A stretch of 64,000 bases of DNA from positions 1,018 to 65,017 of the forward strand of contig DFOW01000004.1 in assembly GCA_002376885.1 (NCBI GenBank). The letters run 5' to 3'. Origin of the DNA: Patescibacteria group bacterium UBA3531. GTDB lineage: Bacteria > Patescibacteriota > Minisyncoccia > Phycocordibacterales > UBA3531. Position 1 is the first letter of the stretch. Each line of letters opens with the position of its first letter. Below are positions 1 through 64,000 of the stretch, one piece after another. A program made the translations under genes and the position numbers. The notes below the pieces were generated by a model. That model did not search any database, was not told where the DNA came from, and saw only the letters and a list, made by a program, of their open reading frames with translations.

Positions 1-363
1 GATATTGAGCATGAATTTGCCTTGTGGAGTGGGTTCAAACCAAAAAGTTGGAGATTTTAGCGATTTTATTTTCCCACTATCAACGAGAAATATAATACGC
101 CCACCATCTACGCTATTTCTCGCCAAGCGGTCGGGATGCCACGCTAAAATTCCTTCTGCTTCACCTCGCTCCACACGCGCAAGCATTTCGTTAAACTGCG
201 GACGCCCTGGCTGTTTGGCAGTCTGCGATTCTCGAAAGGTGTCCACAATGTGCAAATGCTCGCGCGCAGCAAACTCATTCAATTCTACTTCCTGCGCTTC
301 AAGCGATAACACTTGGCGGTCATCTTCATCGGTTGATTTGCGAATGTAGAGGAAGTAGTTCAT
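1..363 (-). CDS. Serine recombinase (resolvase/invertase family), N-terminal catalytic domain; C-terminus runs off the left window edge
   Basis: Minus-strand translation from the ATG at 363 gives MNYFLYIRKSTDEDDRQVLSLEAQEVELNEF...ILAWHPDRLARN. The YxRxST(D/E)xQ...SLxxQ and DRLxRN motifs are typical of serine recombinases. It is missing from the ORF track because no stop falls inside the window. Confidence 0.7.
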   Translation of the reverse strand, partial: MNYFLYIRKSTDEDDRQVLSLEAQEVELNEFAAREHLHIVDTFRESQTAKQPGRPQFNEMLARVERGEAEGILAWHPDRLARNSVDGGRIIFLVDSGKIKSLKSPTFWFEPTPQGKFMLNI

Positions 364-580
364 AGCTTTTGGTCATTTAAAAATTATTGCTGCAACTTTC
401 GCGATAGCGAAAGAAAAAAGATTGGCTCACTGCACGAATCTGCAGAATGTTCGAAGAACATGGAACCCGCTTTTGCGGGATCGCGCGCTTCTGATTTCGT
501 GGCAAAACCCCTGGAAAATCCTCGCGGATTTTCCGCTCCCTGTCGCCGTAGGCGACCGAGATTCTGCCTCTTGTTCTGAC

Positions 581-887
581 TGGCTCCGCGGGCAGGACTC
601 GAACCTGCAACCAATACGTTACATCGATCCTATTGTTTCTAATAGGGATGGACTATATCATCATCCTTCCAATTATGATTAGGATGCAAGGCGCTTCGAC
701 CCCAAAATTGGGGGCTACTCCCGTAAGGGATAGTCTCTGAACCTTCCAAATAAAATCTGGCTTGGCTGCTGATTACCATCGTCTTCACGTTACGGCTTCC
801 AGCAATTCACCTTGTTTTTCAACCTACGTTTCCGTAGAAAGCTGCGTATCGCCACAGCGTACTGCTCTACCATTGAGCTACCGCGGA
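581..887 (-). tRNA. tRNA-Asn(GUU) interrupted by a group I intron in the anticodon loop (5' exon 854-887, intron 622-853, 3' exon with encoded CCA 581-621)
   Basis: Minus-strand 5' exon TCCGCGG-TA-GCTC-AATGGTA-GAGC-A-GTACG-CTGT. The 3' exon TAA-CGTAT-TGGTT-GCAGG-TTCGAGT-CCTGC-CCGCGGA-G-CCA completes the acceptor, D, anticodon and T arms. The spliced anticodon loop is CUGUUAA, i.e. GUU. The exon ends in U and the intron ends in G. Confidence 0.75.
622..853 (-). ncRNA. Group I self-splicing intron (232 nt) inside the tRNA-Asn gene
   Basis: On the minus strand it contains group I core elements P-like AAUUGCUGGAAG, Q AAUCAGCAG, R GGUUCAGAGACUA and S GAUAUAGUCC. The internal guide sequence GCAGC near the intron 5' end pairs with exon GCUGU, with a U.G wobble at the splice site. 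The terminal nucleotide is G. Confidence 0.7.
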
Positions 888-1041
888 ATATATTTGGTTC
901 TGAAAAGAACGCTGTAACAGCATATCAAAAAAGACCCATCCTGAAAATCCCCTACCTTTGGTTTGAGTCTTGTCTTACCATAGGTTCCTCTCGACACACA
1001 CTTCATGCCAAATATTTAGTGAAATTAAAGAAAACAAAAGA

Positions 1042-1398
1042 CTATTCATCTTCCCTCAAAATCTTTTCCATCTCCTTCCCTCTCGCAAGTTCGTCAATTA
1101 GTTTGTCTAAGTAACGAATCTCTCGCATCTTTTTCTCTTTTATATCTTCTACCCTAATGCCGCACACCATGCCTTTAATTAGTTTTCTTTTGGGGTTTAG
1201 TTTTGGGGCCTTTTTAAAAAAGGTTTCAAAGTCTGTTTCTTTTTTTAATTGGGTCTCCAGTTTTTTGGGAGTATATCCTGTTAGCCAGTGAATAATCTCA
1301 TCAACTTCTTTTTTAGTTCGTCCCTTTTTCTTCGCTTTATCAACATAAAGCGGATACACGCTCGCAAAACTCATTGTATAAATACGATGCTTTTTCAT
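1042..1398 (-). CDS. DUF2200-family protein
   Basis: The [31 protein letters not shown]-terminus is typical of the DUF2200 family. Confidence 0.55.
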
Positions 1399-1407
1399 AC
1401 CCCTATT

Positions 1408-1980
1408 TTATTCAAACAAGCTCCAGAACCTCCTATAGAGCGAGGGGGCTGGTGCATTTTCTTCTGGGTTTTCGTCTTCAAGGGTGTAGCGTTCCCGGCT
1501 CGGCGCATCTTCGTACGTATCAAAATATTCCTCGGCATTATCGGCAGTTTCTCTAAGCGACGGCGTTGCATCCTCTACAATATCAACCGAATCGCTGACT
1601 GTTTTTGGTGAAAAACCGCCTGTGAGCCCCTGGAAGACTGCATCAAGCCAGTCGGTGAACCTTCCCCATGCCGAAGGTGAGTCGTCCTCCTCTTCTTCGC
1701 TTTCTTCTTTAGGAACAATACTCTCACCATCTTCATCGTGTGGAAGAATGGTAACAATACCGTGCCCACAACCATCTGGAGCAGGATCGGGCACACCATT
1801 TAATTCTCCGTGATAATGAACATCATCACAATTTTCTCCATGACTTAAGCTCGTATCAGCTAAAGGTACCACCTGCCCAGCAACCATTGCTTCATGATCA
1901 GCGAAAGCGGTGTTTAAAAATAGAAAAAGTGCTATGGCTATAACAAACAATGTGTAGGAGATTTGTTTAGCTAATGTCAT
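1408..1980 (-). CDS. Hypothetical secreted acidic protein with N-terminal signal/TM segment
   Basis: Hydrophobic N-terminus followed by a D/E-rich region. No recognisable domain. Confidence 0.4.
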   Translation of the reverse strand: MTLAKQISYTLFVIAIALFLFLNTAFADHEAMVAGQVVPLADTSLSHGENCDDVHYHGELNGVPDPAPDGCGHGIVTILPHDEDGESIVPKEESEEEEDDSPSAWGRFTDWLDAVFQGLTGGFSPKTVSDSVDIVEDATPSLRETADNAEEYFDTYEDAPSRERYTLEDENPEENAPAPSLYRRFWSLFE

Positions 1981-2078
1981 ACATTAAGTATACTCTAGGA
2001 TCAAAATCGGCAAAACAGAAACGTACCTGATAAAAACGCTTTTGTTTCTATCAAAGATTCGTATAGTTATAGATACAC

Positions 2079-2360
2079 ATGGGAAGAAAGATATTACGTA
2101 TTGGAATAATCACACTACTGTTACTACTAATACCCTTCGTGGCAATGCAATTTACTGATGAAGTTGTGTGGGATTTTTCTGATTTTGCCATCATGGGAAT
2201 ACTCCTTTTTGTAACAGGAATTATTTTTGAATTAGTACGAAGCAATATAACCAATAAGGTTGCTCGAACAACGGCAGGTGTTGTAATCATCCTGCTCTTT
2301 TTACTCGTTTGGGCAGAGCTTGCTGTTGGAATTTTTGGAACTCCGTGGGCAGGCTCTTAA
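2079..2360 (+). CDS. Small integral membrane protein (hypothetical)
   Basis: Three predicted TM helices in 93 aa. Confidence 0.4.
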   Translation: MGRKILRIGIITLLLLLIPFVAMQFTDEVVWDFSDFAIMGILLFVTGIIFELVRSNITNKVARTTAGVVIILLFLLVWAELAVGIFGTPWAGS

Positions 2361-2366
2361 ACTTCC

Positions 2367-2705
2367 TTACTTTTGAGGATTGTATTTAATTTTTTTAGGT
2401 ACACCCTCCAGTAAATCTTCTGCTGTCATTTCAAGCATTGATGCAATTTTTAAAACAGTGGCAAGAGCACTTAGTGTAATATCTTTTGCTTTGTCTTTAT
2501 CAAAATCTGTCCCATGTTCGTACGCCTCGCACACCGAAGCTAATTTACCTGCTGATTTTGAAAGGTGTCTCGAGCTATGAGAAATAATCTCGTAATCCCA
2601 CCTTTCTTTAGGTAGGTGTCTTAATTTCCAATACACCTCCTCATCGCACCAAAACACTTTATCTATAAGATCAATAAGTTCTTGAAGATTTTTTGGATCC
2701 TTCAT
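2367..2705 (-). CDS. Hypothetical all-alpha protein (possible MazG-like NTP pyrophosphohydrolase fold)
   Basis: Weak E-rich helical motifs. The assignment is tentative. Confidence 0.3.
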   Translation of the reverse strand: MKDPKNLQELIDLIDKVFWCDEEVYWKLRHLPKERWDYEIISHSSRHLSKSAGKLASVCEAYEHGTDFDKDKAKDITLSALATVLKIASMLEMTAEDLLEGVPKKIKYNPQK

Positions 2706-2931
2706 AATTACATCCTACCACAGGCCTTTATTACAAGATTATGCTATACTCACCCCATGCACAAAGTTAAGGTTGAACAACACACGTTTACGGGAGGCAT
2801 GTGGTTTGTTGCATGGCTCTTTACCATTGGCTACCTACAGCTAACTGCTGGAAAAGCCATCCTTGCAATTATTTTGTGGCCCTATTATTTAGGAGCACAC
2901 TTTAGCCCATTACTCGTAAGCTAAATCTATT

Positions 2932-3132
2932 ATGAAGACACTAAAATGTGACCTGTGCGACCATGAAGCACAGGGAGAAACTTTTGAAGCATGGATGAAC
3001 GCCCTTAAACCCCATTATGCAGAGGCCCATGCTGATTTTATGAAAGAAAAGGGAGACATGTCTCCAGAAGAACAGCAAAAAGCTATGCAAATATGGATGG
3101 AAGAGAATAAAAAACGATTTGAAGACGCATAA
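2932..3132 (+). CDS. Small hypothetical protein
   Basis: 66-aa ORF with good coding appearance, followed by the next ORF with an overlapping RBS region. Confidence 0.35.
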   Translation: MKTLKCDLCDHEAQGETFEAWMNALKPHYAEAHADFMKEKGDMSPEEQQKAMQIWMEENKKRFEDA

Positions 3133-3143
3133 TTATAATCCAT

Positions 3144-3494
3144 ATGAAGAAACTTATTGTTATCTATTACGCCAACAAAGAAGCGCAAGCCGAAATGGAA
3201 AAAAGTGGCAATCAAAGTGAAGAAGATATAAAAAAGGCCATGGAACCATGGATGGAGTGGGCAAAAGCTTGTGGAGATAACCTTGTCGACCTCGGTACTC
3301 CCTTGGGCGGTGGTAAAAAAATTACCAGTTCAGGAAGCGAAGCAAGCGAAAAAGGAGCAGTAGGTTACTCTATTTTACAAGCAAACAGCATGGACGATGC
3401 AGAAAAGATGCTTCAAAATCATCCTCACACATCATGGAATGCAGGGTGTTCCATTGAGGTTTATGAAGCAATGCCTTTACCAGAATTAAATTAG
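3144..3494 (+). CDS. Hypothetical protein
   Basis: 116-aa ORF co-oriented with its neighbours. Confidence 0.4.
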   Translation: MKKLIVIYYANKEAQAEMEKSGNQSEEDIKKAMEPWMEWAKACGDNLVDLGTPLGGGKKITSSGSEASEKGAVGYSILQANSMDDAEKMLQNHPHTSWNAGCSIEVYEAMPLPELN

Positions 3495-3500
3495 ATTATT

Positions 3501-3626
3501 ATGGCAAAACGAGCAACAGGAATTGAAAAAACAAAGACATCAAGGTCTAAAAAAACAAAAAAACGACTTGCTGCAAAACGAGAAATGCTAAAGAAAAAGG
3601 CAGAAAAAAGAAGCAAGCGAAAATAG
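3501..3626 (+). CDS. Small highly basic protein (41 aa, K/R-rich)
   Basis: MAKRATGIEKTKTSRSKKTKKRLAAKREMLKKKAEKRSKRK, immediately followed by a rho-independent terminator. Confidence 0.35.
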   Translation: MAKRATGIEKTKTSRSKKTKKRLAAKREMLKKKAEKRSKRK

Positions 3627-3632
3627 ACTATG

Positions 3633-3659
3633 AAAAAACTCTCCTTGTGGGAGTTTTTT
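3633..3659 (+). terminator. Rho-independent terminator
   Basis: aaaaaactctcc-ttgt-gggagtttttt hairpin plus T-run. Confidence 0.6.
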
Positions 3660-3695
3660 CATGATATGATTTCCTCATAATCTAATAGATAATCT

Positions 3696-4133
3696 ATGGC
3701 AAAAAAAGTAGAGCTAAAAACAAAGAAGAACAAAGCAAGTGTCTCTGGGTTTTTAAATAAAATTAAAGATCCTGAAAAAAAGAAGGACGCAAAAAAAATT
3801 GTCTCAATCATGAAAGAGGTTACAAAAGAAAAGCCAACCATGTGGGGTTCAAGTATTGTTGGTTTTGGAAACTATCATTTTAAATATGCATCCGGACGTG
3901 AGGGAGATTGGATGATTACCGGGTTTTCTCCTCGATCTCAAAACCTAACCGTATACATCATGCCGGGGTACTCATTCCCTGAATATAAAGCTCTTTTAAA
4001 AAAGCTAGGGCCACACAAACTTGGTAAATCCTGCTTATACATTAAACGTCTTGACGACATTCACATTCCAACCTTAAAAAAGCTGATTGCCCGTGGGTAC
4101 AAAGACATGAAAACCGAGTATAAACAAAAATAA
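3696..4133 (+). CDS. DUF1801 (YdhG-like) domain protein
   Basis: Core motifs match DUF1801 proteins: WGSSIVGFGNYHFKY...REGDWMITGFSPR...LTVYIM. Confidence 0.55.
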   Translation: MAKKVELKTKKNKASVSGFLNKIKDPEKKKDAKKIVSIMKEVTKEKPTMWGSSIVGFGNYHFKYASGREGDWMITGFSPRSQNLTVYIMPGYSFPEYKALLKKLGPHKLGKSCLYIKRLDDIHIPTLKKLIARGYKDMKTEYKQK

Positions 4134-4717
4134 TGAAGAAACGTTGCGCATGGCCAGGCAATAACGAACTTATGCTTGCCTACCATGATACCGAATGGGG
4201 CACCCCACAAACAGACGACAACATTTTATTTGAATACCTTTTACTTGATTCGTTTCAAGCAGGGCTCTCGTGGCAAATTATGATTAATAAACGCGAGAAT
4301 TTTAGGAGTGCATTTGATGATTTTGATGCTAAAAAAATCTCTAAATACAGTACTGTCAAAAAGCGATCGCTCTTAAATGATCCCGGAATTGTCCGCAATA
4401 GACTCAAAATAGAAGCTGCTGTCTCTAACGCAAAAGGGTTCTTGGAACTTCAAAAAGAATTTGGAAGTTTTAGTAATTATTTGTGGAGCTTTGTGGACTA
4501 CCAACCCATTCAAAATAAATGGAAAACCTTAAAACAAATCCCGACAAAGACTCCCCTTTCAGACACCATAAGTCGTGATCTAAAAAAACGAGGGTTCAAC
4601 TTTGTTGGCTCAACTATTATTTACGCCTTTATGCAGGGCTGTGGCATGGTAAATGACCATACAACCGACTGCTTTCGATACAAACAAGTCGCTAAAAAAC
4701 GAGTCAAAAAGACTTGA
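4133..4717 (+). CDS. tag: DNA-3-methyladenine glycosylase I
   Basis: CAWPG..YHDTEWG N-terminal signature and overall Tag-family similarity. Confidence 0.85.
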   Translation: MKKRCAWPGNNELMLAYHDTEWGTPQTDDNILFEYLLLDSFQAGLSWQIMINKRENFRSAFDDFDAKKISKYSTVKKRSLLNDPGIVRNRLKIEAAVSNAKGFLELQKEFGSFSNYLWSFVDYQPIQNKWKTLKQIPTKTPLSDTISRDLKKRGFNFVGSTIIYAFMQGCGMVNDHTTDCFRYKQVAKKRVKKT

Positions 4718-4742
4718 CTTTTTAAAAAGACTATAGTACTAT
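4714..4742 (+). promoter_or_regulatory. Sigma-70-type promoter for the cold-shock gene (TTGACT-17-TACTAT)
   Basis: Canonical -35/-10 hexamers with a 17-nt spacer about 90 nt upstream of csp. Long 5' UTRs are typical of csp genes. Confidence 0.5.
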
Positions 4743-4833
4743 ACCAACATCAATCTAGTGCCACAGAGAGGACAGTCGAGACCATCTTAGGGTAACGTAG
4801 TTTGAAATATTAAAAGAGTTACACAAAATCGAA

Positions 4834-5034
4834 ATGGCAAAGGGCGAAATCGTCCGATTGACTGATCGAGGATTTGGGTTCATTAAGCCAGAAGGAAGCG
4901 ACAAAGATCTTTTCTTTCACGCTAACGAACTTGAGGGAGTTGAATTCAACGACCTTAAGGAAGGTGACGCAGTTACCTTCGAGGAAGCACAAGGCGACAA
5001 AGGACCTAATGCTACGAAAGTTAGTCGAGCATAA
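4834..5034 (+). CDS. cspA: Cold-shock protein (CspA family)
   Basis: GFGFI and FFHAN RNP motifs in a 66-aa protein. Confidence 0.9.
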   Translation: MAKGEIVRLTDRGFGFIKPEGSDKDLFFHANELEGVEFNDLKEGDAVTFEEAQGDKGPNATKVSRA

Positions 5035-5041
5035 GTAAAAC

Positions 5042-5071
5042 AAAAACACTCCGGACTCCCGGAGTGTTTTT
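5042..5071 (+). terminator. Rho-independent terminator after csp
   Basis: aaaaacactccggg-actc-ccggagtgttttt. Confidence 0.7.
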
Positions 5072-5082
5072 GTTTTATATCT

Positions 5083-5208
5083 TTACGCTCTAGATTTTTT
5101 AAAGCAGTCTCTACAGGTAAGTTGATCCATTCGGGCAGGATCTGGTTCAAACGGAAGTTCTTTAATGTCTCCCCCGCACTTGCCACACTTCCAGTCTCCT
5201 TGAAACAT
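5083..5208 (-). CDS. Small zinc-ribbon protein (CxxC...CxxC), about 42 aa
   Basis: MFQGDWKCGKCGGDIKELPFEPDPARMDQLTCRDCFKKSRA. A strong SD (GGGGAGAGGAAA) lies just upstream. An in-frame upstream ATG at 5235 is also possible. Confidence 0.4.
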   Translation of the reverse strand: MFQGDWKCGKCGGDIKELPFEPDPARMDQLTCRDCFKKSRA

Positions 5209-5268
5209 TTTCCTCTCCCCTTGTTCGTACGCCATTTTTGATTCTTATTTATTAGTAACTTCGATTGA

Positions 5269-5703
5269 TTATACCTTAGGCTTCTTTTTTACCAAACCCT
5301 TCCCATTACACATTCCACACCTGCATCCATGGGGTTTGATTAAGTCTTCAAAATACTCTTTTCCGTAATTATATGAGAGCTCTTCTCCAGGGTGAATTTT
5401 GCGTCGTGTATAAATAAAAAAACGTTTTCCATCTTGCTCGACATAACAATTGGGCTTGCATGAATGATTGATATACCGAGCAGTATTTTGCCTACCGGTT
5501 CCATCAATCGTCCATTTTCTATCTATTTTAAACAGATACTTCCCGCTTTTTTTATCAGCTTCCTCTTCATTTAAAAGTGGTCCGTAATACTCAACCACAT
5601 AATCCCCCCTTGGGATTTCATTTACGGCATAAAGGCCAAGCCCCGCGCTCGATTTACCTACTCGGAGTTTATGTTTGCCAATCCGTGGATATTTATATGC
5701 CAT
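5269..5703 (-). CDS. SET-domain protein (putative protein-lysine methyltransferase)
   Basis: SET signature NHSCKPNC...GEELSYNYG plus a post-SET Cys cluster CRCGMC. Confidence 0.85.
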   Translation of the reverse strand: MAYKYPRIGKHKLRVGKSSAGLGLYAVNEIPRGDYVVEYYGPLLNEEEADKKSGKYLFKIDRKWTIDGTGRQNTARYINHSCKPNCYVEQDGKRFFIYTRRKIHPGEELSYNYGKEYFEDLIKPHGCRCGMCNGKGLVKKKPKV

Positions 5704-5728
5704 AGGAAGTACACTATAGCACACAAGG

Positions 5729-6037
5729 TTATTTTCTTCCCCATCTGTCTTTGTCTCTTCCGTGACACTTATCCATTACACGTTTAAATCCTTCGTCAAG
5801 ATCTAAATCAAGAGAATTAGCAAGACAACATAATGTAAAGATTATGTCAGCCGCCTCGTCTTCAAGCTCTTTAATGTCCTCTGTATCCTTTTTCTTTTTT
5901 GGACCAAACCGGTGATTTATCTCGCGCGCAAGTTCTCCTGTCTCTTCAGTCAGTCGTGCCATTATTTCGAGAGGTTTCCAATACCCTATCTTAATTTGTT
6001 GTACCCATTCTTCTACCTCTTTTTGATGTTCCTTCAT
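5729..6037 (-). CDS. MazG-like nucleoside triphosphate pyrophosphohydrolase
   Basis: EETGELAREI...EDEAADIIFTL EExxE/D motifs of the MazG/NTP-PPase fold. Confidence 0.75.
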   Translation of the reverse strand: MKEHQKEVEEWVQQIKIGYWKPLEIMARLTEETGELAREINHRFGPKKKKDTEDIKELEDEAADIIFTLCCLANSLDLDLDEGFKRVMDKCHGRDKDRWGRK

Positions 6038-6076
6038 ATGCCAAGCATATCATAGAAATATGCTATACTCTCCCTC

Positions 6077-6220
6077 ATGGAATTATCCAAAGAGGAATTG
6101 GCAAAACTACTAAAAGAGGCCGAAGCTGCCCATGCCGAACACGAAAAAGAGCTGGGTAAACGAGACGACGCATGGCCCACATGGTATGCCAACTACATTG
6201 TTAATAAACTAAACGAATAA
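6077..6220 (+). CDS. Small conserved hypothetical protein (47 aa)
   Basis: MELSKEELAKLLKEAEAAHAEHEKELGKRDDAWPTWYANYIVNKLNE. Clean ATG and stop, helical. Confidence 0.35.
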   Translation: MELSKEELAKLLKEAEAAHAEHEKELGKRDDAWPTWYANYIVNKLNE

Positions 6221-6252
6221 ATACTATAAAGACGGGGGTCCACAACGGCTAA

Positions 6253-7089
6253 TTATTTGTCTCCATACACAAGGGCACTTGCCTCTTTTACAATGTTTCC
6301 GGCAATTGCCTCGTTGATTTCGTATTGCTTAATAAGCTCTTGGGCAGAGTGAGGAACAATGTCCTGTGCGAGCATCATATTAAATTTAGCGAGCTTTTGA
6401 AGTGAATCTTTATCTATTGAAGGAAGTACCGTAACAGGGTACAAAACATGCTCGCTAATAATTTTAGCGAGACTATCTTTCCCTGGGTAATCCCACCCGG
6501 TCATTTTAATGCCTCTACACTTGCCGTACGTGATTGCCTTACTGGTAAACTTAGTGTTGGTGATGAGCCACATTGAGTGTGTTGCTTGTTCTCGTTCTTT
6601 TACCTCTTGCAGGCGATAAATATCTTCAAGACGGGCATCTGCATACATAGTGGTATCAATATGAATTTTTGCACCTCGCATATTATGATATTTTGCTTCA
6701 ATTAAATAATGATTACCGTCCTTTTTTGCGATAACATCTATCTCGTGAGGAACACACTCACCTTCCATCATTACATTTCGTTTTGTCGTGTACCCCATGC
6801 TTTTAAGTATGACCTCTAGAAATTGTTCAAATAAAAAGCCAGCAGGACCAAGTTCCCGCATTCCTTTTTTTAAATTGTAACGGCCCGCAACATAAAGGTT
6901 CTCTTTTACCAAGTACTGTGAAGCGCGACGAAAAATTTCGGACGTTGTCACTCCTGGCTCAAGCTCTTTCTCTACCGTAGAACACACCGTCCCAACTAAT
7001 TTCTCGGGAGCACCAGCGTCTCGCAAAGATGAACAAAACTTATCTTTACTAAAATTTTCCTCTTCTCCCGTGTCTTTTATGACTTTCAT
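6253..7089 (-). CDS. ATP-cone domain fused to an Mrr-like restriction-endonuclease-fold domain
   Basis: N-terminus MKVIKDTGEEENFSKDKFCSSL is ATP-cone-like. The C-terminal part has a PD-(D/E)xK-like core (HEIDVIAKKDGNHYLIEAKY). Confidence 0.55.
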   Translation of the reverse strand: MKVIKDTGEEENFSKDKFCSSLRDAGAPEKLVGTVCSTVEKELEPGVTTSEIFRRASQYLVKENLYVAGRYNLKKGMRELGPAGFLFEQFLEVILKSMGYTTKRNVMMEGECVPHEIDVIAKKDGNHYLIEAKYHNMRGAKIHIDTTMYADARLEDIYRLQEVKEREQATHSMWLITNTKFTSKAITYGKCRGIKMTGWDYPGKDSLAKIISEHVLYPVTVLPSIDKDSLQKLAKFNMMLAQDIVPHSAQELIKQYEINEAIAGNIVKEASALVYGDK

Positions 7090-7553
7090 GAAAGCTCTTC
7101 AATATCATTTAGTACTTCGTCTGCATGTTTTTTAGGAGTCACCTTCTCATAAATCCGTGCGATCTTCCCTTTCGGGTCAATAAGATATGAGTTACGAAGC
7201 GTGCCCATATATTCACGCCCCATGAACTTTTTCTTCCCCCATACTCCATACTTATTTACCACTTTTTTATCTTCGTCAGAAAGAAGTGTAAACGGTAACT
7301 TATATTTATCTTTAAACTTTTTATGACTTTTGACAGGATCTATACTTACTCCAAGAACCGTAATTCCCTTTTTCTTAAAATCTTTATATGCATCTTTTAT
7401 GGTAACCGCCTCAACTGTGCAGCCGGGAGTGTCATCTTTTGGGTAAAAATACAAAAGAACCCATTCTCCTTTATAATCAGAGAGTTTATGTGTATCTTCG
7501 TTTTCGTCAAGAAGTGAAAACGCTGGTGCTTTTTGTCCTTCTTTTAGTTTCAT
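7086..7553 (-). CDS. bcp: Peroxiredoxin Bcp (thiol peroxidase)
   Basis: YFYPKDDTPGCT motif. Confidence 0.9.
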   Translation of the reverse strand: MKLKEGQKAPAFSLLDENEDTHKLSDYKGEWVLLYFYPKDDTPGCTVEAVTIKDAYKDFKKKGITVLGVSIDPVKSHKKFKDKYKLPFTLLSDEDKKVVNKYGVWGKKKFMGREYMGTLRNSYLIDPKGKIARIYEKVTPKKHADEVLNDIEELS

Positions 7554-7554
7554 A

Positions 7555-8568
7555 CTATTTATTTACTACATTAATTGGTTTTCCTTCTTTAAAACTTTTT
7601 AGATTTTCTACGGTTGTATCAACAATGCGCTGAAGCGCTTCTTTAGTATTAAAAGCATTGTGAGGAGTAACGATAACATTAGGAAGATCAATAAAAGCAT
7701 GGTTTGCTAAAAGAATTTTTAGACTCTCTCCTTTTGGGTGGCCTGTTGCAAGAAATTCAAGCTCATCACGAATTACACCTTCCTCTTCAAGAACATCAAG
7801 GCCAGCGCCGGCAAGTTTTCCGGACTTAAGTGCTTCAACAAGTGCCTCTGTCTTAACAATAGGGCCACGACTGGTATTTAAAAGTACGGCACCGTCCTTC
7901 ATTTTTGCCATGGTCTCTTTGTTTAAAAGATGATGTGTGCTGTCATTGTGCGGAATATGGAGCGTCACTATGTCAGCAAGAGCTAAGACCTCTTCAAACG
8001 ACTTACATTCAACATTAAACTCTTCTGCACACTTAAGGTCTGGGTTAGTATCGCTAGCAATGATATGCATATCAAATCCTTTTGCAATCTTGATAACATT
8101 TTTACCAATCGTCCCCATTCCAATAACACCAAGCGTTTTCCCTCTTAGGTCAAAGCCAGTCATGTCCTCGGGACTAAAAATCCCCTTCTCCCGAAGCCTG
8201 TCGTAGGACTCATAGATTCTTTTACTTAACGTTAAAAGGAGCGCAAAGGTGTGTTCTGCAACAGTGTTTTCTCCATATGAAGGCACATTTGAAACAACTA
8301 TCCCCTTTTCTTTCGCGGTAGCAATGTCCACATGGTCAAACCCAGTTGAGCGAGTAGTTATGTATTTTACGTTCGGAAATGCTTCTATAACTTTTTTTGA
8401 AACACGCGAGTTTACAAAGGTGGAGATTGCGTCATATTCGCTCGCATCCTCGGGAATGCTTTCATCATTTAAAACACCGTCGATAAGATCGATGGTAATT
8501 CCTTCTATTTGATTGAGAGTAAAATATTCTCTGTCAGAATCCTTTACATTAAAGTAAGCGACTTTCAT
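7555..8568 (-). CDS. D-isomer-specific 2-hydroxyacid dehydrogenase (D-lactate dehydrogenase-like)
   Basis: GxGxxG NAD-binding motif GVIGMGTIGK and a catalytic His region in a 337-aa protein. Confidence 0.85.
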   Translation of the reverse strand: MKVAYFNVKDSDREYFTLNQIEGITIDLIDGVLNDESIPEDASEYDAISTFVNSRVSKKVIEAFPNVKYITTRSTGFDHVDIATAKEKGIVVSNVPSYGENTVAEHTFALLLTLSKRIYESYDRLREKGIFSPEDMTGFDLRGKTLGVIGMGTIGKNVIKIAKGFDMHIIASDTNPDLKCAEEFNVECKSFEEVLALADIVTLHIPHNDSTHHLLNKETMAKMKDGAVLLNTSRGPIVKTEALVEALKSGKLAGAGLDVLEEEGVIRDELEFLATGHPKGESLKILLANHAFIDLPNVIVTPHNAFNTKEALQRIVDTTVENLKSFKEGKPINVVNK

Positions 8569-8592
8569 ACAGCGTATTGTTTTGTTTTTACC

Positions 8593-9066
8593 TTAAAGAT
8601 CAGGGCTTGCAAGCCATTCAAGGGCTTCTTTTTTTGAGTCAAACGCTTTAAAGTTATTTCGTTCAGCAAGTGCAAACACGGTCTCTTCAGCAAGTTTAAT
8701 AAAAGTACTCGCTCCAAAGGTCGCTGTCTTTCTAATATAGGGCTTGTCATCCTTTAAAACATCTGCAATTAAAGAAACTACTTTTGGGCTATAACTTGTA
8801 AAGTTGGACAGATCAACAAGGGCGTTTATCATTTCTCCTTTTTTATTATAAAGATCTACTGCAAGCTCATGAAGTTTTTCTAAAAACTCTCCGAGTTCTG
8901 CCACTTCTTCATCGGTTGAAGAGCTTGCAAGCTTTACATCGATAATATTCCCCTCAAGAACATCGGCCGTATGCCGTCCTCCAACATTTATTGATTCTTC
9001 CATAATGTCACTAGTATACACGAAAGACCCTTTTTGTTCTCCACACGATTTTGAGGAGATAAGCAC
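8593..9066 (-). CDS. Hypothetical protein, possible STAS/SpoIIAA-like fold
   Basis: Weak resemblance only. Co-oriented with ldh. Confidence 0.3.
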   Translation of the reverse strand: MLISSKSCGEQKGSFVYTSDIMEESINVGGRHTADVLEGNIIDVKLASSSTDEEVAELGEFLEKLHELAVDLYNKKGEMINALVDLSNFTSYSPKVVSLIADVLKDDKPYIRKTATFGASTFIKLAEETVFALAERNNFKAFDSKKEALEWLASPDL

Positions 9067-9087
9067 AGTATTGATATAATAGCCCTA

Positions 9088-9486
9088 ATGATTGATTTTA
9101 GCCTTGGGGAGTACCAGCAAGTTGTTTTAGCTCTCTCGCGCCTTACGGTAGGGCTTGTAATGGTGTATTTTGGATGGCCTAAAATTAAAGATCTTCGGGC
9201 AAATGCTAATGATTTTACTGGGATGGGCTTTAAGCCAGGGTGGTTTTGGGGTACCCCCATCGCATTCCTTGAATTCTTTGGAGGAATTTTAATGATTGTT
9301 GGAGTGTATGCAGAAATCTTCGCTATCTTGTTTGCCGCCCAAATGCTTGTAGGAACTATCTGGAAGGTAAAAGTACAGAAAGGCTTCCCCCATTATTCCT
9401 ACGACCTTATTTTATTTGCGCTGTGTCTTGTGCTTATTGTGTTTGGAGCAGGTAGTTATTCTGTCCTTCCCTTCTCCTTCTCATAA
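9088..9486 (+). CDS. DoxX-family membrane protein
   Basis: Four TM helices with a DoxX-like pattern. Confidence 0.7.
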   Translation: MIDFSLGEYQQVVLALSRLTVGLVMVYFGWPKIKDLRANANDFTGMGFKPGWFWGTPIAFLEFFGGILMIVGVYAEIFAILFAAQMLVGTIWKVKVQKGFPHYSYDLILFALCLVLIVFGAGSYSVLPFSFS

Positions 9487-10205
9487 CCCGCAAATTCTTC
9501 CATTTTAATATTGTCGGGAGAGACCTCAAGCTCTTCTAACACTTTATTCATGGCGCGCACCATAGCAGGTGGACCCACCACGTAAAAAATACACGTATCA
9601 ATATCTGTTAAATTCTTTTTGAGCATATCGGATGATATGTAACCGTGCTCAAGATCCTGGCCACTTACCTCTTCGTTGGTTACGGTATGCAACAAATCCA
9701 TTATTTTGTTTTCTTTCTTTTCATGGAGTTCAGATAAAAATGGAGCGTCTCCAAGTGTACGAGTAGATAAAACAAGCGTCATGGGGCGTTTTATTTTCTC
9801 TTCTTCAGCACTCCGCACCATACTCATAATAGGAGTAATGCCAATCCCCCCTACTAAAAATACTGCTCGTTTGTTGGTGTCCTGATGAAGCAAGAATGCG
9901 CCAAAAGGACCGTCTAAAAGAATCTCTTCGCTTTCTTTTAAGTTTCCTAAACACCTTTTAAATGCACTGTCTCGCATTCGTATGGCAACCTCAAGATATT
10001 CATGCTTGGGGGTACTTACTAAAGAAAAAACGCGGGCGTCTCCTTCATCATCTGTCTCTTTTGGATTAATAAGGGTGAGCTCTATGTATTGCCCTGGCTT
10101 ATAGGTAAACCCATCAGGTTTTGTAAAAAAGAAGGCCATAGTGCCGTCAGCAACCCTCTCTTTTTTAACGAATGTAATAGTTTGTTTATCCATGACGACC
10201 ATCAT
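9456..10205 (-). CDS. FAD/NAD(P)-binding oxidoreductase (ferredoxin-NADP reductase-like)
   Basis: RxFS FAD-binding motif (ARVFSLVS) and NAD-binding GGIGITP. Confidence 0.75.
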   Translation of the reverse strand: MMVVMDKQTITFVKKERVADGTMAFFFTKPDGFTYKPGQYIELTLINPKETDDEGDARVFSLVSTPKHEYLEVAIRMRDSAFKRCLGNLKESEEILLDGPFGAFLLHQDTNKRAVFLVGGIGITPIMSMVRSAEEEKIKRPMTLVLSTRTLGDAPFLSELHEKKENKIMDLLHTVTNEEVSGQDLEHGYISSDMLKKNLTDIDTCIFYVVGPPAMVRAMNKVLEELEVSPDNIKMEEFAGYEKEKGRTE

Positions 10206-10270
10206 ACCATAGGCTTTTCTTTTCAGGGCTTTTCGTTACAATGGATCTATTACTCGAAAATATTTGATTC

Positions 10271-10771
10271 ATGGAAAATAAAACGCTTGTTATTATCATC
10301 CTTATTGTTCTTGCTATTTTAGTCATTGGATTTGCCTTCTTCCAGTCATTCCGCGGAACCACAGACACACCAACCAACGAAGAATCCGATCCTGAAGAAC
10401 TGGTTTACCCAACCATAAGCCCCGAGCAAGTCGTGCAAGAGTTTTATGATTGGTATTTAACAGAAGGAAACGCTCTCCCAAATGAGAACTTTGCAACAAG
10501 TTCATCTCTTACAGCTCGATTTATAAATTCAGTACAAGCACAGATCGCAACAGAAGAAGAGTTCGATCGTGATCCATTTGTGTGTTCAGCAGAATTGCCA
10601 CTTGAAGTTTCAACAAACTCAACCAATATCAATGATAGACGAGCAAACGTTGTCGTTGATTCTGTTCTTTCAGAAGTTGAGATGATTTCGTTTATTGCAG
10701 AACTTGATTTGACCGAAGATGCGAGCGCGTGGCAAATCAATAATGTTGTGTGTTTTGTAAAAGGGATCTAG
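10271..10771 (+). CDS. Membrane-anchored hypothetical protein
   Basis: N-terminal TM helix followed by a soluble domain of unknown function. Confidence 0.4.
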   Translation: MENKTLVIIILIVLAILVIGFAFFQSFRGTTDTPTNEESDPEELVYPTISPEQVVQEFYDWYLTEGNALPNENFATSSSLTARFINSVQAQIATEEEFDRDPFVCSAELPLEVSTNSTNINDRRANVVVDSVLSEVEMISFIAELDLTEDASAWQINNVVCFVKGI

Positions 10772-10892
10772 AAAGGAATCTAAAGGACCCAAATTTTGGA
10801 ATAGCTTCTCTTTGGGGGGTCTTTGCATGTTTTGTTCTAGTTTTTGGTATACTTTAAAACAAGTCGTATTATTTTTTTATTAACTATTTTTT

Positions 10893-11186
10893 ATGGAAAA
10901 TAACACCCTTTCAAATACCCCTCAAGGAGGAGCAAAAAGCAAAGCAAACGCATCTTTGTTTTCTGGAATTTTGTCCATCTTGTTTGGTTTCAGTATCAGT
11001 CTTATTGGTCTAGTCTTTCCTCTGGTTACTGTTGTTACTGGAGTAATAGCTTTATCAAAGGGTTCTGCCGACAAGAGCGTGTCAAGAAATAGTTGGATAG
11101 GAATTGGATTAGTCGTGATAGCGATATTGCTGTGGCTCGTTGGAGTTCCTGGTCCAATTGGTGCTCTTTTTGATGGGCTACTTTAG
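10893..11186 (+). CDS. Small membrane protein (DUF4190-like)
   Basis: Two TM helices with a glycine-zipper. Confidence 0.4.
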   Translation: MENNTLSNTPQGGAKSKANASLFSGILSILFGFSISLIGLVFPLVTVVTGVIALSKGSADKSVSRNSWIGIGLVVIAILLWLVGVPGPIGALFDGLL

Positions 11187-11224
11187 TTTAGGTTTGAAAA
11201 ACCCTCTAATTTTTAACTAACCTT

Positions 11225-11815
11225 ATGCAAGGCTCTGGCAGTTTTACTTGGTCTATAACCCAAGAGGAATTTAGAAATAGAAGGAAAAAGGCAATTCGGA
11301 ACTTATTTATCCCCCTTCTATTTATTGGGGTTATTGCTGGAACGGTAGGATACCCTCTTTTATTTCTGGGTGATTTATTTCGTGATCCGAAAAGTGTATT
11401 AGCAACCGTACTGTATATTTTAGGGGGAATTGTGTTGGCGAGTCTGGTTCTGTATTTCGGTACAGGTCTCATAAGAAGAGGAACATACAGCTACTCTATA
11501 TCTGAAAAAGGAATTTCCATCTCTGTTGGTAAAAAGAAAAAAGACTATGAATGGATCTTGTTTAGGGGTTTCTATGAATATCTAACGCAAAATGCCAGCA
11601 GTGGGAAGCGACACGTATTGTCTGATCAAGAAAGTAAAATCACAGGTGGAATCTTATATCTAATTAAAAAGGGCGGTTTTATAAAGATATTTGTCGTGGT
11701 TTACACAGAGCCAGATAACCACGAAAAAGTGATAAATATTTTATCCAACTATCTTTCAAAGGAAGAATCAACTTTATCTAAGGACTTGGGTCTTACTAGG
11801 TTTGAGTTTAAGTAG
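11225..11815 (+). CDS. Membrane protein (hypothetical)
   Basis: Two N-terminal TM helices followed by a soluble domain. Confidence 0.4.
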   Translation: MQGSGSFTWSITQEEFRNRRKKAIRNLFIPLLFIGVIAGTVGYPLLFLGDLFRDPKSVLATVLYILGGIVLASLVLYFGTGLIRRGTYSYSISEKGISISVGKKKKDYEWILFRGFYEYLTQNASSGKRHVLSDQESKITGGILYLIKKGGFIKIFVVVYTEPDNHEKVINILSNYLSKEESTLSKDLGLTRFEFK

Positions 11816-11886
11816 CTCAAGCTTCTCTTTAACCTCCTCTATACAACTCTCATTCCACAATACCTCAATTATTGGAACAGCTTTTC

Positions 11887-12309
11887 CTAACGAACCCGAG
11901 AAAGCTGATTATAGAGCCACGCAATCAAAACCCCTCCCACAAAGCCATCTACAAGCCCCCAGAGGCTTCCTGCAAGAGCGCCTATCCAGGTGCTGTCATA
12001 ACCAATATAAAAGCCAGACAGGGCCTCTACTGCCCCCACTCCAACTCCATAAATAGAAAATACTCCTAAAATAAAGGTTCCCGAGCCGATAGCAATTCCA
12101 AGCGCAAGTCCAAAGTTCATGACATCAATACCACGACTCCCACTCGCTGAGACATTGGTAACGCTCACCCCGACAAGGTGTCGAGACCGATGCGGACATG
12201 TGCACTCTTCCAAGAGTTTATAACGATGAGAACATGACGCATTCATGCACACACTTGGCCGATCCGAAACGCTTGTGCATTCTGCACCTCTACAAATAAA
12301 ATGTGTCAT
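11887..12309 (-). CDS. Cys-rich N-terminal / glycine-zipper membrane protein (hypothetical)
   Basis: CxxxC...C...C cluster followed by G-rich TM helices. Confidence 0.35.
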   Translation of the reverse strand: MTHFICRGAECTSVSDRPSVCMNASCSHRYKLLEECTCPHRSRHLVGVSVTNVSASGSRGIDVMNFGLALGIAIGSGTFILGVFSIYGVGVGAVEALSGFYIGYDSTWIGALAGSLWGLVDGFVGGVLIAWLYNQLSRVR

Positions 12310-12400
12310 AGATTATTACTTGATGTTTATTTTAACAAAGACAGGACGTACTTTTAACATAGTTTTCCACTTTTAACCCTTGTGTTATAGTGCATTCATC

Positions 12401-13207
12401 ATGACAGAGGAAATCATTTTAGGAATTGTTCAAGGTATTACGGAGTGGCTCCCGGTCAGCTCATCTGGAATGCTTCTTTTAATTGAAAATAATTTTTTTG
12501 CAAATTCTTCTCGGAGTCTCGTTGACAACCTGCAACTCATAACCTTCCTTCATTTAGGGACCTTCTTCTCTGCCCTTATTTATTTCAGGCGAGATGTATG
12601 GAATGTCATAAAAACTCTTTTCTCGTATAAAAAACAGTCTCAAACTGACCAAGCATTATTTCACTTTCTTTTATTAACAACTATTGTTACCGGAATTGTT
12701 GGCTACGGAATTAAAGAATTAATAGAATTTGCCGAGGGCGCTGTTGTATTTACCGGACCAATCATAAACGCTATTCTTGGGCTCCTTTTGATTGGTACTG
12801 CTATTGCTTCTCTTAAAAAAAGAGAGTCTGACAATCCTCGAGAAATAAGATCGCTTAATGGTAAAGACTCTGTATTTTTGGGAATCCTCCAGGGGCTTTC
12901 TGCATTCCCAGGCATCTCACGGTCTGGAACAACGGTGTTTGGGATCTTATTTAGACGGTTTGAGAAAGAATCTGCGCTCCGCGTGAGCTTTATTATGGGG
13001 CTCCCGGTAACTCTTGGAGCTAATATTGTTTGGGGGACCTTCTCGCTTGTGTTTACTGCTGCTAATCTTGTGGCTTTCTTCTTTTCATTTATTTTTGGTC
13101 TTCTTACTATTCATGTACTTTTGCGATTTGCCGAACGTGTAAACGTTGGCTATTTCCTTCTTCTTTTCGGAATCTTACTTGTTTTAGCGTCATTTCTTCC
13201 ACTATAA
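12401..13207 (+). CDS. uppP: Undecaprenyl-diphosphatase
   Basis: EWLPVSSSG and PGISRSG signature motifs with multiple TM helices. Confidence 0.9.
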   Translation: MTEEIILGIVQGITEWLPVSSSGMLLLIENNFFANSSRSLVDNLQLITFLHLGTFFSALIYFRRDVWNVIKTLFSYKKQSQTDQALFHFLLLTTIVTGIVGYGIKELIEFAEGAVVFTGPIINAILGLLLIGTAIASLKKRESDNPREIRSLNGKDSVFLGILQGLSAFPGISRSGTTVFGILFRRFEKESALRVSFIMGLPVTLGANIVWGTFSLVFTAANLVAFFFSFIFGLLTIHVLLRFAERVNVGYFLLLFGILLVLASFLPL

Positions 13208-13214
13208 GTGAGGG

Positions 13215-13242
13215 TTGAAAACTCAAATATTTTTTGTATAGT
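13215..13242 (+). promoter_or_regulatory. Sigma-70-like promoter (TTGAAA-16-TATAGT) driving a GC-rich mini-gene
   Basis: Canonical hexamers directly upstream of the GC-rich ORF at 13274. Confidence 0.4.
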
Positions 13243-13273
13243 GTAGCCAGACCTTTAACGGAAGGGGGATCCG

Positions 13274-13498
13274 TTGGATCAAATCGGCGTGGAAGATGCT
13301 GGGGCACAGGCTGCCGTTTACCACTTCAAGGACGACTCTCGCTGTGGCGAGATCGTACCGAAAGGGAACGGTACCAAACGGTGGGAGTGCAACGGCTGTG
13401 GAATCTTCATCGCGGAGGGCAGTCTTCGATTCGCCCTACCGGTTCACCCAACCCAGATGATCTCTCCTGAGATCGAAACGAGGGCTACCGCACGGTAG
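13274..13498 (+). CDS. GC-rich cassette gene: small hypothetical protein (TTG start)
   Basis: SD GGAAGGGGGA lies 4 nt upstream. The ORF is 62% GC in an AT-rich genome and ends in a perfect 11-bp hairpin terminator. The product contains C..CNGC. Confidence 0.4.
   Translation: MDQIGVEDAGAQAAVYHFKDDSRCGEIVPKGNGTKRWECNGCGIFIAEGSLRFALPVHPTQMISPEIETRATAR
13473..13497. terminator. Bidirectional hairpin terminator (gagggctaccg-cac-cggtagccctc)
   Basis: Perfect 11-bp stem flanked by T-runs on both strands, between the converging cassette gene and glyQS. Confidence 0.6.
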
Positions 13499-13511
13499 CC
13501 CTCGAACCTTT

Positions 13512-14891
13512 TTAAGAGAATTTTTCTTCTAAATATTTTTTAAGGTCAGATATAGCAACTCTATCTTGTGTCATAGTGTCGCGTTCACGCACCGTAACTG
13601 CTTTGTCTTCAAGCGAATCAAAATCGATAGTTATGCAAAACGGTGTCCCAATTTCATCTTGTCGTCTGTATCGCTTCCCTATTGATTGTGTCTCATCGTA
13701 TGCACACACAAAGCTATCTTTTAATTCATTAAAAATGGTTTTTGCTTCACTTGTGAGTTCGTCTTTTTTAGAAAGTGGAAGAATAGCAACTTTTACGGGA
13801 GCAATGTTTTTATTCAGTCGTAACACTATACGCTCTTCCCCATTCACTTCTTCTTCATCATAAGCGTCCGCCAAAAGCGCCAAAAAGAGTCTTCCAACAC
13901 CACCTGATGTCTCAACCACATGCGGAATAAACTTATCGTTTGTTTCTTGATCAAAATATTCAAGCGATACTCCTGAATGCTTTTGGTGCTGTGTTAAGTC
14001 GTAACTACCGCGCGCATGGATCCCCTCAAGCTCTCCCCACCCAAACGGGAATTTATATTCAATATCATCTGCCTTAGTAGCATAAAATACGAGGTTCTCG
14101 TGAGGAGCCCATTTTAGGTTCTTTTTATTGAGCCCAAGCTCAACGAGCGCATTAAATCGGTACTCTTTAAACTCATCGTAGTATTTCATTTCATCCTCTG
14201 GGCGTACAAAAAATTGCATTTCCATTTGCTCAAATTCTCGCGTTCTAAAAAGGTATTGCCGTGGAGAAATCTCATTCCTAAATGCCTTTCCTATTTGGGC
14301 CACTCCAAAAGGAATTTTTTGGTTAGTAGTATCAAGCACATTTTTATAGTTAATATAAATACCTTGTGCAGTCTCCCCTCGCAAGTAACTTGGACCACTA
14401 TTGCTTGTGGTTCCTAAATTTGATTCAGTAAGTAAGTTAAATTTTTTAACGGGAGTAAATTCATTGTCTGGGCACTCTGGACACTTGATATCTTTTTTAT
14501 GCTTTTCAAATAATTCATTGAGCTCATCTTCTGACATCTTCTCGTCTGCCCCTACTCCAATCTCTTCAAGCAAATGGTCTGCGCGGAATCGTTTTCCGTT
14601 TTTTTTACATTCAACAAGTGGGTCAGAGAATCCACTCGTGTGACCACTTGCTTCCCACACCTTTGGATGCATAAAAATCCCTGAATCAAGCCCAACAATG
14701 TCGGGGCGTCCTTGAACCATAATGCGCCACCATTCCCTTTTAATATTATTAGCAAGCTCTACTCCTGTTGGCCCATAATCGTACACACCCGCAAACCCTC
14801 CATAAATTTCTGACGAAGGATAGACAAACCCTCTCCGTTTTAAAAGAGAGGTTAACTTTTCCATCTTTTCGATATCTTTGTCTTTTGCCAT
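13512..14891 (-). CDS. glyQS: Glycine--tRNA ligase (dimeric GlyRS)
   Basis: Full-length class II GlyRS homology (459 aa). Confidence 0.95.
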   Translation of the reverse strand: MAKDKDIEKMEKLTSLLKRRGFVYPSSEIYGGFAGVYDYGPTGVELANNIKREWWRIMVQGRPDIVGLDSGIFMHPKVWEASGHTSGFSDPLVECKKNGKRFRADHLLEEIGVGADEKMSEDELNELFEKHKKDIKCPECPDNEFTPVKKFNLLTESNLGTTSNSGPSYLRGETAQGIYINYKNVLDTTNQKIPFGVAQIGKAFRNEISPRQYLFRTREFEQMEMQFFVRPEDEMKYYDEFKEYRFNALVELGLNKKNLKWAPHENLVFYATKADDIEYKFPFGWGELEGIHARGSYDLTQHQKHSGVSLEYFDQETNDKFIPHVVETSGGVGRLFLALLADAYDEEEVNGEERIVLRLNKNIAPVKVAILPLSKKDELTSEAKTIFNELKDSFVCAYDETQSIGKRYRRQDEIGTPFCITIDFDSLEDKAVTVRERDTMTQDRVAISDLKKYLEEKFS

Positions 14892-14932
14892 CCTAATAAA
14901 ATTCTTAATTATCTTTTTGTATGGTTTATGTT

Positions 14933-14957
14933 TGTCCCGTGGAATTTTAACAGGACA
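14933..14957 (-). promoter_or_regulatory. Conserved 25-bp palindromic motif (TGTCCCGT-N9-ACGGGACA family) about 42 nt upstream of the glyQS start
   Basis: tgtcccgtggaattttaacaggaca, followed in gene orientation by the conserved leader TTAAGAATTTTATTAGG-ATG. Confidence 0.55.
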
Positions 14958-14959
14958 GG

Positions 14960-15331
14960 TTACAATAGTTGTTTTATATTCTCGGGTGGTCTTCCAAGCA
15001 CAGCACGATCCCCTCGTTCAATAATGGGCCGTTGCATAAGGTCTGGATACTGTATCATAAGATCAATATATTCGTCATCGGTAAGCTCTTTATCTTTTAA
15101 TTTGAGCTCTTTATACTTCTCCTCGCTTGTCCGCACAAGCTCACGCGGAGTAATCCCAAGCTTTTCTATAAGCCCCGCAAGTTTTTTATGAGACAAAGGA
15201 TTGGTATGGTATTCCCACACCTCATATGCCATCATGGCTTTATCCAAAATAGCGATTGTTTCTCTGCATTTTGAGCACGTAGACTTCTCATACACCACCA
15301 AGTGCGAATCTTCGCTATTTTTTTCTGACAT
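14960..15331 (-). CDS. ArsC/Spx-family protein (arsenate reductase-like)
   Basis: CSKCR redox motif near the N-terminus and an ArsC-family fold. Confidence 0.7.
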   Translation of the reverse strand: MSEKNSEDSHLVVYEKSTCSKCRETIAILDKAMMAYEVWEYHTNPLSHKKLAGLIEKLGITPRELVRTSEEKYKELKLKDKELTDDEYIDLMIQYPDLMQRPIIERGDRAVLGRPPENIKQLL

Positions 15332-15381
15332 GGTTAAATTGTACCTATAATTTGTTATTATCGCCAGACACAAAAACAAAC

Positions 15382-16020
15382 ATGAAAGACGACATTATCC
15401 TTATAAACAAACCCCCGGGAATCACATCATACGATGTTATCCGCAAACTTAAACAAAAGTTCCCAGGAGAGAAGCTTGGCCATGCCGGCACCCTTGATCC
15501 TCTCGCAGAGGGGCTTTTACTGGTTGGGATTGGGAAAGGCACAAAAAAACTAAAAGACTTAATCGGGTTCCCTAAAACCTATGAAGCAACTGTTCTTATT
15601 GGTAAGAAAACAACAACCGGAGATTTGGAGGGAGATATTACTGAAGAAAAGAATGTTGAGAGTCTTACTGAAAAAGAAGTCCGGGATGTTTTAGAAGAGC
15701 TGACAGGAATAATCAGAATCCCTATTCCCCTTTATTCTGCTATTAAATACAAAGGTAAGCGCTTGTATAAACATGCTCGAGAGGGCGCAGACATAGAGAC
15801 ACCCCATGGTGATATGGAAGTTCATTCAACCACCTTAAACAACCTAAAAAAAGAAGGGGCATATTATTATCTTGATCTTACGCTTTCTGTTGGGAGCGGG
15901 ACCTATATTCGCTCAATTGCAGAAGAGATTGGAAAACGTTTAGGATACCCCGCGACCACAGCCCATCTTAAAAGGACATCTATTGGAGAGTATTTTTTAG
16001 AAGATGCGCAAAGCATATAA
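15382..16020 (+). CDS. truB: tRNA pseudouridine(55) synthase
   Basis: GHAGTLDP catalytic motif. Confidence 0.9.
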   Translation: MKDDIILINKPPGITSYDVIRKLKQKFPGEKLGHAGTLDPLAEGLLLVGIGKGTKKLKDLIGFPKTYEATVLIGKKTTTGDLEGDITEEKNVESLTEKEVRDVLEELTGIIRIPIPLYSAIKYKGKRLYKHAREGADIETPHGDMEVHSTTLNNLKKEGAYYYLDLTLSVGSGTYIRSIAEEIGKRLGYPATTAHLKRTSIGEYFLEDAQSI

Positions 16021-16024
16021 AACA

Positions 16025-16050
16025 AAAATACCCCGAGTCGGGGTATTTTT
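16025..16050 (+). terminator. Rho-independent terminator after truB
   Basis: aaaataccccga-gtc-ggggtattttt. Confidence 0.7.
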
Positions 16051-16067
16051 GTTTGGTCAATTTCAAA

Positions 16068-17246
16068 TTAAGACCAGAGTCTGTTTTTGAGTAAATGAAG
16101 CACACTTCCAAATGTTGCAAGGAAGAGAATAAACGATGCCAAGAACCCAATAACAGGAATAAGCATGAGTGCCAAAAGCACTACCACTCCTACAATCGCT
16201 GTTACCCAATCAAGTCTGATATCATCGCTTCGTGTTGCAAGCTTAATAGCAAGCGCTCCAATAACCACACTTGTTGCAAGTTTTGCAGCAAGTAATACGG
16301 TCATGTATCCAAGTCCAAGCAAGAAACCAAGAGGCATTCCAATAAGGGTAATGAGAAGAATGAATGCCAAAATTGGGAGAATAATGAGCGCCACAAATCC
16401 TACTCCTACACTCTTCCAAAATGATCGTGCTACATGAGACACGACACTTCGTGTTCCATCTTTTGCTGCGTAGACAAGAATAAGAGCCACCACCAAAAGC
16501 ATAAGGGCCATGGTTGTTACCCCAAATCCTAGGATTTTTTCTCCTGTTGGAGGGGCATCGCTTCTCATAACTTCTTCAAAGGTGAGTTCTCCTCGAACCG
16601 TTGCACCTTCGTCAATTTTTGCTTCTTTTGACGATTCATAGACACCACCACCAATGTTTGCGCCGTTACCAATCACAAGTCCGTCTTGAACTTTTGCATT
16701 AAGTGACCCAAGAATTGTTCCATTGATCCGGAGTTCTCCTCCTTCAACTCGAACATCTCCTGTTACCGTTCCGTCAATCGTGGTAAGTCCACCAAACACA
16801 ACCACATCTCCTGACACGGTTGCGCCCGATACCAAGTGCACTACCCCACCAGCGGCGACAACATCACCACCAACAGCATTTGCTACTTGAACGTTTCCTC
16901 CTGCTACTCGAAGATCATCTCGGACAAATCCCAAAATGTTTACGTCACCCCCTGCAACAAGAGCATCCCGGCCAACACCACCAGAGACAGTTACATTACC
17001 CCCTGCTCCAATAAGGTTCCCGGATGTTTCTCCAAGAACAGTAACTTCACCTCCTGCAATAAGAAGGTCTCCTATAACGTTGCCTGAGAGTGTTGCAACA
17101 CCCGCAGCAACGTACAAATCGTCACGAACGGTTTCTCGTTCAGGAAGAGCAAACTCCTCTCCCCCTTCAAAGGTTGCTCCATACACAGTCGCCGTTCCAA
17201 AAACTGCGACAAACAAGAGCACACCCAAGGCTATAAATTTATTCAT
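16068..17246 (-). CDS. Bactofilin-like (polymer-forming cytoskeletal, DUF583-type repeat) protein with signal peptide and C-terminal multi-TM region
   Basis: Tandem AGG(N/D)V.V.G repeats typical of bactofilin beta-helix proteins, followed by three TM helices. Confidence 0.5.
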   Translation of the reverse strand: MNKFIALGVLLFVAVFGTATVYGATFEGGEEFALPERETVRDDLYVAAGVATLSGNVIGDLLIAGGEVTVLGETSGNLIGAGGNVTVSGGVGRDALVAGGDVNILGFVRDDLRVAGGNVQVANAVGGDVVAAGGVVHLVSGATVSGDVVVFGGLTTIDGTVTGDVRVEGGELRINGTILGSLNAKVQDGLVIGNGANIGGGVYESSKEAKIDEGATVRGELTFEEVMRSDAPPTGEKILGFGVTTMALMLLVVALILVYAAKDGTRSVVSHVARSFWKSVGVGFVALIILPILAFILLITLIGMPLGFLLGLGYMTVLLAAKLATSVVIGALAIKLATRSDDIRLDWVTAIVGVVVLLALMLIPVIGFLASFILFLATFGSVLHLLKNRLWS

Positions 17247-17282
17247 TATAAAAAATGCTAGTTATTAATACCTACGTTCTAC

Positions 17283-17520
17283 CAAAAAACGGGACTCTCT
17301 ACAAGGAGGCAAGGTTAAAGGCCCGGCCGCCGAAGCGAACCGGGCCTTCTTCAACCTGAGAGTGCTCCAGCCGGAGCAGTTAGACGTGTCAGTGACATCC
17401 TTTGGCGTGAGGGTAGCCACATCGGGCCTCTCCACTTGCAGCCGGTCTCAGGCGGGGATGGTTTGAGACAACGAAGCCGGTTGAACCACCACCCTGCACG
17501 TGCTGGAAGCAGTCTAACAA
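17283..17520. other. GC-rich (~60%) ORF-poor intergenic island; candidate structured ncRNA or decayed GC-rich cassette
   Basis: Sharp GC jump between two AT-rich minus-strand genes. The minus strand has a GC hairpin (ggcccgg...ccgggcc) followed by a U-run. Internal direct repeats GGAGCAGTTAGAC and GGAAGCAGTCTAAC are present. Confidence 0.3.
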
Positions 17521-17570
17521 TTTGTATTTAAAAATCAACCCCGTCAAATAACCCCACAGGGTTAGCTTCG

Positions 17571-18344
17571 CTATTTGACCGGGTCAAGCTCTATCCCTAC
17601 TGGGCAGTGATCACTACCCAAAACATAATCTAGTATAAAAGCGCTTTTGAGATTCTTTTGCACATCAGGGCTCGTAATAAAATAGTCTATTCTCCACCCC
17701 ACGTTGCGGTCTCTGGCACGACTCTTCATATCCCACCAGCTGTAAGCATCACGTCTGTCAGGGTAAAAATGCCGAAAGGTATCAATATAGCCAGCGGCCA
17801 TAAGCTCATCAAACCAGGCGCGTTCTTCTTCCCGGAAGCCTGCCCTGCCTTCGTTTTCTTTTGGGCGGGCCAGGTCAATCTCTTCGTGGGCAACATTTAA
17901 ATCCCCACACATTACCACCTTGTGACCCTTTTTACGGAGTCCTTCCATAAATTCTAAAATCGCATCGTTGTATTCGAGCTTCATAGGAAGACGTTCTTCC
18001 ATACCACTGTTTGGAAAGTAACAGTTTATGAGTACAAAATCTTTAAAATAAGCAACGAGTGTTCGTCCTTCGTCATCAAATTTTTTAACACCAAATCCTT
18101 TTTCTACCCTCTCGGGTTTTATTTTTGTATAAATAGCAACGCCATTAAACCCTTTACGTTTTTTTGTATGGTCAAAATATCCGGTGTAGCCGTCGGGATT
18201 CTTTAATTCATCTACCAAATCCACTTCTTCTGCCTTTGTTTCTTGAAGACACAAAATATCGGGACTGTCGTCATATAACCAATCCAAAAATCCATTTTTG
18301 TGAGTCGCCCGTAACCCATTCACATTCCAAGACAATATTCGCAT
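17571..18344 (-). CDS. xthA: Exodeoxyribonuclease III
   Basis: MRILSWNVNGLRA...QETK N-terminal and GSDHCPV C-terminal motifs. The longer upstream extension in the ORF track is GC-rich and probably not translated. Confidence 0.9.
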   Translation of the reverse strand: MRILSWNVNGLRATHKNGFLDWLYDDSPDILCLQETKAEEVDLVDELKNPDGYTGYFDHTKKRKGFNGVAIYTKIKPERVEKGFGVKKFDDEGRTLVAYFKDFVLINCYFPNSGMEERLPMKLEYNDAILEFMEGLRKKGHKVVMCGDLNVAHEEIDLARPKENEGRAGFREEERAWFDELMAAGYIDTFRHFYPDRRDAYSWWDMKSRARDRNVGWRIDYFITSPDVQKNLKSAFILDYVLGSDHCPVGIELDPVK

Positions 18345-18435
18345 GAACTCGATTATACCAGACAAACTTGCAATAAAGGCCCTAGTTATATAAATTGGAT
18401 ACGGACTGGCAATCATGCCTGAAAGGAGCAGTACC

Positions 18436-18903
18436 GTGCAGGAGCACACCCATTCGTGGTCTGGCACCCAGATCGAAGGTTTCCGGCTGGTTGCCGGAGC
18501 AGAGATCCGAGGTACCGACCGCTACGATTCCTCGACGGGCAAGTGGGAGCCTCCGCCCCCTGCTGTCGGCCGCAACATGGACGACCCCTACGATCGGGGC
18601 CTCACCCTCGAGGAAGGGTGCCCGACCATGTGGATTCGTCCGGAGCTCTCCGACAACACGAAGGAGCTTCTCATGCTCCTCCGAGCGCGGCTTCTCGACA
18701 TCCATGAGAAGAGCATGACGGCTACGCGTCTCCCGATCGGGAGGTGGGAGCAGTATCCCGTCCCCAGCCGAGAGAGCGTGCAGGAGCTTCGTGACTGCGG
18801 GCTCGTCGCCCCCTACCAGGGCAAGACCTACGAGACCGAGTTCACGACGGTTCTCCGCCTGACGGAGCTCGGAAGGGAGACCGCCGAAGGACTCCTCTCC
18901 TGA
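18436..18903 (+). CDS. GC-rich cassette gene: hypothetical protein (GTG start after SD AAGGAG)
   Basis: About 62% GC. Upstream is TTGCAA...TATATA. It is followed by the hairpin terminator ggccccggccgcg...cgcgccggggcc. Confidence 0.45.
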   Translation: MQEHTHSWSGTQIEGFRLVAGAEIRGTDRYDSSTGKWEPPPPAVGRNMDDPYDRGLTLEEGCPTMWIRPELSDNTKELLMLLRARLLDIHEKSMTATRLPIGRWEQYPVPSRESVQELRDCGLVAPYQGKTYETEFTTVLRLTELGRETAEGLLS

Positions 18904-18912
18904 TCAACCAGA

Positions 18913-18953
18913 GGCCCCGGCCGCGTTCACACGCGCCGGGGCCTTTCATTTTT
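18913..18953 (+). terminator. GC-hairpin terminator (copy 1 of a duplicated terminator)
   Basis: ggccccggccgcgttcacacgcgccggggcc followed by tttcatttttg. Confidence 0.6.
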
Positions 18954-19044
18954 GTTGACAATATATTTTTTATATTGTAATTTTTTTTCAGGTGTACACG
19001 CGACGCAGTCGAGAGACACTGTCGCAAAAACACAGGAGCAAATC

Positions 19045-19698
19045 GTGTCTAGAAAAAACCTTGGACTGGACGTTGGACAAGCTCAGGAGCTCAAGCTTGC
19101 CTTCAGGCGTCATGATTGGGACAATGAGCTCATCAAGCGACTTTGCGAATCGAATATCCTGGGCGACGCCCTCGACATCCTTCGTGGAGACGCGCAAGCC
19201 GTTCCGATCGAACGTGTCGTCGACCTTGGAGCGGAGCCTGAGATCAAGGACGGTAGTGTGGTCGTCAAGCACGTGAAGCAGGGGGTGAAGCCTTGGCGCG
19301 ACATTCGTCTCGCCCTCATCGACCCCAGGGATCTGCACTACACCAGACTGGGGATCCCTTACGACCAAGAACCGCCTGATCAGAGGATCATGGAGATCAA
19401 CCCTCGAACCATGAGGCCACACTTCCTGAAGGGACAGCGCCCAGCGAACATCCTCATGAGGGATTTTCTCCTCGAGATCCCTCATCTGATCCCTCACGAC
19501 TGGGTCCCCAGGGCCCCAATCGTGTTCTGGGGGACGGTCTGCAAGAGCGATACCACCTACTGGGTTCCCGGGATCAACCAGGACTTCGGCGGGTGGTACG
19601 CTCACGATTGCCGGGTGGAGATGCCTCGCGATCGCATCATGCTCCGTAACTACGACAACCCCTGCGTCGTCCTGACGTCGGCACCGTCGATTGTCTGA
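19045..19698 (+). CDS. GC-rich cassette gene: hypothetical protein (GTG start after SD CAGGAG)
   Basis: About 60% GC ORF followed by a near-identical copy of the 18913 terminator. Confidence 0.45.
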   Translation: MSRKNLGLDVGQAQELKLAFRRHDWDNELIKRLCESNILGDALDILRGDAQAVPIERVVDLGAEPEIKDGSVVVKHVKQGVKPWRDIRLALIDPRDLHYTRLGIPYDQEPPDQRIMEINPRTMRPHFLKGQRPANILMRDFLLEIPHLIPHDWVPRAPIVFWGTVCKSDTTYWVPGINQDFGGWYAHDCRVEMPRDRIMLRNYDNPCVVLTSAPSIV

Positions 19699-19709
19699 AG
19701 TGTTCTGAT

Positions 19710-19750
19710 GGCCCCGGCCGCGTTCATGCGCGCCGGGGCCTTTCGTTTTA
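19710..19750 (+). terminator. GC-hairpin terminator (copy 2)
   Basis: ggccccggccgcgttcatgcgcgccggggcc followed by tttcgtttt. Confidence 0.6.
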
Positions 19751-19765
19751 CTATTATTCCCCTAG

Positions 19766-19891
19766 CACAACTTTCAAAAGAGCTCTCGGAGCCCGAGCGG
19801 GCCGGTGTCCCGCTTGCAGGACGAGCGAGGGTGAGAGCGAGCAAAAAATCCCCGCTGGGGGATTTTATTGCGTGTCTTTTGAAAGTTTGTG
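19766..19891 (+). repeat. MITE-like GC-rich repeat, copy A (TIRs CACAACTTTCAAAAG ... CTTTTGAAAGTTTGTG)
   Basis: Shares the core AGAGCTCTCGGAGCCCGAGCGGGC...GAGCGAGGGTGAGAGCGAG plus a 3' hairpin/T-run with copies at 34582, 45986 (inverted) and 49193. Confidence 0.65.
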
Positions 19892-19898
19892 CAAAACC

Positions 19899-21212
19899 CT
19901 AGTAACTCAAAAGCCTCTTCGCCTTCTCATGTGTCCTAATCTTCTCATGCGCCTTTGCTTCAATTTGCCTAATTCGCTCTCGGGTCACTCCAAACTCCTG
20001 CCCCACTTCTTCAAGCGTTCTCATTACCCCATCGTTTAATCCATAACGCATTTCAAGAATCTTTCTTTCTTTTGGTGAAAGGTCTCCTAAGATTTCACGA
20101 ATCTGATCTGCCAAAATTCTGCGGGCACTTTCATTATCGGGTGACAAAATTTTATCGTCTGGAATAAATTCTCCCAGTGTTGATTGTTCGTCTCCACTAT
20201 CCCCCACCGGCTTTTCGAGCGAGATGGTTGTTTGATTAATCTTTTCAATCTGATGAACCTTTTCTACTTCAATTCCCATTTCAGTTGCAACTTCCTCAGG
20301 AAGCGGTTCGCGTCCCAAGTCTTGCGACAATCGCCTTACAATTTGCTTATACTTTGCGATGGTTTCAACCATGTGCACGGGAATTCGAATGGTTCGAGAT
20401 TGATCGGCAAGTGCCCGGGTAATACTTTGCCTGATCCACCAGGTTGCATACGTTGAGAACTTAAATCCTTTGGTGTGATCAAACTTCTCTACCGCCTTAA
20501 AGAGCCCCAAATTTCCCTCTTGAATAAGGTCAAGGAGCGTAAGATCGGGACTCCTACCAATGTATTTTTTAGCGATAGAAACCACGAGTCTCAGGTTGGC
20601 TTTAGCGAGCGCTTTTCGTGCTTCATCGTCCCCTTCTAAAATTTGCTTTGCAAGATCTTTTTCATCTTTTGCACTAATCAATTTATATTGACCGATTTCT
20701 TTAAGGTACATTTGCACAGAGTCAAGAGATGGATCACCTTGTGGCAAATTCTTTAGAATATCATCTTTGTCATCGCCATCAGTATCGAGATTAATAAATC
20801 CACCCGATTCTAAAACATCAATTTGTGCTTCGCTAAATCGTTCATAAAGTTCCTCTAAAAAGAGGATATTATTCTCTACATCTGGGAATTCTTTTAAGAG
20901 CTCACTGTAAGTAACAAATCCTCTTTTTTTACCACGCCTAATAAGAGCGTCTGCTTTTGACTCAAGATCCTCCTTCTTTTTTGAAACACGTCTTGTTGCT
21001 TTTTTTGTGGTTTTTTTGGCAACCTTTTTCTTAGCTACTTTTTTGGTTTTTGTAGCTTTTTTTGTTGTTTTTTTAGCTACTTTCTTTTTTGAAACTTTTT
21101 TTAATGCCTTTTTTTTACTTGCCCGTCCGGTCGCCGGGCTTGTTTTTTTAGCCACCTTTTTTCGGGTGGTTTTTTTAGCCTTCTTTTTAGTTGTCTTCTT
21201 TTTTGCTGGCAT
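19899..21212 (-). CDS. rpoD: RNA polymerase sigma-70 factor RpoD with an N-terminal lysine/alanine-rich (histone H1-like) tail
   Basis: Regions 1.2-4 are conserved. The first ~75 aa are KKTT/AKK repeats. Confidence 0.9.
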
Positions 21213-21255
21213 CCTAATAAAAATTCTTAATTAATAACGTTTTGTGACACGTGTT

Positions 21256-21280
21256 CGTCCCGTGGAATTTTAACAGGACA
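21256..21280 (-). promoter_or_regulatory. Conserved 25-bp palindromic motif about 44 nt upstream of rpoD (between dnaG and rpoD)
   Basis: tcgtcccgtggaattttaacaggaca, plus the conserved leader ATTAAGAATTTTTATTAGG-ATG in gene orientation. Confidence 0.55.
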
Positions 21281-21285
21281 AGTTC

Positions 21286-22989
21286 TTATTGATTTTTTAA
21301 TTTATCTAATTCTTGTTGAATTTTAAAATGTTCTTTTTGATACTCTTCTGCTTTTTTAAGATCTTGCGTGTGCTCTGCCTCTTTTAACTTTTTGAAGAGT
21401 TCTGTACTTTTGTCGCGAAGCACTTCTGCTTTATAACTGTCGAAGAGTTCGTGTATTTGATCGATGATTCTATCCGAGTCTTTATACCATAACTCGGCCT
21501 TAAATTCTAGTTCTGTTTGCTTATTTTTATCGAGTTTTTGTATTCGTTTTTTGAGTTCATCTTCACCAACTGTTTCGCGTACTTCTCGCGCAACCTCATC
21601 TACTGAAATCTTTTCTTTCATCGACCATAAATACAAACCAATGATTTCTTCAATTATTCTTTCTTTTCTTTCTTTTACTATTGTTTGTTCTTCTTTTTGT
21701 TTTTGATGTACGGATTCTTTCGGGGTCTCCTTATCTACCTTCTCAAGTTCTTCTCTTAATGCCTTCTCAGGGATATCTGCTTTTTGCGACACAAGAGTTA
21801 CAAAATGAGCCTGATCAATCTTATTTTCTATACGGGATAAAAGCGGTACAAGAACCGTGTTAACGGCCTGTTTTAAGGCGCGAGATTCTTTTTGCGTCTC
21901 TATTAAGCGCTCCATTATGTATTCAACAATGTGCTTTGCGCCCTTTACGCCATAGAGCCACTTTGTTTTGTCTTCTAAAATAAGATCTGCTGGATCTTTT
22001 TTATCAATAAGAACAACTTTCACATTGAGCCCTGTGGCAAGTGCCATCTCTCCCCCGCGAAGGAGTGCTCGCTTGCCAGCACCGTCTGAATCAAACGCAA
22101 ACACAATGGTACCCGCTAAACGCTTAATAATGTTTAAGTGGTCGGCTGTAAGAGCAGTCCCCGAGACAGCAACCGTATTGGTAATGCCTGCCTGGTGAGA
22201 CATAATGACATCCATTTGCCCCTCAACAAAAATACACTCATTCTTTTTTCTGATTGCTTCTTTTGCTAAATGATAGGGATACAAGATGCGAGACTTGTCG
22301 TAAAGAAGTGTTTGAGGGGTGTTTATATACTTACCGCCCTTCTCATCATTGCCATAAATACGCCCCGAAAACCCAACCACGCGCCCCATGTGATCAGACA
22401 AAGGAAACATTACCCTGTTCCTAAAACGATCGTAGTGGCTATTGTGTTTATCTCCAGGAATAATCATTCCCGCCTTTTCTATCAAGTCTCGTCCGTAACC
22501 CTTCTTTTCTAAGTGTGTAAGCAACGACCTCCATTCATCGGGAACATAGCCAATCTTAAAGTCCTTAATTGTTTGCTCGGTGAGTCCTCTTTTTTTTAAG
22601 TAAGAAACAACCTCTTTATTGAGCTCTAGATTTTCTTTGTAAAACTCTGTTGCTTCTTCTAAAAGTTTAAAGAGTCTCTCTTTTTCTCCTTGAGTTTTTG
22701 GATCAACTTTTTCAATCTCAACCCCCGCTCTGTCTGCCAAGATTTTAAGTGCTTCTCTGAACTCAACCCCTTCAATTTCTTCAATAAAGCTAAAGATGTC
22801 TCCCCCGCGGTTACATCCAAAACAATGGTATGAATCACGCCCAGGAGATACAAAAAATGAAGGAGTCTTTTCGTTATGGAAGGGGCACGGCGCCTTAAAA
22901 TTACCTCCAGCTTTCTCGAGTTTTAAATACGAACTCACCACGTCAACGATACCAAGGCGAGATTTAATTTTCTCTACCGTGCCGCTCAT
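21286..22989 (-). CDS. dnaG: DNA primase
   Basis: CPFHNEKTPSF...CFGC zinc-binding domain and a TOPRIM core. Confidence 0.95.
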   Translation of the reverse strand: MSGTVEKIKSRLGIVDVVSSYLKLEKAGGNFKAPCPFHNEKTPSFFVSPGRDSYHCFGCNRGGDIFSFIEEIEGVEFREALKILADRAGVEIEKVDPKTQGEKERLFKLLEEATEFYKENLELNKEVVSYLKKRGLTEQTIKDFKIGYVPDEWRSLLTHLEKKGYGRDLIEKAGMIIPGDKHNSHYDRFRNRVMFPLSDHMGRVVGFSGRIYGNDEKGGKYINTPQTLLYDKSRILYPYHLAKEAIRKKNECIFVEGQMDVIMSHQAGITNTVAVSGTALTADHLNIIKRLAGTIVFAFDSDGAGKRALLRGGEMALATGLNVKVVLIDKKDPADLILEDKTKWLYGVKGAKHIVEYIMERLIETQKESRALKQAVNTVLVPLLSRIENKIDQAHFVTLVSQKADIPEKALREELEKVDKETPKESVHQKQKEEQTIVKERKERIIEEIIGLYLWSMKEKISVDEVAREVRETVGEDELKKRIQKLDKNKQTELEFKAELWYKDSDRIIDQIHELFDSYKAEVLRDKSTELFKKLKEAEHTQDLKKAEEYQKEHFKIQQELDKLKNQ

Positions 22990-23013
22990 TCGAGTAGAAT
23001 ACTATTATTTTAT

Positions 23014-26000
23014 TTAGTTGTCCTCTCCTTCGTTTTCTTCTTCTGGCTCTGGGGCAACTTCATCGATAATGTCACCAAAGTGACCTTGAGAGAGTCCTGT
23101 TCCTGCTGGAATAAGGCGTCCAATGATTACGTTTTCTTTCAGTCCTCGTAAGTTGTCAGTCTTTCCGTTTACTGCTGCGTCAATCAAAACCTTTGTAGTG
23201 TTTTGGAATGAAGATGCTGAAAGGAAGCTTCCTGATGAAAGCGCAACTTCTGAGATTCCAAGAAGTACGGTGTCTGCAACTGCTTGCTCTCCTCCGTCTT
23301 CTTTAACACGTGCGTTCTCGATCTCTACGTCTTCGGTTTCTACAACTTCTCCTGCTACAAATCGAGTGTCTCCTGCTTTTTTAATCTTCTTTCGTGAAAG
23401 CATTTTTCGCATAATCACTTCAATGTGTTTACGTGAGATACTTGCTCCTTGTGTTTCGTAGAGTCTACTTGCTTCGCGCAAAATATAATCTTGCGTCTTT
23501 TCTGCACCTGCATATTTGAAGAGTTCTTGTAAGTGTGCTGATCCGTCAGTCAAAAGGTCTCCACGGTCTACATGGTCTCCCTTTTTAACAACCGGTGTTC
23601 GCACTGGTGGAACTTCAAATTCAAGTGACTTTTCTTTCTTGCCTTTCATTTCTCCTTCATCTGCTAGAATTGTAATGATCTTTGATTTACCGTCTGATTT
23701 AACTTCGGCAACGGTTCCTGCAATGGTAGTAATAATAGCCGCATTCTTTGGCTCTCTTCGTTCAAAGATTTCTTCAACTCGTGGAAGTCCAGTGGTGATG
23801 TCTCCTCCAGCTGACGCGATTCCTCCTGCATGGAAGGTACGCATAGTAAGCTGAGTTCCTGGTTCACCAATCGCTTGAGCTGCAATAACTCCCACTGCTT
23901 CTCCAATCTCAACTGGTTTATTTCGTCCAAGGTCGAGTCCGTAACATTTTTGACACACGCCTCGAGTTAATTTACAGGTAAGTGGTGAAAATACTGACAC
24001 ACTTGGAATCGCATCTTCTTCAATAAGGTCTGCATCTCGTTTTGAAAGAAGATGACCTTTTTTAAAGAGAACTTTGTTTCCTTGTTTAATGTCTTTTGAA
24101 ACAATCTTTCCGTCAATATCGGCACTGATTCCTTTAGTAAATCCTGACCCTTGCGGAATAAAGTATTCTCGTCCGTCTTTGTCGCCACAATCATCTGCAG
24201 TAATAATGATGTCTTGAGCAACATCAACCATTTTTCGGGTAAGGTATCCGGCACGTGCAGTGTTAAGTGCGGTGTCGGCAAGTCCCTTTCGTGCTCCGTG
24301 AGTAGTAATAAAGTACTCAAGAGGAGAAAGTCCTTCTTTGTATGATGGGATAATTGGGAAGTCGATGGTTCTACTCTTCACGTCTGCAATGAGCCCCTTC
24401 ATTCCTGACATTTGCGAAAGCTGACTAATAGAGCTTCGTGCCTTAGATGTTAAGAGATCGTATACAGAACCGTTCTTATTGAGTTTCCCTGGAATTGCTT
24501 CCTCGATTTGATTCTTTGCGTCTTGCCATGCAGCAATAACCATTCGGTATCGTTCTTCTTCAGAAAGAAGTCCTTTTTCGTAATTTCCTTCGATGGTTTC
24601 TACTTTTGTTCGAGCTTCGTCGATAATGACTTTCTTTTCTTCTTCAATGTCTGGAAGGTCTTCAATACCCCAGGTTGTTCCTGAATTGGTTGCATATTTG
24701 AATCCAAAATCTTTCAGCTTGTCTAAAATATCTGCAATGTTTTCAACTCCGTATTCTAAGATAAGGTCTTCAACAATAGTGTTAATTTCCTTAAGTGTTA
24801 CTTCGTGATTAATGAATGGGAAATCTTTTGGAAGAATACTGTTAAAGAGGATTCGTCCTACTGATGTTTCAAACACTTTCCCCTCAAACTGTTTGTACTT
24901 TGGATTATCAGTTCCGAGAACTTTTACTTTTGATCGGAAACTAATTCGTCCAAATTCATATGCGGTAATAGCTGCGTTTGGTGAAGAAAATGCTTCTCCC
25001 TCTCCCTTTTCGCCATCAACGGTCTTAGTCATCCAAAAGATTCCAAGAACCATGTCCATTCGAGGACCAACGATAGGGTCTCCGTTTCCTGGCTTTAGAA
25101 GGTTTTTATTTGCAGACATGAGGTTGCGAGCCTCGGCTTGCGCCTCTTCAGAGAGAGGAACGTGCACCGCCATTTGGTCACCGTCGAAGTCTGCGTTAAA
25201 TGCAGTACATACAAGTGGGTGGATTTGAATAGCGTTTCCTTCAATCAAGATTGGTTGGAACGCTTGAATACCAAGTCTGTGGAGCGTCGGCGCTCGGTTT
25301 AAGAGCACATACTTTCCTTTAATCACCTCTTCCAAGATTGCCCATACTTCTGGGATCCCTTCGTCAATTAGTCGGTTTGCGCCACGAATGTTAAAGGCCA
25401 ACTCTTGTTCAAGAAGTTTTGAAATAACAAATGGTCGGAACAATTCGAGTGCCATGTGTTTTGGAAGCCCACATTGATCAAGTTTTAAGTGAGGACCAAC
25501 CACAATCACACTTCGTCCAGAATAATCTACTCGTTTACCAAGAAGGTTTTGCCTAAAGCGTCCTTGTTTACCTTTAAGCATGTCTGCCATTGATTTAAGT
25601 GGACGACGCTGTGCTTGGCTCATTGCTTCTGTTCCCCCCTTACGCAAAGAGTTATCAATCAAGGCATCAACTGCTTCTTGCAAGATTCGTTTTTCGTTAC
25701 GCAAAATAACATCAGGAGCGTTTAAGTCCTTAAGTTTCTTAAGCCTGTTGTTTCGGTTGATAACTCGCCTGTACAAGTCGTTAATGTCACTGGTTGCGTG
25801 TCGTCCACCATCAAGTGCCACCATTGGTCGCAAGGCTGGCGGAAGAACCGGAATAGTAGTTAAACACATCCATTCAGGCCGTACACCTGCTCTCCTCATT
25901 GATTTGATAAGGTTAAGTCGTTTTTGTACCCGTGGTCGTTCGGTTGCTCCTGCAGTTTCAAAGTGAGCTTCTGTATCTTTTAGAAGCTTATCAAGATCGA

Positions 26001-26727
26001 TATTTTTTAGAATATTGTAAATTGCTTCTGCTCCGATCTCTGCCTCAAAAAGTGTTCCGAACTTAAGCGAATACCGTTGGTACGTTGCCTCATCAAGAAC
26101 AATTCCCTCTTTAATTTCATTTAATTCTTTTTTAACCGCCTGGAATTGCTCTTTTGCATTTTCTTTATCTTTTGCAACCTTAATAGACTTGAGCGCATTT
26201 TTATATTCACGATCAAGTTCTTTTAAGATAGTTTGTCGTTCGTTTTCATCTACTTTGGTAACAATGTACCCAGCAAAGTAGACAACTCGTTCAAGATCCC
26301 CTACTGAAAGCCCCAGCAAGGTTCCCATCTTTGAAGGGATTCCTCGCAAAAACCAAATGTGCGTTACCGGGCTTGCCAAATCAATATGACCCATTCGCTC
26401 TCGACGAACAATGCTTCGTGTTACCTCAACACCACACTTTTCACACACAATGTTTTTGTAGCGGATTCGTCTGTATTTACCACAGTAACATTCATAGTCT
26501 TTTTCAGGACCAAAGATTCGTTCATCAAAAAGTCCTCCTCGTTCACTTCGTTGTGTTCGGTAGTTAATAGTTTCAGGTCGAGTAACCTCTCCATATGACC
26601 AGTCATGAATCTTTTCAGGAGACGCAACCTTTACACCAATTGCTTCAAAATCGGTAATGTCGCGCGCCTTCATTGGTCGTACTTTTTGTGGTGTCTCTTC
26701 AACACCTTCTGTTTTAGTTCGTGGCAT
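23014..26727 (-). CDS. rpoC: DNA-directed RNA polymerase subunit beta'
   Basis: NADFDGD catalytic motif, a Zn finger near the N-terminus, and a 1237-aa length. Confidence 0.97.
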   Translation of the reverse strand: MPRTKTEGVEETPQKVRPMKARDITDFEAIGVKVASPEKIHDWSYGEVTRPETINYRTQRSERGGLFDERIFGPEKDYECYCGKYRRIRYKNIVCEKCGVEVTRSIVRRERMGHIDLASPVTHIWFLRGIPSKMGTLLGLSVGDLERVVYFAGYIVTKVDENERQTILKELDREYKNALKSIKVAKDKENAKEQFQAVKKELNEIKEGIVLDEATYQRYSLKFGTLFEAEIGAEAIYNILKNIDLDKLLKDTEAHFETAGATERPRVQKRLNLIKSMRRAGVRPEWMCLTTIPVLPPALRPMVALDGGRHATSDINDLYRRVINRNNRLKKLKDLNAPDVILRNEKRILQEAVDALIDNSLRKGGTEAMSQAQRRPLKSMADMLKGKQGRFRQNLLGKRVDYSGRSVIVVGPHLKLDQCGLPKHMALELFRPFVISKLLEQELAFNIRGANRLIDEGIPEVWAILEEVIKGKYVLLNRAPTLHRLGIQAFQPILIEGNAIQIHPLVCTAFNADFDGDQMAVHVPLSEEAQAEARNLMSANKNLLKPGNGDPIVGPRMDMVLGIFWMTKTVDGEKGEGEAFSSPNAAITAYEFGRISFRSKVKVLGTDNPKYKQFEGKVFETSVGRILFNSILPKDFPFINHEVTLKEINTIVEDLILEYGVENIADILDKLKDFGFKYATNSGTTWGIEDLPDIEEEKKVIIDEARTKVETIEGNYEKGLLSEEERYRMVIAAWQDAKNQIEEAIPGKLNKNGSVYDLLTSKARSSISQLSQMSGMKGLIADVKSRTIDFPIIPSYKEGLSPLEYFITTHGARKGLADTALNTARAGYLTRKMVDVAQDIIITADDCGDKDGREYFIPQGSGFTKGISADIDGKIVSKDIKQGNKVLFKKGHLLSKRDADLIEEDAIPSVSVFSPLTCKLTRGVCQKCYGLDLGRNKPVEIGEAVGVIAAQAIGEPGTQLTMRTFHAGGIASAGGDITTGLPRVEEIFERREPKNAAIITTIAGTVAEVKSDGKSKIITILADEGEMKGKKEKSLEFEVPPVRTPVVKKGDHVDRGDLLTDGSAHLQELFKYAGAEKTQDYILREASRLYETQGASISRKHIEVIMRKMLSRKKIKKAGDTRFVAGEVVETEDVEIENARVKEDGGEQAVADTVLLGISEVALSSGSFLSASSFQNTTKVLIDAAVNGKTDNLRGLKENVIIGRLIPAGTGLSQGHFGDIIDEVAPEPEEENEGEDN

Positions 26728-26732
26728 AGTGA

Positions 26733-29700
26733 TTATTCTTTTTTAAGTTCAATATCAAGCGCCAAACCTTTTAGTTCGTTCAAAAGCACCTTAAATGATG
26801 CTGGTAAGTTTGGTTGCTTAATTCGTTCTCCTTTGACAATTGAGTCAAAGGTCATGGCTCGACCCTGAATATCGTCTGATTTAATCGTAAGCATTTCACG
26901 CAAGGTATGCGCAGCACCGTATCCTTCAAGAGCCCACACCTCCATTTCTCCAAATCGTTGTCCTCCTCGTTGCGCCTTACCTCCCAAAGGTTGTTGCGTA
27001 ATCAAAGAGTACGGACCAATTGAACGCATGTGAATCTTGTCTTCCACCATATGGTGAAGTTTTAAGATATACATGTATCCAATAGCGATATCTTTATCAA
27101 ATTTCTCTCCGGTTTGTCCGTCGTAGAGTGTTACTTTTCCGCTTTCGTTGAATCCTGATTCTTTAAGTTCTTCTTTAATTTCATTAACACTCGCACCCAT
27201 AAATGACGGCGTGATGGCTTGGTAATCCAAAGTATGTGCTGCAAGTCCTAAGTGCATTTCAAGAATCTGACCCAAGTTCATTCGTGAAGGAACTCCGAGC
27301 GGTGTCAAAATAACATCAACGGGTGTTCCGTCTTCCATGTATGGCATGTCTTCTTCCGGAAGGATTCGAGAAATAACTCCCTTGTTTCCGTGTCGTCCTG
27401 CAAGCTTGTCTCCTACTGAAATGTTTCGTACTTGTGCAATCTCGATTCCAATAGCTTTAATAACTCCTGATTCAAGCTTGTCTCCTTTATCTCGAGAGAA
27501 TACTTTGACGCCAACAACTCGTCCTCGTTTTCCGTGTTCCATTCGGAGTGAAGTGTCTTTTACATCTCGAGCTTTTTCTCCAAAAATACTTCGGAGGAGT
27601 CGTTCTTCTGGAGTAAGTTCAGTTTCCCCCTTTGGAGTAATCTTTCCAACCAAGATATCTCCAGGGCCAACTTCTGCACCTACTCGGATAACACCTTCTT
27701 CATCCAAGTTTTTAAGTTTTGCTTCACTTACATTTGGAATATCGTGAGTAGTAACTTCTGGTCCTAGTTTTGTATCACGAACGTTTACCGTGAACTCTTC
27801 AATATGAATGGTTGAGAATACAGAGTTCTTTACCAATCGTTCAGAAATAATAATCGCGTCTTCGTAGTTTGCCCCCTCCCAACTCATGAAGGCAACAAAT
27901 GCATTTTGACCAAGCGCTAATTGCCCCTTATCACTTGAAGAGGTGTCTGCCAAAAGTTCTCCCTTCTTAACTTTTTGCCCCTTGTTAACTACCGCTCGGT
28001 GATGAAGTGCGGTAAATCCGTTGGTTCGTACATAATTCAAAAGAGTATACGTAGTTTCTTTTGTTCCCTTAACAACAATCTTTTGAGCATCAACTTCAGT
28101 TACGGTTCCTGCTTCTTTTGCATAGAGTAATCGCCCTGTATCTTTTGCAGCAACTTCCTCAACCCCTGTTGCAACAATTGGTGCTTCAGGAGTAAGACAT
28201 GGAGTTGCTTGTTTTTGCATGTTTGAACCCATGAGTGCTCGGTTTGCGTCGTCGTTTTCTAGAAACGGAATGGTGCTGGTTGCAATTGAGAATGCTTGGT
28301 TTGTTGCAACTTCTATATACTCAACTTCTTTTGCTTCCATAAAATGAGGTCGCCCATTAATACGACACTCAACAACGTCTCCTTCTAGTTTTCCTTTATC
28401 GTCGTAAGCAACGCCGGCATGTGCAATAACACTCTTTTCTTCTTCAAGAGCGGTGAGGTATACCAATTCATCGGTAATAACTCCCTTCTCTACTTTTCGG
28501 TACGGAGTTTCGATAACACCAAATTGATTGAGTCGCGCATATGACGCAAGACTCAAGATAAGACCGATGTTTGGTCCTTCTGGTGTTTGAATAGGACACA
28601 CTCGCCCATAGTGTGATGGGTGCACGTCTCGAACTTCAAGTCCTGCCCGTTCTCGGGTAAGTCCTCCGGGGCCAAGCGCTGAAAGACGTCGCAAGTGTTC
28701 AAGCTCTGCCAAAATGTTTTCTTGAGACATGAACTGACACAATTGGTTCGTATTAAAGAATTCTTTGATTCGCGCCTGGAATGGTCGTGGGTTAATTAGT
28801 TGGATGGGATTAGTAACCGTTGCATCAATAGTAGACATTCGGTCCTGAACTCCTCGTTTTAATTGGGTCAACCCAACTCGAAGCTTTCCTTGGATCAATT
28901 CTCCAACGGCTCGTACACGTCTGAGTCCCATGTGATCAATATCATCTGGTTCTGCACCAGGAGTATTATTGAGTTCAATAATATGAGAAACGATTGAGAC
29001 AATGTCATCGTAGGTAATTCCAGCGCTTTCTTCTCCTTTCTTTGTTCCAAATCGTTTATTAAATCGGTATCGTCCAACATCAGAAAGATCGTACTTTGCT
29101 TCACTAAAGAGATCTTGAATGAAGGTCTTCGCACTCGCTACGGTAATAAGTTCACTGTCTCTGATTTTTCGATACACCTCAACGAATGCTTCTTCTTGAG
29201 TTTTTGCGTGATCTTTTTCGAGTGTATTTTGAATATACGGAGTTTCGCTTTGTGCATCTTTAAACCTGTTTAAGATATGCTCGTCGCTTGTTTGTTCCCC
29301 TTCTCCTAACACACGCAAAAGAGCCGAAACTGGGAATTTTCGTTTTCGGTCGATTCGGACATAGATCGCATCATCTAAGTCAGTCTCAATTTCAATCCAT
29401 GCACCTCGTGCTGGAATAATTTTTGCACCAAAGCGTCGTTCTCCTCGAATGTCTTGAGCGGTAAAGAAGACTCCAAAGCTTCGTGCGAGTTGTGGAACCA
29501 CTACCTTCTCAACACCGTTAATAATGAAGGTTCCGTGATCCGTCATTAAAGGAAGATCTGCCAAGAAGAGCTCTTGCTCCTTTTCCTCTTTTAATGAAAG
29601 ATTCTTAAGTTTTACCCGAACCTTAAGCGGTGCATCGTATGAGAGGTTGTGTTCTTTTGCGTAATGCTCATCAAATTTTGGTTTTTCAAGCCATAAATCA

Positions 29701-29879
29701 GAAAACTCCAAATGGAATTTATTTTCTGAATAATCTTTGATAGGAGAAAAGTCTTTGAATGTTTCTTTAATTCCCTTCTCCAAAAGTGCCTCGTACGACT
29801 TAATTTGGGTTTCGACAAGGTTTGGAAGACCTGCAAGCGGGTCTTTATACTTACCGAAATGCTTTTGTTTTAGTTGCAT
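26733..29879 (-). CDS. rpoB: DNA-directed RNA polymerase subunit beta
   Basis: Full-length RpoB homology (1048 aa), directly upstream of rpoC. Confidence 0.97.
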   Translation of the reverse strand: MQLKQKHFGKYKDPLAGLPNLVETQIKSYEALLEKGIKETFKDFSPIKDYSENKFHLEFSDLWLEKPKFDEHYAKEHNLSYDAPLKVRVKLKNLSLKEEKEQELFLADLPLMTDHGTFIINGVEKVVVPQLARSFGVFFTAQDIRGERRFGAKIIPARGAWIEIETDLDDAIYVRIDRKRKFPVSALLRVLGEGEQTSDEHILNRFKDAQSETPYIQNTLEKDHAKTQEEAFVEVYRKIRDSELITVASAKTFIQDLFSEAKYDLSDVGRYRFNKRFGTKKGEESAGITYDDIVSIVSHIIELNNTPGAEPDDIDHMGLRRVRAVGELIQGKLRVGLTQLKRGVQDRMSTIDATVTNPIQLINPRPFQARIKEFFNTNQLCQFMSQENILAELEHLRRLSALGPGGLTRERAGLEVRDVHPSHYGRVCPIQTPEGPNIGLILSLASYARLNQFGVIETPYRKVEKGVITDELVYLTALEEEKSVIAHAGVAYDDKGKLEGDVVECRINGRPHFMEAKEVEYIEVATNQAFSIATSTIPFLENDDANRALMGSNMQKQATPCLTPEAPIVATGVEEVAAKDTGRLLYAKEAGTVTEVDAQKIVVKGTKETTYTLLNYVRTNGFTALHHRAVVNKGQKVKKGELLADTSSSDKGQLALGQNAFVAFMSWEGANYEDAIIISERLVKNSVFSTIHIEEFTVNVRDTKLGPEVTTHDIPNVSEAKLKNLDEEGVIRVGAEVGPGDILVGKITPKGETELTPEERLLRSIFGEKARDVKDTSLRMEHGKRGRVVGVKVFSRDKGDKLESGVIKAIGIEIAQVRNISVGDKLAGRHGNKGVISRILPEEDMPYMEDGTPVDVILTPLGVPSRMNLGQILEMHLGLAAHTLDYQAITPSFMGASVNEIKEELKESGFNESGKVTLYDGQTGEKFDKDIAIGYMYILKLHHMVEDKIHMRSIGPYSLITQQPLGGKAQRGGQRFGEMEVWALEGYGAAHTLREMLTIKSDDIQGRAMTFDSIVKGERIKQPNLPASFKVLLNELKGLALDIELKKE

Positions 29880-30149
29880 TACGCGTTTTATGTTTATCTG
29901 CGGCTAATAAAGCGGAGTGCAAAATGCACCCGAGAAAAAGAAACGCCCCGTGACCCTAATGCGAGGCATTCAACTATGTATTTGTTTATGAAAAGACAGT
30001 ATTCCTCTTATTAAAAATGTCTATGTAGGGACAGCCTGAAAGAATATCAAACGAGGCCGAGCTCTACAAGGGTTCACACAAGTATATTGAAAATGGCTAT
30101 CTGTGTCAAGAATTTAGCTTTAAAATTGGACTCTCTTGTGGATAACCCA

Positions 30150-30785
30150 CTATTTTCCTTTTTCTCTCCACTCGTCAATTTTCTTATGATCCCCCGAAAG
30201 AAGCACCTTGGGCACTTTATGATTCTTTTTCTTCCAGGTAAGAGTCTCTGGCCGAGTGTAGACATCGCGCCCCGCTACTCTGTTTTCTTCTACAGATTCT
30301 TTGTCTCCCAACACACCGGGAATGTGGCGAGACACAGCATCAATAACAATATTGGTTGGGAGCTCTCCTCCTGTTAAAACGTAATCCCCTATTGAATAAA
30401 CTGTTGGTTTTAAAACTTTCTCCACTCGCGCATCAATACCTTCGTAACGTCCTGAAATTAAAATAAGATGTTTTTCTTTAGCAAGTTTTTGTGCATCTTT
30501 GTTGGTAAATTTTTTACCACGGGGAGAAAAGAGGATTACCTTTGCCTTCTTCAGCCCTTTTGCTTTTTGCACGGCACGTAAAATTGGCTCGGCTGTCATA
30601 ACCATTCCTGGGCCGCCACCGTATGGAATATTGTCTACCTTTTTATGTTTATCCTTCGTAAAATCACGAGGGTTGTAATATGAAATTTTTATTTTCTTGC
30701 TCTTTTGTGCCCGACCCAAGATAGACTCGTTTACATACGAGGAAATCATCTCAGGGAAAATAGCAACTGCGTGAAAATGAATCAT
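30150..30785 (-). CDS. trmD: tRNA (guanine37-N1)-methyltransferase
   Basis: TrmD SPOUT-fold motifs (GGGPGMV... and LSGDH). Confidence 0.85.
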   Translation of the reverse strand: MIHFHAVAIFPEMISSYVNESILGRAQKSKKIKISYYNPRDFTKDKHKKVDNIPYGGGPGMVMTAEPILRAVQKAKGLKKAKVILFSPRGKKFTNKDAQKLAKEKHLILISGRYEGIDARVEKVLKPTVYSIGDYVLTGGELPTNIVIDAVSRHIPGVLGDKESVEENRVAGRDVYTRPETLTWKKKNHKVPKVLLSGDHKKIDEWREKGK

Positions 30786-30845
30786 ACTTCAAAACAAAAA
30801 CCGCACATCAGGGTGAGGGGCGGTTTTTGTTGTAGTTTTAAGAGT

Positions 30846-31154
30846 CTATACTTTTAGGTCTTGCATTGCTTCATCAACGCTTGCTGCTGCTGACTTAGCT
30901 CCACCTTCTGGTTCGTTAATCTTAAGGGTCACTCGTGCTTGATGCTTCATTCCCACTACCCGAAGGAGGGTTCTGATAGCCTTAGCGGTGTTTCCCTTCT
31001 TCCCGATCACCTTACCCATGTCTTCTGGGTTAAGGTCAAGAATGAGAAGGACTCCCATTTCATCAACCGTTCGGTCGATTTTTACATCTTCCGGATGGTC
31101 AACAAGTGACTTGATAACGAACTCAAGAAACTCCTGATCAGATACTTCTGCCAT
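30846..31154 (-). CDS. KH-domain RNA-binding protein (KhpA/YlqC-like)
   Basis: GKVIGKKGNTAKAIRTLL KH motif in an rpsP-khpA-trmD arrangement. Confidence 0.8.
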   Translation of the reverse strand: MAEVSDQEFLEFVIKSLVDHPEDVKIDRTVDEMGVLLILDLNPEDMGKVIGKKGNTAKAIRTLLRVVGMKHQARVTLKINEPEGGAKSAAASVDEAMQDLKV

Positions 31155-31269
31155 GTCTTCCTTGGTTTTCTAGTAAATCTAAACGTATCTCTTCGACCCC
31201 TTTACTATAATACTGTATAACAAAAATATACCAGAGGAGGGGCATTTGTCAAAACAAAAAAAGAGGAGT

Positions 31270-31764
31270 TTATTCCTCTTTTTTCTCCTCTTCTTTTGGT
31301 TCCTCTGGCTTTTCCTCTTCAGCTGGTTTTTCTTCTTCCTGAGGCTCTTCCTTCTTTTCTTCAGTTTCAGCAGGCGCGTCTTCTTTATTTTCTTCTGTTG
31401 GAGCTTCAGCGTCTCCCTCAGTCTTTACTTCTTCCTGCGCAGTTTCTGCTTCTGGAGTTTGTTCGGTCGCAGGTTCTTCAGACTCTTCTTTTGGTTTTCG
31501 TTTTGGAAGAACGTTACGTTTACCCCCTTCTACGATTTTTTCATCTACTAAAAAGTTATGGAGTGTACCAGACACTTGGGCCCCTTGCCCCATCCAGTAC
31601 TTGATTCGTTCGCTGTTAAGTTCGCGCTTGCCTTGTTTTGCATCATACCATCCAAGCTTTTCTACAATCTTCCCGCTCTTTGGTCCGGTAGTGTGTTCAG
31701 CAACAATAACCCGGAATACCGGGTCGTGCTTTCGTCCAGTTCGTTGCATTCGAATCTTTAACAT
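31270..31764 (-). CDS. rpsP: 30S ribosomal protein S16 with a long acidic, Glu/Lys/Pro-rich C-terminal extension
   Basis: MLKIRMQRTGRKHDPVFRVIVAEH S16 core followed by an ~80-aa EEK-rich tail. Confidence 0.9.
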   Translation of the reverse strand: MLKIRMQRTGRKHDPVFRVIVAEHTTGPKSGKIVEKLGWYDAKQGKRELNSERIKYWMGQGAQVSGTLHNFLVDEKIVEGGKRNVLPKRKPKEESEEPATEQTPEAETAQEEVKTEGDAEAPTEENKEDAPAETEEKKEEPQEEEKPAEEEKPEEPKEEEKKEE

Positions 31765-31849
31765 ACCAGAGGATAGTACCAGATGAGCGCATATGGGTCA
31801 ATAGAGCCCTCTTTGCTTCAAGGGCGTACTCTGGTATCGTTACGGGAGT

Positions 31850-33799
31850 ATGCCAAAGGCACAACCTAAGAAAAAGGAGAGTGTAGAAGGAGCCCTACGA
31901 ATCGGGCCCTCTTTTGTTGGATACCTTGCTCACCCAACGTTTGACACTGAAATTGAAATTCCCAACGAATCCCTCAAAGGAGCCTTGCCGGGAGACACTG
32001 TCGTAGTTCAACTAACCGGTAAGCAAAAAACATCAGGACACTTTGGAAAAGTCACTAAAATCGTTACCCGAAAACGAAGTTCGTTTGTAGGGACACTTCG
32101 TAAAGTCGGACGATCATTTGTAGTACTACCTGACAATGAACGCATTTACCAAAAGATAATGGTTTCTAAAAAAGAGTTGGCTGGAGCAAAGTCAGGATCA
32201 AAAGTAGTGGCAAAAGTAAAAACCTGGGGAAAGCCCGATGAGCCCATCATGGCGAGCATCGACAAGATACTTGGGAAACCCGGACAACACGAAACCGAAA
32301 TGCTTTCGATTCTTTACGATAAAGAATTTACTCCCGACTTTCCGTCTGATGTAGAAAAAGAAGCAAAAGCCGTTCGTTCGTACTTACAAAACGAAGATAT
32401 TAAAAAACGGAAAGACTTTAGAGGCACCACCACCTTCACTATCGACCCCGTAGACGCAAAAGACTTTGATGATGCCTTATCTGTTAAAAAACTCGACAAT
32501 AATTTGTTTGAGGTAGGTATCCATATTGCAGACGTTACCTATTTTGTTCGCCCAGGAACACGACTTGACCAAGAAGGAGCCAAGCGTGCTACCAGCATTT
32601 ATCTTGTAGACAGAACCATCCCCATGCTCCCTGAAACACTTTCAAACGACCTATGTAGTTTAAACCCGAACGAAGAAAAGCTCGCCTTTTCAGCAGTATT
32701 TCAAATGGATAAAGATGGAAACATTCATAAAGAATGGTTTGGACGAACACGAATCAAATCAGATAAACGATTCACCTATGAGAACGCTCAAAAAACTCTC
32801 GATACAAAAAAGGGAGAATTTTATGAGGAGCTCACCATCTTAAATAATCTCGCTAAAAAACTTCGGAAAGAAAAGTTTAAAAAAGGAGCCATTGCCTTTG
32901 AAAGCAAAGAGCTTCGCTTTGAGCTGGACGAGAAAATGCGTCCCGTAAAGATCATTAAAAAAGACAGGCTCGACACTCATATGCTTGTTGAGGACTTCAT
33001 GCTTTTGGCTAATAAAAAAGTAACTGAATATGTAGATCGCCTTGAAAAGCGCTCAAAAGTAAAACATCATTTTATTTACCGAGTACATGATCAACCTGAT
33101 GAAGAAAAGATTGAGCGTGTCTTGGATCTTCTTAAAAAACTTGGTCACGAGATCCACAGAAAAGGAAAAAAGATTACCTCATACGATATCAATACTATTT
33201 TGGCCAAAGTAGCAGGGACTCCAGAAGAAAACTTGATTCAAACCGCCATGGTGCGTTCAATGGCAAAAGCAGAGTACACTACCAAAAACATTGGTCACTT
33301 TGGACTCGCCTTCCCGTTTTATACGCACTTTACGTCCCCCATCAGACGTTACCCCGACGTTATGGTGCACCGGCTCCTTGAAAAATATTTACATAACGAG
33401 AACGTATCAAAACAAGAAGTTGAGCGATACCAAGAGCTCTCACTCCACTCTTCCCAACGCGAGAGAGTTGCAGAAGAAGCAGAACGCGAAAGCAAAAAGT
33501 ACAAACAAGCAGAGTATATGTCCTTCCATGTTGGAGAAGAATTTACGGGGACTATTTCTGGTGTGACTCGATTTGGAATGTTTGTACAAGAAAACGAGAC
33601 TCTTGCCGAAGGACTTGTTGCCATGAGGAGCTTAGGAGATGACTATTACTCATACGACGAATCAAATCTTTCTCTTGTAGGAGAAAAAACAAAAAGAAAA
33701 TTCCAACTGGGAGATACCGTAAAAATTAAAGTTAAAAAAGTGGATGTACGAAAACGCCAAATTGATTACGTATTAGTAGAAGAAAAAAATAAGAAATAG
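31850..33799 (+). CDS. rnr: Ribonuclease R (RNB family 3'-5' exoribonuclease)
   Basis: RNB catalytic domain and C-terminal S1 domain in a 649-aa protein. Confidence 0.9.
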   Translation: MPKAQPKKKESVEGALRIGPSFVGYLAHPTFDTEIEIPNESLKGALPGDTVVVQLTGKQKTSGHFGKVTKIVTRKRSSFVGTLRKVGRSFVVLPDNERIYQKIMVSKKELAGAKSGSKVVAKVKTWGKPDEPIMASIDKILGKPGQHETEMLSILYDKEFTPDFPSDVEKEAKAVRSYLQNEDIKKRKDFRGTTTFTIDPVDAKDFDDALSVKKLDNNLFEVGIHIADVTYFVRPGTRLDQEGAKRATSIYLVDRTIPMLPETLSNDLCSLNPNEEKLAFSAVFQMDKDGNIHKEWFGRTRIKSDKRFTYENAQKTLDTKKGEFYEELTILNNLAKKLRKEKFKKGAIAFESKELRFELDEKMRPVKIIKKDRLDTHMLVEDFMLLANKKVTEYVDRLEKRSKVKHHFIYRVHDQPDEEKIERVLDLLKKLGHEIHRKGKKITSYDINTILAKVAGTPEENLIQTAMVRSMAKAEYTTKNIGHFGLAFPFYTHFTSPIRRYPDVMVHRLLEKYLHNENVSKQEVERYQELSLHSSQRERVAEEAERESKKYKQAEYMSFHVGEEFTGTISGVTRFGMFVQENETLAEGLVAMRSLGDDYYSYDESNLSLVGEKTKRKFQLGDTVKIKVKKVDVRKRQIDYVLVEEKNKK

Positions 33800-33839
33800 A
33801 AAAAGCCCCGCTTCCGCGAGGCTTGGATCCTCCCTCTCA

Positions 33840-33915
33840 TGGAATGCCCGGCTGGATTCGAACCAGCGACCTTCACGTTGGCAACGTGACGCTCTTGCCA
33901 CTAAGCTACGGGCAT
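33840..33915 (-). tRNA. tRNA-Gly(GCC), CCA encoded
   Basis: Cloverleaf: ATGCCCG acceptor, anticodon loop TTGCCAA, T-loop TTCGAAT. Confidence 0.85.
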
Positions 33916-33929
33916 CCATGAGAAAGAAG

Positions 33930-34003
33930 TGGCTCCCCCGGTTGGAGTCGAACCAACACCTTCGCCCCCACAGGGCGATGCTCTGCACTGAGCTACGGGG
34001 GAG
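33930..34003 (-). tRNA. tRNA-His(GUG), CCA encoded
   Basis: Anticodon loop CTGTGGG, D-arm GCTCAGTGCAGAGC, T-loop TTCGACT. Confidence 0.8.
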
Positions 34004-34053
34004 TAGCGGCTTTTGATACTACAGAAAAGCATTTTTAGTGTCAACAGAACTTT

Positions 34054-34082
34054 ATTGACTTTGAATACAAGAGGAGTAGAAA
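34054..34082 (+). promoter_or_regulatory. Sigma-70-like promoter (TTGACT-16-TAGAAA) for a GC-rich two-gene cassette
   Basis: Hexamers directly upstream of SD GGAGG and the ATG at 34103. Confidence 0.35.
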
Positions 34083-34102
34083 TAAAGGTGGAGGAAGTCG
34101 CC

Positions 34103-34306
34103 ATGCGCTGGGCAAGCCAAACTGTTTCAGATGAAGAGCGGGATGCGCTCGATGCAGCGCTTCACGCAACCGAAGGTCTCGGTGAAGACGATCTGTCGAC
34201 GAAAAACATGAGGCGTGCAATGTTCGTTCTGCTCATTGTCGCTGCTCTCGTGATTGGACTCGGCGTCATCAAGCCGGCACTCGAGAACGGTGGATCATTC
34301 CTGTAA
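34103..34306 (+). CDS. GC-rich cassette gene: small single-TM protein
   Basis: MRWASQTVSDEERDALDAAL...FVLLIVAALVIGLGVI with SD GGAGG. About 60% GC. Confidence 0.4.
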   Translation: MRWASQTVSDEERDALDAALHATEGLGEDDLSTKNMRRAMFVLLIVAALVIGLGVIKPALENGGSFL

Positions 34307-34317
34307 AGGAGGGCCAA

Positions 34318-34524
34318 ATGTTCCGAGCAAAGACTAGCAACCCCAATGAATGGGGCTGGGGCGGGGGCAGGTACGCCGACTACGAGGAAGAAGAGCCGTT
34401 CTACCTCGTGGACGCCGTGATCGTTCTCGTTGCGGTGTGCGCATACGGCGTATGGTGGCTCATCTCTACGCCGTTCAAGAAGGCGCGTGCCGCCATCGTC
34501 AACCGCCGCGCGCGGAACTGCTAG
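34318..34524 (+). CDS. GC-rich cassette gene: small single-TM protein
   Basis: MFRAKTSNPNEWGWGGGRYADYEEEEPFYLVDAVIVLVAVCAYGVWWLI. About 62% GC. Confidence 0.4.
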   Translation: MFRAKTSNPNEWGWGGGRYADYEEEEPFYLVDAVIVLVAVCAYGVWWLISTPFKKARAAIVNRRARNC

Positions 34525-34581
34525 CCAAAGGGCGCGAACGTTCATTCGTTCGCGCCCTTGCTGTATATTTTCCAACGTTAC

Positions 34582-34690
34582 GTTTTTAAGAGCTCTCGGA
34601 GCCCGAGCGGGCTGGTATCCGCAGGATGAGTGAGGGCGAGAGCGAGAAAAAAATTCCCGCCGGGGAATTTTATTTCGTGTCTTAAAAATG
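34582..34690 (+). repeat. MITE-like GC-rich repeat, copy B
   Basis: AAGAGCTCTCGGAGCCCGAGCGGGCTGG...GAGTGAGGGCGAGAGCGAG plus the aattcccgccggggaatt hairpin. Flanked by inverted TTTTTAAGA. Confidence 0.65.
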
Positions 34691-34703
34691 TAATGTTAGC
34701 TTC

Positions 34704-36932
34704 CTATTTCGCAATCTTCACTGCCTCGTCAAATTTAACCGAAAGCATTTTTGAAATTCCATCACTCCCCATGGTTACTCCATAGAGGACACCTGCTCGA
34801 GACATGGTCTCTCTGTTGTGAGTAATAATAATTAACTGTGCATGACGTGCTAAGTTTTCAAGCATGTCTCCGTATTTACGAGAGTTTGCTTCGTCGAGCG
34901 CTGCATCGGTTTCATCGAGTACCAAAAACGGAGGCGGGTTAACCTGACTCATTGCAAACAAAAGTGCAATTGAAGTCAGCGCACGTTCCCCACCAGAGAG
35001 CATTTCAAGCCCCCGGATTTTTTTACGTGGAAGGTTTACCGAAATATCAATTCCCTCTTCAAACTCTTCTTCGTCTCCGCCAAGTTGTGCAAGCTCTTCT
35101 TCGCTCTTTAACTTTCCGATGCGAGCAAACTGGAGCCCTGCCTTCCCTCCCCCAAACATGAGCTCGAAGAACTTTTGGAATTCAATATTAATTTTTCCGA
35201 TTCCTTTTTTAAATTCAACTTCAAGTTTTTCTTCAAGATCTTTAATAACTTCTTTAAGAGACCCTTCGCTCTTTGTTAAATCTTCGATTTCTTTTTCTAA
35301 AAATTCATCTCGGCCTTTGATTTCCTCATATTCACCAAGCATAGCGTCCCCTGCAGGGCCAATTTCTTCAATACGAATCTTTAATCGTTCAATCTCTTTT
35401 TTGGTAACTGCGGCCCCGCTTGAAGAATCCCAGCCGTCTCCTCCATCTTTTTTAAAGATTGCTTCAAGTTCGTTTTTACCCTCTTCCCCATAGATTCTCC
35501 CTGCTTCATGAAGCTCATGCTCTACTTCTCGATCGCGTATTCCAAGAGCTTCTTCGCGTCCCTTGAGCGCTTCAAGTCCTGCTAGAAGCTCTGCGCGTTT
35601 TTCTTTTGCTTCAAAATATTCACGCTCCTTTGTCATTCGTTCTTTTGCTTTTTGGGTAAGCTCACCCTTGAGTGCCTCCAAACGGTCCAGCAGCTCTTTT
35701 TCTGACTCTCCTATTTTTTTGATGTCGTCTTCAAGCTTTTCTTTTTCGCCCCTCAATTTTTCAAGCTCTTCGTTTATAGCTTCACCAATAGAGCTCTCTT
35801 CGCTATCAATATTTTCTTCTTTAAACGACATAAGCGCATAGCGAATCTCTTCAAGTCCAGAAACAGCTTCGTCAAGTGTCGAAGAAGATTTTGCATCTTC
35901 AATAATTCGTTCGAGCTCGTCAATAAAACTCCCTACATTTACTGCTGGGAGCATATGTTCTCCATTATCACTTCCTGGCGTCTCTGCTTCACGCTCTTTC
36001 AGCTCAACAATACCTTCAAGACGCCCGAGCATTCGGGCAAGTTCGTCTTTTTTACTACGGAGATCGTGGAGGGATTTTTCGATCCCCAATTGTTCTTCGC
36101 TTACTTCTTCTTGATCGGTTCCACCTCTTTTTGAATCAAGTTCGTCAATTACTTTTTCAATCTTTCCGAGTTCGTCTTCTGGATGCTTCCGTTCTTTTTC
36201 GATCTCTTTTTTACTTTCGATGATGTATGCCCCCTCTTTTTTAAAGAATTCTTTATAGAGACCAAGTAGCTCATCTTTAAGTGCTTTTGCCTTTTCAATC
36301 TTCTCTGCTTCTTTTTGAAGGAACCGTAAATGCCCCCCAATCTCACGACGGAGCGACTGTGCCTCTTTTATGTTTTCTTTTGTTTTGGTGAGTTTTTTAC
36401 CACTCTCTTCAATCTTCCAATGGTACACACGAAGCCCAAGCGCATCCTCAATCATTCCGCGTCTATCTTTTAATGATGCTCCTAAAATCCTATCAGCCTC
36501 GTTTTGGCTAATAATGTGGTGGCTGGATGCACCAAGAGAAACTTGCGAAAGAAGTTCGATAATGTCTCGCAGTCGTACCTTACTCCCATTTATTGAGTAT
36601 TCGTTTGCGCCGTCACGATACACTACACGCTCGATAGCAACTTCTGGGAAGTCGATATCAAACTGTTTTTTACTATTATCAAAAACAAGTGTTACGCTTG
36701 CCCGGTTCATTCGGGTTGCTCCACCACCACCATTAAAAATAAGATCTTCTCCTTTTTTACCCCGGAGCGACTTCATTGACTGCTCCCCGAGCGTCCAACG
36801 AAACGCCTCTGCAATGTTTGATTTACCAGATCCATTAGGACCCACAATAGCCGAGACCGGTGAGTCAAAATCGAGAACTGTTTTTTTAGCAAATGATTTA
36901 AAGCCGTTTAATTCCAGCCGTTTTAGATACAT
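34704..36932 (-). CDS. smc: SMC-like chromosome segregation ATPase (short, 742 aa)
   Basis: N-terminal Walker A GPNGSGKSN, coiled coil, C-terminal LSGGERALT signature and Walker B FLVLDETDAALD. It is shorter than the canonical ~1180-aa SMC. Confidence 0.8.
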   Translation of the reverse strand: MYLKRLELNGFKSFAKKTVLDFDSPVSAIVGPNGSGKSNIAEAFRWTLGEQSMKSLRGKKGEDLIFNGGGGATRMNRASVTLVFDNSKKQFDIDFPEVAIERVVYRDGANEYSINGSKVRLRDIIELLSQVSLGASSHHIISQNEADRILGASLKDRRGMIEDALGLRVYHWKIEESGKKLTKTKENIKEAQSLRREIGGHLRFLQKEAEKIEKAKALKDELLGLYKEFFKKEGAYIIESKKEIEKERKHPEDELGKIEKVIDELDSKRGGTDQEEVSEEQLGIEKSLHDLRSKKDELARMLGRLEGIVELKEREAETPGSDNGEHMLPAVNVGSFIDELERIIEDAKSSSTLDEAVSGLEEIRYALMSFKEENIDSEESSIGEAINEELEKLRGEKEKLEDDIKKIGESEKELLDRLEALKGELTQKAKERMTKEREYFEAKEKRAELLAGLEALKGREEALGIRDREVEHELHEAGRIYGEEGKNELEAIFKKDGGDGWDSSSGAAVTKKEIERLKIRIEEIGPAGDAMLGEYEEIKGRDEFLEKEIEDLTKSEGSLKEVIKDLEEKLEVEFKKGIGKINIEFQKFFELMFGGGKAGLQFARIGKLKSEEELAQLGGDEEEFEEGIDISVNLPRKKIRGLEMLSGGERALTSIALLFAMSQVNPPPFLVLDETDAALDEANSRKYGDMLENLARHAQLIIITHNRETMSRAGVLYGVTMGSDGISKMLSVKFDEAVKIAK

Positions 36933-36971
36933 AGTTTATTCACTCTATCAGGAGACCCTTCTAACCTCAAG

Positions 36972-37673
36972 CTACTCCCACCCCATCTTCGCCAGCCCTT
37001 CGTGCGCTGCATTTTGCTCTGCCTCCTGCTTTGAGGCCCCTGTCCCTTCCGCAATATCTTCGTCGGCGATAAAAAGACCAACGGTAAATACTTTGGCATG
37101 GTCGGGTCCATCTTCATTCAAGACTTTGTAAGTAGGAGTAACACCCCTTTTTTCTTGAGAAAGTTCTTGAAACCGACTTTTGGCATCTTGCCACAGTTTT
37201 TTATCTACAATCTCTTGTGCTTTGGGTAACAAAACTCGTGCAATAAATTCTTGCGCTTTTGCGTATCCTCCATCTAAATATAGTGCTCCAACGAGCGCTT
37301 CAAAAGTATTTGCCAAAATATATGAACGAGCGCGCCCCACACTATTTGCCTCTCCTTTTGAGAGAAGTAGGTAGTCATTAAACCCAAGATCATGCCCTAT
37401 ACTGCTTAGCATGTGTGTATTTACAAGCGCAGCACGGATAGCCGTAAGTTCCCCCTCTGGTTTGTCTGGGTAGAGTCCAAAAATATGCTCGGTTACCACA
37501 AGCTCAAGAACCGCGTCTCCTAAATATTCTAGCCGCTCATTGTGCCCAAGCGTTTCACCTGGGTTCTCGTTTATGTATGAACGATGAATAAACGCTTGAC
37601 GCAGTAAATCGTTATTGTCGAAATGAAGATTTGTTGTGTTTAAAAATTCTTCAAAGTTACTCTCTCCTTCCAT
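36972..37673 (-). CDS. rnc: Ribonuclease III
   Basis: ERLEYLGDAVL signature plus a dsRBD. Confidence 0.95.
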   Translation of the reverse strand: MEGESNFEEFLNTTNLHFDNNDLLRQAFIHRSYINENPGETLGHNERLEYLGDAVLELVVTEHIFGLYPDKPEGELTAIRAALVNTHMLSSIGHDLGFNDYLLLSKGEANSVGRARSYILANTFEALVGALYLDGGYAKAQEFIARVLLPKAQEIVDKKLWQDAKSRFQELSQEKRGVTPTYKVLNEDGPDHAKVFTVGLFIADEDIAEGTGASKQEAEQNAAHEGLAKMGWE

Positions 37674-37688
37674 ATTCGTGTAATTGAG

Positions 37689-38582
37689 TTATAGGTAATT
37701 TTTTGTGATTGATTCTATTCCTTTGGTAATAATCGGGAGCATATCGCCATATACTTTTAAATCTGCCACGTCTCCGAGTGGAAACCATTTAGCATCATCA
37801 AGGCCTCCTTCTTTTTTGAGTTCGAGTGTGTCGATTGTGGCACGCGCTAAAAAGTACGATACATGCTTCCTGATTTTTCCCTTTTCAGGGTCGCTAGCAG
37901 TGTATTCGTTTTCGCCTATTGTTTCAAGGAGCTCAATATCGAGATTCATTTCTTCTTTAATCTCCCTGATTGCAGCATCCTCTATCTTTTCCTTCTCCCC
38001 TACGTGTCCTTTTGAGAGGGTCCAGTAACCAAACACATCATGAACAAAAGCCAAGTACACCTGGCCATTTGATTCTTTTTTAAAGACCACAGCTCCAACC
38101 AGTTCCTCTTTTGGCATTTTTTTGGGGTCAGTCTCTTTTTTGCTGGTTTCATTTTTTCCGGGCTCGCCCATCTCTTTATAGATGGTACCAAGTACTCCGT
38201 TTACAAAGCGACCGCTATTTTCCCCTCCAAACGCTTTGGCAAGCTCGATTGCTTCGTTAATAGCAACTTTTGGAGGAACCTCTTTTCTGTCAGAAAAAAG
38301 AAGCTCGTAGAGACCGAGCCTGAGCACGTTTCTATCAACAATAGAGATTTTAGGGAGCGGCCATTCTGGTGCCGCTTTTTCAATCACAGCATCGAGGGTT
38401 TGTTGCTTTTCAACAATCCCTTCTACGAGTTTTAAAATATAGTTTTCATCTCCGAGTCCTGGAGCAAATTCTTTAATATTGTAGAGCACAAACTCTTTGA
38501 GTTTGTCCTTTGGACAACCGTTAAAATCCCACTCAAAGAGAGATTGTAGTGCAACACTGCGCGCTAAGTGTCGTTGTGCCAT
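37689..38582 (-). CDS. nusB: NusB-like antitermination domain fused to a C-terminal NUDIX hydrolase domain
   Basis: N-terminal NusB fold (ARSVALQSLFEWDF...). C-terminal Nudix box GHVGEKEKIEDAAIREIKEEMNL. Confidence 0.65.
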   Translation of the reverse strand: MAQRHLARSVALQSLFEWDFNGCPKDKLKEFVLYNIKEFAPGLGDENYILKLVEGIVEKQQTLDAVIEKAAPEWPLPKISIVDRNVLRLGLYELLFSDRKEVPPKVAINEAIELAKAFGGENSGRFVNGVLGTIYKEMGEPGKNETSKKETDPKKMPKEELVGAVVFKKESNGQVYLAFVHDVFGYWTLSKGHVGEKEKIEDAAIREIKEEMNLDIELLETIGENEYTASDPEKGKIRKHVSYFLARATIDTLELKKEGGLDDAKWFPLGDVADLKVYGDMLPIITKGIESITKNYL

Positions 38583-38638
38583 ACGTACTTAAAGAACTCC
38601 AATAAAAAATAATCGGTGCATTTAGTATACACCGACTA

Positions 38639-38911
38639 TTATTTTTGAGAAAGTGATTCTGCGTCCAGCTTTCCAGACTTTTCTTCTTGTGCCTGAAGCT
38701 CTTCTTGTTTGGCCTTTTTTTCCTTCTTAGTGAGTTTTTTCAGTACGTCTCGATATTGCTTTCCTCGGTAGGTTCCGCAGTTTTCGCAAACCGTGTGTCG
38801 TTGGTGCTTTTCGCCACATTTTGAGCATGCCGAAAGCCGCACCTCACTTAATTTGTGATGGCTTCTGCGGTTAGCCGTATGGCTTCGGGTATGTCGCATT
38901 CGTACTGACAT
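38639..38911 (-). CDS. rpmF: 50S ribosomal protein L32 with a C-terminal K/E-rich extension
   Basis: MSVRMRHTRSHTANRRSHHKL...CSKCGEKHQRHTVCENCG zinc-ribbon L32 core. Confidence 0.8.
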   Translation of the reverse strand: MSVRMRHTRSHTANRRSHHKLSEVRLSACSKCGEKHQRHTVCENCGTYRGKQYRDVLKKLTKKEKKAKQEELQAQEEKSGKLDAESLSQK

Positions 38912-39012
38912 AGTGGCTCTAGTATACGGATTTATGCTTGTTTTGCAATATAAGGGGGTTTTAGTGTCGATATTTCGTCATTCGTGCCAAAAAATATACA
39001 GCACCCCCCATA

Positions 39013-39041
39013 TTGACAAATAGCATACTTTATGTTAGTAT
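39013..39041 (+). promoter_or_regulatory. Sigma-70-like promoter (TTGACA-17-TAGTAT) for a GC-rich mini-gene
   Basis: Perfect -35 hexamer, 17-nt spacer, and TAGTAT -10. Confidence 0.45.
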
Positions 39042-39114
39042 ATCTGCAGTTAAGACGAGTCAAAGTTCTGGGTTGGAACTCCCTGTCTTGTTGTTCTCTA
39101 AGGAAAGGCAACAC

Positions 39115-39282
39115 ATGAGCATTCCCTTCCAGGAAAGGATTACGGAACGCGTCAAGGGAACGGAGCGACGGCGGATCCAGGAGATCCAGAACCTCCATCC
39201 GTTCTTCTTCCGCCGTAGCTTCCTGCTCGCCCTCTCGGTGATCCTGACGGTCTTCTACTACATCGAGTTCTTCCCGAAGTAA
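39115..39282 (+). CDS. GC-rich cassette gene: small single-TM peptide (55 aa)
   Basis: MSIPFQERITERVKGTERRRIQEIQNLHPFFFRRSFLLALSVILTVFYYIEFFPK with SD GGAAAGG. Followed by the 39306 hairpin terminator. Confidence 0.4.
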   Translation: MSIPFQERITERVKGTERRRIQEIQNLHPFFFRRSFLLALSVILTVFYYIEFFPK

Positions 39283-39305
39283 CGGGGACTGCCACGCCCA
39301 GGGCT

Positions 39306-39351
39306 CGCCCATGGAGGCCACCACACAAACAACTTTGGTTCTGTGTGTGGT
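39306..39351 (+). terminator. GC-hairpin terminator
   Basis: ggccaccacacaaacaactttggttctgtgtgtggtggcc followed by a T-run. Confidence 0.6.
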
Positions 39352-39468
39352 GGCCTTTTTCTTATTTCGATATCCCCAAGAAACCACATTTGGGAGTGTC
39401 CACCCTAAACAATTTTTCTGCGAAAAACTGAGAGGGCAAGCAGGAAAATAATTAAAAAATTTCTCGTA

Positions 39469-39591
39469 GAAACACAGTTTGAAGTGCTGCCGCAGACGAT
39501 TTTGATTGGTCCACCCTTTGGGTGGAAAATCGTCGAGGATAAGGAAACACCACCGCTGGAGTGGGGTTTCCGGTGCTTCAAGCTGTGTTTC
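39469..39591. repeat. 123-bp element closed by 19-bp terminal inverted repeats (GAAACACAGTTTGAAGTGC / GTGCTTCAAGCTGTGTTTC) with internal hairpins; candidate sRNA or MITE
   Basis: Perfect or near-perfect long-range pairing of the ends. Internal stems: gacgatttt...aaaatcgtc, ccaccc-ttt-gggtgg and ggaaac...gtttcc. Confidence 0.4.
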
Positions 39592-39658
39592 TTAAAAAAT
39601 AAAATAAATAGTAGCGGCCCGGGCCCCGTGTGGGGGCCTCGGGCCGCGCGATGACGCT

Positions 39659-39850
39659 CTAGGGCGCCTTTCCCTTCTCCTCGGGCGGAGTCTGTTGTGC
39701 GGAGCCCAACGGCTCCACACCCTCCGGGTGATCGTCTTCGAAGGACCCCTCGCGGCGCCCGTCGAATGGGCGCGCTTGCCGGGACGGCATGGGATCTCTC
39801 GGCGGCGACTTTTCGCGAGGGCTACCGCCCCCGTTTCGAACAAAAGACAT
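39659..39850 (-). CDS. GC-rich cassette gene: small Gly/Pro/Arg/Glu-rich disordered protein
   Basis: About 66% GC. SD GGAGG lies 10 nt upstream of the ATG, with an upstream TTGCAG-17-TTTAAT promoter-like site and a downstream GC hairpin plus T-run on the minus strand. Confidence 0.35.
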   Translation of the reverse strand: MSFVRNGGGSPREKSPPRDPMPSRQARPFDGRREGSFEDDHPEGVEPLGSAQQTPPEEKGKAP

Positions 39851-39922
39851 CGTCTTCTTGCCTCCGTGGGTTTTAGGGTACCCACCATTAAACACAAACT
39901 CCCTTATTTCTGCAAGGGAGTT

Positions 39923-40534
39923 TTAAACAATGTTTCCAAGGAAGCTCTTCCTGTGTATTGGGCACGGTTTGTGTTTTTTTATGAGCTTCCGATGAAGCTC
40001 GGTTCCGTAGCCTTTATGCTCCTCAAACATATAGTGCGGATAACGGAGCGCAAACCCTTCCATTTTTTTATCGCGTGATACTTTTGCCACAATTGATGCG
40101 AGAGCAATTAAAACCTCTTGTTCATCTCCACGTATGATCGTTTCTTGTTGGGTGTAAAAAGCAGGTGCCTTAAGCCCGCCGTCTAATAAAATATGAGACC
40201 TCTCTGGATGCACTCCCAGCCGGTTTAAACACCGTTTTGTTGCTTTATAAATTGCTGGATTGATCCCTTCCCTATCTATAAAGTCAGGGCCAGAGAACGC
40301 AACAGCATATGAGAGCTCTTTTTGCACATGAAGCTTATGGAGTTCCTCAAAAATTTCTCTTCTTTTTTGCCCCGAGAGTTTTTTTGAATCTTTTACTTCA
40401 CGAAAAAATGAGAGTTTGGGAGATCTGAGTGGGGCAACCACCACCCCAACTGCTACAGGCCCCGCCAAAGGACCTCTTCCGGCCTCATCAACCCCCACAA
40501 AAAAGTGGTTAATGCTTGCTATTTTTTTGCTCAT
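39923..40534 (-). CDS. rnhB: Ribonuclease HII
   Basis: VGVDEAGRGPLAGPV catalytic motif. Confidence 0.95.
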   Translation of the reverse strand: MSKKIASINHFFVGVDEAGRGPLAGPVAVGVVVAPLRSPKLSFFREVKDSKKLSGQKRREIFEELHKLHVQKELSYAVAFSGPDFIDREGINPAIYKATKRCLNRLGVHPERSHILLDGGLKAPAFYTQQETIIRGDEQEVLIALASIVAKVSRDKKMEGFALRYPHYMFEEHKGYGTELHRKLIKKHKPCPIHRKSFLGNIV

Positions 40535-40568
40535 GCAAGCGATATTTGTTTTGCTATAATAGTCCCGT

Positions 40569-43500
40569 ATGTCATTCGTCCATCTCCATACTCACAGTCA
40601 TTATAGCCTACTCCAAGGACTCTCTAAAATTGAAGGGTTGGTAGATGCGGCAAAGAAAGACAAAATGCCGGCACTTGCACTAACGGACCATGGAAACCTT
40701 TATGGGGCCGTAAAGTTCTACAAAGCCTGCAAAAAGGCAGAAATAAAACCAATCATCGGCGCAGATATCTACATTGCCGAAAACTCGATGAAGGATACCC
40801 AACCAGGGAGCACAAATCGCACCTTTCACCTGGTATTGCTTGCAGAGACAAGCGAAGGTTACAAAAATTTGATTCGCCTTCTTACCGAGGCTCATTTAGA
40901 AGGATTTTATAATTACCCACGTGCCGACAAGGCGTTGTTAAAAAAATATAGCGAGGGACTTATTGCTCTTTCTGGTGACATTCAAGGAGAGGTCCCGCGG
41001 GCGCTATGGAACAAAGACGAAGAACGTGCAAAAGAGCTTGTGCAAGAATACAAAGCTATTTTTGGAGACAATAACTTTTTTATAGAAATCTCCCACCATC
41101 CGCACCTGGAACGCCATGACGAAATCATGGAAGGCCTGGTAAAGGTTGCAAAAGAAACAAAGACTCCCCTAGTTGCGGGGCAAGGATCGTACTACTTAAC
41201 CCCCGAAGATAAAGAAGCACACCGGACGCTCCTGGGAATTCAATCATCACATGCAACAAGTGAATCTGCCCGATTTTTTAGTGCAGAGGAAGATTACTCT
41301 TTTATCGATACAAAAACTGCCAAAGATTTATTTAAGGGTCATAAGGAAGCGATCGAGAATACCGTAAAAATTGCAGAGCGTTGCAACGCCGACATTGAGC
41401 CACCTGGTTGGGTCTTTCCTCTTGTTGAGCTTGAAGAAGGAAAGACTGCTGATGAACAGCTACGCGAGTATGCCTATAAAGGACTTGAGGACCGAGGAAT
41501 GGAAAAAACAAAAGAGGTTATTGATCGGCTTGAATACGAGCTCGACACTATTAAACAAAAAGGGTTTTCTCCTTATTTTTTGGTAGTGGCTGATCTTTTA
41601 TATTACGCACGCAAACACAATATCCTTACCACGATCCGTGGTTCGGTTGCGGGGTCTTTGGTTACGTACTTAACCAAGATTACGACCGTAGACCCCATCG
41701 AATACATGCTCCCTTTTGAACGGTTCTTGAATCCACAAAGACCAAGTGCCCCTGATATTGATATGGACTTTGCTGACGATCGTCGTGATGAAGTTATTGA
41801 ATACGCAAAAGAAAAGTATGGAGAAGACAAAGTAGCACAAATCGGAACCTTTGGAACCATGCTTGCGCGCGGTGTTGTGCGCGATACCGCCCGCGCCCTT
41901 GGTTACCCCTACGGCGCTGGGGATCGCATTGCAAAAATGATCCCATTTGGATCACAAGGATTCCCTATGACAATCGAGAAGGCACTTGATCTTGAACCCG
42001 ACCTAAAAGAAGCGTATGAAAACGATAGAGAGGTTACCGAGATTATAGACATGGCAAGAAAGATCGAAGGTAACGCACGCCACTGTAGTGTGCATGCTGC
42101 TGGTGTTGTTATGGCACCAGAGCCTCTTACCGAATATGTCCCTCTCCAACGCGAACAAAAAGGAAACAAAATCATCACCCAATACGACATGCATGATGTT
42201 GAAGAAGTTGGATTGATTAAGTTCGACTTTTTGGGAATCCGGAACCTTTCAATCTTGGCTCATGCTGTAGGAATCGTAGAAAAGACCCTAGGAGAAAAAG
42301 TAGACATTGAAAACGTTCCTCTTGATGATAAAAAAGTTTTTGAAATCCTTTCGAGAGGAGAAACCATGGGGCTCTTCCAACTAAACGGCGCAGCTATGAC
42401 ACGCTTTTTGATTGATCTAAAACCAACCACCATCCACGACATTAACGCAATGATCGCCCTGTATCGTCCTGGTCCGATGAAAAACATTCCCGACTACATT
42501 GCGCGCAAACACGGCAAACAAGCCGTTAGTTACTATCATCCAAAAATGAAAAACTTTTTGGAACGATCATATGGAATTTTGGTGTACCAAGATGACCTTC
42601 TTTCTGCTGCGCTTGAGCTTGCTGGATACACCTGGGAAACAGTAGACAAGTTCCGTAAGGCGGTTGGTAAAAAGATCCCAGAAGAAATGGCTAAACAACA
42701 TAAAATCTTCGTCGAGGGCTGTCAAAAACATTCTGGTATGAGTAAAAAAGAAGCAGAAGGTTTGTGGGATTTGTTCGAACCATTCCAAGGATACGGATTC
42801 AACAAGGCACATGCGGCAAGTTACGGAAAAGTTGCGTATCAAACGGCATACATGAAGGCCAATTATCCAAGCGAATACATGACCGCTGTTCTTACTGCCG
42901 AATCAGGAGATGTCGAGGAAATTGCTCGTATCGTTAATGAATGTAAGCGAATGGAGCTTGAAGTGTTGCCACCCGATGTAAATGAAAGCTTTGGTGGGTT
43001 TACTGTACTAAAAGATCCTGATGGAAACCCAAAAGACGACAAGATCCGTTTTGGTCTCTATACTATTAAAAATTTGGGAGAAGAGATTTCAAACGTTATT
43101 ATTTCTGAACGAAAAAAGAATGGTCCTTACAAAAGCTACCAAGATTTTTTGGAGCGTGTTCGTCATCAAAATTTAAACAAACGATCACTCGAGGCTCTTA
43201 TTAAGTCTGGCTCGCTTGATAATTTAGGAGAACGTGGGCAAATGCTTGCAAACTTAGAGTCAGTACTTGCCTACTCCCGTGATGGACTAAAACAATTAGA
43301 AGATCAAACATCCCTTTTTGGTCTTATGGAAGATGACGCGAGCTTGCCGCAGCTTCGTCTTGAAGAATCAGAACCTGCTTCGGCAGACGACAAACTTGGA
43401 TGGGAAAAGGAATTGTTAGGACTCTATCTATCGGGACACCCGCTCGATAAACACAAAAAGAGATTCGAAGGTAAAAAAACAATAAAAGATTATTTGTCGC

Positions 43501-43754
43501 TCCCGAGTGGTGTAACTGCACTTTGTGGTGGAATCATTGAAGAGGTACGAACCGTTACCACCAAAAAAGGAGAGCGAATGGCATTTGTACGTATGGCAGA
43601 TTTTGATACTGCCATTGAGGTAGTATTCTTCCCATCAAGTTATCAAAAATTTAAAGAGCACTTAGTGCCTGACATGTGCGTTGCTATAAAAGGACGCATC
43701 AGTAATCGCAATCAAGAAAAAAGCATGGTTGCAGAGGCAATCAAGCTATTGTAG
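40569..43754 (+). CDS. dnaE: DNA polymerase III alpha subunit
   Basis: N-terminal PHP domain (HLHTHSHYSLLQG), polymerase core and OB fold. 1061 aa. Confidence 0.95.
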   Translation: MSFVHLHTHSHYSLLQGLSKIEGLVDAAKKDKMPALALTDHGNLYGAVKFYKACKKAEIKPIIGADIYIAENSMKDTQPGSTNRTFHLVLLAETSEGYKNLIRLLTEAHLEGFYNYPRADKALLKKYSEGLIALSGDIQGEVPRALWNKDEERAKELVQEYKAIFGDNNFFIEISHHPHLERHDEIMEGLVKVAKETKTPLVAGQGSYYLTPEDKEAHRTLLGIQSSHATSESARFFSAEEDYSFIDTKTAKDLFKGHKEAIENTVKIAERCNADIEPPGWVFPLVELEEGKTADEQLREYAYKGLEDRGMEKTKEVIDRLEYELDTIKQKGFSPYFLVVADLLYYARKHNILTTIRGSVAGSLVTYLTKITTVDPIEYMLPFERFLNPQRPSAPDIDMDFADDRRDEVIEYAKEKYGEDKVAQIGTFGTMLARGVVRDTARALGYPYGAGDRIAKMIPFGSQGFPMTIEKALDLEPDLKEAYENDREVTEIIDMARKIEGNARHCSVHAAGVVMAPEPLTEYVPLQREQKGNKIITQYDMHDVEEVGLIKFDFLGIRNLSILAHAVGIVEKTLGEKVDIENVPLDDKKVFEILSRGETMGLFQLNGAAMTRFLIDLKPTTIHDINAMIALYRPGPMKNIPDYIARKHGKQAVSYYHPKMKNFLERSYGILVYQDDLLSAALELAGYTWETVDKFRKAVGKKIPEEMAKQHKIFVEGCQKHSGMSKKEAEGLWDLFEPFQGYGFNKAHAASYGKVAYQTAYMKANYPSEYMTAVLTAESGDVEEIARIVNECKRMELEVLPPDVNESFGGFTVLKDPDGNPKDDKIRFGLYTIKNLGEEISNVIISERKKNGPYKSYQDFLERVRHQNLNKRSLEALIKSGSLDNLGERGQMLANLESVLAYSRDGLKQLEDQTSLFGLMEDDASLPQLRLEESEPASADDKLGWEKELLGLYLSGHPLDKHKKRFEGKKTIKDYLSLPSGVTALCGGIIEEVRTVTTKKGERMAFVRMADFDTAIEVVFFPSSYQKFKEHLVPDMCVAIKGRISNRNQEKSMVAEAIKLL

Positions 43755-43778
43755 AGTACGAACAGAGAGGAGGGCACC

Positions 43779-44009
43779 ATGCCCAAACGATCCAAGTGGG
43801 GCTCGACCTGCCAAATCCCACACTGCGGAAAGAACGAAAACCGAGACCATGTCCGGATGACATTCTTCCGGAGGGGGGCCGGCGTAGTCTTCTTGTTTCT
43901 CTGCAGATGGCATCGGGCCATGAACACTCGAGCAATCCGCGAGAAGCGCGACTTCGGTCCGTTCATGTACACCGGTCGGGATAAGAGCCCGTCGCGCCAA
44001 GCTGCGTGA
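43779..44009 (+). CDS. GC-rich cassette gene: small Cys/His-containing protein
   Basis: About 60% GC with SD GAGGAGGG. MPKRSKWGSTCQIPHCGKNENRDH... It is inserted between dnaE and thrS and ends with a GC hairpin. Confidence 0.4.
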   Translation: MPKRSKWGSTCQIPHCGKNENRDHVRMTFFRRGAGVVFLFLCRWHRAMNTRAIREKRDFGPFMYTGRDKSPSRQAA

Positions 44010-44032
44010 CGGGCTCCGCCCTTTTTGTTACT

Positions 44033-45784
44033 ATGAAATTCATGGAAAAAGACGCTATTTCGAAAAAACGGCACTCTCTTGCACACGTTTTGGCTATGGC
44101 AGTACTTGAAAAAGACCCTAACGCCAAGCTCGCCATTGGACCCGCAATTGATACGGGTTTTTATTATGATTTTGAACTATCTTCCCCTCTTTCTGCAGAT
44201 GATCTTCCGGCACTTGAGACCCGAATGAAGGAACTGCTAAAAGAAGGCCTATCGTTTGAGGGACGCGAAGTTTCTCCAGATGAAGCACAAGAATTATTTA
44301 AACAATCCCCTTACAAACTTGATTTAATTGAAGAATTTACGAACGAAGGAAAAACTCTAACTGCATATTCAAGTGGAGATTTTACTGACCTTTGCGCAGG
44401 TGGACACGTTGATACTACAAAAGACATTGACCCAGATTCATTTTCTCTTGATAAATTGGCTGGTGCTTACTGGAGAGGTGACGAAAACAATCAAATGCTT
44501 ACACGAATTTATGGACTCGCATTTGAAACAAAAAAAGAATTAGAAGAGTACAAAAAACAGCAAGAAGAAGCTGAAAAACGAGACCATAGAAAGCTTGGGA
44601 AAGAGTTAGACCTTTTTGCTTTCTCTCCCCTTGTTGGTCCAGGACTCCCGCTCTTTACTCCCAAGGGTTCTCTTTTACGTGACTTGTTAGATGACTTTGT
44701 ATGGGAGCTTCGGCAAAAAGACGGTTACGACCGAGTAGATATTCCTCACATTACAAAAATTGATCTTTTTAAAACAAGTGGGCACTGGGACAAGTTCGGA
44801 GATGAACTCTTTCAAGTTAAAACAAGAGAGGATCATGTCTTTGCACTCAAACCAATGAATTGCCCACACCATACGCAAATTTATGCGCGTAAAAACCATA
44901 GCTATCGAGAGCTTCCTGTTCGCTATGCAAACACCACAAAATGTTATCGCGACGAACAAACAGGAGAATTAAGCGGTCTCTCACGTGTGCGCGCCTTCAC
45001 ACAAGATGATGCCCACGTTTTTTGTAGAACCAATCAAGTAGAAGAAGAAGTTGGAAAAGTCTGGGACATTGTAACGGGATTTTACAATGGTGTTGGTTAT
45101 TCTGATCTTCAAGTAACCCTTTCAGCGCACGACCCCAACAATATGGAAAAGTATCTTGGAGACAAGGCGCTCTGGGAACAAGCTGAGGGAATCTTAGGAA
45201 AAATAATTGAAGAAAAGACTGGCAAAAAAGCAGAAAAGATAGAGGGAGAAGCAGCATTTTATGGACCAAAAATAGACTTTATTACCAAAGACTCGATTGG
45301 AAGAGAGTGGCAGATTGCAACCATTCAGCTCGACATGAATCTACCAGAACGCTTTGACTTAACCTGCACAAACGAAAAAGGAGAAAAAGAACGAATCGTT
45401 ATGATTCATGCAGCGATCATGGGATCAATTGAACGCTTCCTTTCTGTTTATATAGAACATACGGGTGGGGTGTTCCCTCTTTTCCTTTCCCCTGTTCAGG
45501 TTGCAATCCTCCCTATCGCAGACAGCCATAAAGAATATGCCGAGGAAGTTAGAAAAACACTCGAAGAAAATGGAGTCCGTGTTGAACAGAGAAGCGAAGA
45601 TGAAACGCTTGGAAAAAAGATTAGGAGCGTAAAAGAACAAAAGATTCCTTACTTTATTGTTATCGGAGACAAAGAAGTTGAAAGTAAGAGTGTAAAGCTT
45701 GAGTCTCGAAGTGGAGATGGAGAAGAAATGAATACAGAAGAACTTCTCTCAAAACTCAAAAAAGAAATAGATGACAAAGCCTAA
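44033..45784 (+). CDS. thrS: Threonine--tRNA ligase
   Basis: Class II aaRS motifs and a ThrRS zinc site (CPHH region). The N-terminal editing/TGS domains appear reduced. Confidence 0.9.
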   Translation: MKFMEKDAISKKRHSLAHVLAMAVLEKDPNAKLAIGPAIDTGFYYDFELSSPLSADDLPALETRMKELLKEGLSFEGREVSPDEAQELFKQSPYKLDLIEEFTNEGKTLTAYSSGDFTDLCAGGHVDTTKDIDPDSFSLDKLAGAYWRGDENNQMLTRIYGLAFETKKELEEYKKQQEEAEKRDHRKLGKELDLFAFSPLVGPGLPLFTPKGSLLRDLLDDFVWELRQKDGYDRVDIPHITKIDLFKTSGHWDKFGDELFQVKTREDHVFALKPMNCPHHTQIYARKNHSYRELPVRYANTTKCYRDEQTGELSGLSRVRAFTQDDAHVFCRTNQVEEEVGKVWDIVTGFYNGVGYSDLQVTLSAHDPNNMEKYLGDKALWEQAEGILGKIIEEKTGKKAEKIEGEAAFYGPKIDFITKDSIGREWQIATIQLDMNLPERFDLTCTNEKGEKERIVMIHAAIMGSIERFLSVYIEHTGGVFPLFLSPVQVAILPIADSHKEYAEEVRKTLEENGVRVEQRSEDETLGKKIRSVKEQKIPYFIVIGDKEVESKSVKLESRSGDGEEMNTEELLSKLKKEIDDKA

Positions 45785-45985
45785 AGGGGTTTTCCATTCA
45801 AAAGAAGTACTACATCATTTTAGATGCAAACAATGTAATAAGTGGTGGAGTGTTGGTGATGCGCCTTCTCGTAAGAAGATATGGTACTGCCCTTGGTGTG
45901 GTGCACAACAGTAATAAATTTGGTATTGCTTGCCCGTTTTAATTCAAGAGAATTTGATTCGGGCGCATGGTGTGGGACTGAACAA

Positions 45986-46113
45986 CACTAACTTTCAAAA
46001 GATACGAAATAAAATTCCCCAGCGGGAATTTTTTTCTCACTCTCACCCTCGCTCATCCTGTAAAACAGGACACCGGCCCGCTCGGGCTCCGAGAGCTCTT
46101 TTGAAAGTTGTGT
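45986..46113 (-). repeat. MITE-like GC-rich repeat, copy C (inverted orientation)
   Basis: The reverse complement matches copy A nearly end to end, including the TIRs CACTAACTTTCAAAAG / CTTTTGAAAGTTGTGTT. Confidence 0.65.
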
Positions 46114-46246
46114 TAGGAAATAAAAAGTTTATTAGCATCCACAGGAGATTTGCTTGGTTAAAAAATCTCCGAGGATAGAGCGAGTCTCCGCCGGAGAGAC
46201 GAGCGTCTGGTAAACTTTTTATTTACACAACACACTCTCAAAACAA

Positions 46247-46266
46247 AAATCCCCCGGTCGGGGGAC
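46247..46266. terminator. Bidirectional terminator hairpin (tcccccgg-tcg-ggggga) with T/A runs on both sides
   Basis: Between the converging thrS-side region and the membrane gene at 46290. Confidence 0.5.
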
Positions 46267-46289
46267 TTTTGTATAAGGAACTTGTTTGA

Positions 46290-46709
46290 TTATAGCATTA
46301 AGACAATCGCAATTGTCATGAGGACAAACGATACAAGGTAATAAAGTGCTCCAATTACCGTTATACCCTTATCTTTATCTTCGTATAAAATGCTATTAGC
46401 CATTACTGTTGCCGTAAACCCAAGCCATACAATAATTCCTAATTCAACTGCCTTACCGATTGAGTCAACTGATAGTACTGCCACAAAAAGATAGAGCACG
46501 TAAGACATTACAAGCGTAACAATCAGTCCAAGACCCATAGCCTTTTTCGCATCTGCGTCAAATTTCCCCGAAACAGGCTTTCCTATTCGCGCCATGTAAT
46601 CCATCCATTTTTTTCCAAAAAGTGGTCCGTACCAAAGCATACCAACAATGGTTCCGACAATGGTGGCTACAATAATCGCTGTGTAATCAACTGAAACTAC
46701 AAAAAGCAT
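46290..46709 (-). CDS. DUF1761-like membrane protein
   Basis: Four TM helices. Confidence 0.5.
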   Translation of the reverse strand: MLFVVSVDYTAIIVATIVGTIVGMLWYGPLFGKKWMDYMARIGKPVSGKFDADAKKAMGLGLIVTLVMSYVLYLFVAVLSVDSIGKAVELGIIVWLGFTATVMANSILYEDKDKGITVIGALYYLVSFVLMTIAIVLML

Positions 46710-46741
46710 ACTGTTTTATTTTTCTATTGTTCAAATTCGAC

Positions 46742-47506
46742 CTATAAATAGTCTAGCAAGAATTCATCAAAGAAATCGAAATTCTCGTAACCAAACTGGA
46801 TTAAAACTCCAAAATTCCCTTGAAATAAAAGGATTCCAAGGAAGATAAGGAAAATCCCTCCAATCACCTCAATCCACCTTAAATACTTGGCCATTGCCTG
46901 GATATAAGTAGTTGCTCGAGCATAAAAAAGAGCAATCCAAAGAAACGGAATGGCAAGCCCAAGAGAAAATACTCCCAGTAAAAATGCGCCCTGAAGAACA
47001 GTGTTTGATTGTGTTGCAAGGGCCAAGATTCCTGCCAAAATAGGACCAACGCACGGTGTCCATCCAACTGCAAACGAGCTCCCGATAACAAACGAACTTG
47101 ATGGCTTTCCTACTGTTAAAAAGCTTGGCATCTTCATTCGTCGTTCGGTTTGCAAAAACGGCAACTTAAATACCCCGAGCATAAACAAACCAAAAGCAAT
47201 TACGAGGATTCCTCCAATACGTCTCATCCATAATTGAAAGTCTGCAAACTGTGCGCCTAAAAATCCTGCAAACGTACCAAATAAAATAAACACAAGAGAA
47301 AACCCAACGATAAAGAAGAGTCCGTTTAAAAAGATTTTTCGGCGAGCGGCTTTTGCCGTTTCCGGATTCTCTAAATCCTTTGTAGAGACACCACTAATAA
47401 ACCCTAAGTAGCCCGGAACAATCGGCAACGTGCACGGTGCCAAAAACATTAAGAGCCCTGCAAAAAATGCTGATCCAATGGCGATTCCTCCTATTTCTAA
47501 AATCAT
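46742..47506 (-). CDS. ccdA: Cytochrome c-type biogenesis / thiol-disulfide transporter CcdA (DsbD family)
   Basis: APCTLPIVPGYLGF and PCVGPILA conserved Cys motifs. Six TM helices. Confidence 0.85.
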   Translation of the reverse strand: MILEIGGIAIGSAFFAGLLMFLAPCTLPIVPGYLGFISGVSTKDLENPETAKAARRKIFLNGLFFIVGFSLVFILFGTFAGFLGAQFADFQLWMRRIGGILVIAFGLFMLGVFKLPFLQTERRMKMPSFLTVGKPSSSFVIGSSFAVGWTPCVGPILAGILALATQSNTVLQGAFLLGVFSLGLAIPFLWIALFYARATTYIQAMAKYLRWIEVIGGIFLIFLGILLFQGNFGVLIQFGYENFDFFDEFLLDYL

Positions 47507-47507
47507 A

Positions 47508-48053
47508 TTAGTATTGCGCTAACACTTCTTGGGTCTTTTCTCGCATTTCGCTAAGTGGCATAAACCCTCGCTTATGAATAACAATTTCCCCTTCTTTATT
47601 CACATATATTGTCTCTGGCATAGAGAATCCTCCGATGCTTCGGTAAAATGAATCTTCTGGGTCAAGCAAAAAGAGCATTCCATCTGCGATCCCCCTATCT
47701 TCAACATAGCTTTTTGACTCTTCAAGCGACTCTTTTCTATTGACTGCAATCACTTGTATATCATCACCAAACTCTTCTTGAAGCTCCGCAAAATCAGGAA
47801 GCTCGGTTACGCAAAACGGACACCATGTTGCCCAAGAATTTATAATCAAAACCTCTCCTTGAAAATCACTAAACGAATGTGTATTTCCGTTATGGTCTTC
47901 TAATGTCAAATCCGGCAAAGGAAAAAGTCCTCCATTATTAAGAGCAACTTCCTCGCTTCCACTTAAACTAAAGTAACCAAGTGCAGCGAGTATCCCAATT
48001 ACTAAAACAATTATTGATCCTGGTACTAAGTATGTTTGTGTGCCTTGTGCCAT
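47508..48053 (-). CDS. TlpA/ResA-like thiol-disulfide oxidoreductase (thioredoxin fold)
   Basis: WATWCPFC active site with an N-terminal membrane anchor. Confidence 0.85.
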   Translation of the reverse strand: MAQGTQTYLVPGSIIVLVIGILAALGYFSLSGSEEVALNNGGLFPLPDLTLEDHNGNTHSFSDFQGEVLIINSWATWCPFCVTELPDFAELQEEFGDDIQVIAVNRKESLEESKSYVEDRGIADGMLFLLDPEDSFYRSIGGFSMPETIYVNKEGEIVIHKRGFMPLSEMREKTQEVLAQY

Positions 48054-48064
48054 ATTTCTATCTG

Positions 48065-49159
48065 TTACTTATATACTTCAGTATTTGGGTGGACCGATAC
48101 CCATGAGAACCAAAAGCCATCGAGGTGCGGAATAAGAGTTCCGTCTTGATCAATAATAGTGACAACACCTGACTGGTTTTTGGTAATAGTAAGAGTGTTA
48201 CCTGCAAAGGTGTCTGTGATTGTTCCAACAGGAAGCGCTCTTTCTAAATAAGCTTTAGTTTGCTCATCAATTTCAATACCCAATACAAAGTCCTTTTCAA
48301 ACAACCTATCGTCTTGGTTGGTAACTGGGAAGAAGAGTCCTTCGGTTGTGTAGTAGTCGCCGTAGGGGTCACGTCCGTAGGAACGTGTATACCCCGTGTC
48401 TTGCGAGAGAACTTTTGTATTAGGATGTGCCTTTTTCCAATCTTCCCAACGAACCGTATCTGCCGGCAACAAATTGAGGCGTGCGCCAGTTTCTACACCA
48501 AGCACTGCTTCTCCTAACACTTGGGACCAAAGACTTTCGTCATCCTCATTTGCAGCACGGTTATACATTAAAAGATTTGATTGCCATAGCCTTCCCGACA
48601 CACCAAATTCTTGCGGTTCTCCATTTACTCGGCGATCAAACACTACGCCTGTACCACACAATGGACAGTACGTTACAAGTACTGGCTCACCCCCGATAGT
48701 ATCGTTTACAATTTCATGCCACACCAAAATTTGATACGGGTAAAATCGTGCTTCTCCGTCTATAACAAGCCCAAGTCCTACATCAGTCTGATCATTCAAA
48801 AAATCATCACCGTCTTTTCTTGAAACAAACTTTGGGTCATCAATTGCGGGGATTCCGTCTTTTGGTGGTCCGCCGCTTTCAATCTCACCAAGCGGGATTG
48901 AGTGCTTAACACCGTCAGTTACAAACACTTCGCGATTTGATTCTGATCGTTTTTGTGTATCTTTTACTTCATTCTTGGTTGTTCCATTAGCTTCAGAACC
49001 CTCTCCCACTTCTCCTTCTATCTGCTCCATCATTTCAGTTTCCTCTCCTAGAGGGACTGTTTCGCCACTCGGAATAGGAAAGCTATTTTGGTGCCTCAAA
49101 ATTAGAAACGCCCCAAGAGCGATAAGAATAATCCAAACAATGGCATTTTTTATATCCAT
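48065..49159 (-). CDS. DUF3179 domain protein
   Basis: GIPAIDDPKF...YCPLCGTG region typical of DUF3179. N-terminal TM helix. Confidence 0.65.
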   Translation of the reverse strand: MDIKNAIVWIILIALGAFLILRHQNSFPIPSGETVPLGEETEMMEQIEGEVGEGSEANGTTKNEVKDTQKRSESNREVFVTDGVKHSIPLGEIESGGPPKDGIPAIDDPKFVSRKDGDDFLNDQTDVGLGLVIDGEARFYPYQILVWHEIVNDTIGGEPVLVTYCPLCGTGVVFDRRVNGEPQEFGVSGRLWQSNLLMYNRAANEDDESLWSQVLGEAVLGVETGARLNLLPADTVRWEDWKKAHPNTKVLSQDTGYTRSYGRDPYGDYYTTEGLFFPVTNQDDRLFEKDFVLGIEIDEQTKAYLERALPVGTITDTFAGNTLTITKNQSGVVTIIDQDGTLIPHLDGFWFSWVSVHPNTEVYK

Positions 49160-49192
49160 CCCATTAGAAATTTACACTAATAAAATTAAAAA

Positions 49193-49321
49193 ATAATATC
49201 CCTGAAAGAGCTCTCGAGTCCGAGCGGGCATGGTTTTTGCGGAAGCAAAAGAGCGAGGACGAGAGCGAGAGCCAAAACCATCGCTGGTTGTTTTGAGCTC
49301 GTGTCTTTCGGGGATATTATT
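49193..49321 (+). repeat. MITE-like GC-rich repeat, copy D (divergent)
   Basis: AAGAGCTCTCGAGTCCGAGCGGGC...GAGCGAGGACGAGAGCGAGAGCC core. TIRs AATAATATCCCTGAAAG / CTTTCGGGGATATTATT. Confidence 0.6.
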
Positions 49322-49370
49322 TTTATTATATGTGTGCGTTAACATGGTGAATTTCTAACGGGACAAGTAC

Positions 49371-49655
49371 CTACACATTTAAGAGTTTTAATATTTGCAA
49401 AAGTTTATGCGCCTCTTTGCTGTTGGTAATTTGGTAACACATCATTTGCCCACGACGAAAGCACTCAACCACACCTCGCCCTTCAAGCTTCGCTAATTGA
49501 TGAGAGGTGGCAGAGTGTGTTGCCCCAATAGCGTGCGCAATTTCGTTCACACACACTTCTCTATCTTCTTTTATTAAGTACGAAAGAATCTTAACCCGAG
49601 TTGGATCAGAAATAAGTTTTATAGTGTCTGTTGCCTCAAGAATCGCTCGTGTCAT
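49371..49655 (-). CDS. ArsR/SmtB-family transcriptional regulator
   Basis: Winged HTH with ELCVCDL-like VCVNEIA and HQL.L motifs. Confidence 0.85.
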   Translation of the reverse strand: MTRAILEATDTIKLISDPTRVKILSYLIKEDREVCVNEIAHAIGATHSATSHQLAKLEGRGVVECFRRGQMMCYQITNSKEAHKLLQILKLLNV

Positions 49656-49661
49656 AAATAT

Positions 49662-49690
49662 ATGAATATATGTTCATATATTAACAATAA
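49662..49690. promoter_or_regulatory. Candidate ArsR operator: AT-rich inverted repeat ATATGAA-N6-TTCATAT immediately upstream of the arsR start
   Basis: aaatatatgaatatatgttcatatatt. ArsR/SmtB repressors typically autoregulate via a 12-2-12-type palindrome. Confidence 0.4.
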
Positions 49691-49766
49691 AGCAATGGGT
49701 GTCAACCCTGTTAAATAAGCACAACAGTGCTTGCCCTCGGTATTTAACAGGTTCAAATGTGGAAAA

Positions 49767-50213
49767 CTATTTATAAAAAATAGTTATTTCGTGGGCGTCA
49801 TCAAGCTCTCGTAAATCTGATGGGTTGTCTTTTTGTAAAATGAGTGTCCCCCGCTCTCCGTATTCTGGCCTTTCAAATTCTATTGTCGCTTCAAATGGCA
49901 CAAAATCAGTTGTCATCCAACTCCCTTGTGCGGTTGCAAAGTGTTCAGCAATAATCCTTCCATCCCAATCAGTAAGTATTATCGGGAAGCTCGCCTCAAA
50001 AAACCAAGGACCAACTGCCTCCCCTTTTATAACAAGCGGGCTTGTGATTTCGTCTCCTGATTTGGGAGTAGTAACACGAATTAATTCGTGTTCAGTTACT
50101 TCAAACGTTCTTTCTGAATGTTTATTTGCCTCTTCATAGTATGCCACTCCCACAATAAGAAGGAGCACTATAAAAAGTACTATCCAATAGTTATCCATTA
50201 AATTAAACATCAA
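49767..50213 (-). CDS. Gmad2-like immunoglobulin-fold domain protein, membrane-anchored
   Basis: N-terminal TM helix. GEAVGPWFFEASFPIILTDWDGRII resembles Gmad2 domains. Confidence 0.45.
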   Translation of the reverse strand: MMFNLMDNYWIVLFIVLLLIVGVAYYEEANKHSERTFEVTEHELIRVTTPKSGDEITSPLVIKGEAVGPWFFEASFPIILTDWDGRIIAEHFATAQGSWMTTDFVPFEATIEFERPEYGERGTLILQKDNPSDLRELDDAHEITIFYK

Positions 50214-50221
50214 GTGTATAG

Positions 50222-50671
50222 CTAACCCTCATCTTCTGAGCAAATTATATCTTTGGTTTTCTCTCCATTATTATCTTCTCCCCAAACAGTATACCTCCAC
50301 CACGTCGGTATAAATCGAATAAAATACATGCCTGGTTCGTCTTTGTATGTCTCTGCCTCTTTGATTTTACCAAAGTGGATATTTTGCACCTCAAGAAGAT
50401 CTTCTTTGCCCACCACTTGAGCAGTTCCATCCAGTTGAAGAGTTTTCATCTCATGTTCAGAGAAACCAATTACCACTGTTGCTGGAATTTCTCCTCCTTC
50501 CAACAATGCCTCGCTTTTTCTGTAAGCCTTTTCTGTAAAAAAATAAATTTCGGATACATCGTCTTTTGACGACATGTGTAGTGTCGCCCCGTGGGGGTTG
50601 CCGTCTTTCCTTAACACAGAAAAAACTGCCACCCTACTGTTTTTTACAAAGTTCTCTATCTCCTTTTTCAT
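50222..50671 (-). CDS. Pyridoxamine 5'-phosphate oxidase-like (FMN-binding split barrel) protein
   Basis: VAVFSVLRKDGNPHGATLHM pattern typical of the PNPOx-like family. Confidence 0.55.
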   Translation of the reverse strand: MKKEIENFVKNSRVAVFSVLRKDGNPHGATLHMSSKDDVSEIYFFTEKAYRKSEALLEGGEIPATVVIGFSEHEMKTLQLDGTAQVVGKEDLLEVQNIHFGKIKEAETYKDEPGMYFIRFIPTWWRYTVWGEDNNGEKTKDIICSEDEG

Positions 50672-50674
50672 GAC

Positions 50675-52732
50675 TTAAATATCTAAGTTAGCGAGCTTTG
50701 CATTGTTTTGGATAAAGCTCTTGCGAGGACCAACTTCGTTACCCATCAAAATATCAAAGATTTTATCTGCCTCCACAGCGTCATCAATGGTCACTTGTTT
50801 AAGCACTCTGTTTTCTGGATTCATACTGGTCTCCCACAGCTCTTGCGCATTCATTTCTCCAAGTCCCTTGTATCGCTGTACTGAAATCTTAGGAGTACGC
50901 TTTTTAGTTTTTGCTTCTTTCTCTTTTTCTTCGGTTTCTTCTCCTTCACTTCCCTCTTCATCAGAATCAGTTGGGTCCTCATCTACCGGCATTTCATCTC
51001 CTGCAACTTCAATTTTTTGGTCTTCAGTATAAGCATAGGTAACCTCTTTCCCCTTCTTGATTTTATAGAGTGGTGGTTGCGCCACATATACATTCCCTGC
51101 CTCAATAAGTGGTTTAAAGTATCGGTAAAACAATGTCAAAAGAAGGGTTCGAATATGAGAACCATCAACGTCGGCGTCGGTTGCGATAATAATTTTGTGA
51201 TATCGAAGCTTTGAAATATCAAACGTGTCTCCAATAGCAGAACCAAGAGCAATTACCATTGATTTAATCTCTTTGTTTGCAAGCATTTTATCGATTCGTG
51301 CTCGTTCAACGTTCAAAGGTTTACCACGAAGTGGTAAGATCGCTTGGGTTCGCCTGTCGCGCCCTTGTTTTGCGGTACCACCAGCAGAGTCTCCCTCTAC
51401 AATAAAGAGCTCTGCCTCTTCTGCTTTTCGTGTTTGGCAATCCGCCAACTTCCCTGGCAAGGTCATCCCTTCAAGAGCACCCTTTCTAAGAACACTATCC
51501 TTGGCCGCTTTAGCAGCTTTGCGTGCAGAGAGTGCCAAGTTTGCCTTTGAAATGATTGCTTTTGCGTCATCAGGATGTTCTTCCAAAAAGCTTGAGAAGG
51601 TTTCTCCCATAAGGGCTTCTACAGCACTCCTGGCCTCTACGTTTCCAAGTTTTGCTTTTGTTTGTCCTTCAAATTGTGCATCTGTAAGTTTTACCGAAAC
51701 AACAGCTGTGATTCCTTCGCGCACATCATCTCCTGAAAACGTTTCTCCATTTTTAAGAAGATTGTTCTTTTTTCCGTAATCATTGATGGCGCGAGTCAGT
51801 GCTGTTCTGAACCCAGTAATATGAGTTCCTCCTTCTGGAGTTGAAGTATTGTTTGCAAAACCAATCTCTTTTACCGAAAGATCGTCAACGTACTGAAGTG
51901 CAATCTCGATAATCATTCCATTCACTTCTTTTTCTACATAAAAAATGTTTTTATGAATCGGCTTTTCGTGAACATTGTAAAACTGAACAAGCGACAAAAG
52001 TCCGCCCTCAAAGTAAAAGGTTTGCGATGGAACCGGAAGTTTGAGGTCATTTATAAAAAAGGCTTCGTTAAAGTCTGCTTTGCCGGCATAGTTTCGTGCA
52101 TCAATAACACGAATACGGAGACCCTTGGTAAGGTAGGCCTGCTCTCGCATTCGGTTAACGATTTTATCGAAGCTGTAAACGGTTTCAGAAAAAATTTCTG
52201 CATCCGCCTTAAAGGTAACAATGGTCCCTGTCTTTTTTGAAGTTCCGAGTTTTTTAACAGCGGCTTTCTTTTTACCTCGTTTGTATTCTTGAACGTACCG
52301 TCCGCCATCTCGGTGCACCTCGGCACGCGTCCATTCAGAAAGCGCATTTACTACCGACGCACCCACACCATGGAGTCCTCCTGAGATCTTATACCCAGAG
52401 TCATCAAACTTTCCTCCCGCATGGAGTGTTGTCATCACCGTCTCAAGTGCAGAAACGCCTGTTCGTTTATGCTTTGCCACGGGAATACCAGCACCATTAT
52501 CTACCACCCGAACAACTTCTCCTGGCAAAAGGGCAACCTCAATTTGGTCAGCTGTTCCTGCCATTGCCTCGTCTCTTGAGTTATCAAAAATCTCAATTAA
52601 AAGGTGGTGGAGACCTTCGGGACCCGTAGAACCAATATACATTCCCGGTCGTTTTCTAACCGGCTCAAGACCCTCAAGAACTACAATATTCTCGGCGTCG
52701 TAATTTCGTGATTTAGCGCTTTGTTTAGCCAT
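50675..52732 (-). CDS. gyrB: DNA gyrase subunit B
   Basis: GHKL ATPase, TOPRIM (EGDSAGG) and C-terminal tail. 685 aa. Confidence 0.9.
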   Translation of the reverse strand: MAKQSAKSRNYDAENIVVLEGLEPVRKRPGMYIGSTGPEGLHHLLIEIFDNSRDEAMAGTADQIEVALLPGEVVRVVDNGAGIPVAKHKRTGVSALETVMTTLHAGGKFDDSGYKISGGLHGVGASVVNALSEWTRAEVHRDGGRYVQEYKRGKKKAAVKKLGTSKKTGTIVTFKADAEIFSETVYSFDKIVNRMREQAYLTKGLRIRVIDARNYAGKADFNEAFFINDLKLPVPSQTFYFEGGLLSLVQFYNVHEKPIHKNIFYVEKEVNGMIIEIALQYVDDLSVKEIGFANNTSTPEGGTHITGFRTALTRAINDYGKKNNLLKNGETFSGDDVREGITAVVSVKLTDAQFEGQTKAKLGNVEARSAVEALMGETFSSFLEEHPDDAKAIISKANLALSARKAAKAAKDSVLRKGALEGMTLPGKLADCQTRKAEEAELFIVEGDSAGGTAKQGRDRRTQAILPLRGKPLNVERARIDKMLANKEIKSMVIALGSAIGDTFDISKLRYHKIIIATDADVDGSHIRTLLLTLFYRYFKPLIEAGNVYVAQPPLYKIKKGKEVTYAYTEDQKIEVAGDEMPVDEDPTDSDEEGSEGEETEEKEKEAKTKKRTPKISVQRYKGLGEMNAQELWETSMNPENRVLKQVTIDDAVEADKIFDILMGNEVGPRKSFIQNNAKLANLDI

Positions 52733-52765
52733 ATTTACCTGAATATCTTAGCATATTTTCTAGCA

Positions 52766-52794
52766 AAAATCCACCTTATTTCAGGTGGATTTTT
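52766..52794 (-). terminator. Rho-independent terminator downstream of pheS
   Basis: aaaaatccacct-tatttc-aggtggattttt. Confidence 0.6.
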
Positions 52795-52823
52795 GGGGGT
52801 AAAATAAGGAGATTTTAGGGGAT

Positions 52824-53978
52824 CTATTCTCTTAGTTCCCCACCGAAGTCACTCTTCGTCATTTCTTCAATTTCTTCGTGAACTTTATTCACTTCTTCGT
52901 TAGTAAGAGTTCTATCCAAATGTCTGTAGATAATTCGAAAAGTGTAACTTGTTTTTCCTTTGCCAAACTTTTCTTCGTTTTCGTATTTATCGGTTTGGTC
53001 CATTTCCTCAATCATGTCTTCTGCAACATCGCGAACCGAATCAAAATAATCATTTAAAACAAAATCTTCTCCGACAATAAATGAAATGTCTCGCAACACT
53101 GGTGGAAATTTAGAAACTTCTTGATACGTTTGTCCAAGTTTGAGTTGGCGTTTTACTCGAGCGTCTGGCGACCATAAAAGTCTAATGTCAGGGAGCTTCA
53201 TAGAAGCGATGGCGAGTCGTTCAAGACCAAACCCAAACGCCCAGCCGTTGTAGCCTTCTAACTTCAGATTCTTTAATACGCTCTTGCGAGGGAGTCCTGA
53301 ACCAAGCATCTCTACCCACTCACCGTTAATAAATGCCTCCATCTCAAAACTTGGATCAGTGTAGGGGAAGGTGTCATCGTTAAACCTAATTTTTGTCTCT
53401 GCCCCAAAAATACTTTTTGCAATATCAGAAAGCACCTCTTTTAATTGGTCCCCCGTAACGGTTTCTTTTTCATCAGGAGCCAAGTAGAGTCCCCCCATTT
53501 GATGGAAGACATTCATGTGTTGTCGGTCAATCTCATCCTTCCGGTACACCTTTCCAAAACAAAGTGCTCCAAATGATTCTTTATTTTTTATCTTTTCTTG
53601 AATTTCTGGCTGATTGAAGTAGTAATACCAAAATACCGTATCGTGTGTCCGCAAAACATTTGCCTCATCCACATAGTACGTATCAGACTTGCTTCGAGAC
53701 GGATGCCCTGGAGGCATGTTAAAGAGATCAAATAAAATATCTACCGGGACAATCTCGGGGATCTTAATAACATCAAAACCCTTAAGACCCTCTACGGTTA
53801 AGGTTCGTTTTACAATTTCATTTAAAGGATTCCCTTCTGTCCGAGAAAGATCCGGCATAGAAAGGAACCGTTTAAGGCGTGCTGAATCGGGATCGTCCCT
53901 ACCTTCAAGCTCTTTTTTTAGCTCTGTTTCTTTGGGAGTCTCTACAAGAATTGTGTCTAAGCTGGTGTCTTCTTTCAT
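52824..53978 (-). CDS. pheS: Monomeric (mitochondrial-type) phenylalanine--tRNA ligase: PheS-like catalytic core fused to a C-terminal FDX-ACB anticodon-binding domain
   Basis: Class II motifs (FRNDDTFPYTDPSFE, GWAFGFGLERL) plus a C-terminal FPPVLRDISFIV...YTFRIIYRH domain resembling the ferredoxin-fold anticodon-binding domain of PheT/mtPheRS. No pheT is seen nearby. Confidence 0.75.
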   Translation of the reverse strand: MKEDTSLDTILVETPKETELKKELEGRDDPDSARLKRFLSMPDLSRTEGNPLNEIVKRTLTVEGLKGFDVIKIPEIVPVDILFDLFNMPPGHPSRSKSDTYYVDEANVLRTHDTVFWYYYFNQPEIQEKIKNKESFGALCFGKVYRKDEIDRQHMNVFHQMGGLYLAPDEKETVTGDQLKEVLSDIAKSIFGAETKIRFNDDTFPYTDPSFEMEAFINGEWVEMLGSGLPRKSVLKNLKLEGYNGWAFGFGLERLAIASMKLPDIRLLWSPDARVKRQLKLGQTYQEVSKFPPVLRDISFIVGEDFVLNDYFDSVRDVAEDMIEEMDQTDKYENEEKFGKGKTSYTFRIIYRHLDRTLTNEEVNKVHEEIEEMTKSDFGGELRE

Positions 53979-54032
53979 GGTTGCATCACCAAGTATAGCT
54001 AAAAATGCCTAGGTGACAAGACTAAAAAAGAC

Positions 54033-54446
54033 TTAGAAGTTTTGGATTGAAATATTCCAATCTTTTGATTTTTTGAAGAGGTCAGTACCTTTAATTATAT
54101 AGACCACATCAAATTGCTGTTTTCTTTTTGGGTAGTTTTGAAACTCAATAACAAAGTATTTCAATATCTCCTTTAAAGGAATCTCCAGAGTGATGAGTGA
54201 GCCGTGCTCCTTTTTGGCATATGATTTGGCAATCTCTTCTCTATCAGTAAAATACTGCCGCGTAAACGGTTGGATCTTAAACATTTTGGTCACAATACTG
54301 TTTAAATCTTCTGGGTAGGAAAGATCTCCTTGGGCCCTCCGTCTTAAAATCTCAAGCCATCCTTCATTAAACTTTTCCTCAACTTCTTTATCTTTATGGG
54401 TAAATTCACTTGATTTTATGCCCCTATAAAGTTTTAGTGTTTCCAT
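54033..54446 (-). CDS. Hypothetical protein
   Basis: 137-aa ORF with good coding statistics and no recognised domain. Confidence 0.4.
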   Translation of the reverse strand: METLKLYRGIKSSEFTHKDKEVEEKFNEGWLEILRRRAQGDLSYPEDLNSIVTKMFKIQPFTRQYFTDREEIAKSYAKKEHGSLITLEIPLKEILKYFVIEFQNYPKRKQQFDVVYIIKGTDLFKKSKDWNISIQNF

Positions 54447-54448
54447 GA

Positions 54449-54970
54449 CTACTCTGGCACATTAATAATCTCTATACCTCTAGGCAGGCTACTTTTAATT
54501 CTCTCATATACTTCAGAACTCAAGACAGACACACCACCTAAAAACCCCTCGTTCTGTTCTTCTATAAGGAGAATCGCATCGCTAATCTCTTGTGCAACTT
54601 CTTCCTCCTTCAAACCAACGGTTCCAGCCGCAAGTAATGGGAAAACAATACTTTTATATCCATCCGCAATAGCCATCTCCAGAGCTTTTACTGTCGTTTG
54701 TTGCACCTCAGGCAAAGAAAGTTTTGCCTTGGTCTGCCAGTTTATTGTTGGTATATGATAAATAGCTTTAGCTTTGAGATTGCCTGGACCAGAAGAAAAA
54801 ACTTCACCAATAGCTCCTGGAGAATTTTTTTGAACTTCCTGAAAAACCTTTTTACCTGCTTTCTTTTCAATCCATCGCGCTAAACCACCCCCAGGTGTAA
54901 AATCCGCATCAGATGCGTTTACGATCACATCGACAGGAGCATTAGTAATATCCCCGACATATATTTTCAT
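54449..54970 (-). CDS. Macro-domain protein (ADP-ribose binding / O-acetyl-ADP-ribose deacetylase-like)
   Basis: MKIYVGDITNAPVDVIVNASD...GGGLA...AIYHIP macro-domain motifs. The start was moved to the internal Met to avoid overlap with tRNA-Thr. Confidence 0.7.
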   Translation of the reverse strand: MKIYVGDITNAPVDVIVNASDADFTPGGGLARWIEKKAGKKVFQEVQKNSPGAIGEVFSSGPGNLKAKAIYHIPTINWQTKAKLSLPEVQQTTVKALEMAIADGYKSIVFPLLAAGTVGLKEEEVAQEISDAILLIEEQNEGFLGGVSVLSSEVYERIKSSLPRGIEIINVPE

Positions 54971-54971
54971 G

Positions 54972-55044
54972 AGCCACCCGTCGGACTCGAACCGACGACC
55001 CACGCTTTACAAAAGCGTTGCTCTACCAACTGAGCTAGGGTGGC
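54972..55044 (-). tRNA. tRNA-Thr(UGU), no encoded CCA
   Basis: GCCACCC acceptor, D-arm GCTCAGTTGGTAGAGC, anticodon loop TTTGTAA, T-loop TTCGAGT. Confidence 0.85.
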
Positions 55045-55642
55045 ATGTTTTTTTATATTCCTCAATCCATCCGTTAATAATCGTCAACAGCTCTTTGTCG
55101 GAATATCTGAGTGAAAGAGTACCATATTGTGCAGAGGTTTTATAGGTCCCCCTTCCTCCCTTATGGACATATGGCTTACTAAATTGAGACATCGGAATCC
55201 CTGTTATTTTTGACCAAAATTTTGTTACTTTCTCTTTATTGTGTTCTGGATACAAATGGATAAGTGCTCTTAGCCGACCTTCTGAAACGCCACAGACATT
55301 CCTAAGAAACTGCAAGAAGACCTGAATCATTTGTGGATCACTATTACTAAAAACTACTCCGTTTCCCTTTTTCGTACCCTCACCCCAATAAAGCATTACA
55401 CCAGCAATCCTAATTTCTTCTAGCTTTCTTCCTCTTTTTGTTTTTATTGTAAAAGAACCTTTTTTGTGTTTTGTTGTGTTTAGATATCGTATTGCCTCAC
55501 TTCTATCTCGCCGTTTAACACCAGCGCTATCAAGTAGACTCCTTACTTTCCAAACTTTTATATTTGTAAGATCTGAAATTTGTTTAACAGAGAGTTTTTT
55601 CTGTACGTACAAAAACTCAATCTTTTTTTCTAGATGCGCCAT
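55007..55642 (-). CDS. HTH-containing protein with a degenerate LAGLIDADG-like motif (possible homing-endonuclease-like DNA-binding protein); 3' end overlaps tRNA-Thr
   Basis: N-terminal HTH (LSVKQISDLTNIKVWKVRSLL). IAGVMLYWGEGTKKGNGVVFSNSD resembles a LAGLIDADG core. The last ~12 codons run into the tRNA gene. Confidence 0.3.
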   Translation of the reverse strand: MAHLEKKIEFLYVQKKLSVKQISDLTNIKVWKVRSLLDSAGVKRRDRSEAIRYLNTTKHKKGSFTIKTKRGRKLEEIRIAGVMLYWGEGTKKGNGVVFSNSDPQMIQVFLQFLRNVCGVSEGRLRALIHLYPEHNKEKVTKFWSKITGIPMSQFSKPYVHKGGRGTYKTSAQYGTLSLRYSDKELLTIINGWIEEYKKTCHPSSVGRATLL

Positions 55643-55684
55643 GGTGAAACAATAGCACACCTATTGTTAGTAAACAATTCTACC

Positions 55685-56083
55685 CTATTCTACAATGTGC
55701 CCTGTACCATTCTTTTTTGCATCTTCCTTATGAACAGATATATTCTTCATGTAAAGAGACGCGGCTTGGCGACGTCGTGATACATCACCTTTGCCGTCAA
55801 TATAATGTACAAGTGTTGTATGGTGTTTGGCAAGAGTCCTTCGCAAGGCTCGATACCCATGCACAATATTTACCAAAAGTACCCGCAAAAAGTGGAAGAA
55901 CCCTTTTTTTGATTGATGCGCTGCATAATCACCAAGATCAAGAAGAAAGTGTTTTGTTGTCTCAACAAGTGAATGCGTTCTCTCCTCTTCTTCATGTGCG
56001 CGTCTTGCACGGGCAATAAGTACGATCGTCATACCAAGAAGAGCGCCCCATACAAGTGATCCAAAAACTATAAGAGCAGTCAT
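55685..56083 (-). CDS. Membrane-anchored hypothetical protein
   Basis: N-terminal TM helix. Basic. Confidence 0.35.
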   Translation of the reverse strand: MTALIVFGSLVWGALLGMTIVLIARARRAHEEEERTHSLVETTKHFLLDLGDYAAHQSKKGFFHFLRVLLVNIVHGYRALRRTLAKHHTTLVHYIDGKGDVSRRRQAASLYMKNISVHKEDAKKNGTGHIVE

Positions 56084-56108
56084 AAGTACCTTTTAGTATA
56101 CAGGAGTA

Positions 56109-56567
56109 TTAGCGGCCTGTGATTGAGAACCGTGTAAAGTTTCCAACTTCTGTTCGTTCACCAAACTTTTGTGTTGCAGTTTGAATAAGGTCGTCGATAG
56201 TATGAGAAGGATCTTTTACAAAATCACTTTTTACAAGCGTATCTTTATCTGCTGGATTCATGGCAGCAACATGCATTGCAATGTCGTATGCCAACTGTTT
56301 AAATTCTTCGTTTTTTGCAACAAAGTCAGTCTCACACAAAAGCTCTACAATAGCTCCAATGTCGCCATCTCCATGGATATATGCTTGAACAACACCAGAG
56401 TTTAGGTCTCTTCCTGACTTCTTTTCTTTAACGTGAGTCCCTGTTGTTTTTAGAACCTCCATGGCTTTGGCCATGTCTCCTCCCGCTTCCTCAAGAGCTT
56501 TTTTACATTGCATGACAGAAATGCCTGTCTTCTCTCGAAGCTCTTTTACTTGATCGGTTGTGATCAT
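56109..56567 (-). CDS. tsf: Elongation factor Ts (short form)
   Basis: N-terminal UBA-like LREKTGISVMQCKKALEEAGGDMAKAMEVLK. 152 aa, as in many reduced genomes. Confidence 0.9.
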   Translation of the reverse strand: MITTDQVKELREKTGISVMQCKKALEEAGGDMAKAMEVLKTTGTHVKEKKSGRDLNSGVVQAYIHGDGDIGAIVELLCETDFVAKNEEFKQLAYDIAMHVAAMNPADKDTLVKSDFVKDPSHTIDDLIQTATQKFGERTEVGNFTRFSITGR

Positions 56568-56611
56568 CCCAATAAAAATTCTTAAATGCTAATTAAATTC
56601 GACTATCTTTT

Positions 56612-56636
56612 TGTCCCGTGGAATTTTAACGGGACA
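56612..56636 (-). promoter_or_regulatory. Conserved 25-bp perfect palindrome about 45 nt upstream of tsf (between rpsB and tsf)
   Basis: tgtcccgtggaattttaacgggaca, plus the conserved leader TTTAAGAATTTTTATTGGG-ATG in gene orientation. Confidence 0.55.
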
Positions 56637-56643
56637 AGTAGTA

Positions 56644-57339
56644 CTATTCCTTTCCTTCTTTATATGCGTTTTTAATTCTCTCAACAAAAAATTCAATACT
56701 CTTTAGCGAAGCATCATTTGCAACAATTGGATACGTGATTTTTCTGATGTCGCAATCTGAACCAGAAAGCGATACCACTGGTACTCCCATTTTTACTGCT
56801 TCGGTTACCGCAATGTCTTCCTCTTTTGAATCAACAACAAAAAGTGCATCCGGGGTTTTGTCGATTCCTTCGACGCCTCCAAATTTCCGTTCAAGGTCAC
56901 CCATTTCTTTTGCAATTACTCCTTGTTCTTTTTTAGTGTATTTATCAAGTCCTCCTTCTGCCTTTTCTTTTTTGAGTTCGGTGAGACGTTCAATTCTTTT
57001 TCGTACTTCGGTGAAGTTTGTAAGGAGTCCTCCAATCCATCGTTCGGAAACATATGGGGCTTGCGCCTCCTTTGCGGCGGCTTCGATAATCCCTTTTGCT
57101 TCGGGTTTTGTTCCTACAAACAAAAGAGTCTTTCCTGATTCTGCAAGACCTTTTACAAATTTTTCTGCCTCTCCTAAAAGATCCTCAGTCTTTTTAAGGT
57201 CTAATACGTCAAGATTGTGCTTTTTTCCAAAGACAAAGTCCTTTACTGATGCGTGGCGTCTTGCACGAGTAAAAGCAAGGTGAGCCCCCGCTTCAAACAT
57301 TTCGTCTACGGTTGTGCTATCTGATAGTTTTTCTGCCAT
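56644..57339 (-). CDS. rpsB: 30S ribosomal protein S2
   Basis: Full-length S2 homology, directly upstream of tsf. Confidence 0.95.
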   Translation of the reverse strand: MAEKLSDSTTVDEMFEAGAHLAFTRARRHASVKDFVFGKKHNLDVLDLKKTEDLLGEAEKFVKGLAESGKTLLFVGTKPEAKGIIEAAAKEAQAPYVSERWIGGLLTNFTEVRKRIERLTELKKEKAEGGLDKYTKKEQGVIAKEMGDLERKFGGVEGIDKTPDALFVVDSKEEDIAVTEAVKMGVPVVSLSGSDCDIRKITYPIVANDASLKSIEFFVERIKNAYKEGKE

Positions 57340-57462
57340 ATGTCTTTATTTAAACCCGTAAGAGATCCCTACGGGTTGCAGAAAGAATGATAGCAAAAGC
57401 CCCCAAAATATGCAATATAGACTTGTTTTGGGCTATTTTTGTTAGGTTTTAAGAACCTGCCG

Positions 57463-60400
57463 TTAGATTTCTCCACCTCCTGTTACTGCACAATCTAGAG
57501 GGCACACCAATGGGTTCTCTCCAGAAAAGGCCTCACAGATGCCATTACCACAATTGTTTTCATCCCCACCCGTTGGGTCATAACATCCATTCCCCACAGG
57601 ATCAGAGAGACATGCTTCGAGTTCAGGTCCTGGCGGTTCATTATATCCATCAATCCAACATCCCGGATCATTTTCATCAATAAGGCCATCATTGTCATTA
57701 TCGCTTGTATCATCACATACATCACCAAGAGGAGGGTCAATAATCACAATGTCACAATTTGCAGTGTCAACTGAAGATGTAACGTTATCAGTAACTCGAA
57801 ATACAGAAGACCTAAGACCAGTTGTGGGGTACGTTACCCCCGCAATGTCCTCTGTCACGCCGCTCGCATCTCCTGTCCATAAATACGAGAAGTCTCCTGA
57901 TCCCCCAAAAACACTCCCATCCCATGTTACTGGTTGGTTAACTTCTTGCTCAACAAGAGGCACTGCGTTACAAGACACAACAAGTGGAGGAAAAGCAGGG
58001 GGGCCAACAGTAAAAGCTGTAGAAAGACAATTACTGAGCGGGTCTTCATTTTCTTCAACAATGTCATTCTCAGAATCTGCACATAATCGAAGACGATGAT
58101 CCCCCTCTATAGCAGTCCAACCAGAAGAAACAACACTCTCAGTATTCCCGGAAAGAAGTGATGAGATGTCGCCTCCAGAAAGGGTTACATCGTATGAACC
58201 ATTGTCATCTAGATCAATACTGAATTCGTTGGAAAAGGCACCAACATCTTCTGTACCAACATTCTCGATCACTCCTGAAAGTGTTATGACTTCACCCTCC
58301 GAGACATCAGTTGGTTCGGTAAGACTCTCCACCGAAAGATCTGTTATTGGTGCAAAAGCTACCGTTGAATCGTAATAAAATGACCGAAGCCTAAAACCAT
58401 TATCTTCATCCCCTCCTGCACCCTGAACCCGGCACTCCAATGTGTTTAAACCAGTAAATGAAATGTTTGGTGTACTCCATACGCGAGGAAGAAGAACCCC
58501 ACAGGCATTCATATTAAACTGGTCAAATTCATTGACACCATTAATAAAACACTGAACGCGCTCCCCACCTCTTACTTCAAAACCTGCTCGGAGCGTCATT
58601 TCTGGTGGAACTGCCTGGAACTGAAGATACACCTGATCTTTCCAACTGTCACCGTCGGGACAACCGCTTGTTGGTCCTGTGACACACGCAACCGTACCAG
58701 GCCCGGCATTGTCATAACACACTTCACACACTCCTCCTGCATTTATAACCTCCTCAGCGTTACTTATAGAGCATTGTGAATTGTCCCCCCCCTCTGTTGG
58801 ATCAGCTTGTGTCAAGTCAATAACAGGAAACGTTCTTTTTACCTCCCTAAAAGAAATATTATCCACATATAACTTTAATGAATGATATTCCGCAGGGCCC
58901 AAATTTGGTTCTGGCCCTGGGAATGCCGGGCTATGAGTGCTGTCCGGATAATTAAGACAGAAAAAAATACTATCACACAACCTTGTTAGAACATTTTCTG
59001 GACCACCGTGCATTCCTTCGAATTCAAAGTAGAGTCGCGCATTTTCATAGGGAGGAAGATCAGAAAATCCCGCAATCATGCCTGTTCTCGGCGTCTCAAA
59101 CCAAATACCAAACTCACCCAAAGGATTAGAACAAATGTTTGGGTCAGATGGAGTAACATCTCCATCGAGAATTGGCTTACAGTCTTCGTAGTAATCATAG
59201 GAAAGAGATTCCAAATCTATCCTATTATTTCCGTTCTCGTCTGTAATGTACCATTGCCATCCAAATGATTCGTATGAACCTAAGATGGCACGCGGAATAG
59301 AACCATCCGGTGTTAGACCTATAGCAACAGATTCATAGGCATTAAAAACATAGGACCCTGACTGAAACCCCGGAGGAGATATAGTTAAGCCAAATGACAG
59401 TAAGTCACCCGTCTCATCTTCAACAAGACGCTCAAAAACCCCTTCCTGATCTGGTGCCCTCGTTAAAGCTCCAATCCCCGAAAAAAATACGTCATCTCCT
59501 ATGCGTTCAGTAATCACAATATCTGGATCATTCTCGTCAAGGATATATTCAAGAGCATCGGCAGAAGATGGAACAAAAATGGAAATTCCTACCACCGTCA
59601 ACAAAAACATAGAAGTCATAATGCTCTTTTTGTTTTTTTTCATAAAAAAACCTATTACAATAATAACCAAAATAATGACCCCAACAATAAGTATGACAAT
59701 TTTGTTGTCCTGGCGGAAATCAATACCCGAGGAAGGTGTGTCTGCTTTAAGAATAAACACCTCCTCAAAAGAATCGAGCACTTCTCCATCACTTTTTGCC
59801 TCTACCGACAATACTAAACGCTCTACGTCTCGCAAAGAAGAAGACAACGGTATCTGTATATCATAAACAGAATTTTGACCACTAACTGTAATTGTAGATT
59901 CTCCTAAGATTTTTTCTTTATCAGCTTCTTTTACCACCACAGAAATCTCTCCGTTGAACTCACTAGAATCTATCAAAATCTTTGATTCCAAAATTCCTTC
60001 TATTTCTTCATTAAAATCAATTCCCTTTACGTTAACAAACGCACCACGAATCAAAAGAGAGGTATTTAAAACATCAGAAACTCTCTCACCTTTTTCATTT
60101 TCAAACGAAACCATTAACTTATACAATCCTGGAGTGTTGGGTGCAATAAACGATGCTTCGAGTGTTTTGTTCTCTTGTGGCTCTACTGTATTTGCATTAC
60201 TGGTTGTTTCAAGGTCAAATACCTCTCCTGTCCTTGTGTCGCGAACAGAGAAGACCGGTAGTACTGAAAATGACTGAGACGCCCCCTCAACAACAATATC
60301 AACTGAATGCTCTTCAGCCGGCTCAAAAGCATATATATCTAAAAATCTAGGTGTAACACCAACGAGAGGAAGATAAAATGGCACAGAATTCTCTTTATAT

Positions 60401-60885
60401 CGCACGTCTTGTATAGCAATAACAGGGTTTTCTTGTGCTTCTTCTGTATTTCCAAAGGTAACCCTCTCAGGAAAAGTACTAATGATGTCTAACCCATCTG
60501 AAGAAGAAAAGAAGAGCTTAACGTAATACTCTCCAGGCCCAATAGTATTTGGCATTATATGAGAGAACGTAACCAACGTCCTCTCACCAGGAAGAATGGT
60601 TTGTGAACCTTGAATCGACTCGTATGAAAGTGCTTTTCGAGGATTCTCTGAAAGAGCATCTTCTTGCGAGCCAAAGATTCCCACATCATAAAAAATTTCA
60701 ATACTTTTTTCTGCTTTTTTGTTCCCTACAACCGCTCTTCCTTCAATAGAATTTTCTGTTTGTTTTGTAATAGATACATTTTCAACTGAAAGAGAAGGGA
60801 GAAACTGAGCTAACGCTGGAGTAGCCACAAATAAAAACGGTGCCATAAAAAGGCCGCCAAAATAGAACCAATAAAAACCTTTCAT
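57463..60885 (-). CDS. Giant (1140 aa) secreted/surface protein with signal peptide, internal TM helix, and a Cys-rich, Asp-rich (calcium-binding-like DNDNDG) C-terminal region
   Basis: N-terminal signal peptide. An internal hydrophobic helix at about aa 400-420. C-terminal CDDTSDNDNDGLIDENDPGCW and multiple Cys pairs. Confidence 0.5.
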   Translation of the reverse strand: MKGFYWFYFGGLFMAPFLFVATPALAQFLPSLSVENVSITKQTENSIEGRAVVGNKKAEKSIEIFYDVGIFGSQEDALSENPRKALSYESIQGSQTILPGERTLVTFSHIMPNTIGPGEYYVKLFFSSSDGLDIISTFPERVTFGNTEEAQENPVIAIQDVRYKENSVPFYLPLVGVTPRFLDIYAFEPAEEHSVDIVVEGASQSFSVLPVFSVRDTRTGEVFDLETTSNANTVEPQENKTLEASFIAPNTPGLYKLMVSFENEKGERVSDVLNTSLLIRGAFVNVKGIDFNEEIEGILESKILIDSSEFNGEISVVVKEADKEKILGESTITVSGQNSVYDIQIPLSSSLRDVERLVLSVEAKSDGEVLDSFEEVFILKADTPSSGIDFRQDNKIVILIVGVIILVIIVIGFFMKKNKKSIMTSMFLLTVVGISIFVPSSADALEYILDENDPDIVITERIGDDVFFSGIGALTRAPDQEGVFERLVEDETGDLLSFGLTISPPGFQSGSYVFNAYESVAIGLTPDGSIPRAILGSYESFGWQWYITDENGNNRIDLESLSYDYYEDCKPILDGDVTPSDPNICSNPLGEFGIWFETPRTGMIAGFSDLPPYENARLYFEFEGMHGGPENVLTRLCDSIFFCLNYPDSTHSPAFPGPEPNLGPAEYHSLKLYVDNISFREVKRTFPVIDLTQADPTEGGDNSQCSISNAEEVINAGGVCEVCYDNAGPGTVACVTGPTSGCPDGDSWKDQVYLQFQAVPPEMTLRAGFEVRGGERVQCFINGVNEFDQFNMNACGVLLPRVWSTPNISFTGLNTLECRVQGAGGDEDNGFRLRSFYYDSTVAFAPITDLSVESLTEPTDVSEGEVITLSGVIENVGTEDVGAFSNEFSIDLDDNGSYDVTLSGGDISSLLSGNTESVVSSGWTAIEGDHRLRLCADSENDIVEENEDPLSNCLSTAFTVGPPAFPPLVVSCNAVPLVEQEVNQPVTWDGSVFGGSGDFSYLWTGDASGVTEDIAGVTYPTTGLRSSVFRVTDNVTSSVDTANCDIVIIDPPLGDVCDDTSDNDNDGLIDENDPGCWIDGYNEPPGPELEACLSDPVGNGCYDPTGGDENNCGNGICEAFSGENPLVCPLDCAVTGGGEI

Positions 60886-60947
60886 TACTTTAAGTGTATA
60901 TGTATATGGACTTTTAAAAAAGGAAGTCTATCCACACACCACAACAA

Positions 60948-61916
60948 TTAAGGTGTTTTATTTTTTTCCACTTTGTTGGCCTCTTCGTTAAGTGTATCTA
61001 CTACTTGATCAAGATCCCCTCCCAAGATTCCTTCTATGTCGTGCCAGCTTTTTTTAATTCGGTGATCGGTGATCCTATTTTGCGGATAATTGTAAGTTCT
61101 GATTTTTTCGCTTCTGTCCCCTGTTCCGATTTGTGACTTTCTGTCTCCTCCTTCTTCTTTGGAACGACGTTCATCTTCAATCTCTTGAAGTTTTGCCGTT
61201 AAAATCTCCATCGCTTTTTCTCGGTTTCGTAACTGCTTTCGTTCACTTTGGCTCCGCACCACAATCCCTGTTGGTTTGTGGGTAATACGAACCGCTGTCT
61301 CCACCTTATTAACATTTTGACCACCGGCTCCTCCACTCCTTGAAAATTCTACTTCAATATCAGACTCCTTGATCTCTACAGTCGTCTGGGGTCTGATTGG
61401 AAGTACCGCAACCGACGCTGTTGAAGTATGGATACGCCCTTGTTTTTCAGTCGCTGGAATTCGTTGTACACGGTGTACGCCTGACTCATACTGAAGGGCT
61501 TCATATACTCCACGTCCTAAAATAGAAATTGAAACTTCTTTATATCCACCAAGTTCGCTTTTTGATTCATCAGTGATAATAAAATCCCACTTTTTTCGTT
61601 CGGCATATTTTTGATACATTTCCATTAAATTGAGTGCAAAAATACTTGCCTCTTCTCCACCAGCACCTGCTCTAATTTCCATAATAATCTCCTTGGGGGA
61701 CGCGACTTCTTTTTTGTCTTTCTCGATGATAGCCTGCATTTGCCCCATAAGTTCTGACCTATTTTTTTCAATATCTTTTGCTTCTTCTTCTGCGGCTTCT
61801 TTCATTTCGGGATCACCAAAAAGCTCCTCAGCCTCTTTCAACTTGTCTGTTAGCCTTTCATACTCCTGGTAAAGATAGGTAGTTTTTGGATTGTCTTTAA
61901 AATCTTCTGGATTCAT
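60948..61916 (-). CDS. prfA: Peptide chain release factor 1
   Basis: PAT tripeptide (RF1 type) and GGQ motif ([11 protein letters not shown]). Confidence 0.9.
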
Positions 61917-62077
61917 CCCGTACGAAATTGTTACTCTTAATCTATCCCTTGCTAGAAATTATATATCCCTTCGACCTAGACATCTGTAGCTATTACGTCT
62001 CCTGCTGAATTTCTGACGGGATAAATAATCAATAAAAAAAAGCCCAGGCCTAATTCAAGGTTTGGACTCTTTCCTAG

Positions 62078-62428
62078 TTACTTCTTTTCTTTCTTGCTTG
62101 CCCCTTCGAAATCTTTTGATTTCGTGTCGGAGTTGGTTCCTCCGGCTTTTCTAACCTTTTCTTTTTTTGCCTTAGGAGTACCTGCTTTTGCCATTCGAGT
62201 CTTGAACTTCTCTACTCGCCCCGCTGTATCTACCACAGTCTCTTTCCCGGTGTAAAAGGGGTGTGATGCGCTTGAGATTTCTACTCTAAAGAGGGGGTAT
62301 TCTTTGCCGTCAGTCCATTTATCAGTTTCTTCAGTCTCTACGGTTGAGGCAATCAAAAACTTCTCGCCACTGGTATTGTCGAAAAAAATAACTGGTCGGT
62401 AGTTTTCTGGGTGAATTTCCTTTTTCAT
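62078..62428 (-). CDS. rpmE: 50S ribosomal protein L31 (type B) with a basic C-terminal extension
   Basis: [18 protein letters not shown]31 N-terminus. The start was moved to the internal Met. Confidence 0.8.
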
Positions 62429-62494
62429 TACCCAGAGACTATATACAAATACGTCCCTAAAATCAAGGTTTTTAGGCCAAAACACCCCCTATAC

Positions 62495-62523
62495 TTGACA
62501 AATATATACAAATATGCTATTAT
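62495..62523 (+). promoter_or_regulatory. Consensus sigma-70 promoter (TTGACA-17-TATTAT) driving a GC-rich two-gene cassette
   Basis: Perfect -35 and near-perfect -10 about 60 nt upstream of SD AAGGAGA and the GTG start. Confidence 0.5.
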
Positions 62524-62585
62524 AAGGGTAGAAACATAGGGAAAGGCATTGTGCCTCCCCTACTGCTCACCACAAGGAGAACATC

Positions 62586-62828
62586 GTGCACTACGAAACG
62601 TTCGTTCGCGACCTGAAGACCAACGAGCTCAACATCGCCGGGCTCATCTTCACTAGCGTGCTCTTCGTGACCTTCGGCCTGATCTACTGCTCCGGCGGCG
62701 CCGCCTTCCTGCCCATCATCATGTTCGGCGCACTGGCGGCCACGATCGCCCTCGGCGAGCTCCGCTACAACAAGAAGCTCCACGAGAAGTGGTTCAAGCA
62801 CGCCAACGAGGGCACGATCTGGACCTGA
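62586..62828 (+). CDS. GC-rich cassette gene 1: small two-TM protein (GTG start), paralogous N-terminus (M-HYETFV)
   Basis: About 60% GC. SD AAGGAGA lies 6 nt upstream of the GTG. TM helices LIFTSVLFVTFGLIY and FLPIIMFGALAATIAL. Confidence 0.45.
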   Translation: MHYETFVRDLKTNELNIAGLIFTSVLFVTFGLIYCSGGAAFLPIIMFGALAATIALGELRYNKKLHEKWFKHANEGTIWT

Positions 62829-62852
62829 TCACACCTGACAGGAGATGAGACC

Positions 62853-63014
62853 ATGGAGACGTTCGTTGACCTCTGGTCGTCCTACGCCATCTGCTACGCT
62901 ATCGGGTTCATGCTCTTGGTTCGCCCGAAGCTTCCGGCAGGTAGCGTCTGGATCAAGGTGTTCTACGGATCGCTTCTGGTCTTCTCAACCGTCGCGTTCC
63001 TACACCAGACCTAA
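62853..63014 (+). CDS. GC-rich cassette gene 2: small two-TM protein (METFVD...), paralog of gene 1
   Basis: SD AGGAGA upstream of the ATG. Shares the ETFV N-terminal motif with the upstream ORF. Followed by the terminator aaagccacttcactcgaagtggcttt plus a T-run. Confidence 0.4.
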   Translation: METFVDLWSSYAICYAIGFMLLVRPKLPAGSVWIKVFYGSLLVFSTVAFLHQT

Positions 63015-63035
63015 GCATGTCTTAAGAACTGCCCA

Positions 63036-63070
63036 AAGCCACTTCACTCGAAGTGGCTTTCTTCATTTTT
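63036..63070 (+). terminator. Rho-independent terminator
   Basis: aaagccacttcac-tcg-aagtggcttt followed by cttcattttt. Confidence 0.6.
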
Positions 63071-63126
63071 CATATCTTTCCAAGAAACCATATTTGAGAG
63101 CGTCTGCCCAAATGTGGTTTCTTAAA

Positions 63127-63600
63127 TTAAGATCTGATTTTTAAAAGTGCCTCAAAAAATCCTTGACCCCAAGCGAGAACTTTACCTTTGGGAGCCACCA
63201 AGGCTTCTGCCTTTTTCTTAAATTTTGTATATTCTTCTAATGCTTCTTCCTCGATATCTTCCCAGACATCACCTATCACGCAATCAAATTTTCTCTTGGA
63301 GTTGTATTCATAAAAATCTCCTATCTGTACATCTCCATGGACAAAACCATCTCTTTTTTTCAACTCTTCAATAAGATCTCCAAGCTTTTCTATCGTAAGA
63401 ACAGATGTCACTTTTTTGTTTTCTAATAGATACCCCTGAACCGCCCCAAGGCCATAACCAGCAACTAAAACATCCCCGTATGCTTGGTCAGCGATCTTTT
63501 TTTGAGCACGACGTTCGACAGGAATATCCCACATCCATAAATAGTCATCTATCCACAGAAATCGATGTCCTTTTTGTTCTAGAATCTCTATTTTCGGCAC
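63127..63600 (-). CDS. Hypothetical protein (possible small Rossmann-like methyltransferase/spermidine-synthase-like fold)
   Basis: VLVAGYGLGAVQGYL glycine-rich motif and DCVIGD. Weak assignment. Confidence 0.35.
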   Translation of the reverse strand: MPKIEILEQKGHRFLWIDDYLWMWDIPVERRAQKKIADQAYGDVLVAGYGLGAVQGYLLENKKVTSVLTIEKLGDLIEELKKRDGFVHGDVQIGDFYEYNSKRKFDCVIGDVWEDIEEEALEEYTKFKKKAEALVAPKGKVLAWGQGFFEALLKIRS

Positions 63601-63609
63601 AAATTCTTT

Positions 63610-63849
63610 TTAATTCCCTTCCAAAATATCAATCTGCTTTTGATATTTAGACGCGAGACCCATTACGTCATCTCCGTAAAATCCATAGGCTGGGTTTGTA
63701 GCATTTGTCCATCCGGCAAAGTAACGGAGGGCTGCCAATCGCTCTGCATCATAACCACCCTCATCGGCACCATTTTCTGACAAGAGAAGAGAGCTTGCCA
63801 TAATTGCATCTTGCGGTGTCCATGGATTTGCAGGGCTTGCCTTACCCAA
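63610..63849 (-). CDS. Hypothetical protein fragment; adjacent overlapping frame suggests possible frameshift or pseudogene
   Basis: Two overlapping minus-strand ORFs (63610-63849 and 63663-63932) in different frames continue to the window edge. Confidence 0.2.
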   Translation of the reverse strand: MGKASPANPWTPQDAIMASSLLLSENGADEGGYDAERLAALRYFAGWTNATNPAYGFYGDDVMGLASKYQKQIDILEGN

Positions 63850-64000
63850 AAGCCGTCTGATTCTGTCTTCGCCTGCTTCATATTGCCATGGCCCTTGCCA
63901 ATAGTCGGTCCATGCCAGACTCCTTTGTGCATTATTGCAATCCCCTGTTTTTGTATTTATAAATCCTCCATAACATACCCAGGTTGATGGAATAAACTGT

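Follow-up and report, generated by a model that had tools for sequence, protein, structure and literature searches.

The locus examined here raises the question of how a tRNA-Asn(GUU) gene can yield a mature tRNA when its anticodon is interrupted by 232 nt, and to which known kind of intron, if any, the interruption belongs. The gene occupies 307 nt on the minus strand (positions 887-581) of the window, the whole 64-kb stretch of DNA that was analyzed. We identified the interrupting sequence as a group I intron without a homing endonuclease open reading frame. The best explanation, and a very likely one, is a Patescibacteria tRNA-Asn(GUU) gene that is split between positions 35 and 36 by an IA group I intron and spliced to a 75-nt tRNA. 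The observation made earlier by a model given the DNA letters (hereafter the sequence-only reading) is real, and its core interpretation is supported.

We analyzed the layout of the gene with ARAGORN and Rfam models, and the resulting features are collected in Table 1. The exons of 34 and 41 nt, lying 232 nt apart on the minus strand, had been placed exactly to the base. In full, the minus-strand sequence consists of exon 1 (UCCGCGGUAGCUCAAUGGUAGAGCAGUACGCUGU), an intron that begins GGCGAUACGCAGC, and exon 2 (UAACGUAUUGGUUGCAGGUUCGAGUCCUGCCCGCGGAGCCA). The joined exons form the canonical 75-nt cloverleaf that had been described, with a U1-A72 pair, the anticodon loop CUGUUAA, G73, and an encoded CCA, and ARAGORN called it as tRNA-Asn(gtt). 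On the genomic sequence, ARAGORN in intron mode returned tRNA-Asn (gtt) i(35,232), locating the split at 35/36 as first read. The Rfam model RF00028 (Intron_gpI, listed gathering score 50) matched positions 863..629 with 89.0 bits and an E value of 2.1e-21 over its full length (model 1-253 of 253), in agreement with the group I assignment. Default ARAGORN and the Rfam tRNA model left the split gene undetected, and the intron mode of ARAGORN was needed to find it. Across the 64-kb window, these two default searches identified tRNA-Gly, tRNA-His, and tRNA-Thr only, and no second tRNA-Asn was found within the window, as the sequence-only reading had also stated. No sigma-70-like promoter was identified upstream of the tRNA-Asn gene by a sigma-70 scan that may not suit this phylum. 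A serine recombinase gene is located 218 nt downstream of the tRNA-Asn gene.

Table 1. Features of the split tRNA-Asn(GUU) gene and of its intron, in positions of the window and in order along the minus strand.
Feature	Position	Strand	Description	Evidence
tRNA-Asn(GUU) exon 1	887..854	-	34 nt, ends ...GCUGU; acceptor 5' strand, D arm, anticodon stem 5' strand, loop C32 U33 G34 U35	Sequence; ARAGORN on joined exons and in intron mode
P1	841..858	-	858..853 (GCUGU/G, slash at the splice site) pairs with the internal guide sequence 846..841 (CGCAGC)	
Group I intron	853..622	-	232 nt, starts GGCGAU, ends ...GAUCGAUG	RF00028; homology; structure and covariation
P2 hairpin, GAAA loop	823..838	-	6/6 pairs change on both sides	88.5% of cells paired
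P3 5' strand	808..814	-	Pairs with 693..687; 3 pairs change on both sides	97.8% of cells paired
P4 enclosing P5	767..804	-	P4 is 804..799 with 772..767; P5 is 795..776; the P and Q blocks of the sequence-only reading	
P6 hairpin	741..766	-	Distal 5/5 pairs change on both sides; basal 2 pairs invariant	Distal part 89.3% paired
P7 5' strand	731..737	-	GAGACUA, within the R block; pseudoknot with 655..650	
P7.1-GUA-P7.2	698..730	-	P7.1 730..719, G-U-A 718..716, P7.2 715..698	
P3 3' strand	687..693	-		Same alignment as the P3 5' strand
P8 hairpin	663..685	-	4/5 pairs change on both sides	85% of cells paired
P7 3' strand	650..655	-	UAGUCC, within the S block	
P9 hairpin	629..646	-	5/6 pairs change on both sides	81.5% of cells paired
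Terminal guanosine (omega-G)	622	-	Abuts exon 2	Last intron base G in 31/31 aligned sequences
tRNA-Asn exon 2	621..581	-	41 nt, UAACGUAU...GCCA; U36 A37 A38, anticodon stem 3' strand, variable loop, T arm, acceptor 3' strand, discriminator G73, encoded CCA	Sequence; ARAGORN

The only point in favor of an assembly chimera, or of a chance likeness to a group I core, is that the window comes from a metagenome assembly. Three further assemblies of this population, made independently (JGI, ENA, and NCBI), contain the 307-nt gene without any difference, and an assembly artefact is ruled out because of this identity. The MAG taken as the source, GCA_002708165.1, is from the mesopelagic of Tara station 078. 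Together with the E value of the RF00028 match and tens of homologous loci that have the same exon-intron arrangement, these exact copies bring the probability of a chimera or a chance resemblance practically to zero.

For group I splicing, the 5' exon must end in U and the intron in G. The boundary U854/G622 is the only one that combines a U at -1, an omega-G, and a 7-nt anticodon loop, and the anticodon that it yields is GUU, with exon 1 ending CUGU and exon 2 starting UAA. The terminal G of the intron that had been pointed out is G622. The identity of the host gene as tRNA-Asn(GUU) was established from the ARAGORN call on the joined exons, the U1-A72 pair, G73, and homology to published tRNA-Asn, the joined exons being 73-87% identical to published Patescibacteria tRNA-Asn genes. 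Many homologous loci are nevertheless called Thr(tgt) i(33,...) by ARAGORN, and a boundary shifted by 2 bases, which would make the gene a tRNA-Thr(UGU) split at 33/34, is often reported by both ARAGORN and tFind; this ambiguity is also described by Nakagawa et al. (mSystems 2026, PMC13011429; bioRxiv 2025). For the window gene we consider a tRNA-Thr extremely unlikely, and the 33/34 annotation was rejected: the intron would end in A (...GAUCGA), breaking the omega-G rule, and U at -1 and omega-G would not be found together. Further, ARAGORN calls the window gene Asn and not Thr, the tRNA body carries Asn features and reaches 87% identity with tRNA-Asn of Patescibacteria, an intact tRNA-Thr(UGU) is already present elsewhere in the window, at 54971-55044, and the sequenced in vitro products of a homologue place the boundary at 35/36 (PMC13011429). 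The two-base ambiguity with Thr(UGU) follows from an intron end in GUG, and the window copy is free of it because its intron ends in AUG.

To the tRNA-Asn split at 35/36 we then applied a comparative analysis of structure. The window intron with 8 nt of each exon was aligned with 30 homologous endonuclease-free introns taken from species-representative genomes (31 sequences; MAFFT), and pairs (n = 65) were counted in an explicit structure comprising P1-P9, including P7.1 and P7.2, with P7 as a pseudoknot. Controls were made by sliding the 3' partners by 1-3 columns and by 500 shuffles. Standard pairs were found in 89.8% of cells versus 36-44% in the slid controls, bearing out the P1-P9 fold with its P3-P7 pairing. 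Both-sided change was observed in 37 of the 65 pairs, compensatory cells numbered 320 versus at most 97 in the slid controls, and none of the 500 shuffles reached any of the observed measures. Covariation was found in P2, P3, P5, P6, P7.2, P8, and P9, and P4, P7, and P7.1 were nearly invariant and fully paired. The MFE fold of the intron alone (-68.6 kcal/mol, z = -2.8) recovered most of the helices.

The core blocks named in the sequence-only reading (AAUUGCUGGAAG, AAUCAGCAG, GGUUCAGAGACUA, and GAUAUAGUCC) are all present and correspond to the 5' and 3' strands of P4 and P7. P4 is nearly invariant (98.4% paired), 3 pairs change on both sides in P5 (79.7% paired), and all 6 pairs of P7 are invariant and 100% paired in the 31 sequences; by analogy, the G735-C651 pair in P7 is the predicted guanosine-binding site. 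P7.1 (UCCCUUACGGGA) is 99.2% paired and P7.2 (GCCCCCAAUUUUGGGGUC) 90.2% paired, with both-sided change in 7/7 pairs of the latter, and the G-U-A linker between them is invariant in the alignment. The sequence-only reading was correct on P1, in which exon (G)CUGU is bound by the guide GCAG(C) and the 5' splice site lies at a U.G wobble, U854.G845. None of the 31 sequences departs from the C-G, U-A, G-C, and U.G pairs of this helix, and covariation is seen at the pair formed by the first intron base (GC in 15, AU in 6, and CG in 4). A two-pair P10 between the P1 loop and the start of exon 2 (U621-A847 and A620-U848) was also drawn and was unsupported in the relatives, with 45% of cells paired; it therefore does not account for the alignment of the 3' exon. 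The other 30 sequences have 86 invariant columns, and 107 columns are conserved to at least 90%; the window sequence agrees at every one of them and shows no sign of decay.

Subgroup IA2 is recognized by P7.1 and P7.2 joined by G-U-A (PMC3428280). In the window intron, a 33-nt insertion of two GUA-linked hairpins is present between the P7 5' strand and the P3 3' strand. This structure indicates subgroup IA (IA2-like) and not IC3, as an assignment made from the fold and not with the subgroup covariance models of the literature. IC3 of the tRNA-Leu(UAA) type was rejected on the presence of the 33-nt P7.1-GUA-P7.2 insertion and on the site, 35/36. According to PMC13011429, 25 of 28 introns at 35/36 belong to subgroup IA, and among the published tRNA introns of Patescibacteria almost all are IA and none is IC, whereas 81% of bacterial tRNA introns are IC. 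The introns of tRNA-Leu, tRNA-fMet, tRNA-Ile, and tRNA-Arg with which the sequence-only reading drew its comparison are of the IC3 type; the subgroup of the window intron, which it had left unnamed, is IA2-like. Like the window intron, the IC3 introns are anticodon-loop group I ribozymes of bacterial tRNAs, approximately 200-250 nt long and mostly without an endonuclease, with a P1 U.G and an omega-G. They are found, however, at other sites and in other host tRNAs (cyanobacterial and plastid tRNA-Leu(UAA) at 34/35, tRNA-fMet at 33/34, and tRNA-Arg(CCU) at 36/37; positions as given in PMC13011429), and in the tRNA-Leu intron of Nostoc the P3 3' strand comes immediately after the P7 5' strand, with no counterpart of the P7.1 and P7.2 of the window intron.

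Introns of this kind have been described in Patescibacteria. Nakagawa et al. surveyed 95 complete Patescibacteria genomes and reported group I introns at 35/36 in 15 tRNA-Asn(GUU) and 3 tRNA-Asp(GUC) genes, with HNH endonuclease genes in 4 of the tRNA-Asn introns (PMC13011429). Precise self-splicing in vitro was demonstrated there for 1 tRNA-Asn and 1 tRNA-Asp intron, and an omega-G to C mutant lost ligation. Among the published complete Patescibacteria genomes, split and unsplit genes for one anticodon rarely occur together, and the tRNA-Asn gene is mostly single. The study also attributes an earlier cataloguing of the site, as 'Asn.4Ug', to Williams (bioRxiv 2020), a preprint credited with raising the intron-split bacterial tRNA classes from 4 to 21. 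The window intron is thus new as an example only, its kind having been published.

Compared with 11 published tRNA-Asn 35/36 introns (PMC13011429, Table S3), the window intron showed 50-76% identity, with all core blocks colinear. The intron of GCA_016699245.1 (Paceibacteria; Table S3) is 76% identical over 229 aligned bases and shares the host gene, the site, a 34-nt exon 1 ending CUGU, the guide GCAGC, the P7.1 (UCCCnnACGGGA)-GUA-P7.2 arrangement, and the P3/P8/P7 core strings. At 259 nt compared with 232 nt it is the longer of the two, with more sequence 5' of the guide, and it ends in GUG, with the Thr(UGU) boundary ambiguity, whereas the window intron ends in AUG. The host of the window is a marine mesopelagic MAG and lies outside the complete-genome set of Nakagawa et al. 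The intron of GCA_016700035.1 (Saccharimonadia; Fig. 4 of PMC13011429), which self-splices in vitro at 35/36, is 64% identical to the window intron, and its exons are 83% identical. Gene, site, guide sequence, and core are as in the window, but the host belongs to a different Patescibacteria class and the P7-P3' region (GAGAGUGAGCCCAACAAUAAUCUCUC...) is unlike the P7.1/P7.2 of the window.

Similarity was also found outside tRNA genes. Phage IA2 introns, such as that in the Pf-WMP3 DNA polymerase gene (PMC3428280), share the core GGUUCAGAGACUA ... GAUGAUAUAGUCC and GUA-linked P7.1/P7.2, and phages of Alteromonas, Escherichia, Salmonella, and Campylobacter (DNA polymerase genes among the matches) showed partial identity of 71-78%, confined to the core. 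Unlike the window intron, those of phages are in protein-coding genes or other non-tRNA sequence, and many harbor endonuclease genes. Among viral contigs, 124 matches to the core pattern were identified, and none was in a split tRNA. Judged from these sequences, the P7 motif is generic to the intron class and would not serve as a marker of the tRNA-Asn lineage.

We scanned one genome per species for the P7-core pattern and took our figures from the first 120 matches listed. In at least 77 of these 120, the match lies in a tRNA-Asn(GUU) gene with a split at 35/36, and most of the records concerned bear the name of a Patescibacteria lineage. In 22 of the listed 77 the intron measures 524-630 nt, as large as the published members that bear an HNH endonuclease; 15 end in AUG, as in the window, and 59 in GUG, and 62 carry the Asn/Thr ambiguity. 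The other matches among the listed 120 were tRNA-Asp and tRNA-Tyr split at 35/36, CAU-anticodon tRNAs (TCAT/.../AAT), and non-tRNA sites. The view that a tRNA-Asn host is uncommon and worth documenting was not upheld, the class being both published with in vitro splicing (PMC13011429) and abundant in this list. In metagenomes, approximately 120 listed tRNA-Asn genes have exactly the acceptor and D-arm 5' half of the window gene, and 81 of them were unsplit, 31 were split at 35/36, and approximately 9 could not be assigned. A metagenome scan with the exact 3' part of exon 1 gave no match; since a JGI contig carries an exact copy, the scanned collection lacks this sample, and the negative has no bearing on intron-less alleles of the population. 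The tRNA-Asn 35/36 intron is frequent but polymorphic, as the at least 77 of 120 core matches and the 31 split versus 81 unsplit genes among those listed show.

With unsplit alleles this common in related organisms, and with a window that covers 64 kb of an incomplete MAG, the split gene might be a decaying or non-functional copy, Asn being decoded by an unsplit tRNA-Asn elsewhere in the genome. This is highly improbable: the 86 invariant and 107 near-invariant positions are kept, the helices are intact, the cloverleaf is perfect, and the sequence is identical in four assemblies, and in the published complete genomes coexistence of split and unsplit genes is rare and the tRNA-Asn gene mostly single (PMC13011429). 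The patchy presence among the listed genes with the same 5' half could also mean that the intron is actively mobile, acquired of late through homing or reverse splicing and not inherited vertically, as could the endonuclease-sized introns (524 nt or more) among the 77 listed homologues and the serine recombinase gene downstream. However, at 232 nt the copy is too short to hold an endonuclease gene, identity to its closest relatives is no more than 71-76%, giving no sign of recent transfer, and the recombinase is not part of the tRNA gene and has nothing to do with group I homing. We consider recent mobility very unlikely, and we retain the reading of an intact intron that is spliced from a tRNA-Asn gene.

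The host was assessed from RpoB (1048 aa), which is encoded in the window and has close relatives at 79-89% identity. Among its best 120 homologues, all those with names beyond 'bacterium' (approximately 70% identity) were Paceibacterota, Vogelbacteria, Taylorbacteria, Parcubacteria, or other Patescibacteria. The host is a marine member of the Patescibacteria, most likely of class Paceibacteria, as judged by RpoB similarity and not by a tree.

In group I introns, a guanosine attacks the 5' splice site, the omega-G then replaces it in the binding site, and the exons are ligated. In the mechanism that we propose for the window gene, the split gene would be transcribed as a single precursor, and the intron would fold into a P1-P9 core with the P7.1/P7.2 extension. 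The guide GCAG would pair with C32-U33-G34-U35 to form P1, with U35 in the U.G wobble, and exogenous guanosine bound in P7 would cleave after U35 (U854). G622 would then occupy the guanosine site, and ligation of the exons would yield the 75-nt tRNA-Asn with the loop CUGUUAA. The ligated product would carry GCUGUUAACG, and the spliced junction would read GTACGCTGTTAACGTATTGG (...GCUGU joined to UAACG...), as distinct from the unspliced junction sequences GCTGTGGCGATAC and GATCGATGTAACG. That the window copy splices is inferred because its homologue from GCA_016700035.1 self-splices in vitro. Splicing would also be needed for Asn decoding, since no second tRNA-Asn is present in the 64-kb window and published genomes rarely carry both forms. 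Further, the P1 target CUGU is common to all tRNAs with GUN anticodons, which would explain the presence of the lineage at 35/36 in tRNA-Asp and tRNA-Tyr.

The possibility that splicing is coupled to GTP was raised by Nakagawa et al. (PMC13011429). Applied to the window, the intron would be more than a selfish relic that the host tolerates and would be kept in the sole tRNA-Asn gene since guanosine-dependent splicing would tie mature tRNA-Asn to the GTP and energy state of the cell, an idea that we regard as very unlikely; if true, it would represent RNA-level control in a reduced genome with few regulators.

All biological questions that the locus poses were already posed by Nakagawa et al. 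2026 (PMC13011429), and the importance of the locus lies mainly in annotation. Default tRNA finders would make this MAG seem to be without tRNA-Asn, which would lower completeness estimates and possibly suggest a false decoding gap. The window copy, without the Asn/Thr boundary ambiguity, provides a clean reference case, and it adds an open-ocean, mesopelagic population of Patescibacteria to a published lineage that had been defined from complete genomes.

An ORF that starts 218 nt downstream of the tRNA-Asn 3' end matches Pfam Resolvase (E 4e-18), the catalytic domain found at the N-terminus of serine recombinases. Three other assemblies that cover this locus stop at window positions of about 402, 415, and 581. 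Together, the recombinase ORF and the assembly ends fit a strain-variable mobile element adjoining the tRNA-Asn gene. On the other side, a gap of 22 nt separates the start of the tRNA-Asn gene from an upstream terminator-like hairpin, which, with its T-rich tract, is probably the terminator of the DUF2200 gene lying further upstream. No sigma-70-like promoter for tRNA-Asn was found upstream in a sigma-70 scan that may not suit Patescibacteria.

Features annotated in the window
Feature	Position	Strand	Details
Serine recombinase ORF, N-terminal part	1-363	minus	Pfam Resolvase; ATG at 363; continues past the window edge
Terminator-like hairpin, then T-rich tract	909-923	minus	ATGCUGUUACAGCGU UCUUUUCAGA
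DUF2200 gene	1042-1398		upstream of tRNA-Asn
392-aa ORF	16068-17246		inside GC-rich stretch
PheRS-like protein, 384 aa	52824-53978	minus	Pfam domains

GC content reached 0.50 at 16001-20000, versus about 0.41 elsewhere in the window. The 392-aa ORF within this stretch had no match in the Pfam search, and no Rfam family was identified across 16001-20000 at gathering thresholds. In the 384-aa PheRS-like protein, the catalytic core of class II PheRS (tRNA-synt_2d) is followed by an anticodon-binding FDX-ACB domain at the C-terminus, a layout typical of the monomeric mitochondrial-type PheRS and not of the bacterial PheS/PheT pair. Our literature search found no paper tying a monomeric-type PheRS of this kind to Patescibacteria.

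Among the P7-core matches listed from the scan of 1 genome per species, CAU-anticodon tRNA genes were also split by introns with the same core pattern, with the junction ...UCAU|...|AAU (L005, L025, L068, L077, L084, L108, and L114, with Vibrio paucivorans and Photobacterium sp. among the organisms); ARAGORN mislabelled these tRNAs as Arg, Gln, or Leu. For tRNA-Asn 35/36 loci among the listed matches (L004-L123), ARAGORN in intron mode returned Thr(tgt) 33/34, a boundary shifted by 2 bases, in about half and Thr(cgt/ggt), His, Tyr, or Ser in a few, reproducing the mis-annotation of these genes described by Nakagawa et al. (PMC13011429).

Among the matches listed, tRNA-Asn genes split at 35/36 by the Patescibacteria-type intron also lay on contigs whose labels read "uncultured Gammaproteobacteria," "Bdellovibrionales," or "Candidatus Woesearchaeota archaeon" (L028, L029, L040, L041, L071, L073, L078, L079, L097, L101, L109, and L117). 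These contigs may be mis-binned or mislabelled, a suspicion that Williams 2020 voiced over a "Pacearchaeota" bin; the alternative is transfer of the intron across phyla.

Follow-up and report, generated by a model that had tools for sequence, protein, structure and literature searches.

The question raised by this locus is why short GC-rich blocks, many of them resembling complete gene units, stand between the AT-rich core genes of a marine ultra-small CPR bacterium (Parcubacteria/Paceibacterota), and where such blocks came from. The window, the whole stretch of 64,000 nucleotides analyzed here, has a GC content of 42.3%. A 150-nt sliding window was used to call segments of at least 290 nt with at least 54% GC, and eight passed: 13232-13530, 17263-17562, 18370-19939, 33787-34671 (which takes in two tRNA genes), 39065-39381, 39500-39925, 43726-44088, and 62526-63062. 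These are the same eight islands that a sequence-only reading of this DNA had listed; in 100 first-order Markov simulations, chance produced 0.21 such segments on average and never more than 2. The GC content of the segments is 53 to 58%, versus 42% window-wide, and the gap to flanking genes, put at about 20 points by that reading, is real but ranges from 12 to 22 points. Ten small open reading frames (53 to 217 aa) are spread over seven islands, in units of 0.25 to 1.4 kb with one or two genes each (Table 1). Island 2 (17265-17560) has stops in all frames and no credible open reading frame. A ninth cassette of like design lies 2.4 kb outside the window, for a density of 9 per ~66 kb.

The islands are supported as compositionally foreign. 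GC3 is 0.54 to 0.94 in the island reading frames versus 0.30 to 0.43 in core reading frames. RSCU is correlated between island subsets (r = 0.78) and between the islands and one Paceibacterota locus of 58% GC (r = 0.77), but not so between the islands and the core (r = -0.31). Of the common foreign origin that had been proposed, the foreign composition and a common codon-usage regime are thus borne out. The products are short, as described earlier (50 to 250 aa), but those of 155 and 217 aa are globular members of conserved families rather than peptides. Their description as mostly transmembrane (TM) or Gly/Pro/Arg-rich fits in part: 5 of the 10 are peptides with one or two TM segments and 1 is Pro/Gly/Arg-rich, while i1, i3a, i3b, i6, and i7 are not membrane peptides.

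Table 1. Features of the GC-rich islands and associated structured elements (positions in the window; SD, Shine-Dalgarno sequence)
Feature	Position	Strand	Description
Island 1	13215-13510	+	Promoter TTGAAA-16-TATAGT 13215-13242, SD GGGGG, TTG start
i1	13274-13498	+	74 aa, Cys-rich, zinc-ribbon-like, GC3 0.64; NCBI MAZ40736.1
Island 1 terminator	13479-13504	+	
Island 2	17265-17560	-	53.7% GC
Island 3a	18368-18948	+	TTGCAA-17-TAAATT, SD AAGGAG, GTG start
i3a	18436-18903	+	155 aa, GC 64%, GC3 0.79; terminator 18913-18943
Island 3b	18955-19745	+	-35 TTGACAATAT, 5'UTR hairpin 19000-19025, SD AGGAG, GTG start
i3b	19045-19698	+	217 aa, GC3 0.72; terminator 19710-19740
Island 4	34045-34560	+	Two SD-led ORFs; back-to-back with tRNA-His/Gly promoter
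i4a	34103-34306	+	67 aa, 1 TM
i4b	34318-34524	+	68 aa, 1 TM, GC3 0.81
Island 4 terminator	34528-34559	+	
Island 5	39013-39360	+	TTGACA-17-TAGTAT with extended TG; terminator about 39316-39356
i5	39115-39282	+	55 aa, 1 TM, GC3 0.84
Island 6	39600-39925	-	TTGCAG-17-TTTAAT, SD GGAGG; terminator about 39614-39647
i6	39659-39850	-	63 aa, Pro/Gly/Arg-rich, GC 66%
Island 7	43755-44016	+	No promoter of its own; SD GAGGAGGG 24 nt past dnaE stop
i7	43779-44009	+	76 aa, basic, Cys/His-containing, GC3 0.71
Island 7 terminator	43985-44016	+	13-bp; then thrS -10 box
Island 8	62495-63060	+	TTGACA-17-TATTAT, 11/12 matches, with TG; terminator 63035-63060
i8a	62586-62828	+	80 aa, 2 TM, GTG start, GC3 0.94
i8b	62853-63014	+	53 aa, 2 TM, GC3 0.80
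140-nt repeat copy 1	19750-19891	+	Directly 3' of island 3
140-nt repeat copy 2	34561-34683	+	Directly 3' of island 4; hairpin terminates SMC
140-nt repeat copy 3	45986-46128	-	No GC-rich gene attached
First Y-shaped palindromic element	39468-39597		Between islands 5 and 6, inside 942-nt insertion
Second Y-shaped element	46117-46230	-	Adjoins repeat copy 3

Synteny with GTDB relatives is lost beyond rpoD, and the comparison of presence and absence covers islands 5, 6, and 7. The order L32-rnhB-dnaE-thrS is present in L088, L089, and L092 (DnaE 88%, 81%, and 67% identical, respectively), and the three islands are cleanly missing at the matching sites in all of them; these relatives do not carry the islands as ordinary core genes. 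The L088 alignment is interrupted twice, first after 38948 with a restart at 39891 and then after 43727 with a restart at 44015: islands 5 and 6 share a 942-nt insertion (38949-39890) that is missing from the relatives, and the relatives' dnaE-thrS gap measures 14 to 33 nt, without island 7. Because even the nearest relative shares no more than about 76% identity in coding DNA, acquisition was recent in a relative sense only. GC-rich cassettes occur at differing sites in related low-GC genomes, and all insertions in the compared stretch are GC-rich, a uniformity that random horizontal gene transfer does not require and that hints at one vector or donor pool.

Most islands bear a near-consensus promoter, and all that contain a reading frame bear a strong SD and a GC hairpin terminator. 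The promoters quoted in the sequence-only reading are all present: TTGAAA-16-TATAGT (13215), TTGACA-17-TAGTAT (39013), and TTGACA-17-TATTAT (62495) were top or joint top of their own regions in scans, and TTGCAG-17-TTTAAT (minus strand, about 39915) was found by direct reading. Likewise, the strongest terminator-like hairpins of the scanned regions fall at island ends (13479, 34528, 43985, and 63035), strong SD sites lie ahead of all 10 reading frames, and 4 of the 10 have non-ATG starts (TTG in i1; GTG in i3a, i3b, and i8a), the other six starting with ATG. Autonomous units in intergenic spacers, with core genes intact, are an accurate description except for island 7, which is promoterless and directly behind dnaE; island 1 fills the convergent uppP/glyS spacer entirely. 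Island 2, with a TTGACG promoter-like sequence at about 17545, a terminator hairpin at 17317-17350, a weak fold signal (z = -2.7), and no Rfam match, is a candidate RNA of ~200 nt or 5' leader of the DUF8173 gene (16068-17246, minus strand).

The median anti-SD duplex energy was -8.8 kcal/mol for the 10 island reading frames versus -1.7 for 54 core reading frames (Mann-Whitney p = 5e-7), and the contrast was still significant with the best alternative start for each core gene (p = 1e-5). Core genes have essentially no SD and are often leaderless; in about ten of them the -10 box ends 5 to 14 nt (mostly 6 to 9 nt) ahead of the ATG. Because host genes are ~40% GC, SD-less, and often leaderless, the acquired genes are distinct by three independent signals. 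Among 95 called genes at five Paceibacterota loci, strong SDs were commoner in genes without Pfam matches (12/17 versus 22/78; p = 0.0017), and SD strength was correlated with GC3 excess (rho = -0.36, p = 3e-4); the sole two strong-SD genes of L092 lie in the same two spacers and are insertions specific to its own lineage. To our knowledge, a contrast in SD usage between acquired genes and the host core has not been described before; apart from this pairing of strong SDs in acquired genes with none in host genes, ordinary gene acquisition is most likely what is seen here. The 16S anti-SD motif is missing from about half of Parcubacteria (PMC9297842), and if the host 16S rRNA is without it, translation of the island genes may be poor and the genes in part nonfunctional. 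Bearing on partial nonfunctionality, island 2 is devoid of a reading frame, and L089 has a GC-rich island of its own, at another site, whose gene is frameshifted.

The earlier statement that the products have no recognizable families does not hold for i3a and i3b. The 38 distant homologs of i3a (145 to 165 aa) align from residue 9 of the long reading frame, which fixes the GTG start. For i3b there are 77 homologs, with informative taxon names that are all Paceibacterota/Parcubacteria except one labelled Bacillota; the family is Paceibacterota-only. Its closest homologs (50 to 52% identity) belong to loci of 51 to 58% GC in which gene GC and GC3 match the surroundings, and the genomic neighborhood differs in each genome examined. 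Because relatives share the -35 box (one locus, L096) and the 5'UTR hairpin (three loci, L096, L084, and L083), the whole i3b unit appears to have been transferred. In L096, the closest homolog belongs to a block of genes that all read in one direction, among them type I R-M, ParB, and HNH-repeat genes and numerous small reading frames with strong SDs; this block looks like a mobile element. The i3b product has a weak C-type-lectin-like fold. DGR targets with this fold are common in CPR, but the other islands here have no DGR features, and no template repeat, Avd, or reverse transcriptase was found either in the window or up to 10 kb away from five i3b homologs. For the small island peptides no homologs were detected, and i3b is the only unit with a supported donor lineage.

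The islands are probably horizontally acquired transcription units of one or two genes that came from a higher-GC, SD-using gene pool and settled in intergenic spacers. Each unit would comprise a sigma-70-type promoter, a leader of 25 to 70 nt with a strong SD, one or two small reading frames, and a strong intrinsic terminator that would insulate the neighbors; island 7 would ride on dnaE transcription. Most units are antisense to the flanking core genes and several are back-to-back with a core-gene promoter; therefore, nothing essential is interrupted. The donors may have been organisms or elements of ~55 to 65% GC with SD-led initiation. The nearest relatives of i3b are in higher-GC Paceibacterota loci, its promoter, 5'UTR hairpin, SD, reading frame, and terminator appear to have moved together, and Patescibacteria are the best reading of its gene pool. 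Most transfers detected into Patescibacteria come from other Patescibacteria (PMC12455944). The DNA could have been taken up and then integrated by illegitimate or one-sided homologous recombination, and in a compact genome only nondisruptive intergenic insertions would survive. Because 5 of the 10 products are peptides with one or two TM segments and i3b has its weak lectin-like fold, accessory envelope or surface roles are proposed.

Structured elements accompany some of these units. Copy 1 of a 140-nt repeat carries inverted repeats at its termini (ACTTTCAAAAGA/TCTTTTGAAAGT) and, internally, a hairpin that acts as the rpoD terminator, and a fourth copy is found in L099, 3' of the ninth cassette. 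All copies of the repeat lie where gene ends converge, its fold is conserved with three compensatory pairs, and none was found in any relative's locus examined. Copy 3 and the second Y-shaped element make up a 322-nt insertion (45919-46239) relative to L088. The first Y-shaped element has a 17-bp closing stem and two GC hairpins (z = -7.9 and -8.0 on the two strands) and no Rfam match. An RNA function for the repeat and the Y elements is possible.

Assembly chimeras from a co-assembled high-GC organism would explain the composition contrast, and nothing more favors them. Their probability is vanishingly small, and the idea is already effectively refuted: stretches of 21.3 kb and 13 kb, spanning islands 1 to 3 and island 8, are 100% identical across SPAdes, MEGAHIT, NCBI-MAG, and Logan assemblies that draw on two or more sequencing data sets, each island fits its intergenic spacer exactly, with host-compatible AT-rich promoters at the edge, and i3b homologs are found in other Paceibacterota. 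It is highly improbable that the islands are native ancestral genes lost in relatives and GC-rich for function (expression level, mRNA stability), or GC-rich structured noncoding RNAs. Island 2 could be an RNA or a leader, and other low-GC Paceibacterota have GC-rich small secreted reading frames downstream of rpoD, but three relatives at graded distances are without islands 5 to 7, so that gain is a more parsimonious account than loss on three occasions; the GC3 of ribosomal-protein and polymerase genes is ordinary in this DNA; Rfam matches none of the islands; and GC3 values of up to 0.94, third-position periodicity, SDs, starts, and stops indicate protein coding.

The structured elements bring up another explanation, a so far unrecognized dedicated cassette-mobilization system (integron-like or other) that would capture promoter-to-terminator units at the 140-nt repeat and Y palindromes and keep their GC-richness via a separate vector. 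It would account for the placement of three of the four repeat copies (each closely following the terminator of a cassette, with matching orientation: island 3, island 4, and the ninth cassette), the conserved repeat fold, the insertion of the repeat and Y elements themselves relative to L088, the common terminator sequence of the unrelated i3a and i3b (93% identity across 40 nt), and the differing cassette sites in related genomes. We nevertheless consider it unlikely. A scan of essentially all of the window's real reading frames of 100 aa or more, and several shorter ones, revealed no integrase, transposase, or recombinase, and no att-like site, recombination signature, or target-site duplication was found; the dedicated mechanism envisaged earlier is unsupported. 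Islands 1, 2, 5, 6, 7, and 8 are without the repeat, the copy at 45986-46128 is cassette-free, the repeats are missing from all relatives' loci, the units are promoter-bearing and dispersed, unlike integron arrays, and cassettes create about half of the convergent junctions, a null under which three of four is unremarkable (p about 0.3 by our estimate). A role as small membrane toxins or as immunity peptides (akin to type I toxin-antitoxin systems, or related to defense), also suggested in the sequence-only reading, would fit five products of 53 to 80 aa with one or two TM segments and standalone, strongly terminated loci, and i8a weakly matches KwaA, although far short of significance (E = 0.008). 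That role is distinctly unlikely, with no significant PADLOC, Pfam, or NCBIfam match to the island products, no evident antisense promoter or overlapping sRNA, strong unsequestered SDs that are atypical of type I toxins, and half of the products not membrane peptides. It is very unlikely that the islands are phage morons or what is left of a decayed prophage or plasmid. A promoter and terminator of its own, deviant GC, and placement between unrelated genes are moron-like, and the closest i3b homolog lies in the L096 block, but the neighbors are housekeeping genes (rpoD, dnaE, thrS, SMC, L31, L32, and glyS), and eight separate sites in 50 kb cannot equal one prophage. The window is free of phage genes and gave no PHROGs matches, no viral, plasmid, or defense homologs of island genes were found, the i3b family is missing from 2.9 million viral contigs, and i3b is not in plasmid records, nor i3a in phage records.

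Horizontally acquired transcription units of this kind share features with several known systems. Phage morons are likewise autonomous promoter-gene-terminator units of deviant GC between two undisturbed genes, but the context here is chromosomal and housekeeping, with no phage or prophage genome and no viral homologs found. Integron cassettes with attC are likewise small gene units, and in three cases here a structured imperfect palindrome of ~110 to 140 nt stands 3'; however, integron cassettes are promoterless and arrayed beside intI and attI with attC on every cassette, whereas these units are promoter-bearing, dispersed, without intI, and mostly without the repeat. The hydrophobic peptides of type I toxin-antitoxin systems are also 53 to 80 aa long with one or two TM segments at standalone loci, but here there is no evident antisense RNA partner, the SD is strong and accessible, and half of the products are soluble or larger. 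The 140-nt repeat resembles MITE/REP-type repeats in being short, structured, noncoding, multicopy, bounded by terminal inverted repeats, located at convergent gene ends, and variably present among close relatives, but it has four known copies only, with neither a cognate transposase nor a target-site duplication seen. Although the units described here are much smaller, very dense, uniformly GC-rich, and complete from promoter to terminator, they are, like the transferred genes and "islets" of Patescibacteria (PMC12455944), compositionally deviant, lineage-specific, and accessory, and that study places the donors mostly within Patescibacteria, as we infer for i3b.

CPR genomes are tiny and streamlined, and little is understood about the ways in which they acquire new functions. 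The window offers an unusually clear view of fresh acquisitions, in the form of whole single-gene expression units lying in spacers of tens of bases. Its core genes encode or include rpoB, rpoC, dnaG, rpoD, dnaE, gyrB, SMC, RNase R, RNase III, RNase HII, GlyRS, ThrS, PheS, RF-1, EF-Ts, and ribosomal proteins S2, S16, L31, and L32, and the overall GC content of the 64 kb is 42.3%. The RpoD relatives found in GTDB are all Parcubacteria/Paceibacterota-type MAGs (59 to 73% best-segment identity; many of the records are labelled Saccharibacteria), and the window proteins, MAZ407xx in NCBI (locus tag CL654_), are present in Tara Oceans catalogues as well. From these findings, the window is part of the chromosome of a marine CPR bacterium.

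Segments of at least 290 nt with at least 54% GC in a 150-nt sliding window numbered eight (islands 1 to 8, lying between core genes). Markov simulations yielded a mean of 0.21 such segments and never more than 2, and shorter GC bumps lay inside core genes and were within chance. The sequence-only reading had described GC-rich islands at these eight places, and that description was accurate. Island GC ranges from 53 to 66%, compared with 40 to 42% in the core, and third-position GC (GC3) from 0.54 to 0.94 (the latter in i8a), compared with 0.30 to 0.43 in all core ORFs. Pooled codon usage (RSCU) of the islands correlated with that of the core at r = -0.31, between island subsets at r = 0.78, and with a 58% GC Paceibacterota locus at 0.77, as in high-GC genomes. 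The island ORFs are coding and compositionally foreign. An assembly chimera was ruled out by 100% identity across SPAdes, MEGAHIT, Logan, and NCBI MAG assemblies: 9899-31212 recurs in a SPAdes contig (ERZ842013) and a MEGAHIT contig (ERZ27286447), 50948-64000, with island 8, in the Logan assembly of SRR5324449, 50948-62012 in an NCBI MAG contig, and 50948-61968 in an ERZ842013 contig.

Seven of the eight islands carry ORFs led by a Shine-Dalgarno (SD) sequence, ten in total (i1, 74 aa; i3a, 155 aa; i3b, 217 aa; i4a, 67 aa; i4b, 68 aa; i5, 55 aa; i6, 63 aa; i7, 76 aa; i8a, 80 aa; i8b, 53 aa), with ATG as the start codon in six, GTG in three, and TTG in one. Within the regions scanned, the island starts at 13215, 39013, and 62495 were the top or joint-top promoter-like sites, and the island ends at 13479, 34528, 43985, and 63035 were the strongest terminator-like hairpins; island 7 has no promoter of its own and starts 24 nt after the dnaE stop codon. 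The i6 product is Pro/Gly/Arg-rich, and those of i1 and i7 are small proteins containing Cys and His. Searches of all island proteins against Pfam, PHROGs, PADLOC, and NCBIfam returned nothing significant. Homologs of the small island peptides were not found, and the 90%-identity clusters of island proteins contain this organism only. Island 4 is the sole island that abuts tRNA genes. Although unrelated, i3a and i3b share a terminator, 93% identical and present nowhere else in the window; besides this, a comparison of flanks among islands found only a 17-nt arm common to those of islands 5 and 8.

Island 2 has stops in all frames, no ORF, and a weak fold (z = -2.7); it contains a promoter-like site and a terminator and lies upstream of a DUF8173 membrane-protein gene. 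It is at best a ~200-nt RNA or leader; an attenuator, a riboswitch-like leader, and a decayed cassette are candidate identities. Rfam searches of the whole window and of islands 2 and 5/6 (gathering threshold or E <= 5-10) matched no known structured RNA in the islands; the only matches in the window were one group I intron and three tRNAs, all outside island ORFs. The intron (89 bits) splits the anticodon loop of a tRNA gene that was missed by ARAGORN.

Closer relatives were found by a DnaE search, and the comparison of presence and absence covers islands 5, 6, and 7. The three relatives, L088, L089, and L092, have DnaE identities of 88, 81, and 67% and locus GC contents of 41.5, 39, and 41%, respectively. 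L32, rnhB, dnaE, and thrS are separated by gaps of 14 to 125 nt in L088 and L089; L092 has the same core gene order, with insertions of its own in two of these spacers. Islands 5, 6, and 7 are absent from the orthologous sites in all three. The alignment to L088 runs to 38948 and resumes at 39891, so that islands 5 and 6 together with a palindromic element form a 942-nt insertion; the break from 43727 to 44015 is island 7, and that from 45918 to 46240 is a 322-nt insertion of repeats. Islands 5, 6, and 7 are insertions. In the GTDB relatives reached via RpoD (80 loci), synteny ends right after rpoD and there were no island matches. The claim that the islands are foreign, autonomous units dropped between core genes is supported by their composition, their own signals, and the status of islands 5 to 7 as insertions. 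A 41-aa CxxC...CxxC zinc-ribbon ORF directly 3' of thrS is conserved in L088 and L092.

Islands and core also differ in translation signals. The anti-SD duplex energy of the 10 island ORFs has a median of -8.8 kcal/mol and is -6 or lower in nine; that of 54 core ORFs has a median of -1.7, with 6% at or below -6 and none at or below -8 (Mann-Whitney p = 5e-7, or 1e-5 with the best alternative start per core gene). In around ten core genes (dnaE, xth, and L32 among them), a -10 box ends 5 to 14 nt (mostly 6 to 9 nt) before the ATG, and thrS has a similar TACTAT box below the scan threshold. Boxes so close to the start codon point to leaderless or near-leaderless mRNAs, and since the core also essentially lacks SD sites, the host appears to rely on leaderless or SD-independent initiation. 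The 16S anti-SD motif is absent from about half of Parcubacteria (PMC9297842), and a core that is SD-less and often leaderless fits this reported loss. Two other features of core genes were seen: the N terminus of RpoD bears a Lys/Ala-rich repetitive extension whose KKxAKK repeats are AT-rich direct repeats in the DNA, and a hairpin, GTCCCGTGGAATTTTAACGGGAC, followed by a common leader, TTAAGAATTTTTATTAGG-ATG, precedes glyS, rpoD, and tsf. The shared hairpin and leader may be a common regulatory leader of translation/transcription genes; a diverged copy lies upstream of prfA.

Locations of features in the window (unless a locus is named) and in compared loci
Feature	Location	Details
Group I intron	575-905 (-)	Rfam match 629-863; tRNA exons ~864-905 and 575-628 (-)
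GTCCCGTGGAATTTTAACGGGAC/TTAAGAATTTTTATTAGG leader	14929-14983, 21252-21306, 56608-56662	Diverged copies 49347, 62005
Island 2	17265-17560 (-)	Promoter-like TTGACG ~17545; terminator 17317-17350
-10 boxes near core starts	40550-40568, 44022-44042, 18345-18365	Examples
i3a/i3b common terminator	18913-18952, 19710-19749	40 nt
i3b-family 5'UTR stem-loop	19000-19025; L096 ~7945-7975; L084, L083 upstream regions	GAAA loop; genomes 42-53% GC
~140-nt repeat	19750-19891 (+), 34561-34683 (+), 45986-46128 (-); L099 1-103 (-)	Four copies
proA/repeat-core identity	L095 384-408; 19779-19803, 34589-34612, 46075-46099	25 nt
RpoD N-terminal extension	20974-21200
Y-shaped palindromic elements	39468-39597, 46117-46230	Fold z -7.9 and -6.9
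Further copies of Y-element arm	39378, 63082, 63107	AAGAAACCACATTTGGG
Zinc-ribbon ORF	45790-45915 (+)
L092 insertions	L092 4528-5499, 10039-10263	Same two spacers as islands 5/6 and 7
L089 GIY-YIG ORF	L089 1442-1708
L089 island	L089 1784-2544	57% GC
L076 DGR module	L076 19211-20730	VR 19657-19813; TR 20161-20317; bAvd 20320-20730

The two longest island genes belong to conserved protein families, with 38 homologs for i3a and 77 for i3b. Named i3b homologs are Paceibacterota/Parcubacteria hypothetical proteins of 173 to 225 aa, with one exception labelled Bacillota, and each stands alone in a differing genomic neighborhood. The closest (50 to 52% identity) are in loci of 51 to 58% GC, where the gene, at GC 0.56 and GC3 0.66 to 0.70, is native. 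The i3b 5'UTR hairpin, CGCGACGCAGTCGArAGACACTGTCGCA, is conserved in the window and three homolog loci (L096, L084, and L083), and the -35 box, TTGACAATAT, is common to the window and L096; the entire i3b transcription unit therefore appears to have moved, rather than the ORF alone. The stem-loop is a candidate cis-regulatory RNA motif specific to the family. The homologs of i3a are distant, with one located in a contig of 50% GC, and linkage of i3a to i3b was found in no other genome. The i3b family had no match in viral contigs, and tblastn found neither i3b in plasmids nor i3a in phages. A published survey detected transfers into Patescibacteria mostly from other Patescibacteria (PMC12455944), and the apparent origin of i3b matches this trend.

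Similar contrasts were observed outside the window. Among 95 called genes of five Paceibacterota loci, strong SD sites were over-represented in genes without a Pfam match (12 of 17, compared with 22 of 78; p = 0.0017), and SD strength was correlated with the excess of GC3 (rho = -0.36, p = 3e-4). Of the four genes with the strongest SD sites in L083 (UBA2103), three lie within its three GC3-outlier regions. Strong SD sites in L092 are confined to its own insertions, one a sigma-54 activator and the other a 74-aa ORF, which are not GC-rich; because these different insertions occupy the same two spacers, the spacers of islands 5/6 and 7 are suggested to be permissive or hot-spot sites. A ninth cassette lies on L099, 2.4 kb to the right of the window (88 aa, GC3 0.65, SD -8.8, TTGACT-17-TATTAT). 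L089 has an island of its own, designed like those in the window, between SMC/GIY-YIG and RNase III; the GIY-YIG ORF adjoins SMC. The gene in this island has an apparent frameshift at a G-run inside a variable region, and its protein has a 43% identical homolog in L076, from a 39% GC Paceibacterota genome, that is a DGR target. The L076 module comprises the 210-aa target gene, a VR/TR pair with 34 mismatches, 25 of them at TR adenines, and an adjacent bAvd gene, and its target and TR region are GC-rich relative to its genome. The possibility that i3b is itself a DGR target was not supported: an imperfect repeat of its 3' end was absent both from the window and, to a distance of 10 kb, from five homolog loci, by a method that recovered the VR/TR pair in L076. 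To the C-terminal C-type-lectin fold of such targets, i3b shows a weak resemblance.

Two kinds of structured repeat were noted in the window. The ~140-nt repeat has 12-nt terminal inverted repeats (ACTTTCAAAAGA/TCTTTTGAAAGT), three compensatory base-pair changes among its four copies, and an internal hairpin by which the neighboring core gene is terminated. The repeat may be MITE-like, or it may be a small RNA. Three of the four copies lie just 3' of a cassette terminator, in the same orientation each time. By our own estimate this association is not significant (p ~0.3), because all copies sit at convergent gene ends and about half of such junctions are made by cassettes. Copy 3 is an insertion relative to L088. 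The Y-shaped palindromic elements each consist of a long AT-rich closing stem and two GC hairpins, lie within insertions absent from L088, and had no Rfam match. Neither element was found in the relatives. A metagenome scan with the core of the ~140-nt repeat gave one match, at the 3' end of proA (motif GPLGLREL) on a 73% GC contig, which is probably chance helped by palindromy, since the similarity goes no further.

How did the islands enter this genome? The sequence-only reading had proposed, as one option, a dedicated mechanism of insertion or maintenance, which was not supported. Integrase, transposase, and phage proteins were absent among the window ORFs scanned (essentially all real ORFs of at least 100 aa and several shorter ones), and no target-site duplication was seen at the three junctions mapped against L088. 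The lack of mobility genes and the non-significant repeat association therefore favor non-specific acquisition. DNA would be taken up and would enter the chromosome through illegitimate or one-sided homologous recombination; the genome being compact, selection would retain only those units that landed in spacers and were insulated by their own terminators. Alternatively, low-GC Paceibacterota might draw on a circulating pool of portable, SD-led mini-cassettes that run from promoter to terminator and have their own composition, some of them DGR targets and others small membrane proteins, inserted into the same few spacers by an unrecognized site-preferring mechanism, possibly via the ~140-nt or Y-shaped repeats. 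We consider this proposal quite unlikely. If it were true, then in a host that initiates its own genes without SD sites, the acquired genes would be a class with an initiation of its own, which could therefore be controlled separately.

The SD contrast bears on the question of anti-SD loss raised by PMC9297842; the 16S rRNA of the host lies outside the window. Should the host lack an anti-SD, the SD sites of the islands would be fossils of the donor that date the transfers; should one be retained, the host would reserve SD-led initiation for accessory genes. GC3, SD strength, and leadered or leaderless architecture are three independent signals, which could form a simple detector of acquired genes for Patescibacteria.

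The islands were compared with known systems. With phage morons they share their own promoter (except island 7), terminator, and deviant GC, and the sequence-only reading had likened them to such genes. Morons, however, sit in phage or prophage genomes, whereas the islands are flanked by rpoD, xth, SMC, L32, rnhB, dnaE, thrS, and L31, and there were no PHROGs or viral matches; the likeness was not supported. Integrons have intI, attI, and a cassette array, and their cassettes are promoterless with an attC palindrome; the islands are dispersed over 50 kb between core genes in a window without integrase, carry near-consensus promoters, and have a structured repeat after three of nine units. Type I toxins are small hydrophobic peptides, and five of the ten island products have one or two TM segments. 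A toxin or immunity role, also suggested earlier, was not supported: there was no significant PADLOC, Pfam, or NCBIfam match, and promoter scans of the island regions gave no convincing antisense promoter. No viral, plasmid, or defense homologs of island genes were found. Horizontally acquired genomic islets have the deviant composition of the islands and, as for islands 5, 6, and 7, are absent in relatives; non-syntenic homologs with native composition are known for i3b only. Of the mobility hallmarks of islets, integrase or transposase genes were absent among the window ORFs scanned, target-site duplications were not seen at the three mapped junctions, and tRNA genes adjoin island 4 alone; such hallmarks are frequent in small islets but not obligatory. 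We found no evidence for a new class of mobile element, and the islands are otherwise ordinary horizontal gene transfer, an acquisition of small accessory genes of a kind already known in Patescibacteria. What they add is the cleanness of their anatomy and a contrast in translation signals, the acquired genes being SD-led and the core SD-less and often leaderless.

Follow-up and report, generated by a model that had tools for sequence, protein, structure and literature searches.

Compact palindromic modules before glyS, rpoD and tsf in a Patescibacteria genome, and their apparent parent family of elements at start codons

The window analyzed here is a stretch of 64,000 nucleotides from the Patescibacteria group bacterium UBA3531 (contig DFOW01000004.1). 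Three near-identical compact modules are found in it, each spanning the distance from the stop codon of the upstream gene to the ATG of the downstream gene (Table 1). By Pfam, the genes 5' of the modules are ArsC-family, dnaG and rpsB, and the downstream genes are a class II glycyl-tRNA synthetase-type gene, in which the GlyRS_ins_1 match is faint, rpoD and tsf.

Table 1. Positions of the elements and associated genes in the window.
Feature	Position	Strand	Remarks
Glycyl-tRNA synthetase-type gene, class II	13512..14891	-	Pfam tRNA-synt_2b + HGTP_anticodon; ATG adjoins copy 1
Compact copy 1 (site 1)	14892..14959	-	Palindrome 14933-14957; fills the entire 68-nt arsC-like/glyS gap
rpoD	19899..21212	-	Pfam Sigma70 regions r1.1-r4; ATG adjoins copy 2
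Compact copy 2 (site 2)	21213..21285	-	Palindrome 21256-21280; fills the entire 73-nt dnaG/rpoD gap
RNase III gene	36972..37673	-	Pfam Ribonuclease_3 + dsrm; candidate host factor
Full-length class 2 element (site 4)	49160..49366	-	5' of the DUF3179-redoxin-DsbD operon
tsf, short 152-aa EF-Ts	56109..56567	-	Pfam EF_TS; ATG adjoins copy 3
Compact copy 3 (site 3)	56568..56643	-	Palindrome 56612-56636; fills the entire 76-nt rpsB/tsf gap
Full-length element (site 5)	61917..62030	-	5' of prfA, after the rpmE terminator

The palindrome lies on the minus strand, which is the gene strand, at all three compact sites. Its 25 nt carry one mismatch in copy 1, two in copy 2 and none in copy 3 (a perfect 8+9+8). 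Three matches to the motif with up to three mismatches are present in the window, against 0.00 expected from 100 dinucleotide shuffles. At the three sites, 42, 44 and 45 nt separate the promoter-proximal end of the palindrome from the A of the ATG, and all three share the leader TTAAGAATTTT(T)ATTRGG-ATG (TTAAGAATTTTATTAGG at 14892-14908 in copy 1). The first-pass annotation had reported this recurrence, the leader and the perfect repeat before tsf, and all of these are confirmed. It had also placed two of the three sites inside operons, which is correct for dnaG/rpoD and rpsB/tsf, but in fact all three lie between co-oriented genes. Wherever symmetry is broken, the change is a transition that leaves a G.U pair on the sense strand. 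TAAAAT is found in all three copies, with TG at -15/-14 in sites 1 and 2 and CG instead in site 3, as part of an extended -10-like box (TGTTAAAAT in sites 1 and 2, CGTTAAAAT in site 3).

The compact palindrome (GTCCNGTTAAAATTCCACNGGAC) has no match in exact scans of GTDB species genomes and JGI metagenomes, and thus the compact form is restricted to this lineage. A wider family was reached through the degenerate variant at site 4, the compact palindrome having no matches elsewhere. This variant had been annotated as a degenerate half-site at 49338-49367; it is real, but is the 5' end of an older, full-length class 2 element. The arms of site 4 are ACTTGTCCCGTTAGAAATTC (5') and AAATTTCTAATGGG+ATG (3'), with the 3' end adjoining the ATG of the DUF3179 gene, and one copy of an unrelated ~125-nt repeat splits the element. 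Both arms are identical to those of L015, in a distant Paceibacteria MAG. An ArsR-family regulator gene also adjoins site 4, and has a classical ArsR/SmtB-type palindrome of its own.

The full-length element at site 5, likewise an older family member, contains a TATAAT box, and its closing helix reaches over the ATG of prfA. In a relative (L089), the rpmE-prfA gap is only 55 nt. Five family copies are counted in the 64-kb window, compared with three in 1.4 Mb of related loci. A covariance model (R1) was built from metagenome copies only and then run on the window, where sites 5, 3 and 1 rank within its top five matches: site 5 at 61914-62021 (23 bits, E=0.0014), site 3 at 56565-56634 (16.3 bits, E about 0.1), and site 1 at 14889-14955 (11.4 bits, E about 2, which is weak as evidence of homology). 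Site 2 and the interrupted site 4 were not recovered by R1 in the window. The copy before prfA, the complementarity of the left arm to the start region described below, and membership of a mobile family were absent from the first-pass annotation.

Elements of the wider family are 97-127 bp long, with 117 and 120 nt, both divisible by 3, as the dominant lengths, and carry terminal inverted repeats (TCCCGTTAGAA...TTCTAACGGGA). The 13-bp arms TCCCGTTAGAAry / ryTTCTAACGGGA are present in at least 150 paired copies. The family is found in at least 120 metagenome contigs, as well as in MAGs of Doudnabacteria, Kaiserbacteria and Paceibacteria. The last A of the element, together with TG, is the ATG of the gene, and in the 120 contigs, 93 of 235 strand-wise pattern matches (about one per locus) terminate at the ATG of an ORF with 50 or more aa. 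The element is flanked by a 5-nt direct repeat, ATGNN, the NN of which is identical in 65 of 74 cases (30.9+-3.0 on permutation). In the three compact window copies and other class 2 members, the left flank is AC(T/C)TG rather than ATGNN; the 5' arm with this flank (ACTTGTCCCGTTAGAAATTC) and the 3' arm with ATG are common to site 4, L015, L134 and others. The ends of the compact copies are diverged terminal inverted repeats (TCCYGTTAAAATTC / GAATTTT(T)ATTRGGA), and copy 3 retains an interior motif of the family (AGTCGAATTTAATTAGCA). The genes downstream of related elements belong to every functional class, and one locus (L189) carries a tandem double insertion. Orientation is fixed: a 4-nt bulge is gene-proximal in 46 elements and gene-distal in 2, and model scores are higher in the gene orientation than in the reverse (80.6 vs 44.1, 66.1 vs 24 and 42.8 vs 22.3 bits).

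No arm pairs more than 260 nt apart around an ORF, as expected of an autonomous element, were found in 2.2 Mb of loci, and no transposase domain, including RAYT/Y1, is present in the Pfam annotations of the window ORFs. As neither a transposase nor a longer element with the same ends was seen, the argument for mobility comes entirely from presence/absence, duplication and copy number. No pairs of filled and empty sites were found among the metagenome loci, and a scan of viral contigs gave 0 matches. In Rfam, nothing matches the window at gathering score or ten loci with full-length copies at E<=1. Literature searches by sequence string and keywords found no description of the hairpin family, and a 2024 review of prokaryotic MITEs is silent on start codons, leaderless genes and CPR. 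The parent of the window modules is a large, apparently undescribed family of Patescibacteria/CPR elements positioned exactly on start codons.

For all three compact copies, an empty orthologous site is known in relatives at 82-94% identity. At rpsB/tsf, the arrangement TAA-t-ATG is seen in two relatives (L004, 87-94% nucleotide identity; L088, Tsf 83%), and the gap is 23 nt in L089. Both other junctions are empty in L223, with 2-nt gaps at arsC/glyS (TAG-aa-ATG) and dnaG/rpoD (TAG-tt-ATG). At rpoD, a further relative (L220, RpoD 90% identical) retains a decayed homolog of 70 nt from which the palindrome is gone. In 74 Paceibacteria, dnaG and rpoD are separated by a median of about 14 nt, and a fuzzy search found neither the compact motif nor the leader in 80 related rpoD loci. 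These comparisons show that the compact copies have been inserted into formerly tight, translationally coupled junctions (arsC-like/glyS, dnaG/rpoD and rpsB/tsf). The three modules themselves appear to be non-autonomous mobile palindromic elements of 68-76 bp, forming an internally shortened, lineage-specific subfamily. They are without the ATGNN direct repeat and without the upstream ORF (uORF), both of which mark the main family.

In 89 of 101 elements, the bases at positions 12-13 of the closing helix can pair, with five pair types. Double-sided changes number 63, compared with 26.5+-5.3 in shuffles, none of 500 of which reached 63. This covariation of the arms points to pairing between nucleic-acid strands and away from a fixed site for a protein. 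A compensatory change is also seen in the window, with CCTG...TAGG in sites 1 and 2 and CCCG...TGGG in site 3; sites 1 and 2 probably owe their change to one event in a common ancestor. The left arm of the compact palindrome is in addition complementary to the start-codon region, and the two predicted folds lie only 1.7-4.4 kcal/mol apart. For the three compact modules, fold z-scores are modest (-0.7 to -2.0). Full-length hairpins have a helix of 13+7 bp or more and a fold energy of ~ -35 kcal/mol. Across 101 elements, sense and antisense fold energies do not differ (-35.4 vs -34.9 kcal/mol, p=0.23) and G.U counts are likewise symmetric. Since both strands fold equally well, pairing in the family could serve transposition at the DNA level and not an RNA function; only the wobble pairs of class 2 and the fixed orientation point to a possible role of the sense strand.

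In family elements, -10-like boxes peak 6-7 nt 5' of the left ATG, which suggests that the genes are leaderless. In the genome studied here, -10 boxes lie 6-9 nt 5' of the ATG, and an SD-like 4-mer precedes 5 of 65 window genes. In related bacteria, TG is found at -15/-14 in 15 of the 37 -10 boxes by gene starts, and TAAAAT is the second commonest hexamer. Within the elements, -10-like hexamers show no sharp positional peak that would mark a conserved internal promoter. A terminator scan found no intrinsic terminator at the palindromes, the stems being followed by A-rich sequence with no U-tract. The uORF that starts at the left ATG is open in 34 of 74 elements, against 10 and 9 for the other frames and 9.0+-2.8 in shuffles. 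A conserved UAA within the terminal repeat of the element closes the uORF, either 4 nt before the real ATG or overlapping it (stops at -7 in 23 cases, ATGA overlap in 9), and the uORF is in frame with the gene in only 1 of the 34 open cases. Leaderless status, promoter and reinitiation are all deduced here from sequence.

The reading preferred here, at a probability of roughly 0.6, is that the compact copies are insertions of a mobile family that now act as expression cassettes, and that the parent family operates by uORF termination-reinitiation at leaderless genes. Each compact copy would be a small cassette that replaces translational coupling and is co-transcribed with its operon. In one state of the RNA, the 5' arm (U)UGUCCYGU would pair with the internal arm ACGGGACR, forming the palindrome; in the other, it would bind the AUURGG-AUG start region by way of G.U wobbles. 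The balance of these two folds would set the exposure of an A/U-rich start site that is without an SD. The (TG)nTAAAAT in the hairpin loop may be an extended -10-type box, of the type apparently used as promoters in these bacteria, that could start a second transcript; such a transcript, begun in the loop, would be without the 5' arm and would therefore have a free start codon. The lineage-specific expression cassette proposed in the first-pass annotation comes closest to this reading, in that the repeat is self-contained, ends at the ATG, is absent in close relatives and carries a TG-n-TAAAAT box, but it had not been recognized as belonging to a large mobile family.

Elements of the parent family would sit at about +6 of apparently leaderless genes, with the last A of the element and the duplicated TGNN rebuilding the ATG. 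The uORF from the duplicated 5' AUG would cross the hairpin and stop 4 nt before the true AUG or overlapping it, and the gene would then be translated by termination-reinitiation. More tentatively, and with somewhat less than even odds, these elements may be an unrecognized class specialized on the first codon of leaderless Patescibacteria genes (insertion at about +1 to +5 of the transcript, AUGNN duplication, a UAA-ended uORF and reinitiation), from which derivatives such as the compact copies would have been recruited to serve essential genes as portable start-site cassettes. If so, the first codon would be the one "safe harbour" in compact, SD-poor genomes.

The module could instead be primarily a portable internal promoter, in which TG-n-TAAAAT drives glyS, rpoD and tsf independently of the genes before them and the palindrome is a by-product or a mere legacy of the parent element. 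The presence of TAAAAT in all three copies, the TG of sites 1 and 2 and the frequency of both features in related bacteria favor this, as do the full-length copies at prfA and in L015, which lie just after terminators and have TATAAT/TATAAA boxes, so that those genes need a promoter borne by or adjacent to the element. However, a two-hexamer scan of the gene strand found no -35 element at the compact modules, site 3 has CG for TG, and TAAAAT may be fortuitous because it arises by a 1-nt deletion in the conserved arm of the family (TTAGAAAT). Such a promoter would also give an SD-less leader of ~45 nt, unusual where -10 boxes are so close to the ATG, and would leave the left-arm/start-region complementarity and the compensatory change unexplained. 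This alternative, which in part overlaps the preferred reading, is rather unlikely. Less likely still is a role in RNA processing or stability, with the hairpin serving as an RNase III/RNase E site or as a protective stem-loop and separating the downstream cistron from the upstream mRNA; an RNase III-type role had already been raised as possible in the first-pass annotation. RNase III is encoded in the window and may be linked to processing of the long hairpins, whose helices and fold energies also favor this reading. In E. coli, the rpsU-dnaG-rpoD and rpsB-tsf operons are known to be processed or attenuated, and thus two of the three junctions have precedents. Against this, the local stem of the compact copies (8-9 bp) is short for RNase III, fold energy in the family is without strand asymmetry, and the exact abutment on the ATG and the conserved leader are left unexplained.

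It is very improbable that the palindrome is a DNA operator for a dimeric transcription factor, CIRCE/HrcA-like, that co-regulates translation and transcription genes; an operator for a global regulator of such genes had been among the suggestions of the first-pass annotation. A near-perfect inverted repeat with 8-9-bp arms and a 9-nt spacer, close 5' of three housekeeping genes, would fit an operator, as would the ArsR-family regulator encoded beside site 4, but that gene has its own palindrome. The sites are recent insertions, empty in relatives at 82-94% identity; L220 keeps rpoD with the palindrome lost, and nothing similar is seen at the 80 related rpoD loci. Symmetry departures that all keep sense-strand G.U pairs, covarying arms and family members before genes of all kinds also argue against an operator. 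The CIRCE/HrcA-type operator itself (TTAGCACTC-N9-GAGTGCTAA) was rejected, as its arm sequence differs and the window motif is absent at orthologous sites and in 80 related loci. Other identities were also rejected: integron attC (core-site order reversed), an invertible promoter (orientation fixed 46:2, no recombinase), a riboswitch (the element interior is unconserved, and hence there is no aptamer-like core), and an intron or translational bypass (the direct repeat being the sole support).

CPR bacteria are uncultivated organisms with tiny genomes, and there has been hardly any work on their gene-expression signals. If the preferred reading of mobile insertions acting as cassettes is correct, the family would be a widespread selfish element whose survival depends on the mode of translation start in CPR, and would provide sequence-level evidence for many leaderless CPR genes with extended -10 promoters. 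It would also offer a natural system in which to test initiation at a 5' AUG and then reinitiation across a stable hairpin, and expression of rpoD, tsf and glyS would recently have been rewired through insertion at once-coupled junctions.

Putative mobile promoters and promoter propagation in prokaryotes have reportedly been described (Matus-Garcia et al., NAR 2012). As in that case, near-identical upstream regions precede non-homologous genes in one genome; however, putative mobile promoters are defined by sequence identity only, whereas here there is element structure, target duplication and a wider family. Rickettsia palindromic elements (RPEs) are likewise non-autonomous palindromic hairpin repeats of ~100-150 bp in a reduced genome. 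They insert into genes in such a way that reading frames remain usable, and are themselves translated (PMC10969869); here too, the frame of the element is open far above chance. RPEs, however, are in-frame peptide segments inside coding regions, whereas this family occupies the first codon with ATGNN duplicated, and its frame closes either 4 nt short of the true ATG or in overlap with it, with no protein fusion.

Correia repeat-enclosed elements (CREE) of Neisseria are also MITE-like (~100-155 bp), with terminal inverted repeats, a short target duplication and numerous copies near gene starts; they are transcribed along with neighboring genes, may give rise to promoters at their ends, and yield hairpins sensitive to RNase III (PMC2649163). 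CREE duplicate TA and lie at variable distances from genes, whereas the target of this family includes the start codon, which the element regenerates. There is no evidence of an IHF site in this family, and the taxon is Patescibacteria. REPs are found after stop codons, have no fixed relation to the next start and are mobilized by RAYT transposases; the ends of this family differ from theirs, and no RAYT/Y1 domain is present among the window ORFs by Pfam. REP/BIME and ERIC sequences are similar in being short palindromes between co-oriented genes in operons that are transcribed as mRNA hairpins (PMC2229807).

In mycobacteria, leaderless transcripts and small ORFs are common (PMC4633059), and 70S scanning/readthrough is a recognized initiation route (PMC9031893). 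In both mycobacterial leaderless uORFs and this family, a 5'-terminal AUG opens a small ORF governing the downstream gene; the mycobacterial uORFs are fixed chromosomal features, whereas the uORF here would be made by, and travel with, a mobile palindromic insert. For annotation, such inserts may cause misread start codons and "intergenic" gaps of 100-125 nt in Patescibacteria MAGs.

The palindromic repeats upstream of glyS, rpoD and tsf (sites 1-3, see table) are real. The 25-nt motif has 1, 2 and 0 mismatches to a perfect palindrome at the three sites, where none is expected by chance, and it is followed, as the first-pass annotation had also noted, by a shared leader. In gene orientation the compact unit reads ac(T/C)TGTCCYGT-TAAAATTCC-ACGGGACR, then about 20 variable nt, then TTAAGAATTTT(T)ATTRGG-ATG. 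It takes up the whole stop-to-start gap (68, 73 and 76 nt, respectively) between minus-strand genes, namely an ArsC-family gene and a GlyRS-type synthetase, dnaG and rpoD, and rpsB and a short EF-Ts (Pfam). As the window RpoD is 60-73% identical to those of Paceibacterota, Nomurabacteria and Vogelbacteria MAGs, the organism is a Patescibacteria (CPR) bacterium.

Related loci carry these junctions in empty, decayed or tight form. In L004, a Logan contig whose Tsf protein is identical and whose nucleotide identity is 87-94%, the junction is rpsB-TAA-t-ATG-tsf, without the 75 nt; it is likewise TAA-t-ATG in L088 (Tsf 83%), and the gap is 23 nt in L089 (Tsf 68%). In a Tara MAG contig (L223, RpoD 82% identical), the dnaG|rpoD junction is TAG-tt-ATG and the arsC|glyS junction is TAG-aa-ATG. 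In L220 (RpoD 90%) a 70-nt dnaG|rpoD spacer is alignable to the module, but its palindrome and some of the leader are gone, and the median dnaG-rpoD gap among 74 Paceibacteria is about 14 nt. The compact motif was not found in 80 related loci nor in two public collections. Comparison of the junctions shows that the compact modules are insertions; given these junctions and the absence of the motif from the loci and collections above, sites 1-3 are derived, of different ages, and dispensable in relatives.

The degenerate half-site variant of the first-pass annotation is a real match, but it is the 5' end of a 207-nt full-length unit (site 4), whose 3' end, AAATTTCTAATGGG, adjoins the ATG of a DUF3179 gene; a fifth unit (site 5) lies 5' of prfA. 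The element ends are mutually complementary (CCCGTTAGAAATT with AATTTCTAATGGG). Three related MAG loci (L015, L025 and L028) have the same ends around a stretch of about 100-120 nt; each of these elements ends on the ATG of an ORF, and there the variable arm positions co-change (GAAAT/ATTTC, GAAAC/GTTTC and GAAGT/ACTTC). A scan with the gapped pattern TCCCGTTAGAA-N75-105-TTCTAAYGGGA matched at least 120 metagenome contigs; viral contigs gave no match. Copy-adjacent proteins are annotated at NCBI as Candidatus Doudnabacteria and Candidatus Kaiserbacteria, and for three of the genes the NCBI protein is identical to the translation from the element-end ATG; NCBI thus calls the same start. Three window copies rank within the five best matches of a covariance model trained on metagenome copies only (R1), namely site 5 at 23 bits (E=0.0014), site 3 at 16.3 bits (E about 0.1) and site 1 at 11.4 bits; the model does not recover site 2 or the interrupted site 4. 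In unselected related loci totalling 1.4 Mb, its only matches are L015, L025 and L028, each with a far higher score in gene orientation. Thus, the five copies in 64 kb are a local expansion. On this sequence evidence, the compact modules are related to a large family of palindromic elements that abut start codons. In the compact modules the interior has shrunk to the arm ACGGGACR, which is complementary to the 5' arm, and the stretch of about 20 nt, which at site 3 retains the family motif AGTCGAA-TTTAAT-AGCA.

Positions of elements and other features (window positions unless a related locus is named)
Feature	Position	Strand	Remarks
Site 1, before glyS	14892..14959	-	25-nt motif at 14933-14957
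Site 2, before rpoD	21213..21285	-	25-nt motif at 21256-21280
Site 3, before tsf	56568..56643	-	25-nt motif at 56612-56636
Site 4, before DUF3179 gene	49160..49366	-
Half-site	49338-49367		5' end of site 4
Site 5, before prfA	61917..62030	-
Weak R1 match	63532-63656	-	14.3 bits, E about 0.3; overlaps start of ORF 63127-63600
Tandem elements	L189 6131-6367
Mini-element	L201 1211-1270		about 55 nt
Solo 3' arm	L106 about 2918
Element and DsbA-like gene	L025 6240-6941	-
Element and DsbA-like gene	L028 11442-12233	-
Second repeat family	19740-19900		about 125 nt; five copies in about 68 kb
Second repeat family	34550-34700
Second repeat family	45975-46140	reverse
Second repeat family	49165-49335
Second repeat family	L001 120-290
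Region upstream of arsR-family gene	49656-49760	-
Island downstream of rpoD	17500-19750		G+C 0.47-0.54 vs about 0.40 elsewhere
Direct repeats (40 nt) bounding island	18913-18952, 19710-19749
tRNA 3'-half-like sequence	595-623	-	adjoins intron
Group I intron match (Rfam)	629-863	-	89 bits
Candidate split tRNA gene	595-863
PheRS-like protein	52824-53978	-	384 aa, single-chain; tRNA-synt_2d + FDX-ACB

The weak R1 match overlaps the start of an ORF whose upstream sequence, GGAATTAAAAAGAATTTGTG, is similar to the module leader; this match may have arisen by chance or be the decayed remnant of a sixth copy. Variant forms are seen in three other loci: two full elements in tandem with TGA alone between them in L189, a mini-element that keeps both arms in L201, and in L106 a solo 3' arm immediately 5' of an ATG. 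These suggest repeated insertion into a regenerated target, and internal deletion as a route to compact forms.

In 101 listed gene-oriented copies, element length is 97-127 nt (modes 117 and 120), and the interior is unconserved and 71% A+T. The closing helix has 13 bp; at positions 12-13 the arms are complementary in 89/101 copies, with five pair types represented. A second helix (CGCGGWC/GWCCGCG) is found in about half of the copies, with a 4-nt NYCT bulge beside it, on the gene-proximal side in 46 copies vs 2. The pairing covaries: 63 double-sided changes were counted, vs 26.5±5.3 for shuffles, of which 0/500 were as high, and 10-20 for slid controls. Among the strand-wise matches listed, 93/235 (about one per locus) end in A+TG starting an ORF of 50 aa or more; these genes are of every kind. 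The 5 nt preceding the element repeat the gene start, with the NN of ATGNN identical in 65/74, vs 30.9±3.0 by permutation. A second class has the left flank AC(T/C)TG, which is common to the compact copies, site 4, L015, L100, L104, L125, L134 and L178; here the flank UGU wobble-pairs with AUG, possible on the sense strand only, and the 3' arm is CTAATGGG (G.U pair). Over the family, fold energies are equal on both strands, so the pairing could equally serve transposition. We infer that the family is mobile; no transposase or longer partner element was found in the loci and window searched.

A -10-like hexamer ends 6-7 nt 5' of the left ATG (the duplicate 5' of the element), and TG is present at -15/-14 in 15/37 of these hexamers; we take such boxes to be the extended -10 promoters native to leaderless genes. 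The window accords with this reading, as an SD-like 4-mer is found in only 5/65 ATG-started ORFs of at least 90 aa and TAnnnT -10-like hexamers cluster 6-9 nt before ATG, suggesting that its mRNAs are predominantly leaderless, or have very short leaders, with extended -10 promoters. The left-ATG frame is stop-free across the interior in 34/74 copies (10 and 9 for the other two frames; 9.0±2.8 in the shuffle control, maximum 17 of 500). In 23 copies it terminates at a conserved TAA that lies 7 nt ahead of the true ATG, and in 9 at an ATGA overlap. These frames point to uORF-mediated reinitiation, in which a ribosome would start at the 5'-terminal AUG, read through the hairpin and reinitiate at the gene.

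For the compact copies, the first-pass suggestion of an operator for a global regulator was rejected on comparative grounds. Two folds are predicted at sites 1, 2 and 3, respectively: a local hairpin (-9.9, -13.4 and -13.5/-14.5 kcal/mol), and an alternative long-range helix burying the AUG (-13.0, -11.7 and -10.1 kcal/mol). Sites 1 and 2 have CCTG...TAGG vs CCCG...TGGG in site 3, which keeps the long-range pair (U-A for C-G) and leaves a G.U in the local stem; sites 1 and 2 probably inherited this paired change from one event. The C-to-T change supplies an extended -10 TG in sites 1 and 2, and the TAAAAT box arose when the conserved arm lost 1 nt (TTAGAAAT to TTAAAAT). Neither a -35 element nor a two-hexamer promoter or terminator was detected at the compact modules; an RNase III gene lies at 36972-37673 in the window. 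The compact copies may act as a co-transcribed leader with two states, as an extended -10 promoter carried by the element, or as both, which would substitute for lost translational coupling.

The nearest known systems are Rickettsia palindromic elements, Correia elements, REP/ERIC repeats and mycobacterial leaderless uORFs, none of which combines start-codon duplication, a terminal-repeat stop codon and a hairpin-spanning uORF. Rfam holds no family matching the element, and no description of it was found in the literature searched, including a 2024 MITE review. We file the family with MITE-like palindromic repeats; it is given a probability of about 0.4 of being a class with a distinct mechanism that specialises in leaderless start codons.

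Site 4 precedes a DUF3179-redoxin-DsbD operon, and in two distant Paceibacteria (L025 and L028) the element lies before DsbA-like thiol-disulfide oxidoreductase genes that are orthologous to each other; this may be coincidence, or the family may favour thiol-redox genes. The operon bearing site 4 is adjoined by an arsR-family gene, upstream of which are a hairpin (CCTGTTAAATA...TATTTAACAGG), a TTGACA-N17-TAATAT promoter and a palindrome, ATATATGAACATATATTCATATAT, typical of ArsR/SmtB operators. One copy of a second repeat family is nested within site 4. This repeat is unrelated to the hairpin element and higher in G+C; AAGAGCTCTCGGAGCCCGAGCGGGC occurs within it, and its end is formed by a terminator-like hairpin, AAAAATCCCCGCTGGGGGATTTTATT. 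It has no Rfam match and might represent either another MITE or a gene for a small RNA.

The island just downstream of rpoD is probably foreign or strain-variable DNA: its ORFs have no Pfam match, its gene calls vary among assemblies, and one Logan contig stops 58 nt past rpoD. The group I intron match and the adjoining tRNA-like sequence, which resembles T-arm regions of window tRNAs, suggest an intron-split tRNA gene missed by ARAGORN; all assemblies of the organism break near this locus. The PheRS-like protein resembles the monomeric mitochondrial enzyme, and at the matching position between tsf and gyrB, L089 carries an ordinary pheS (255 aa) and pheT (643 aa).
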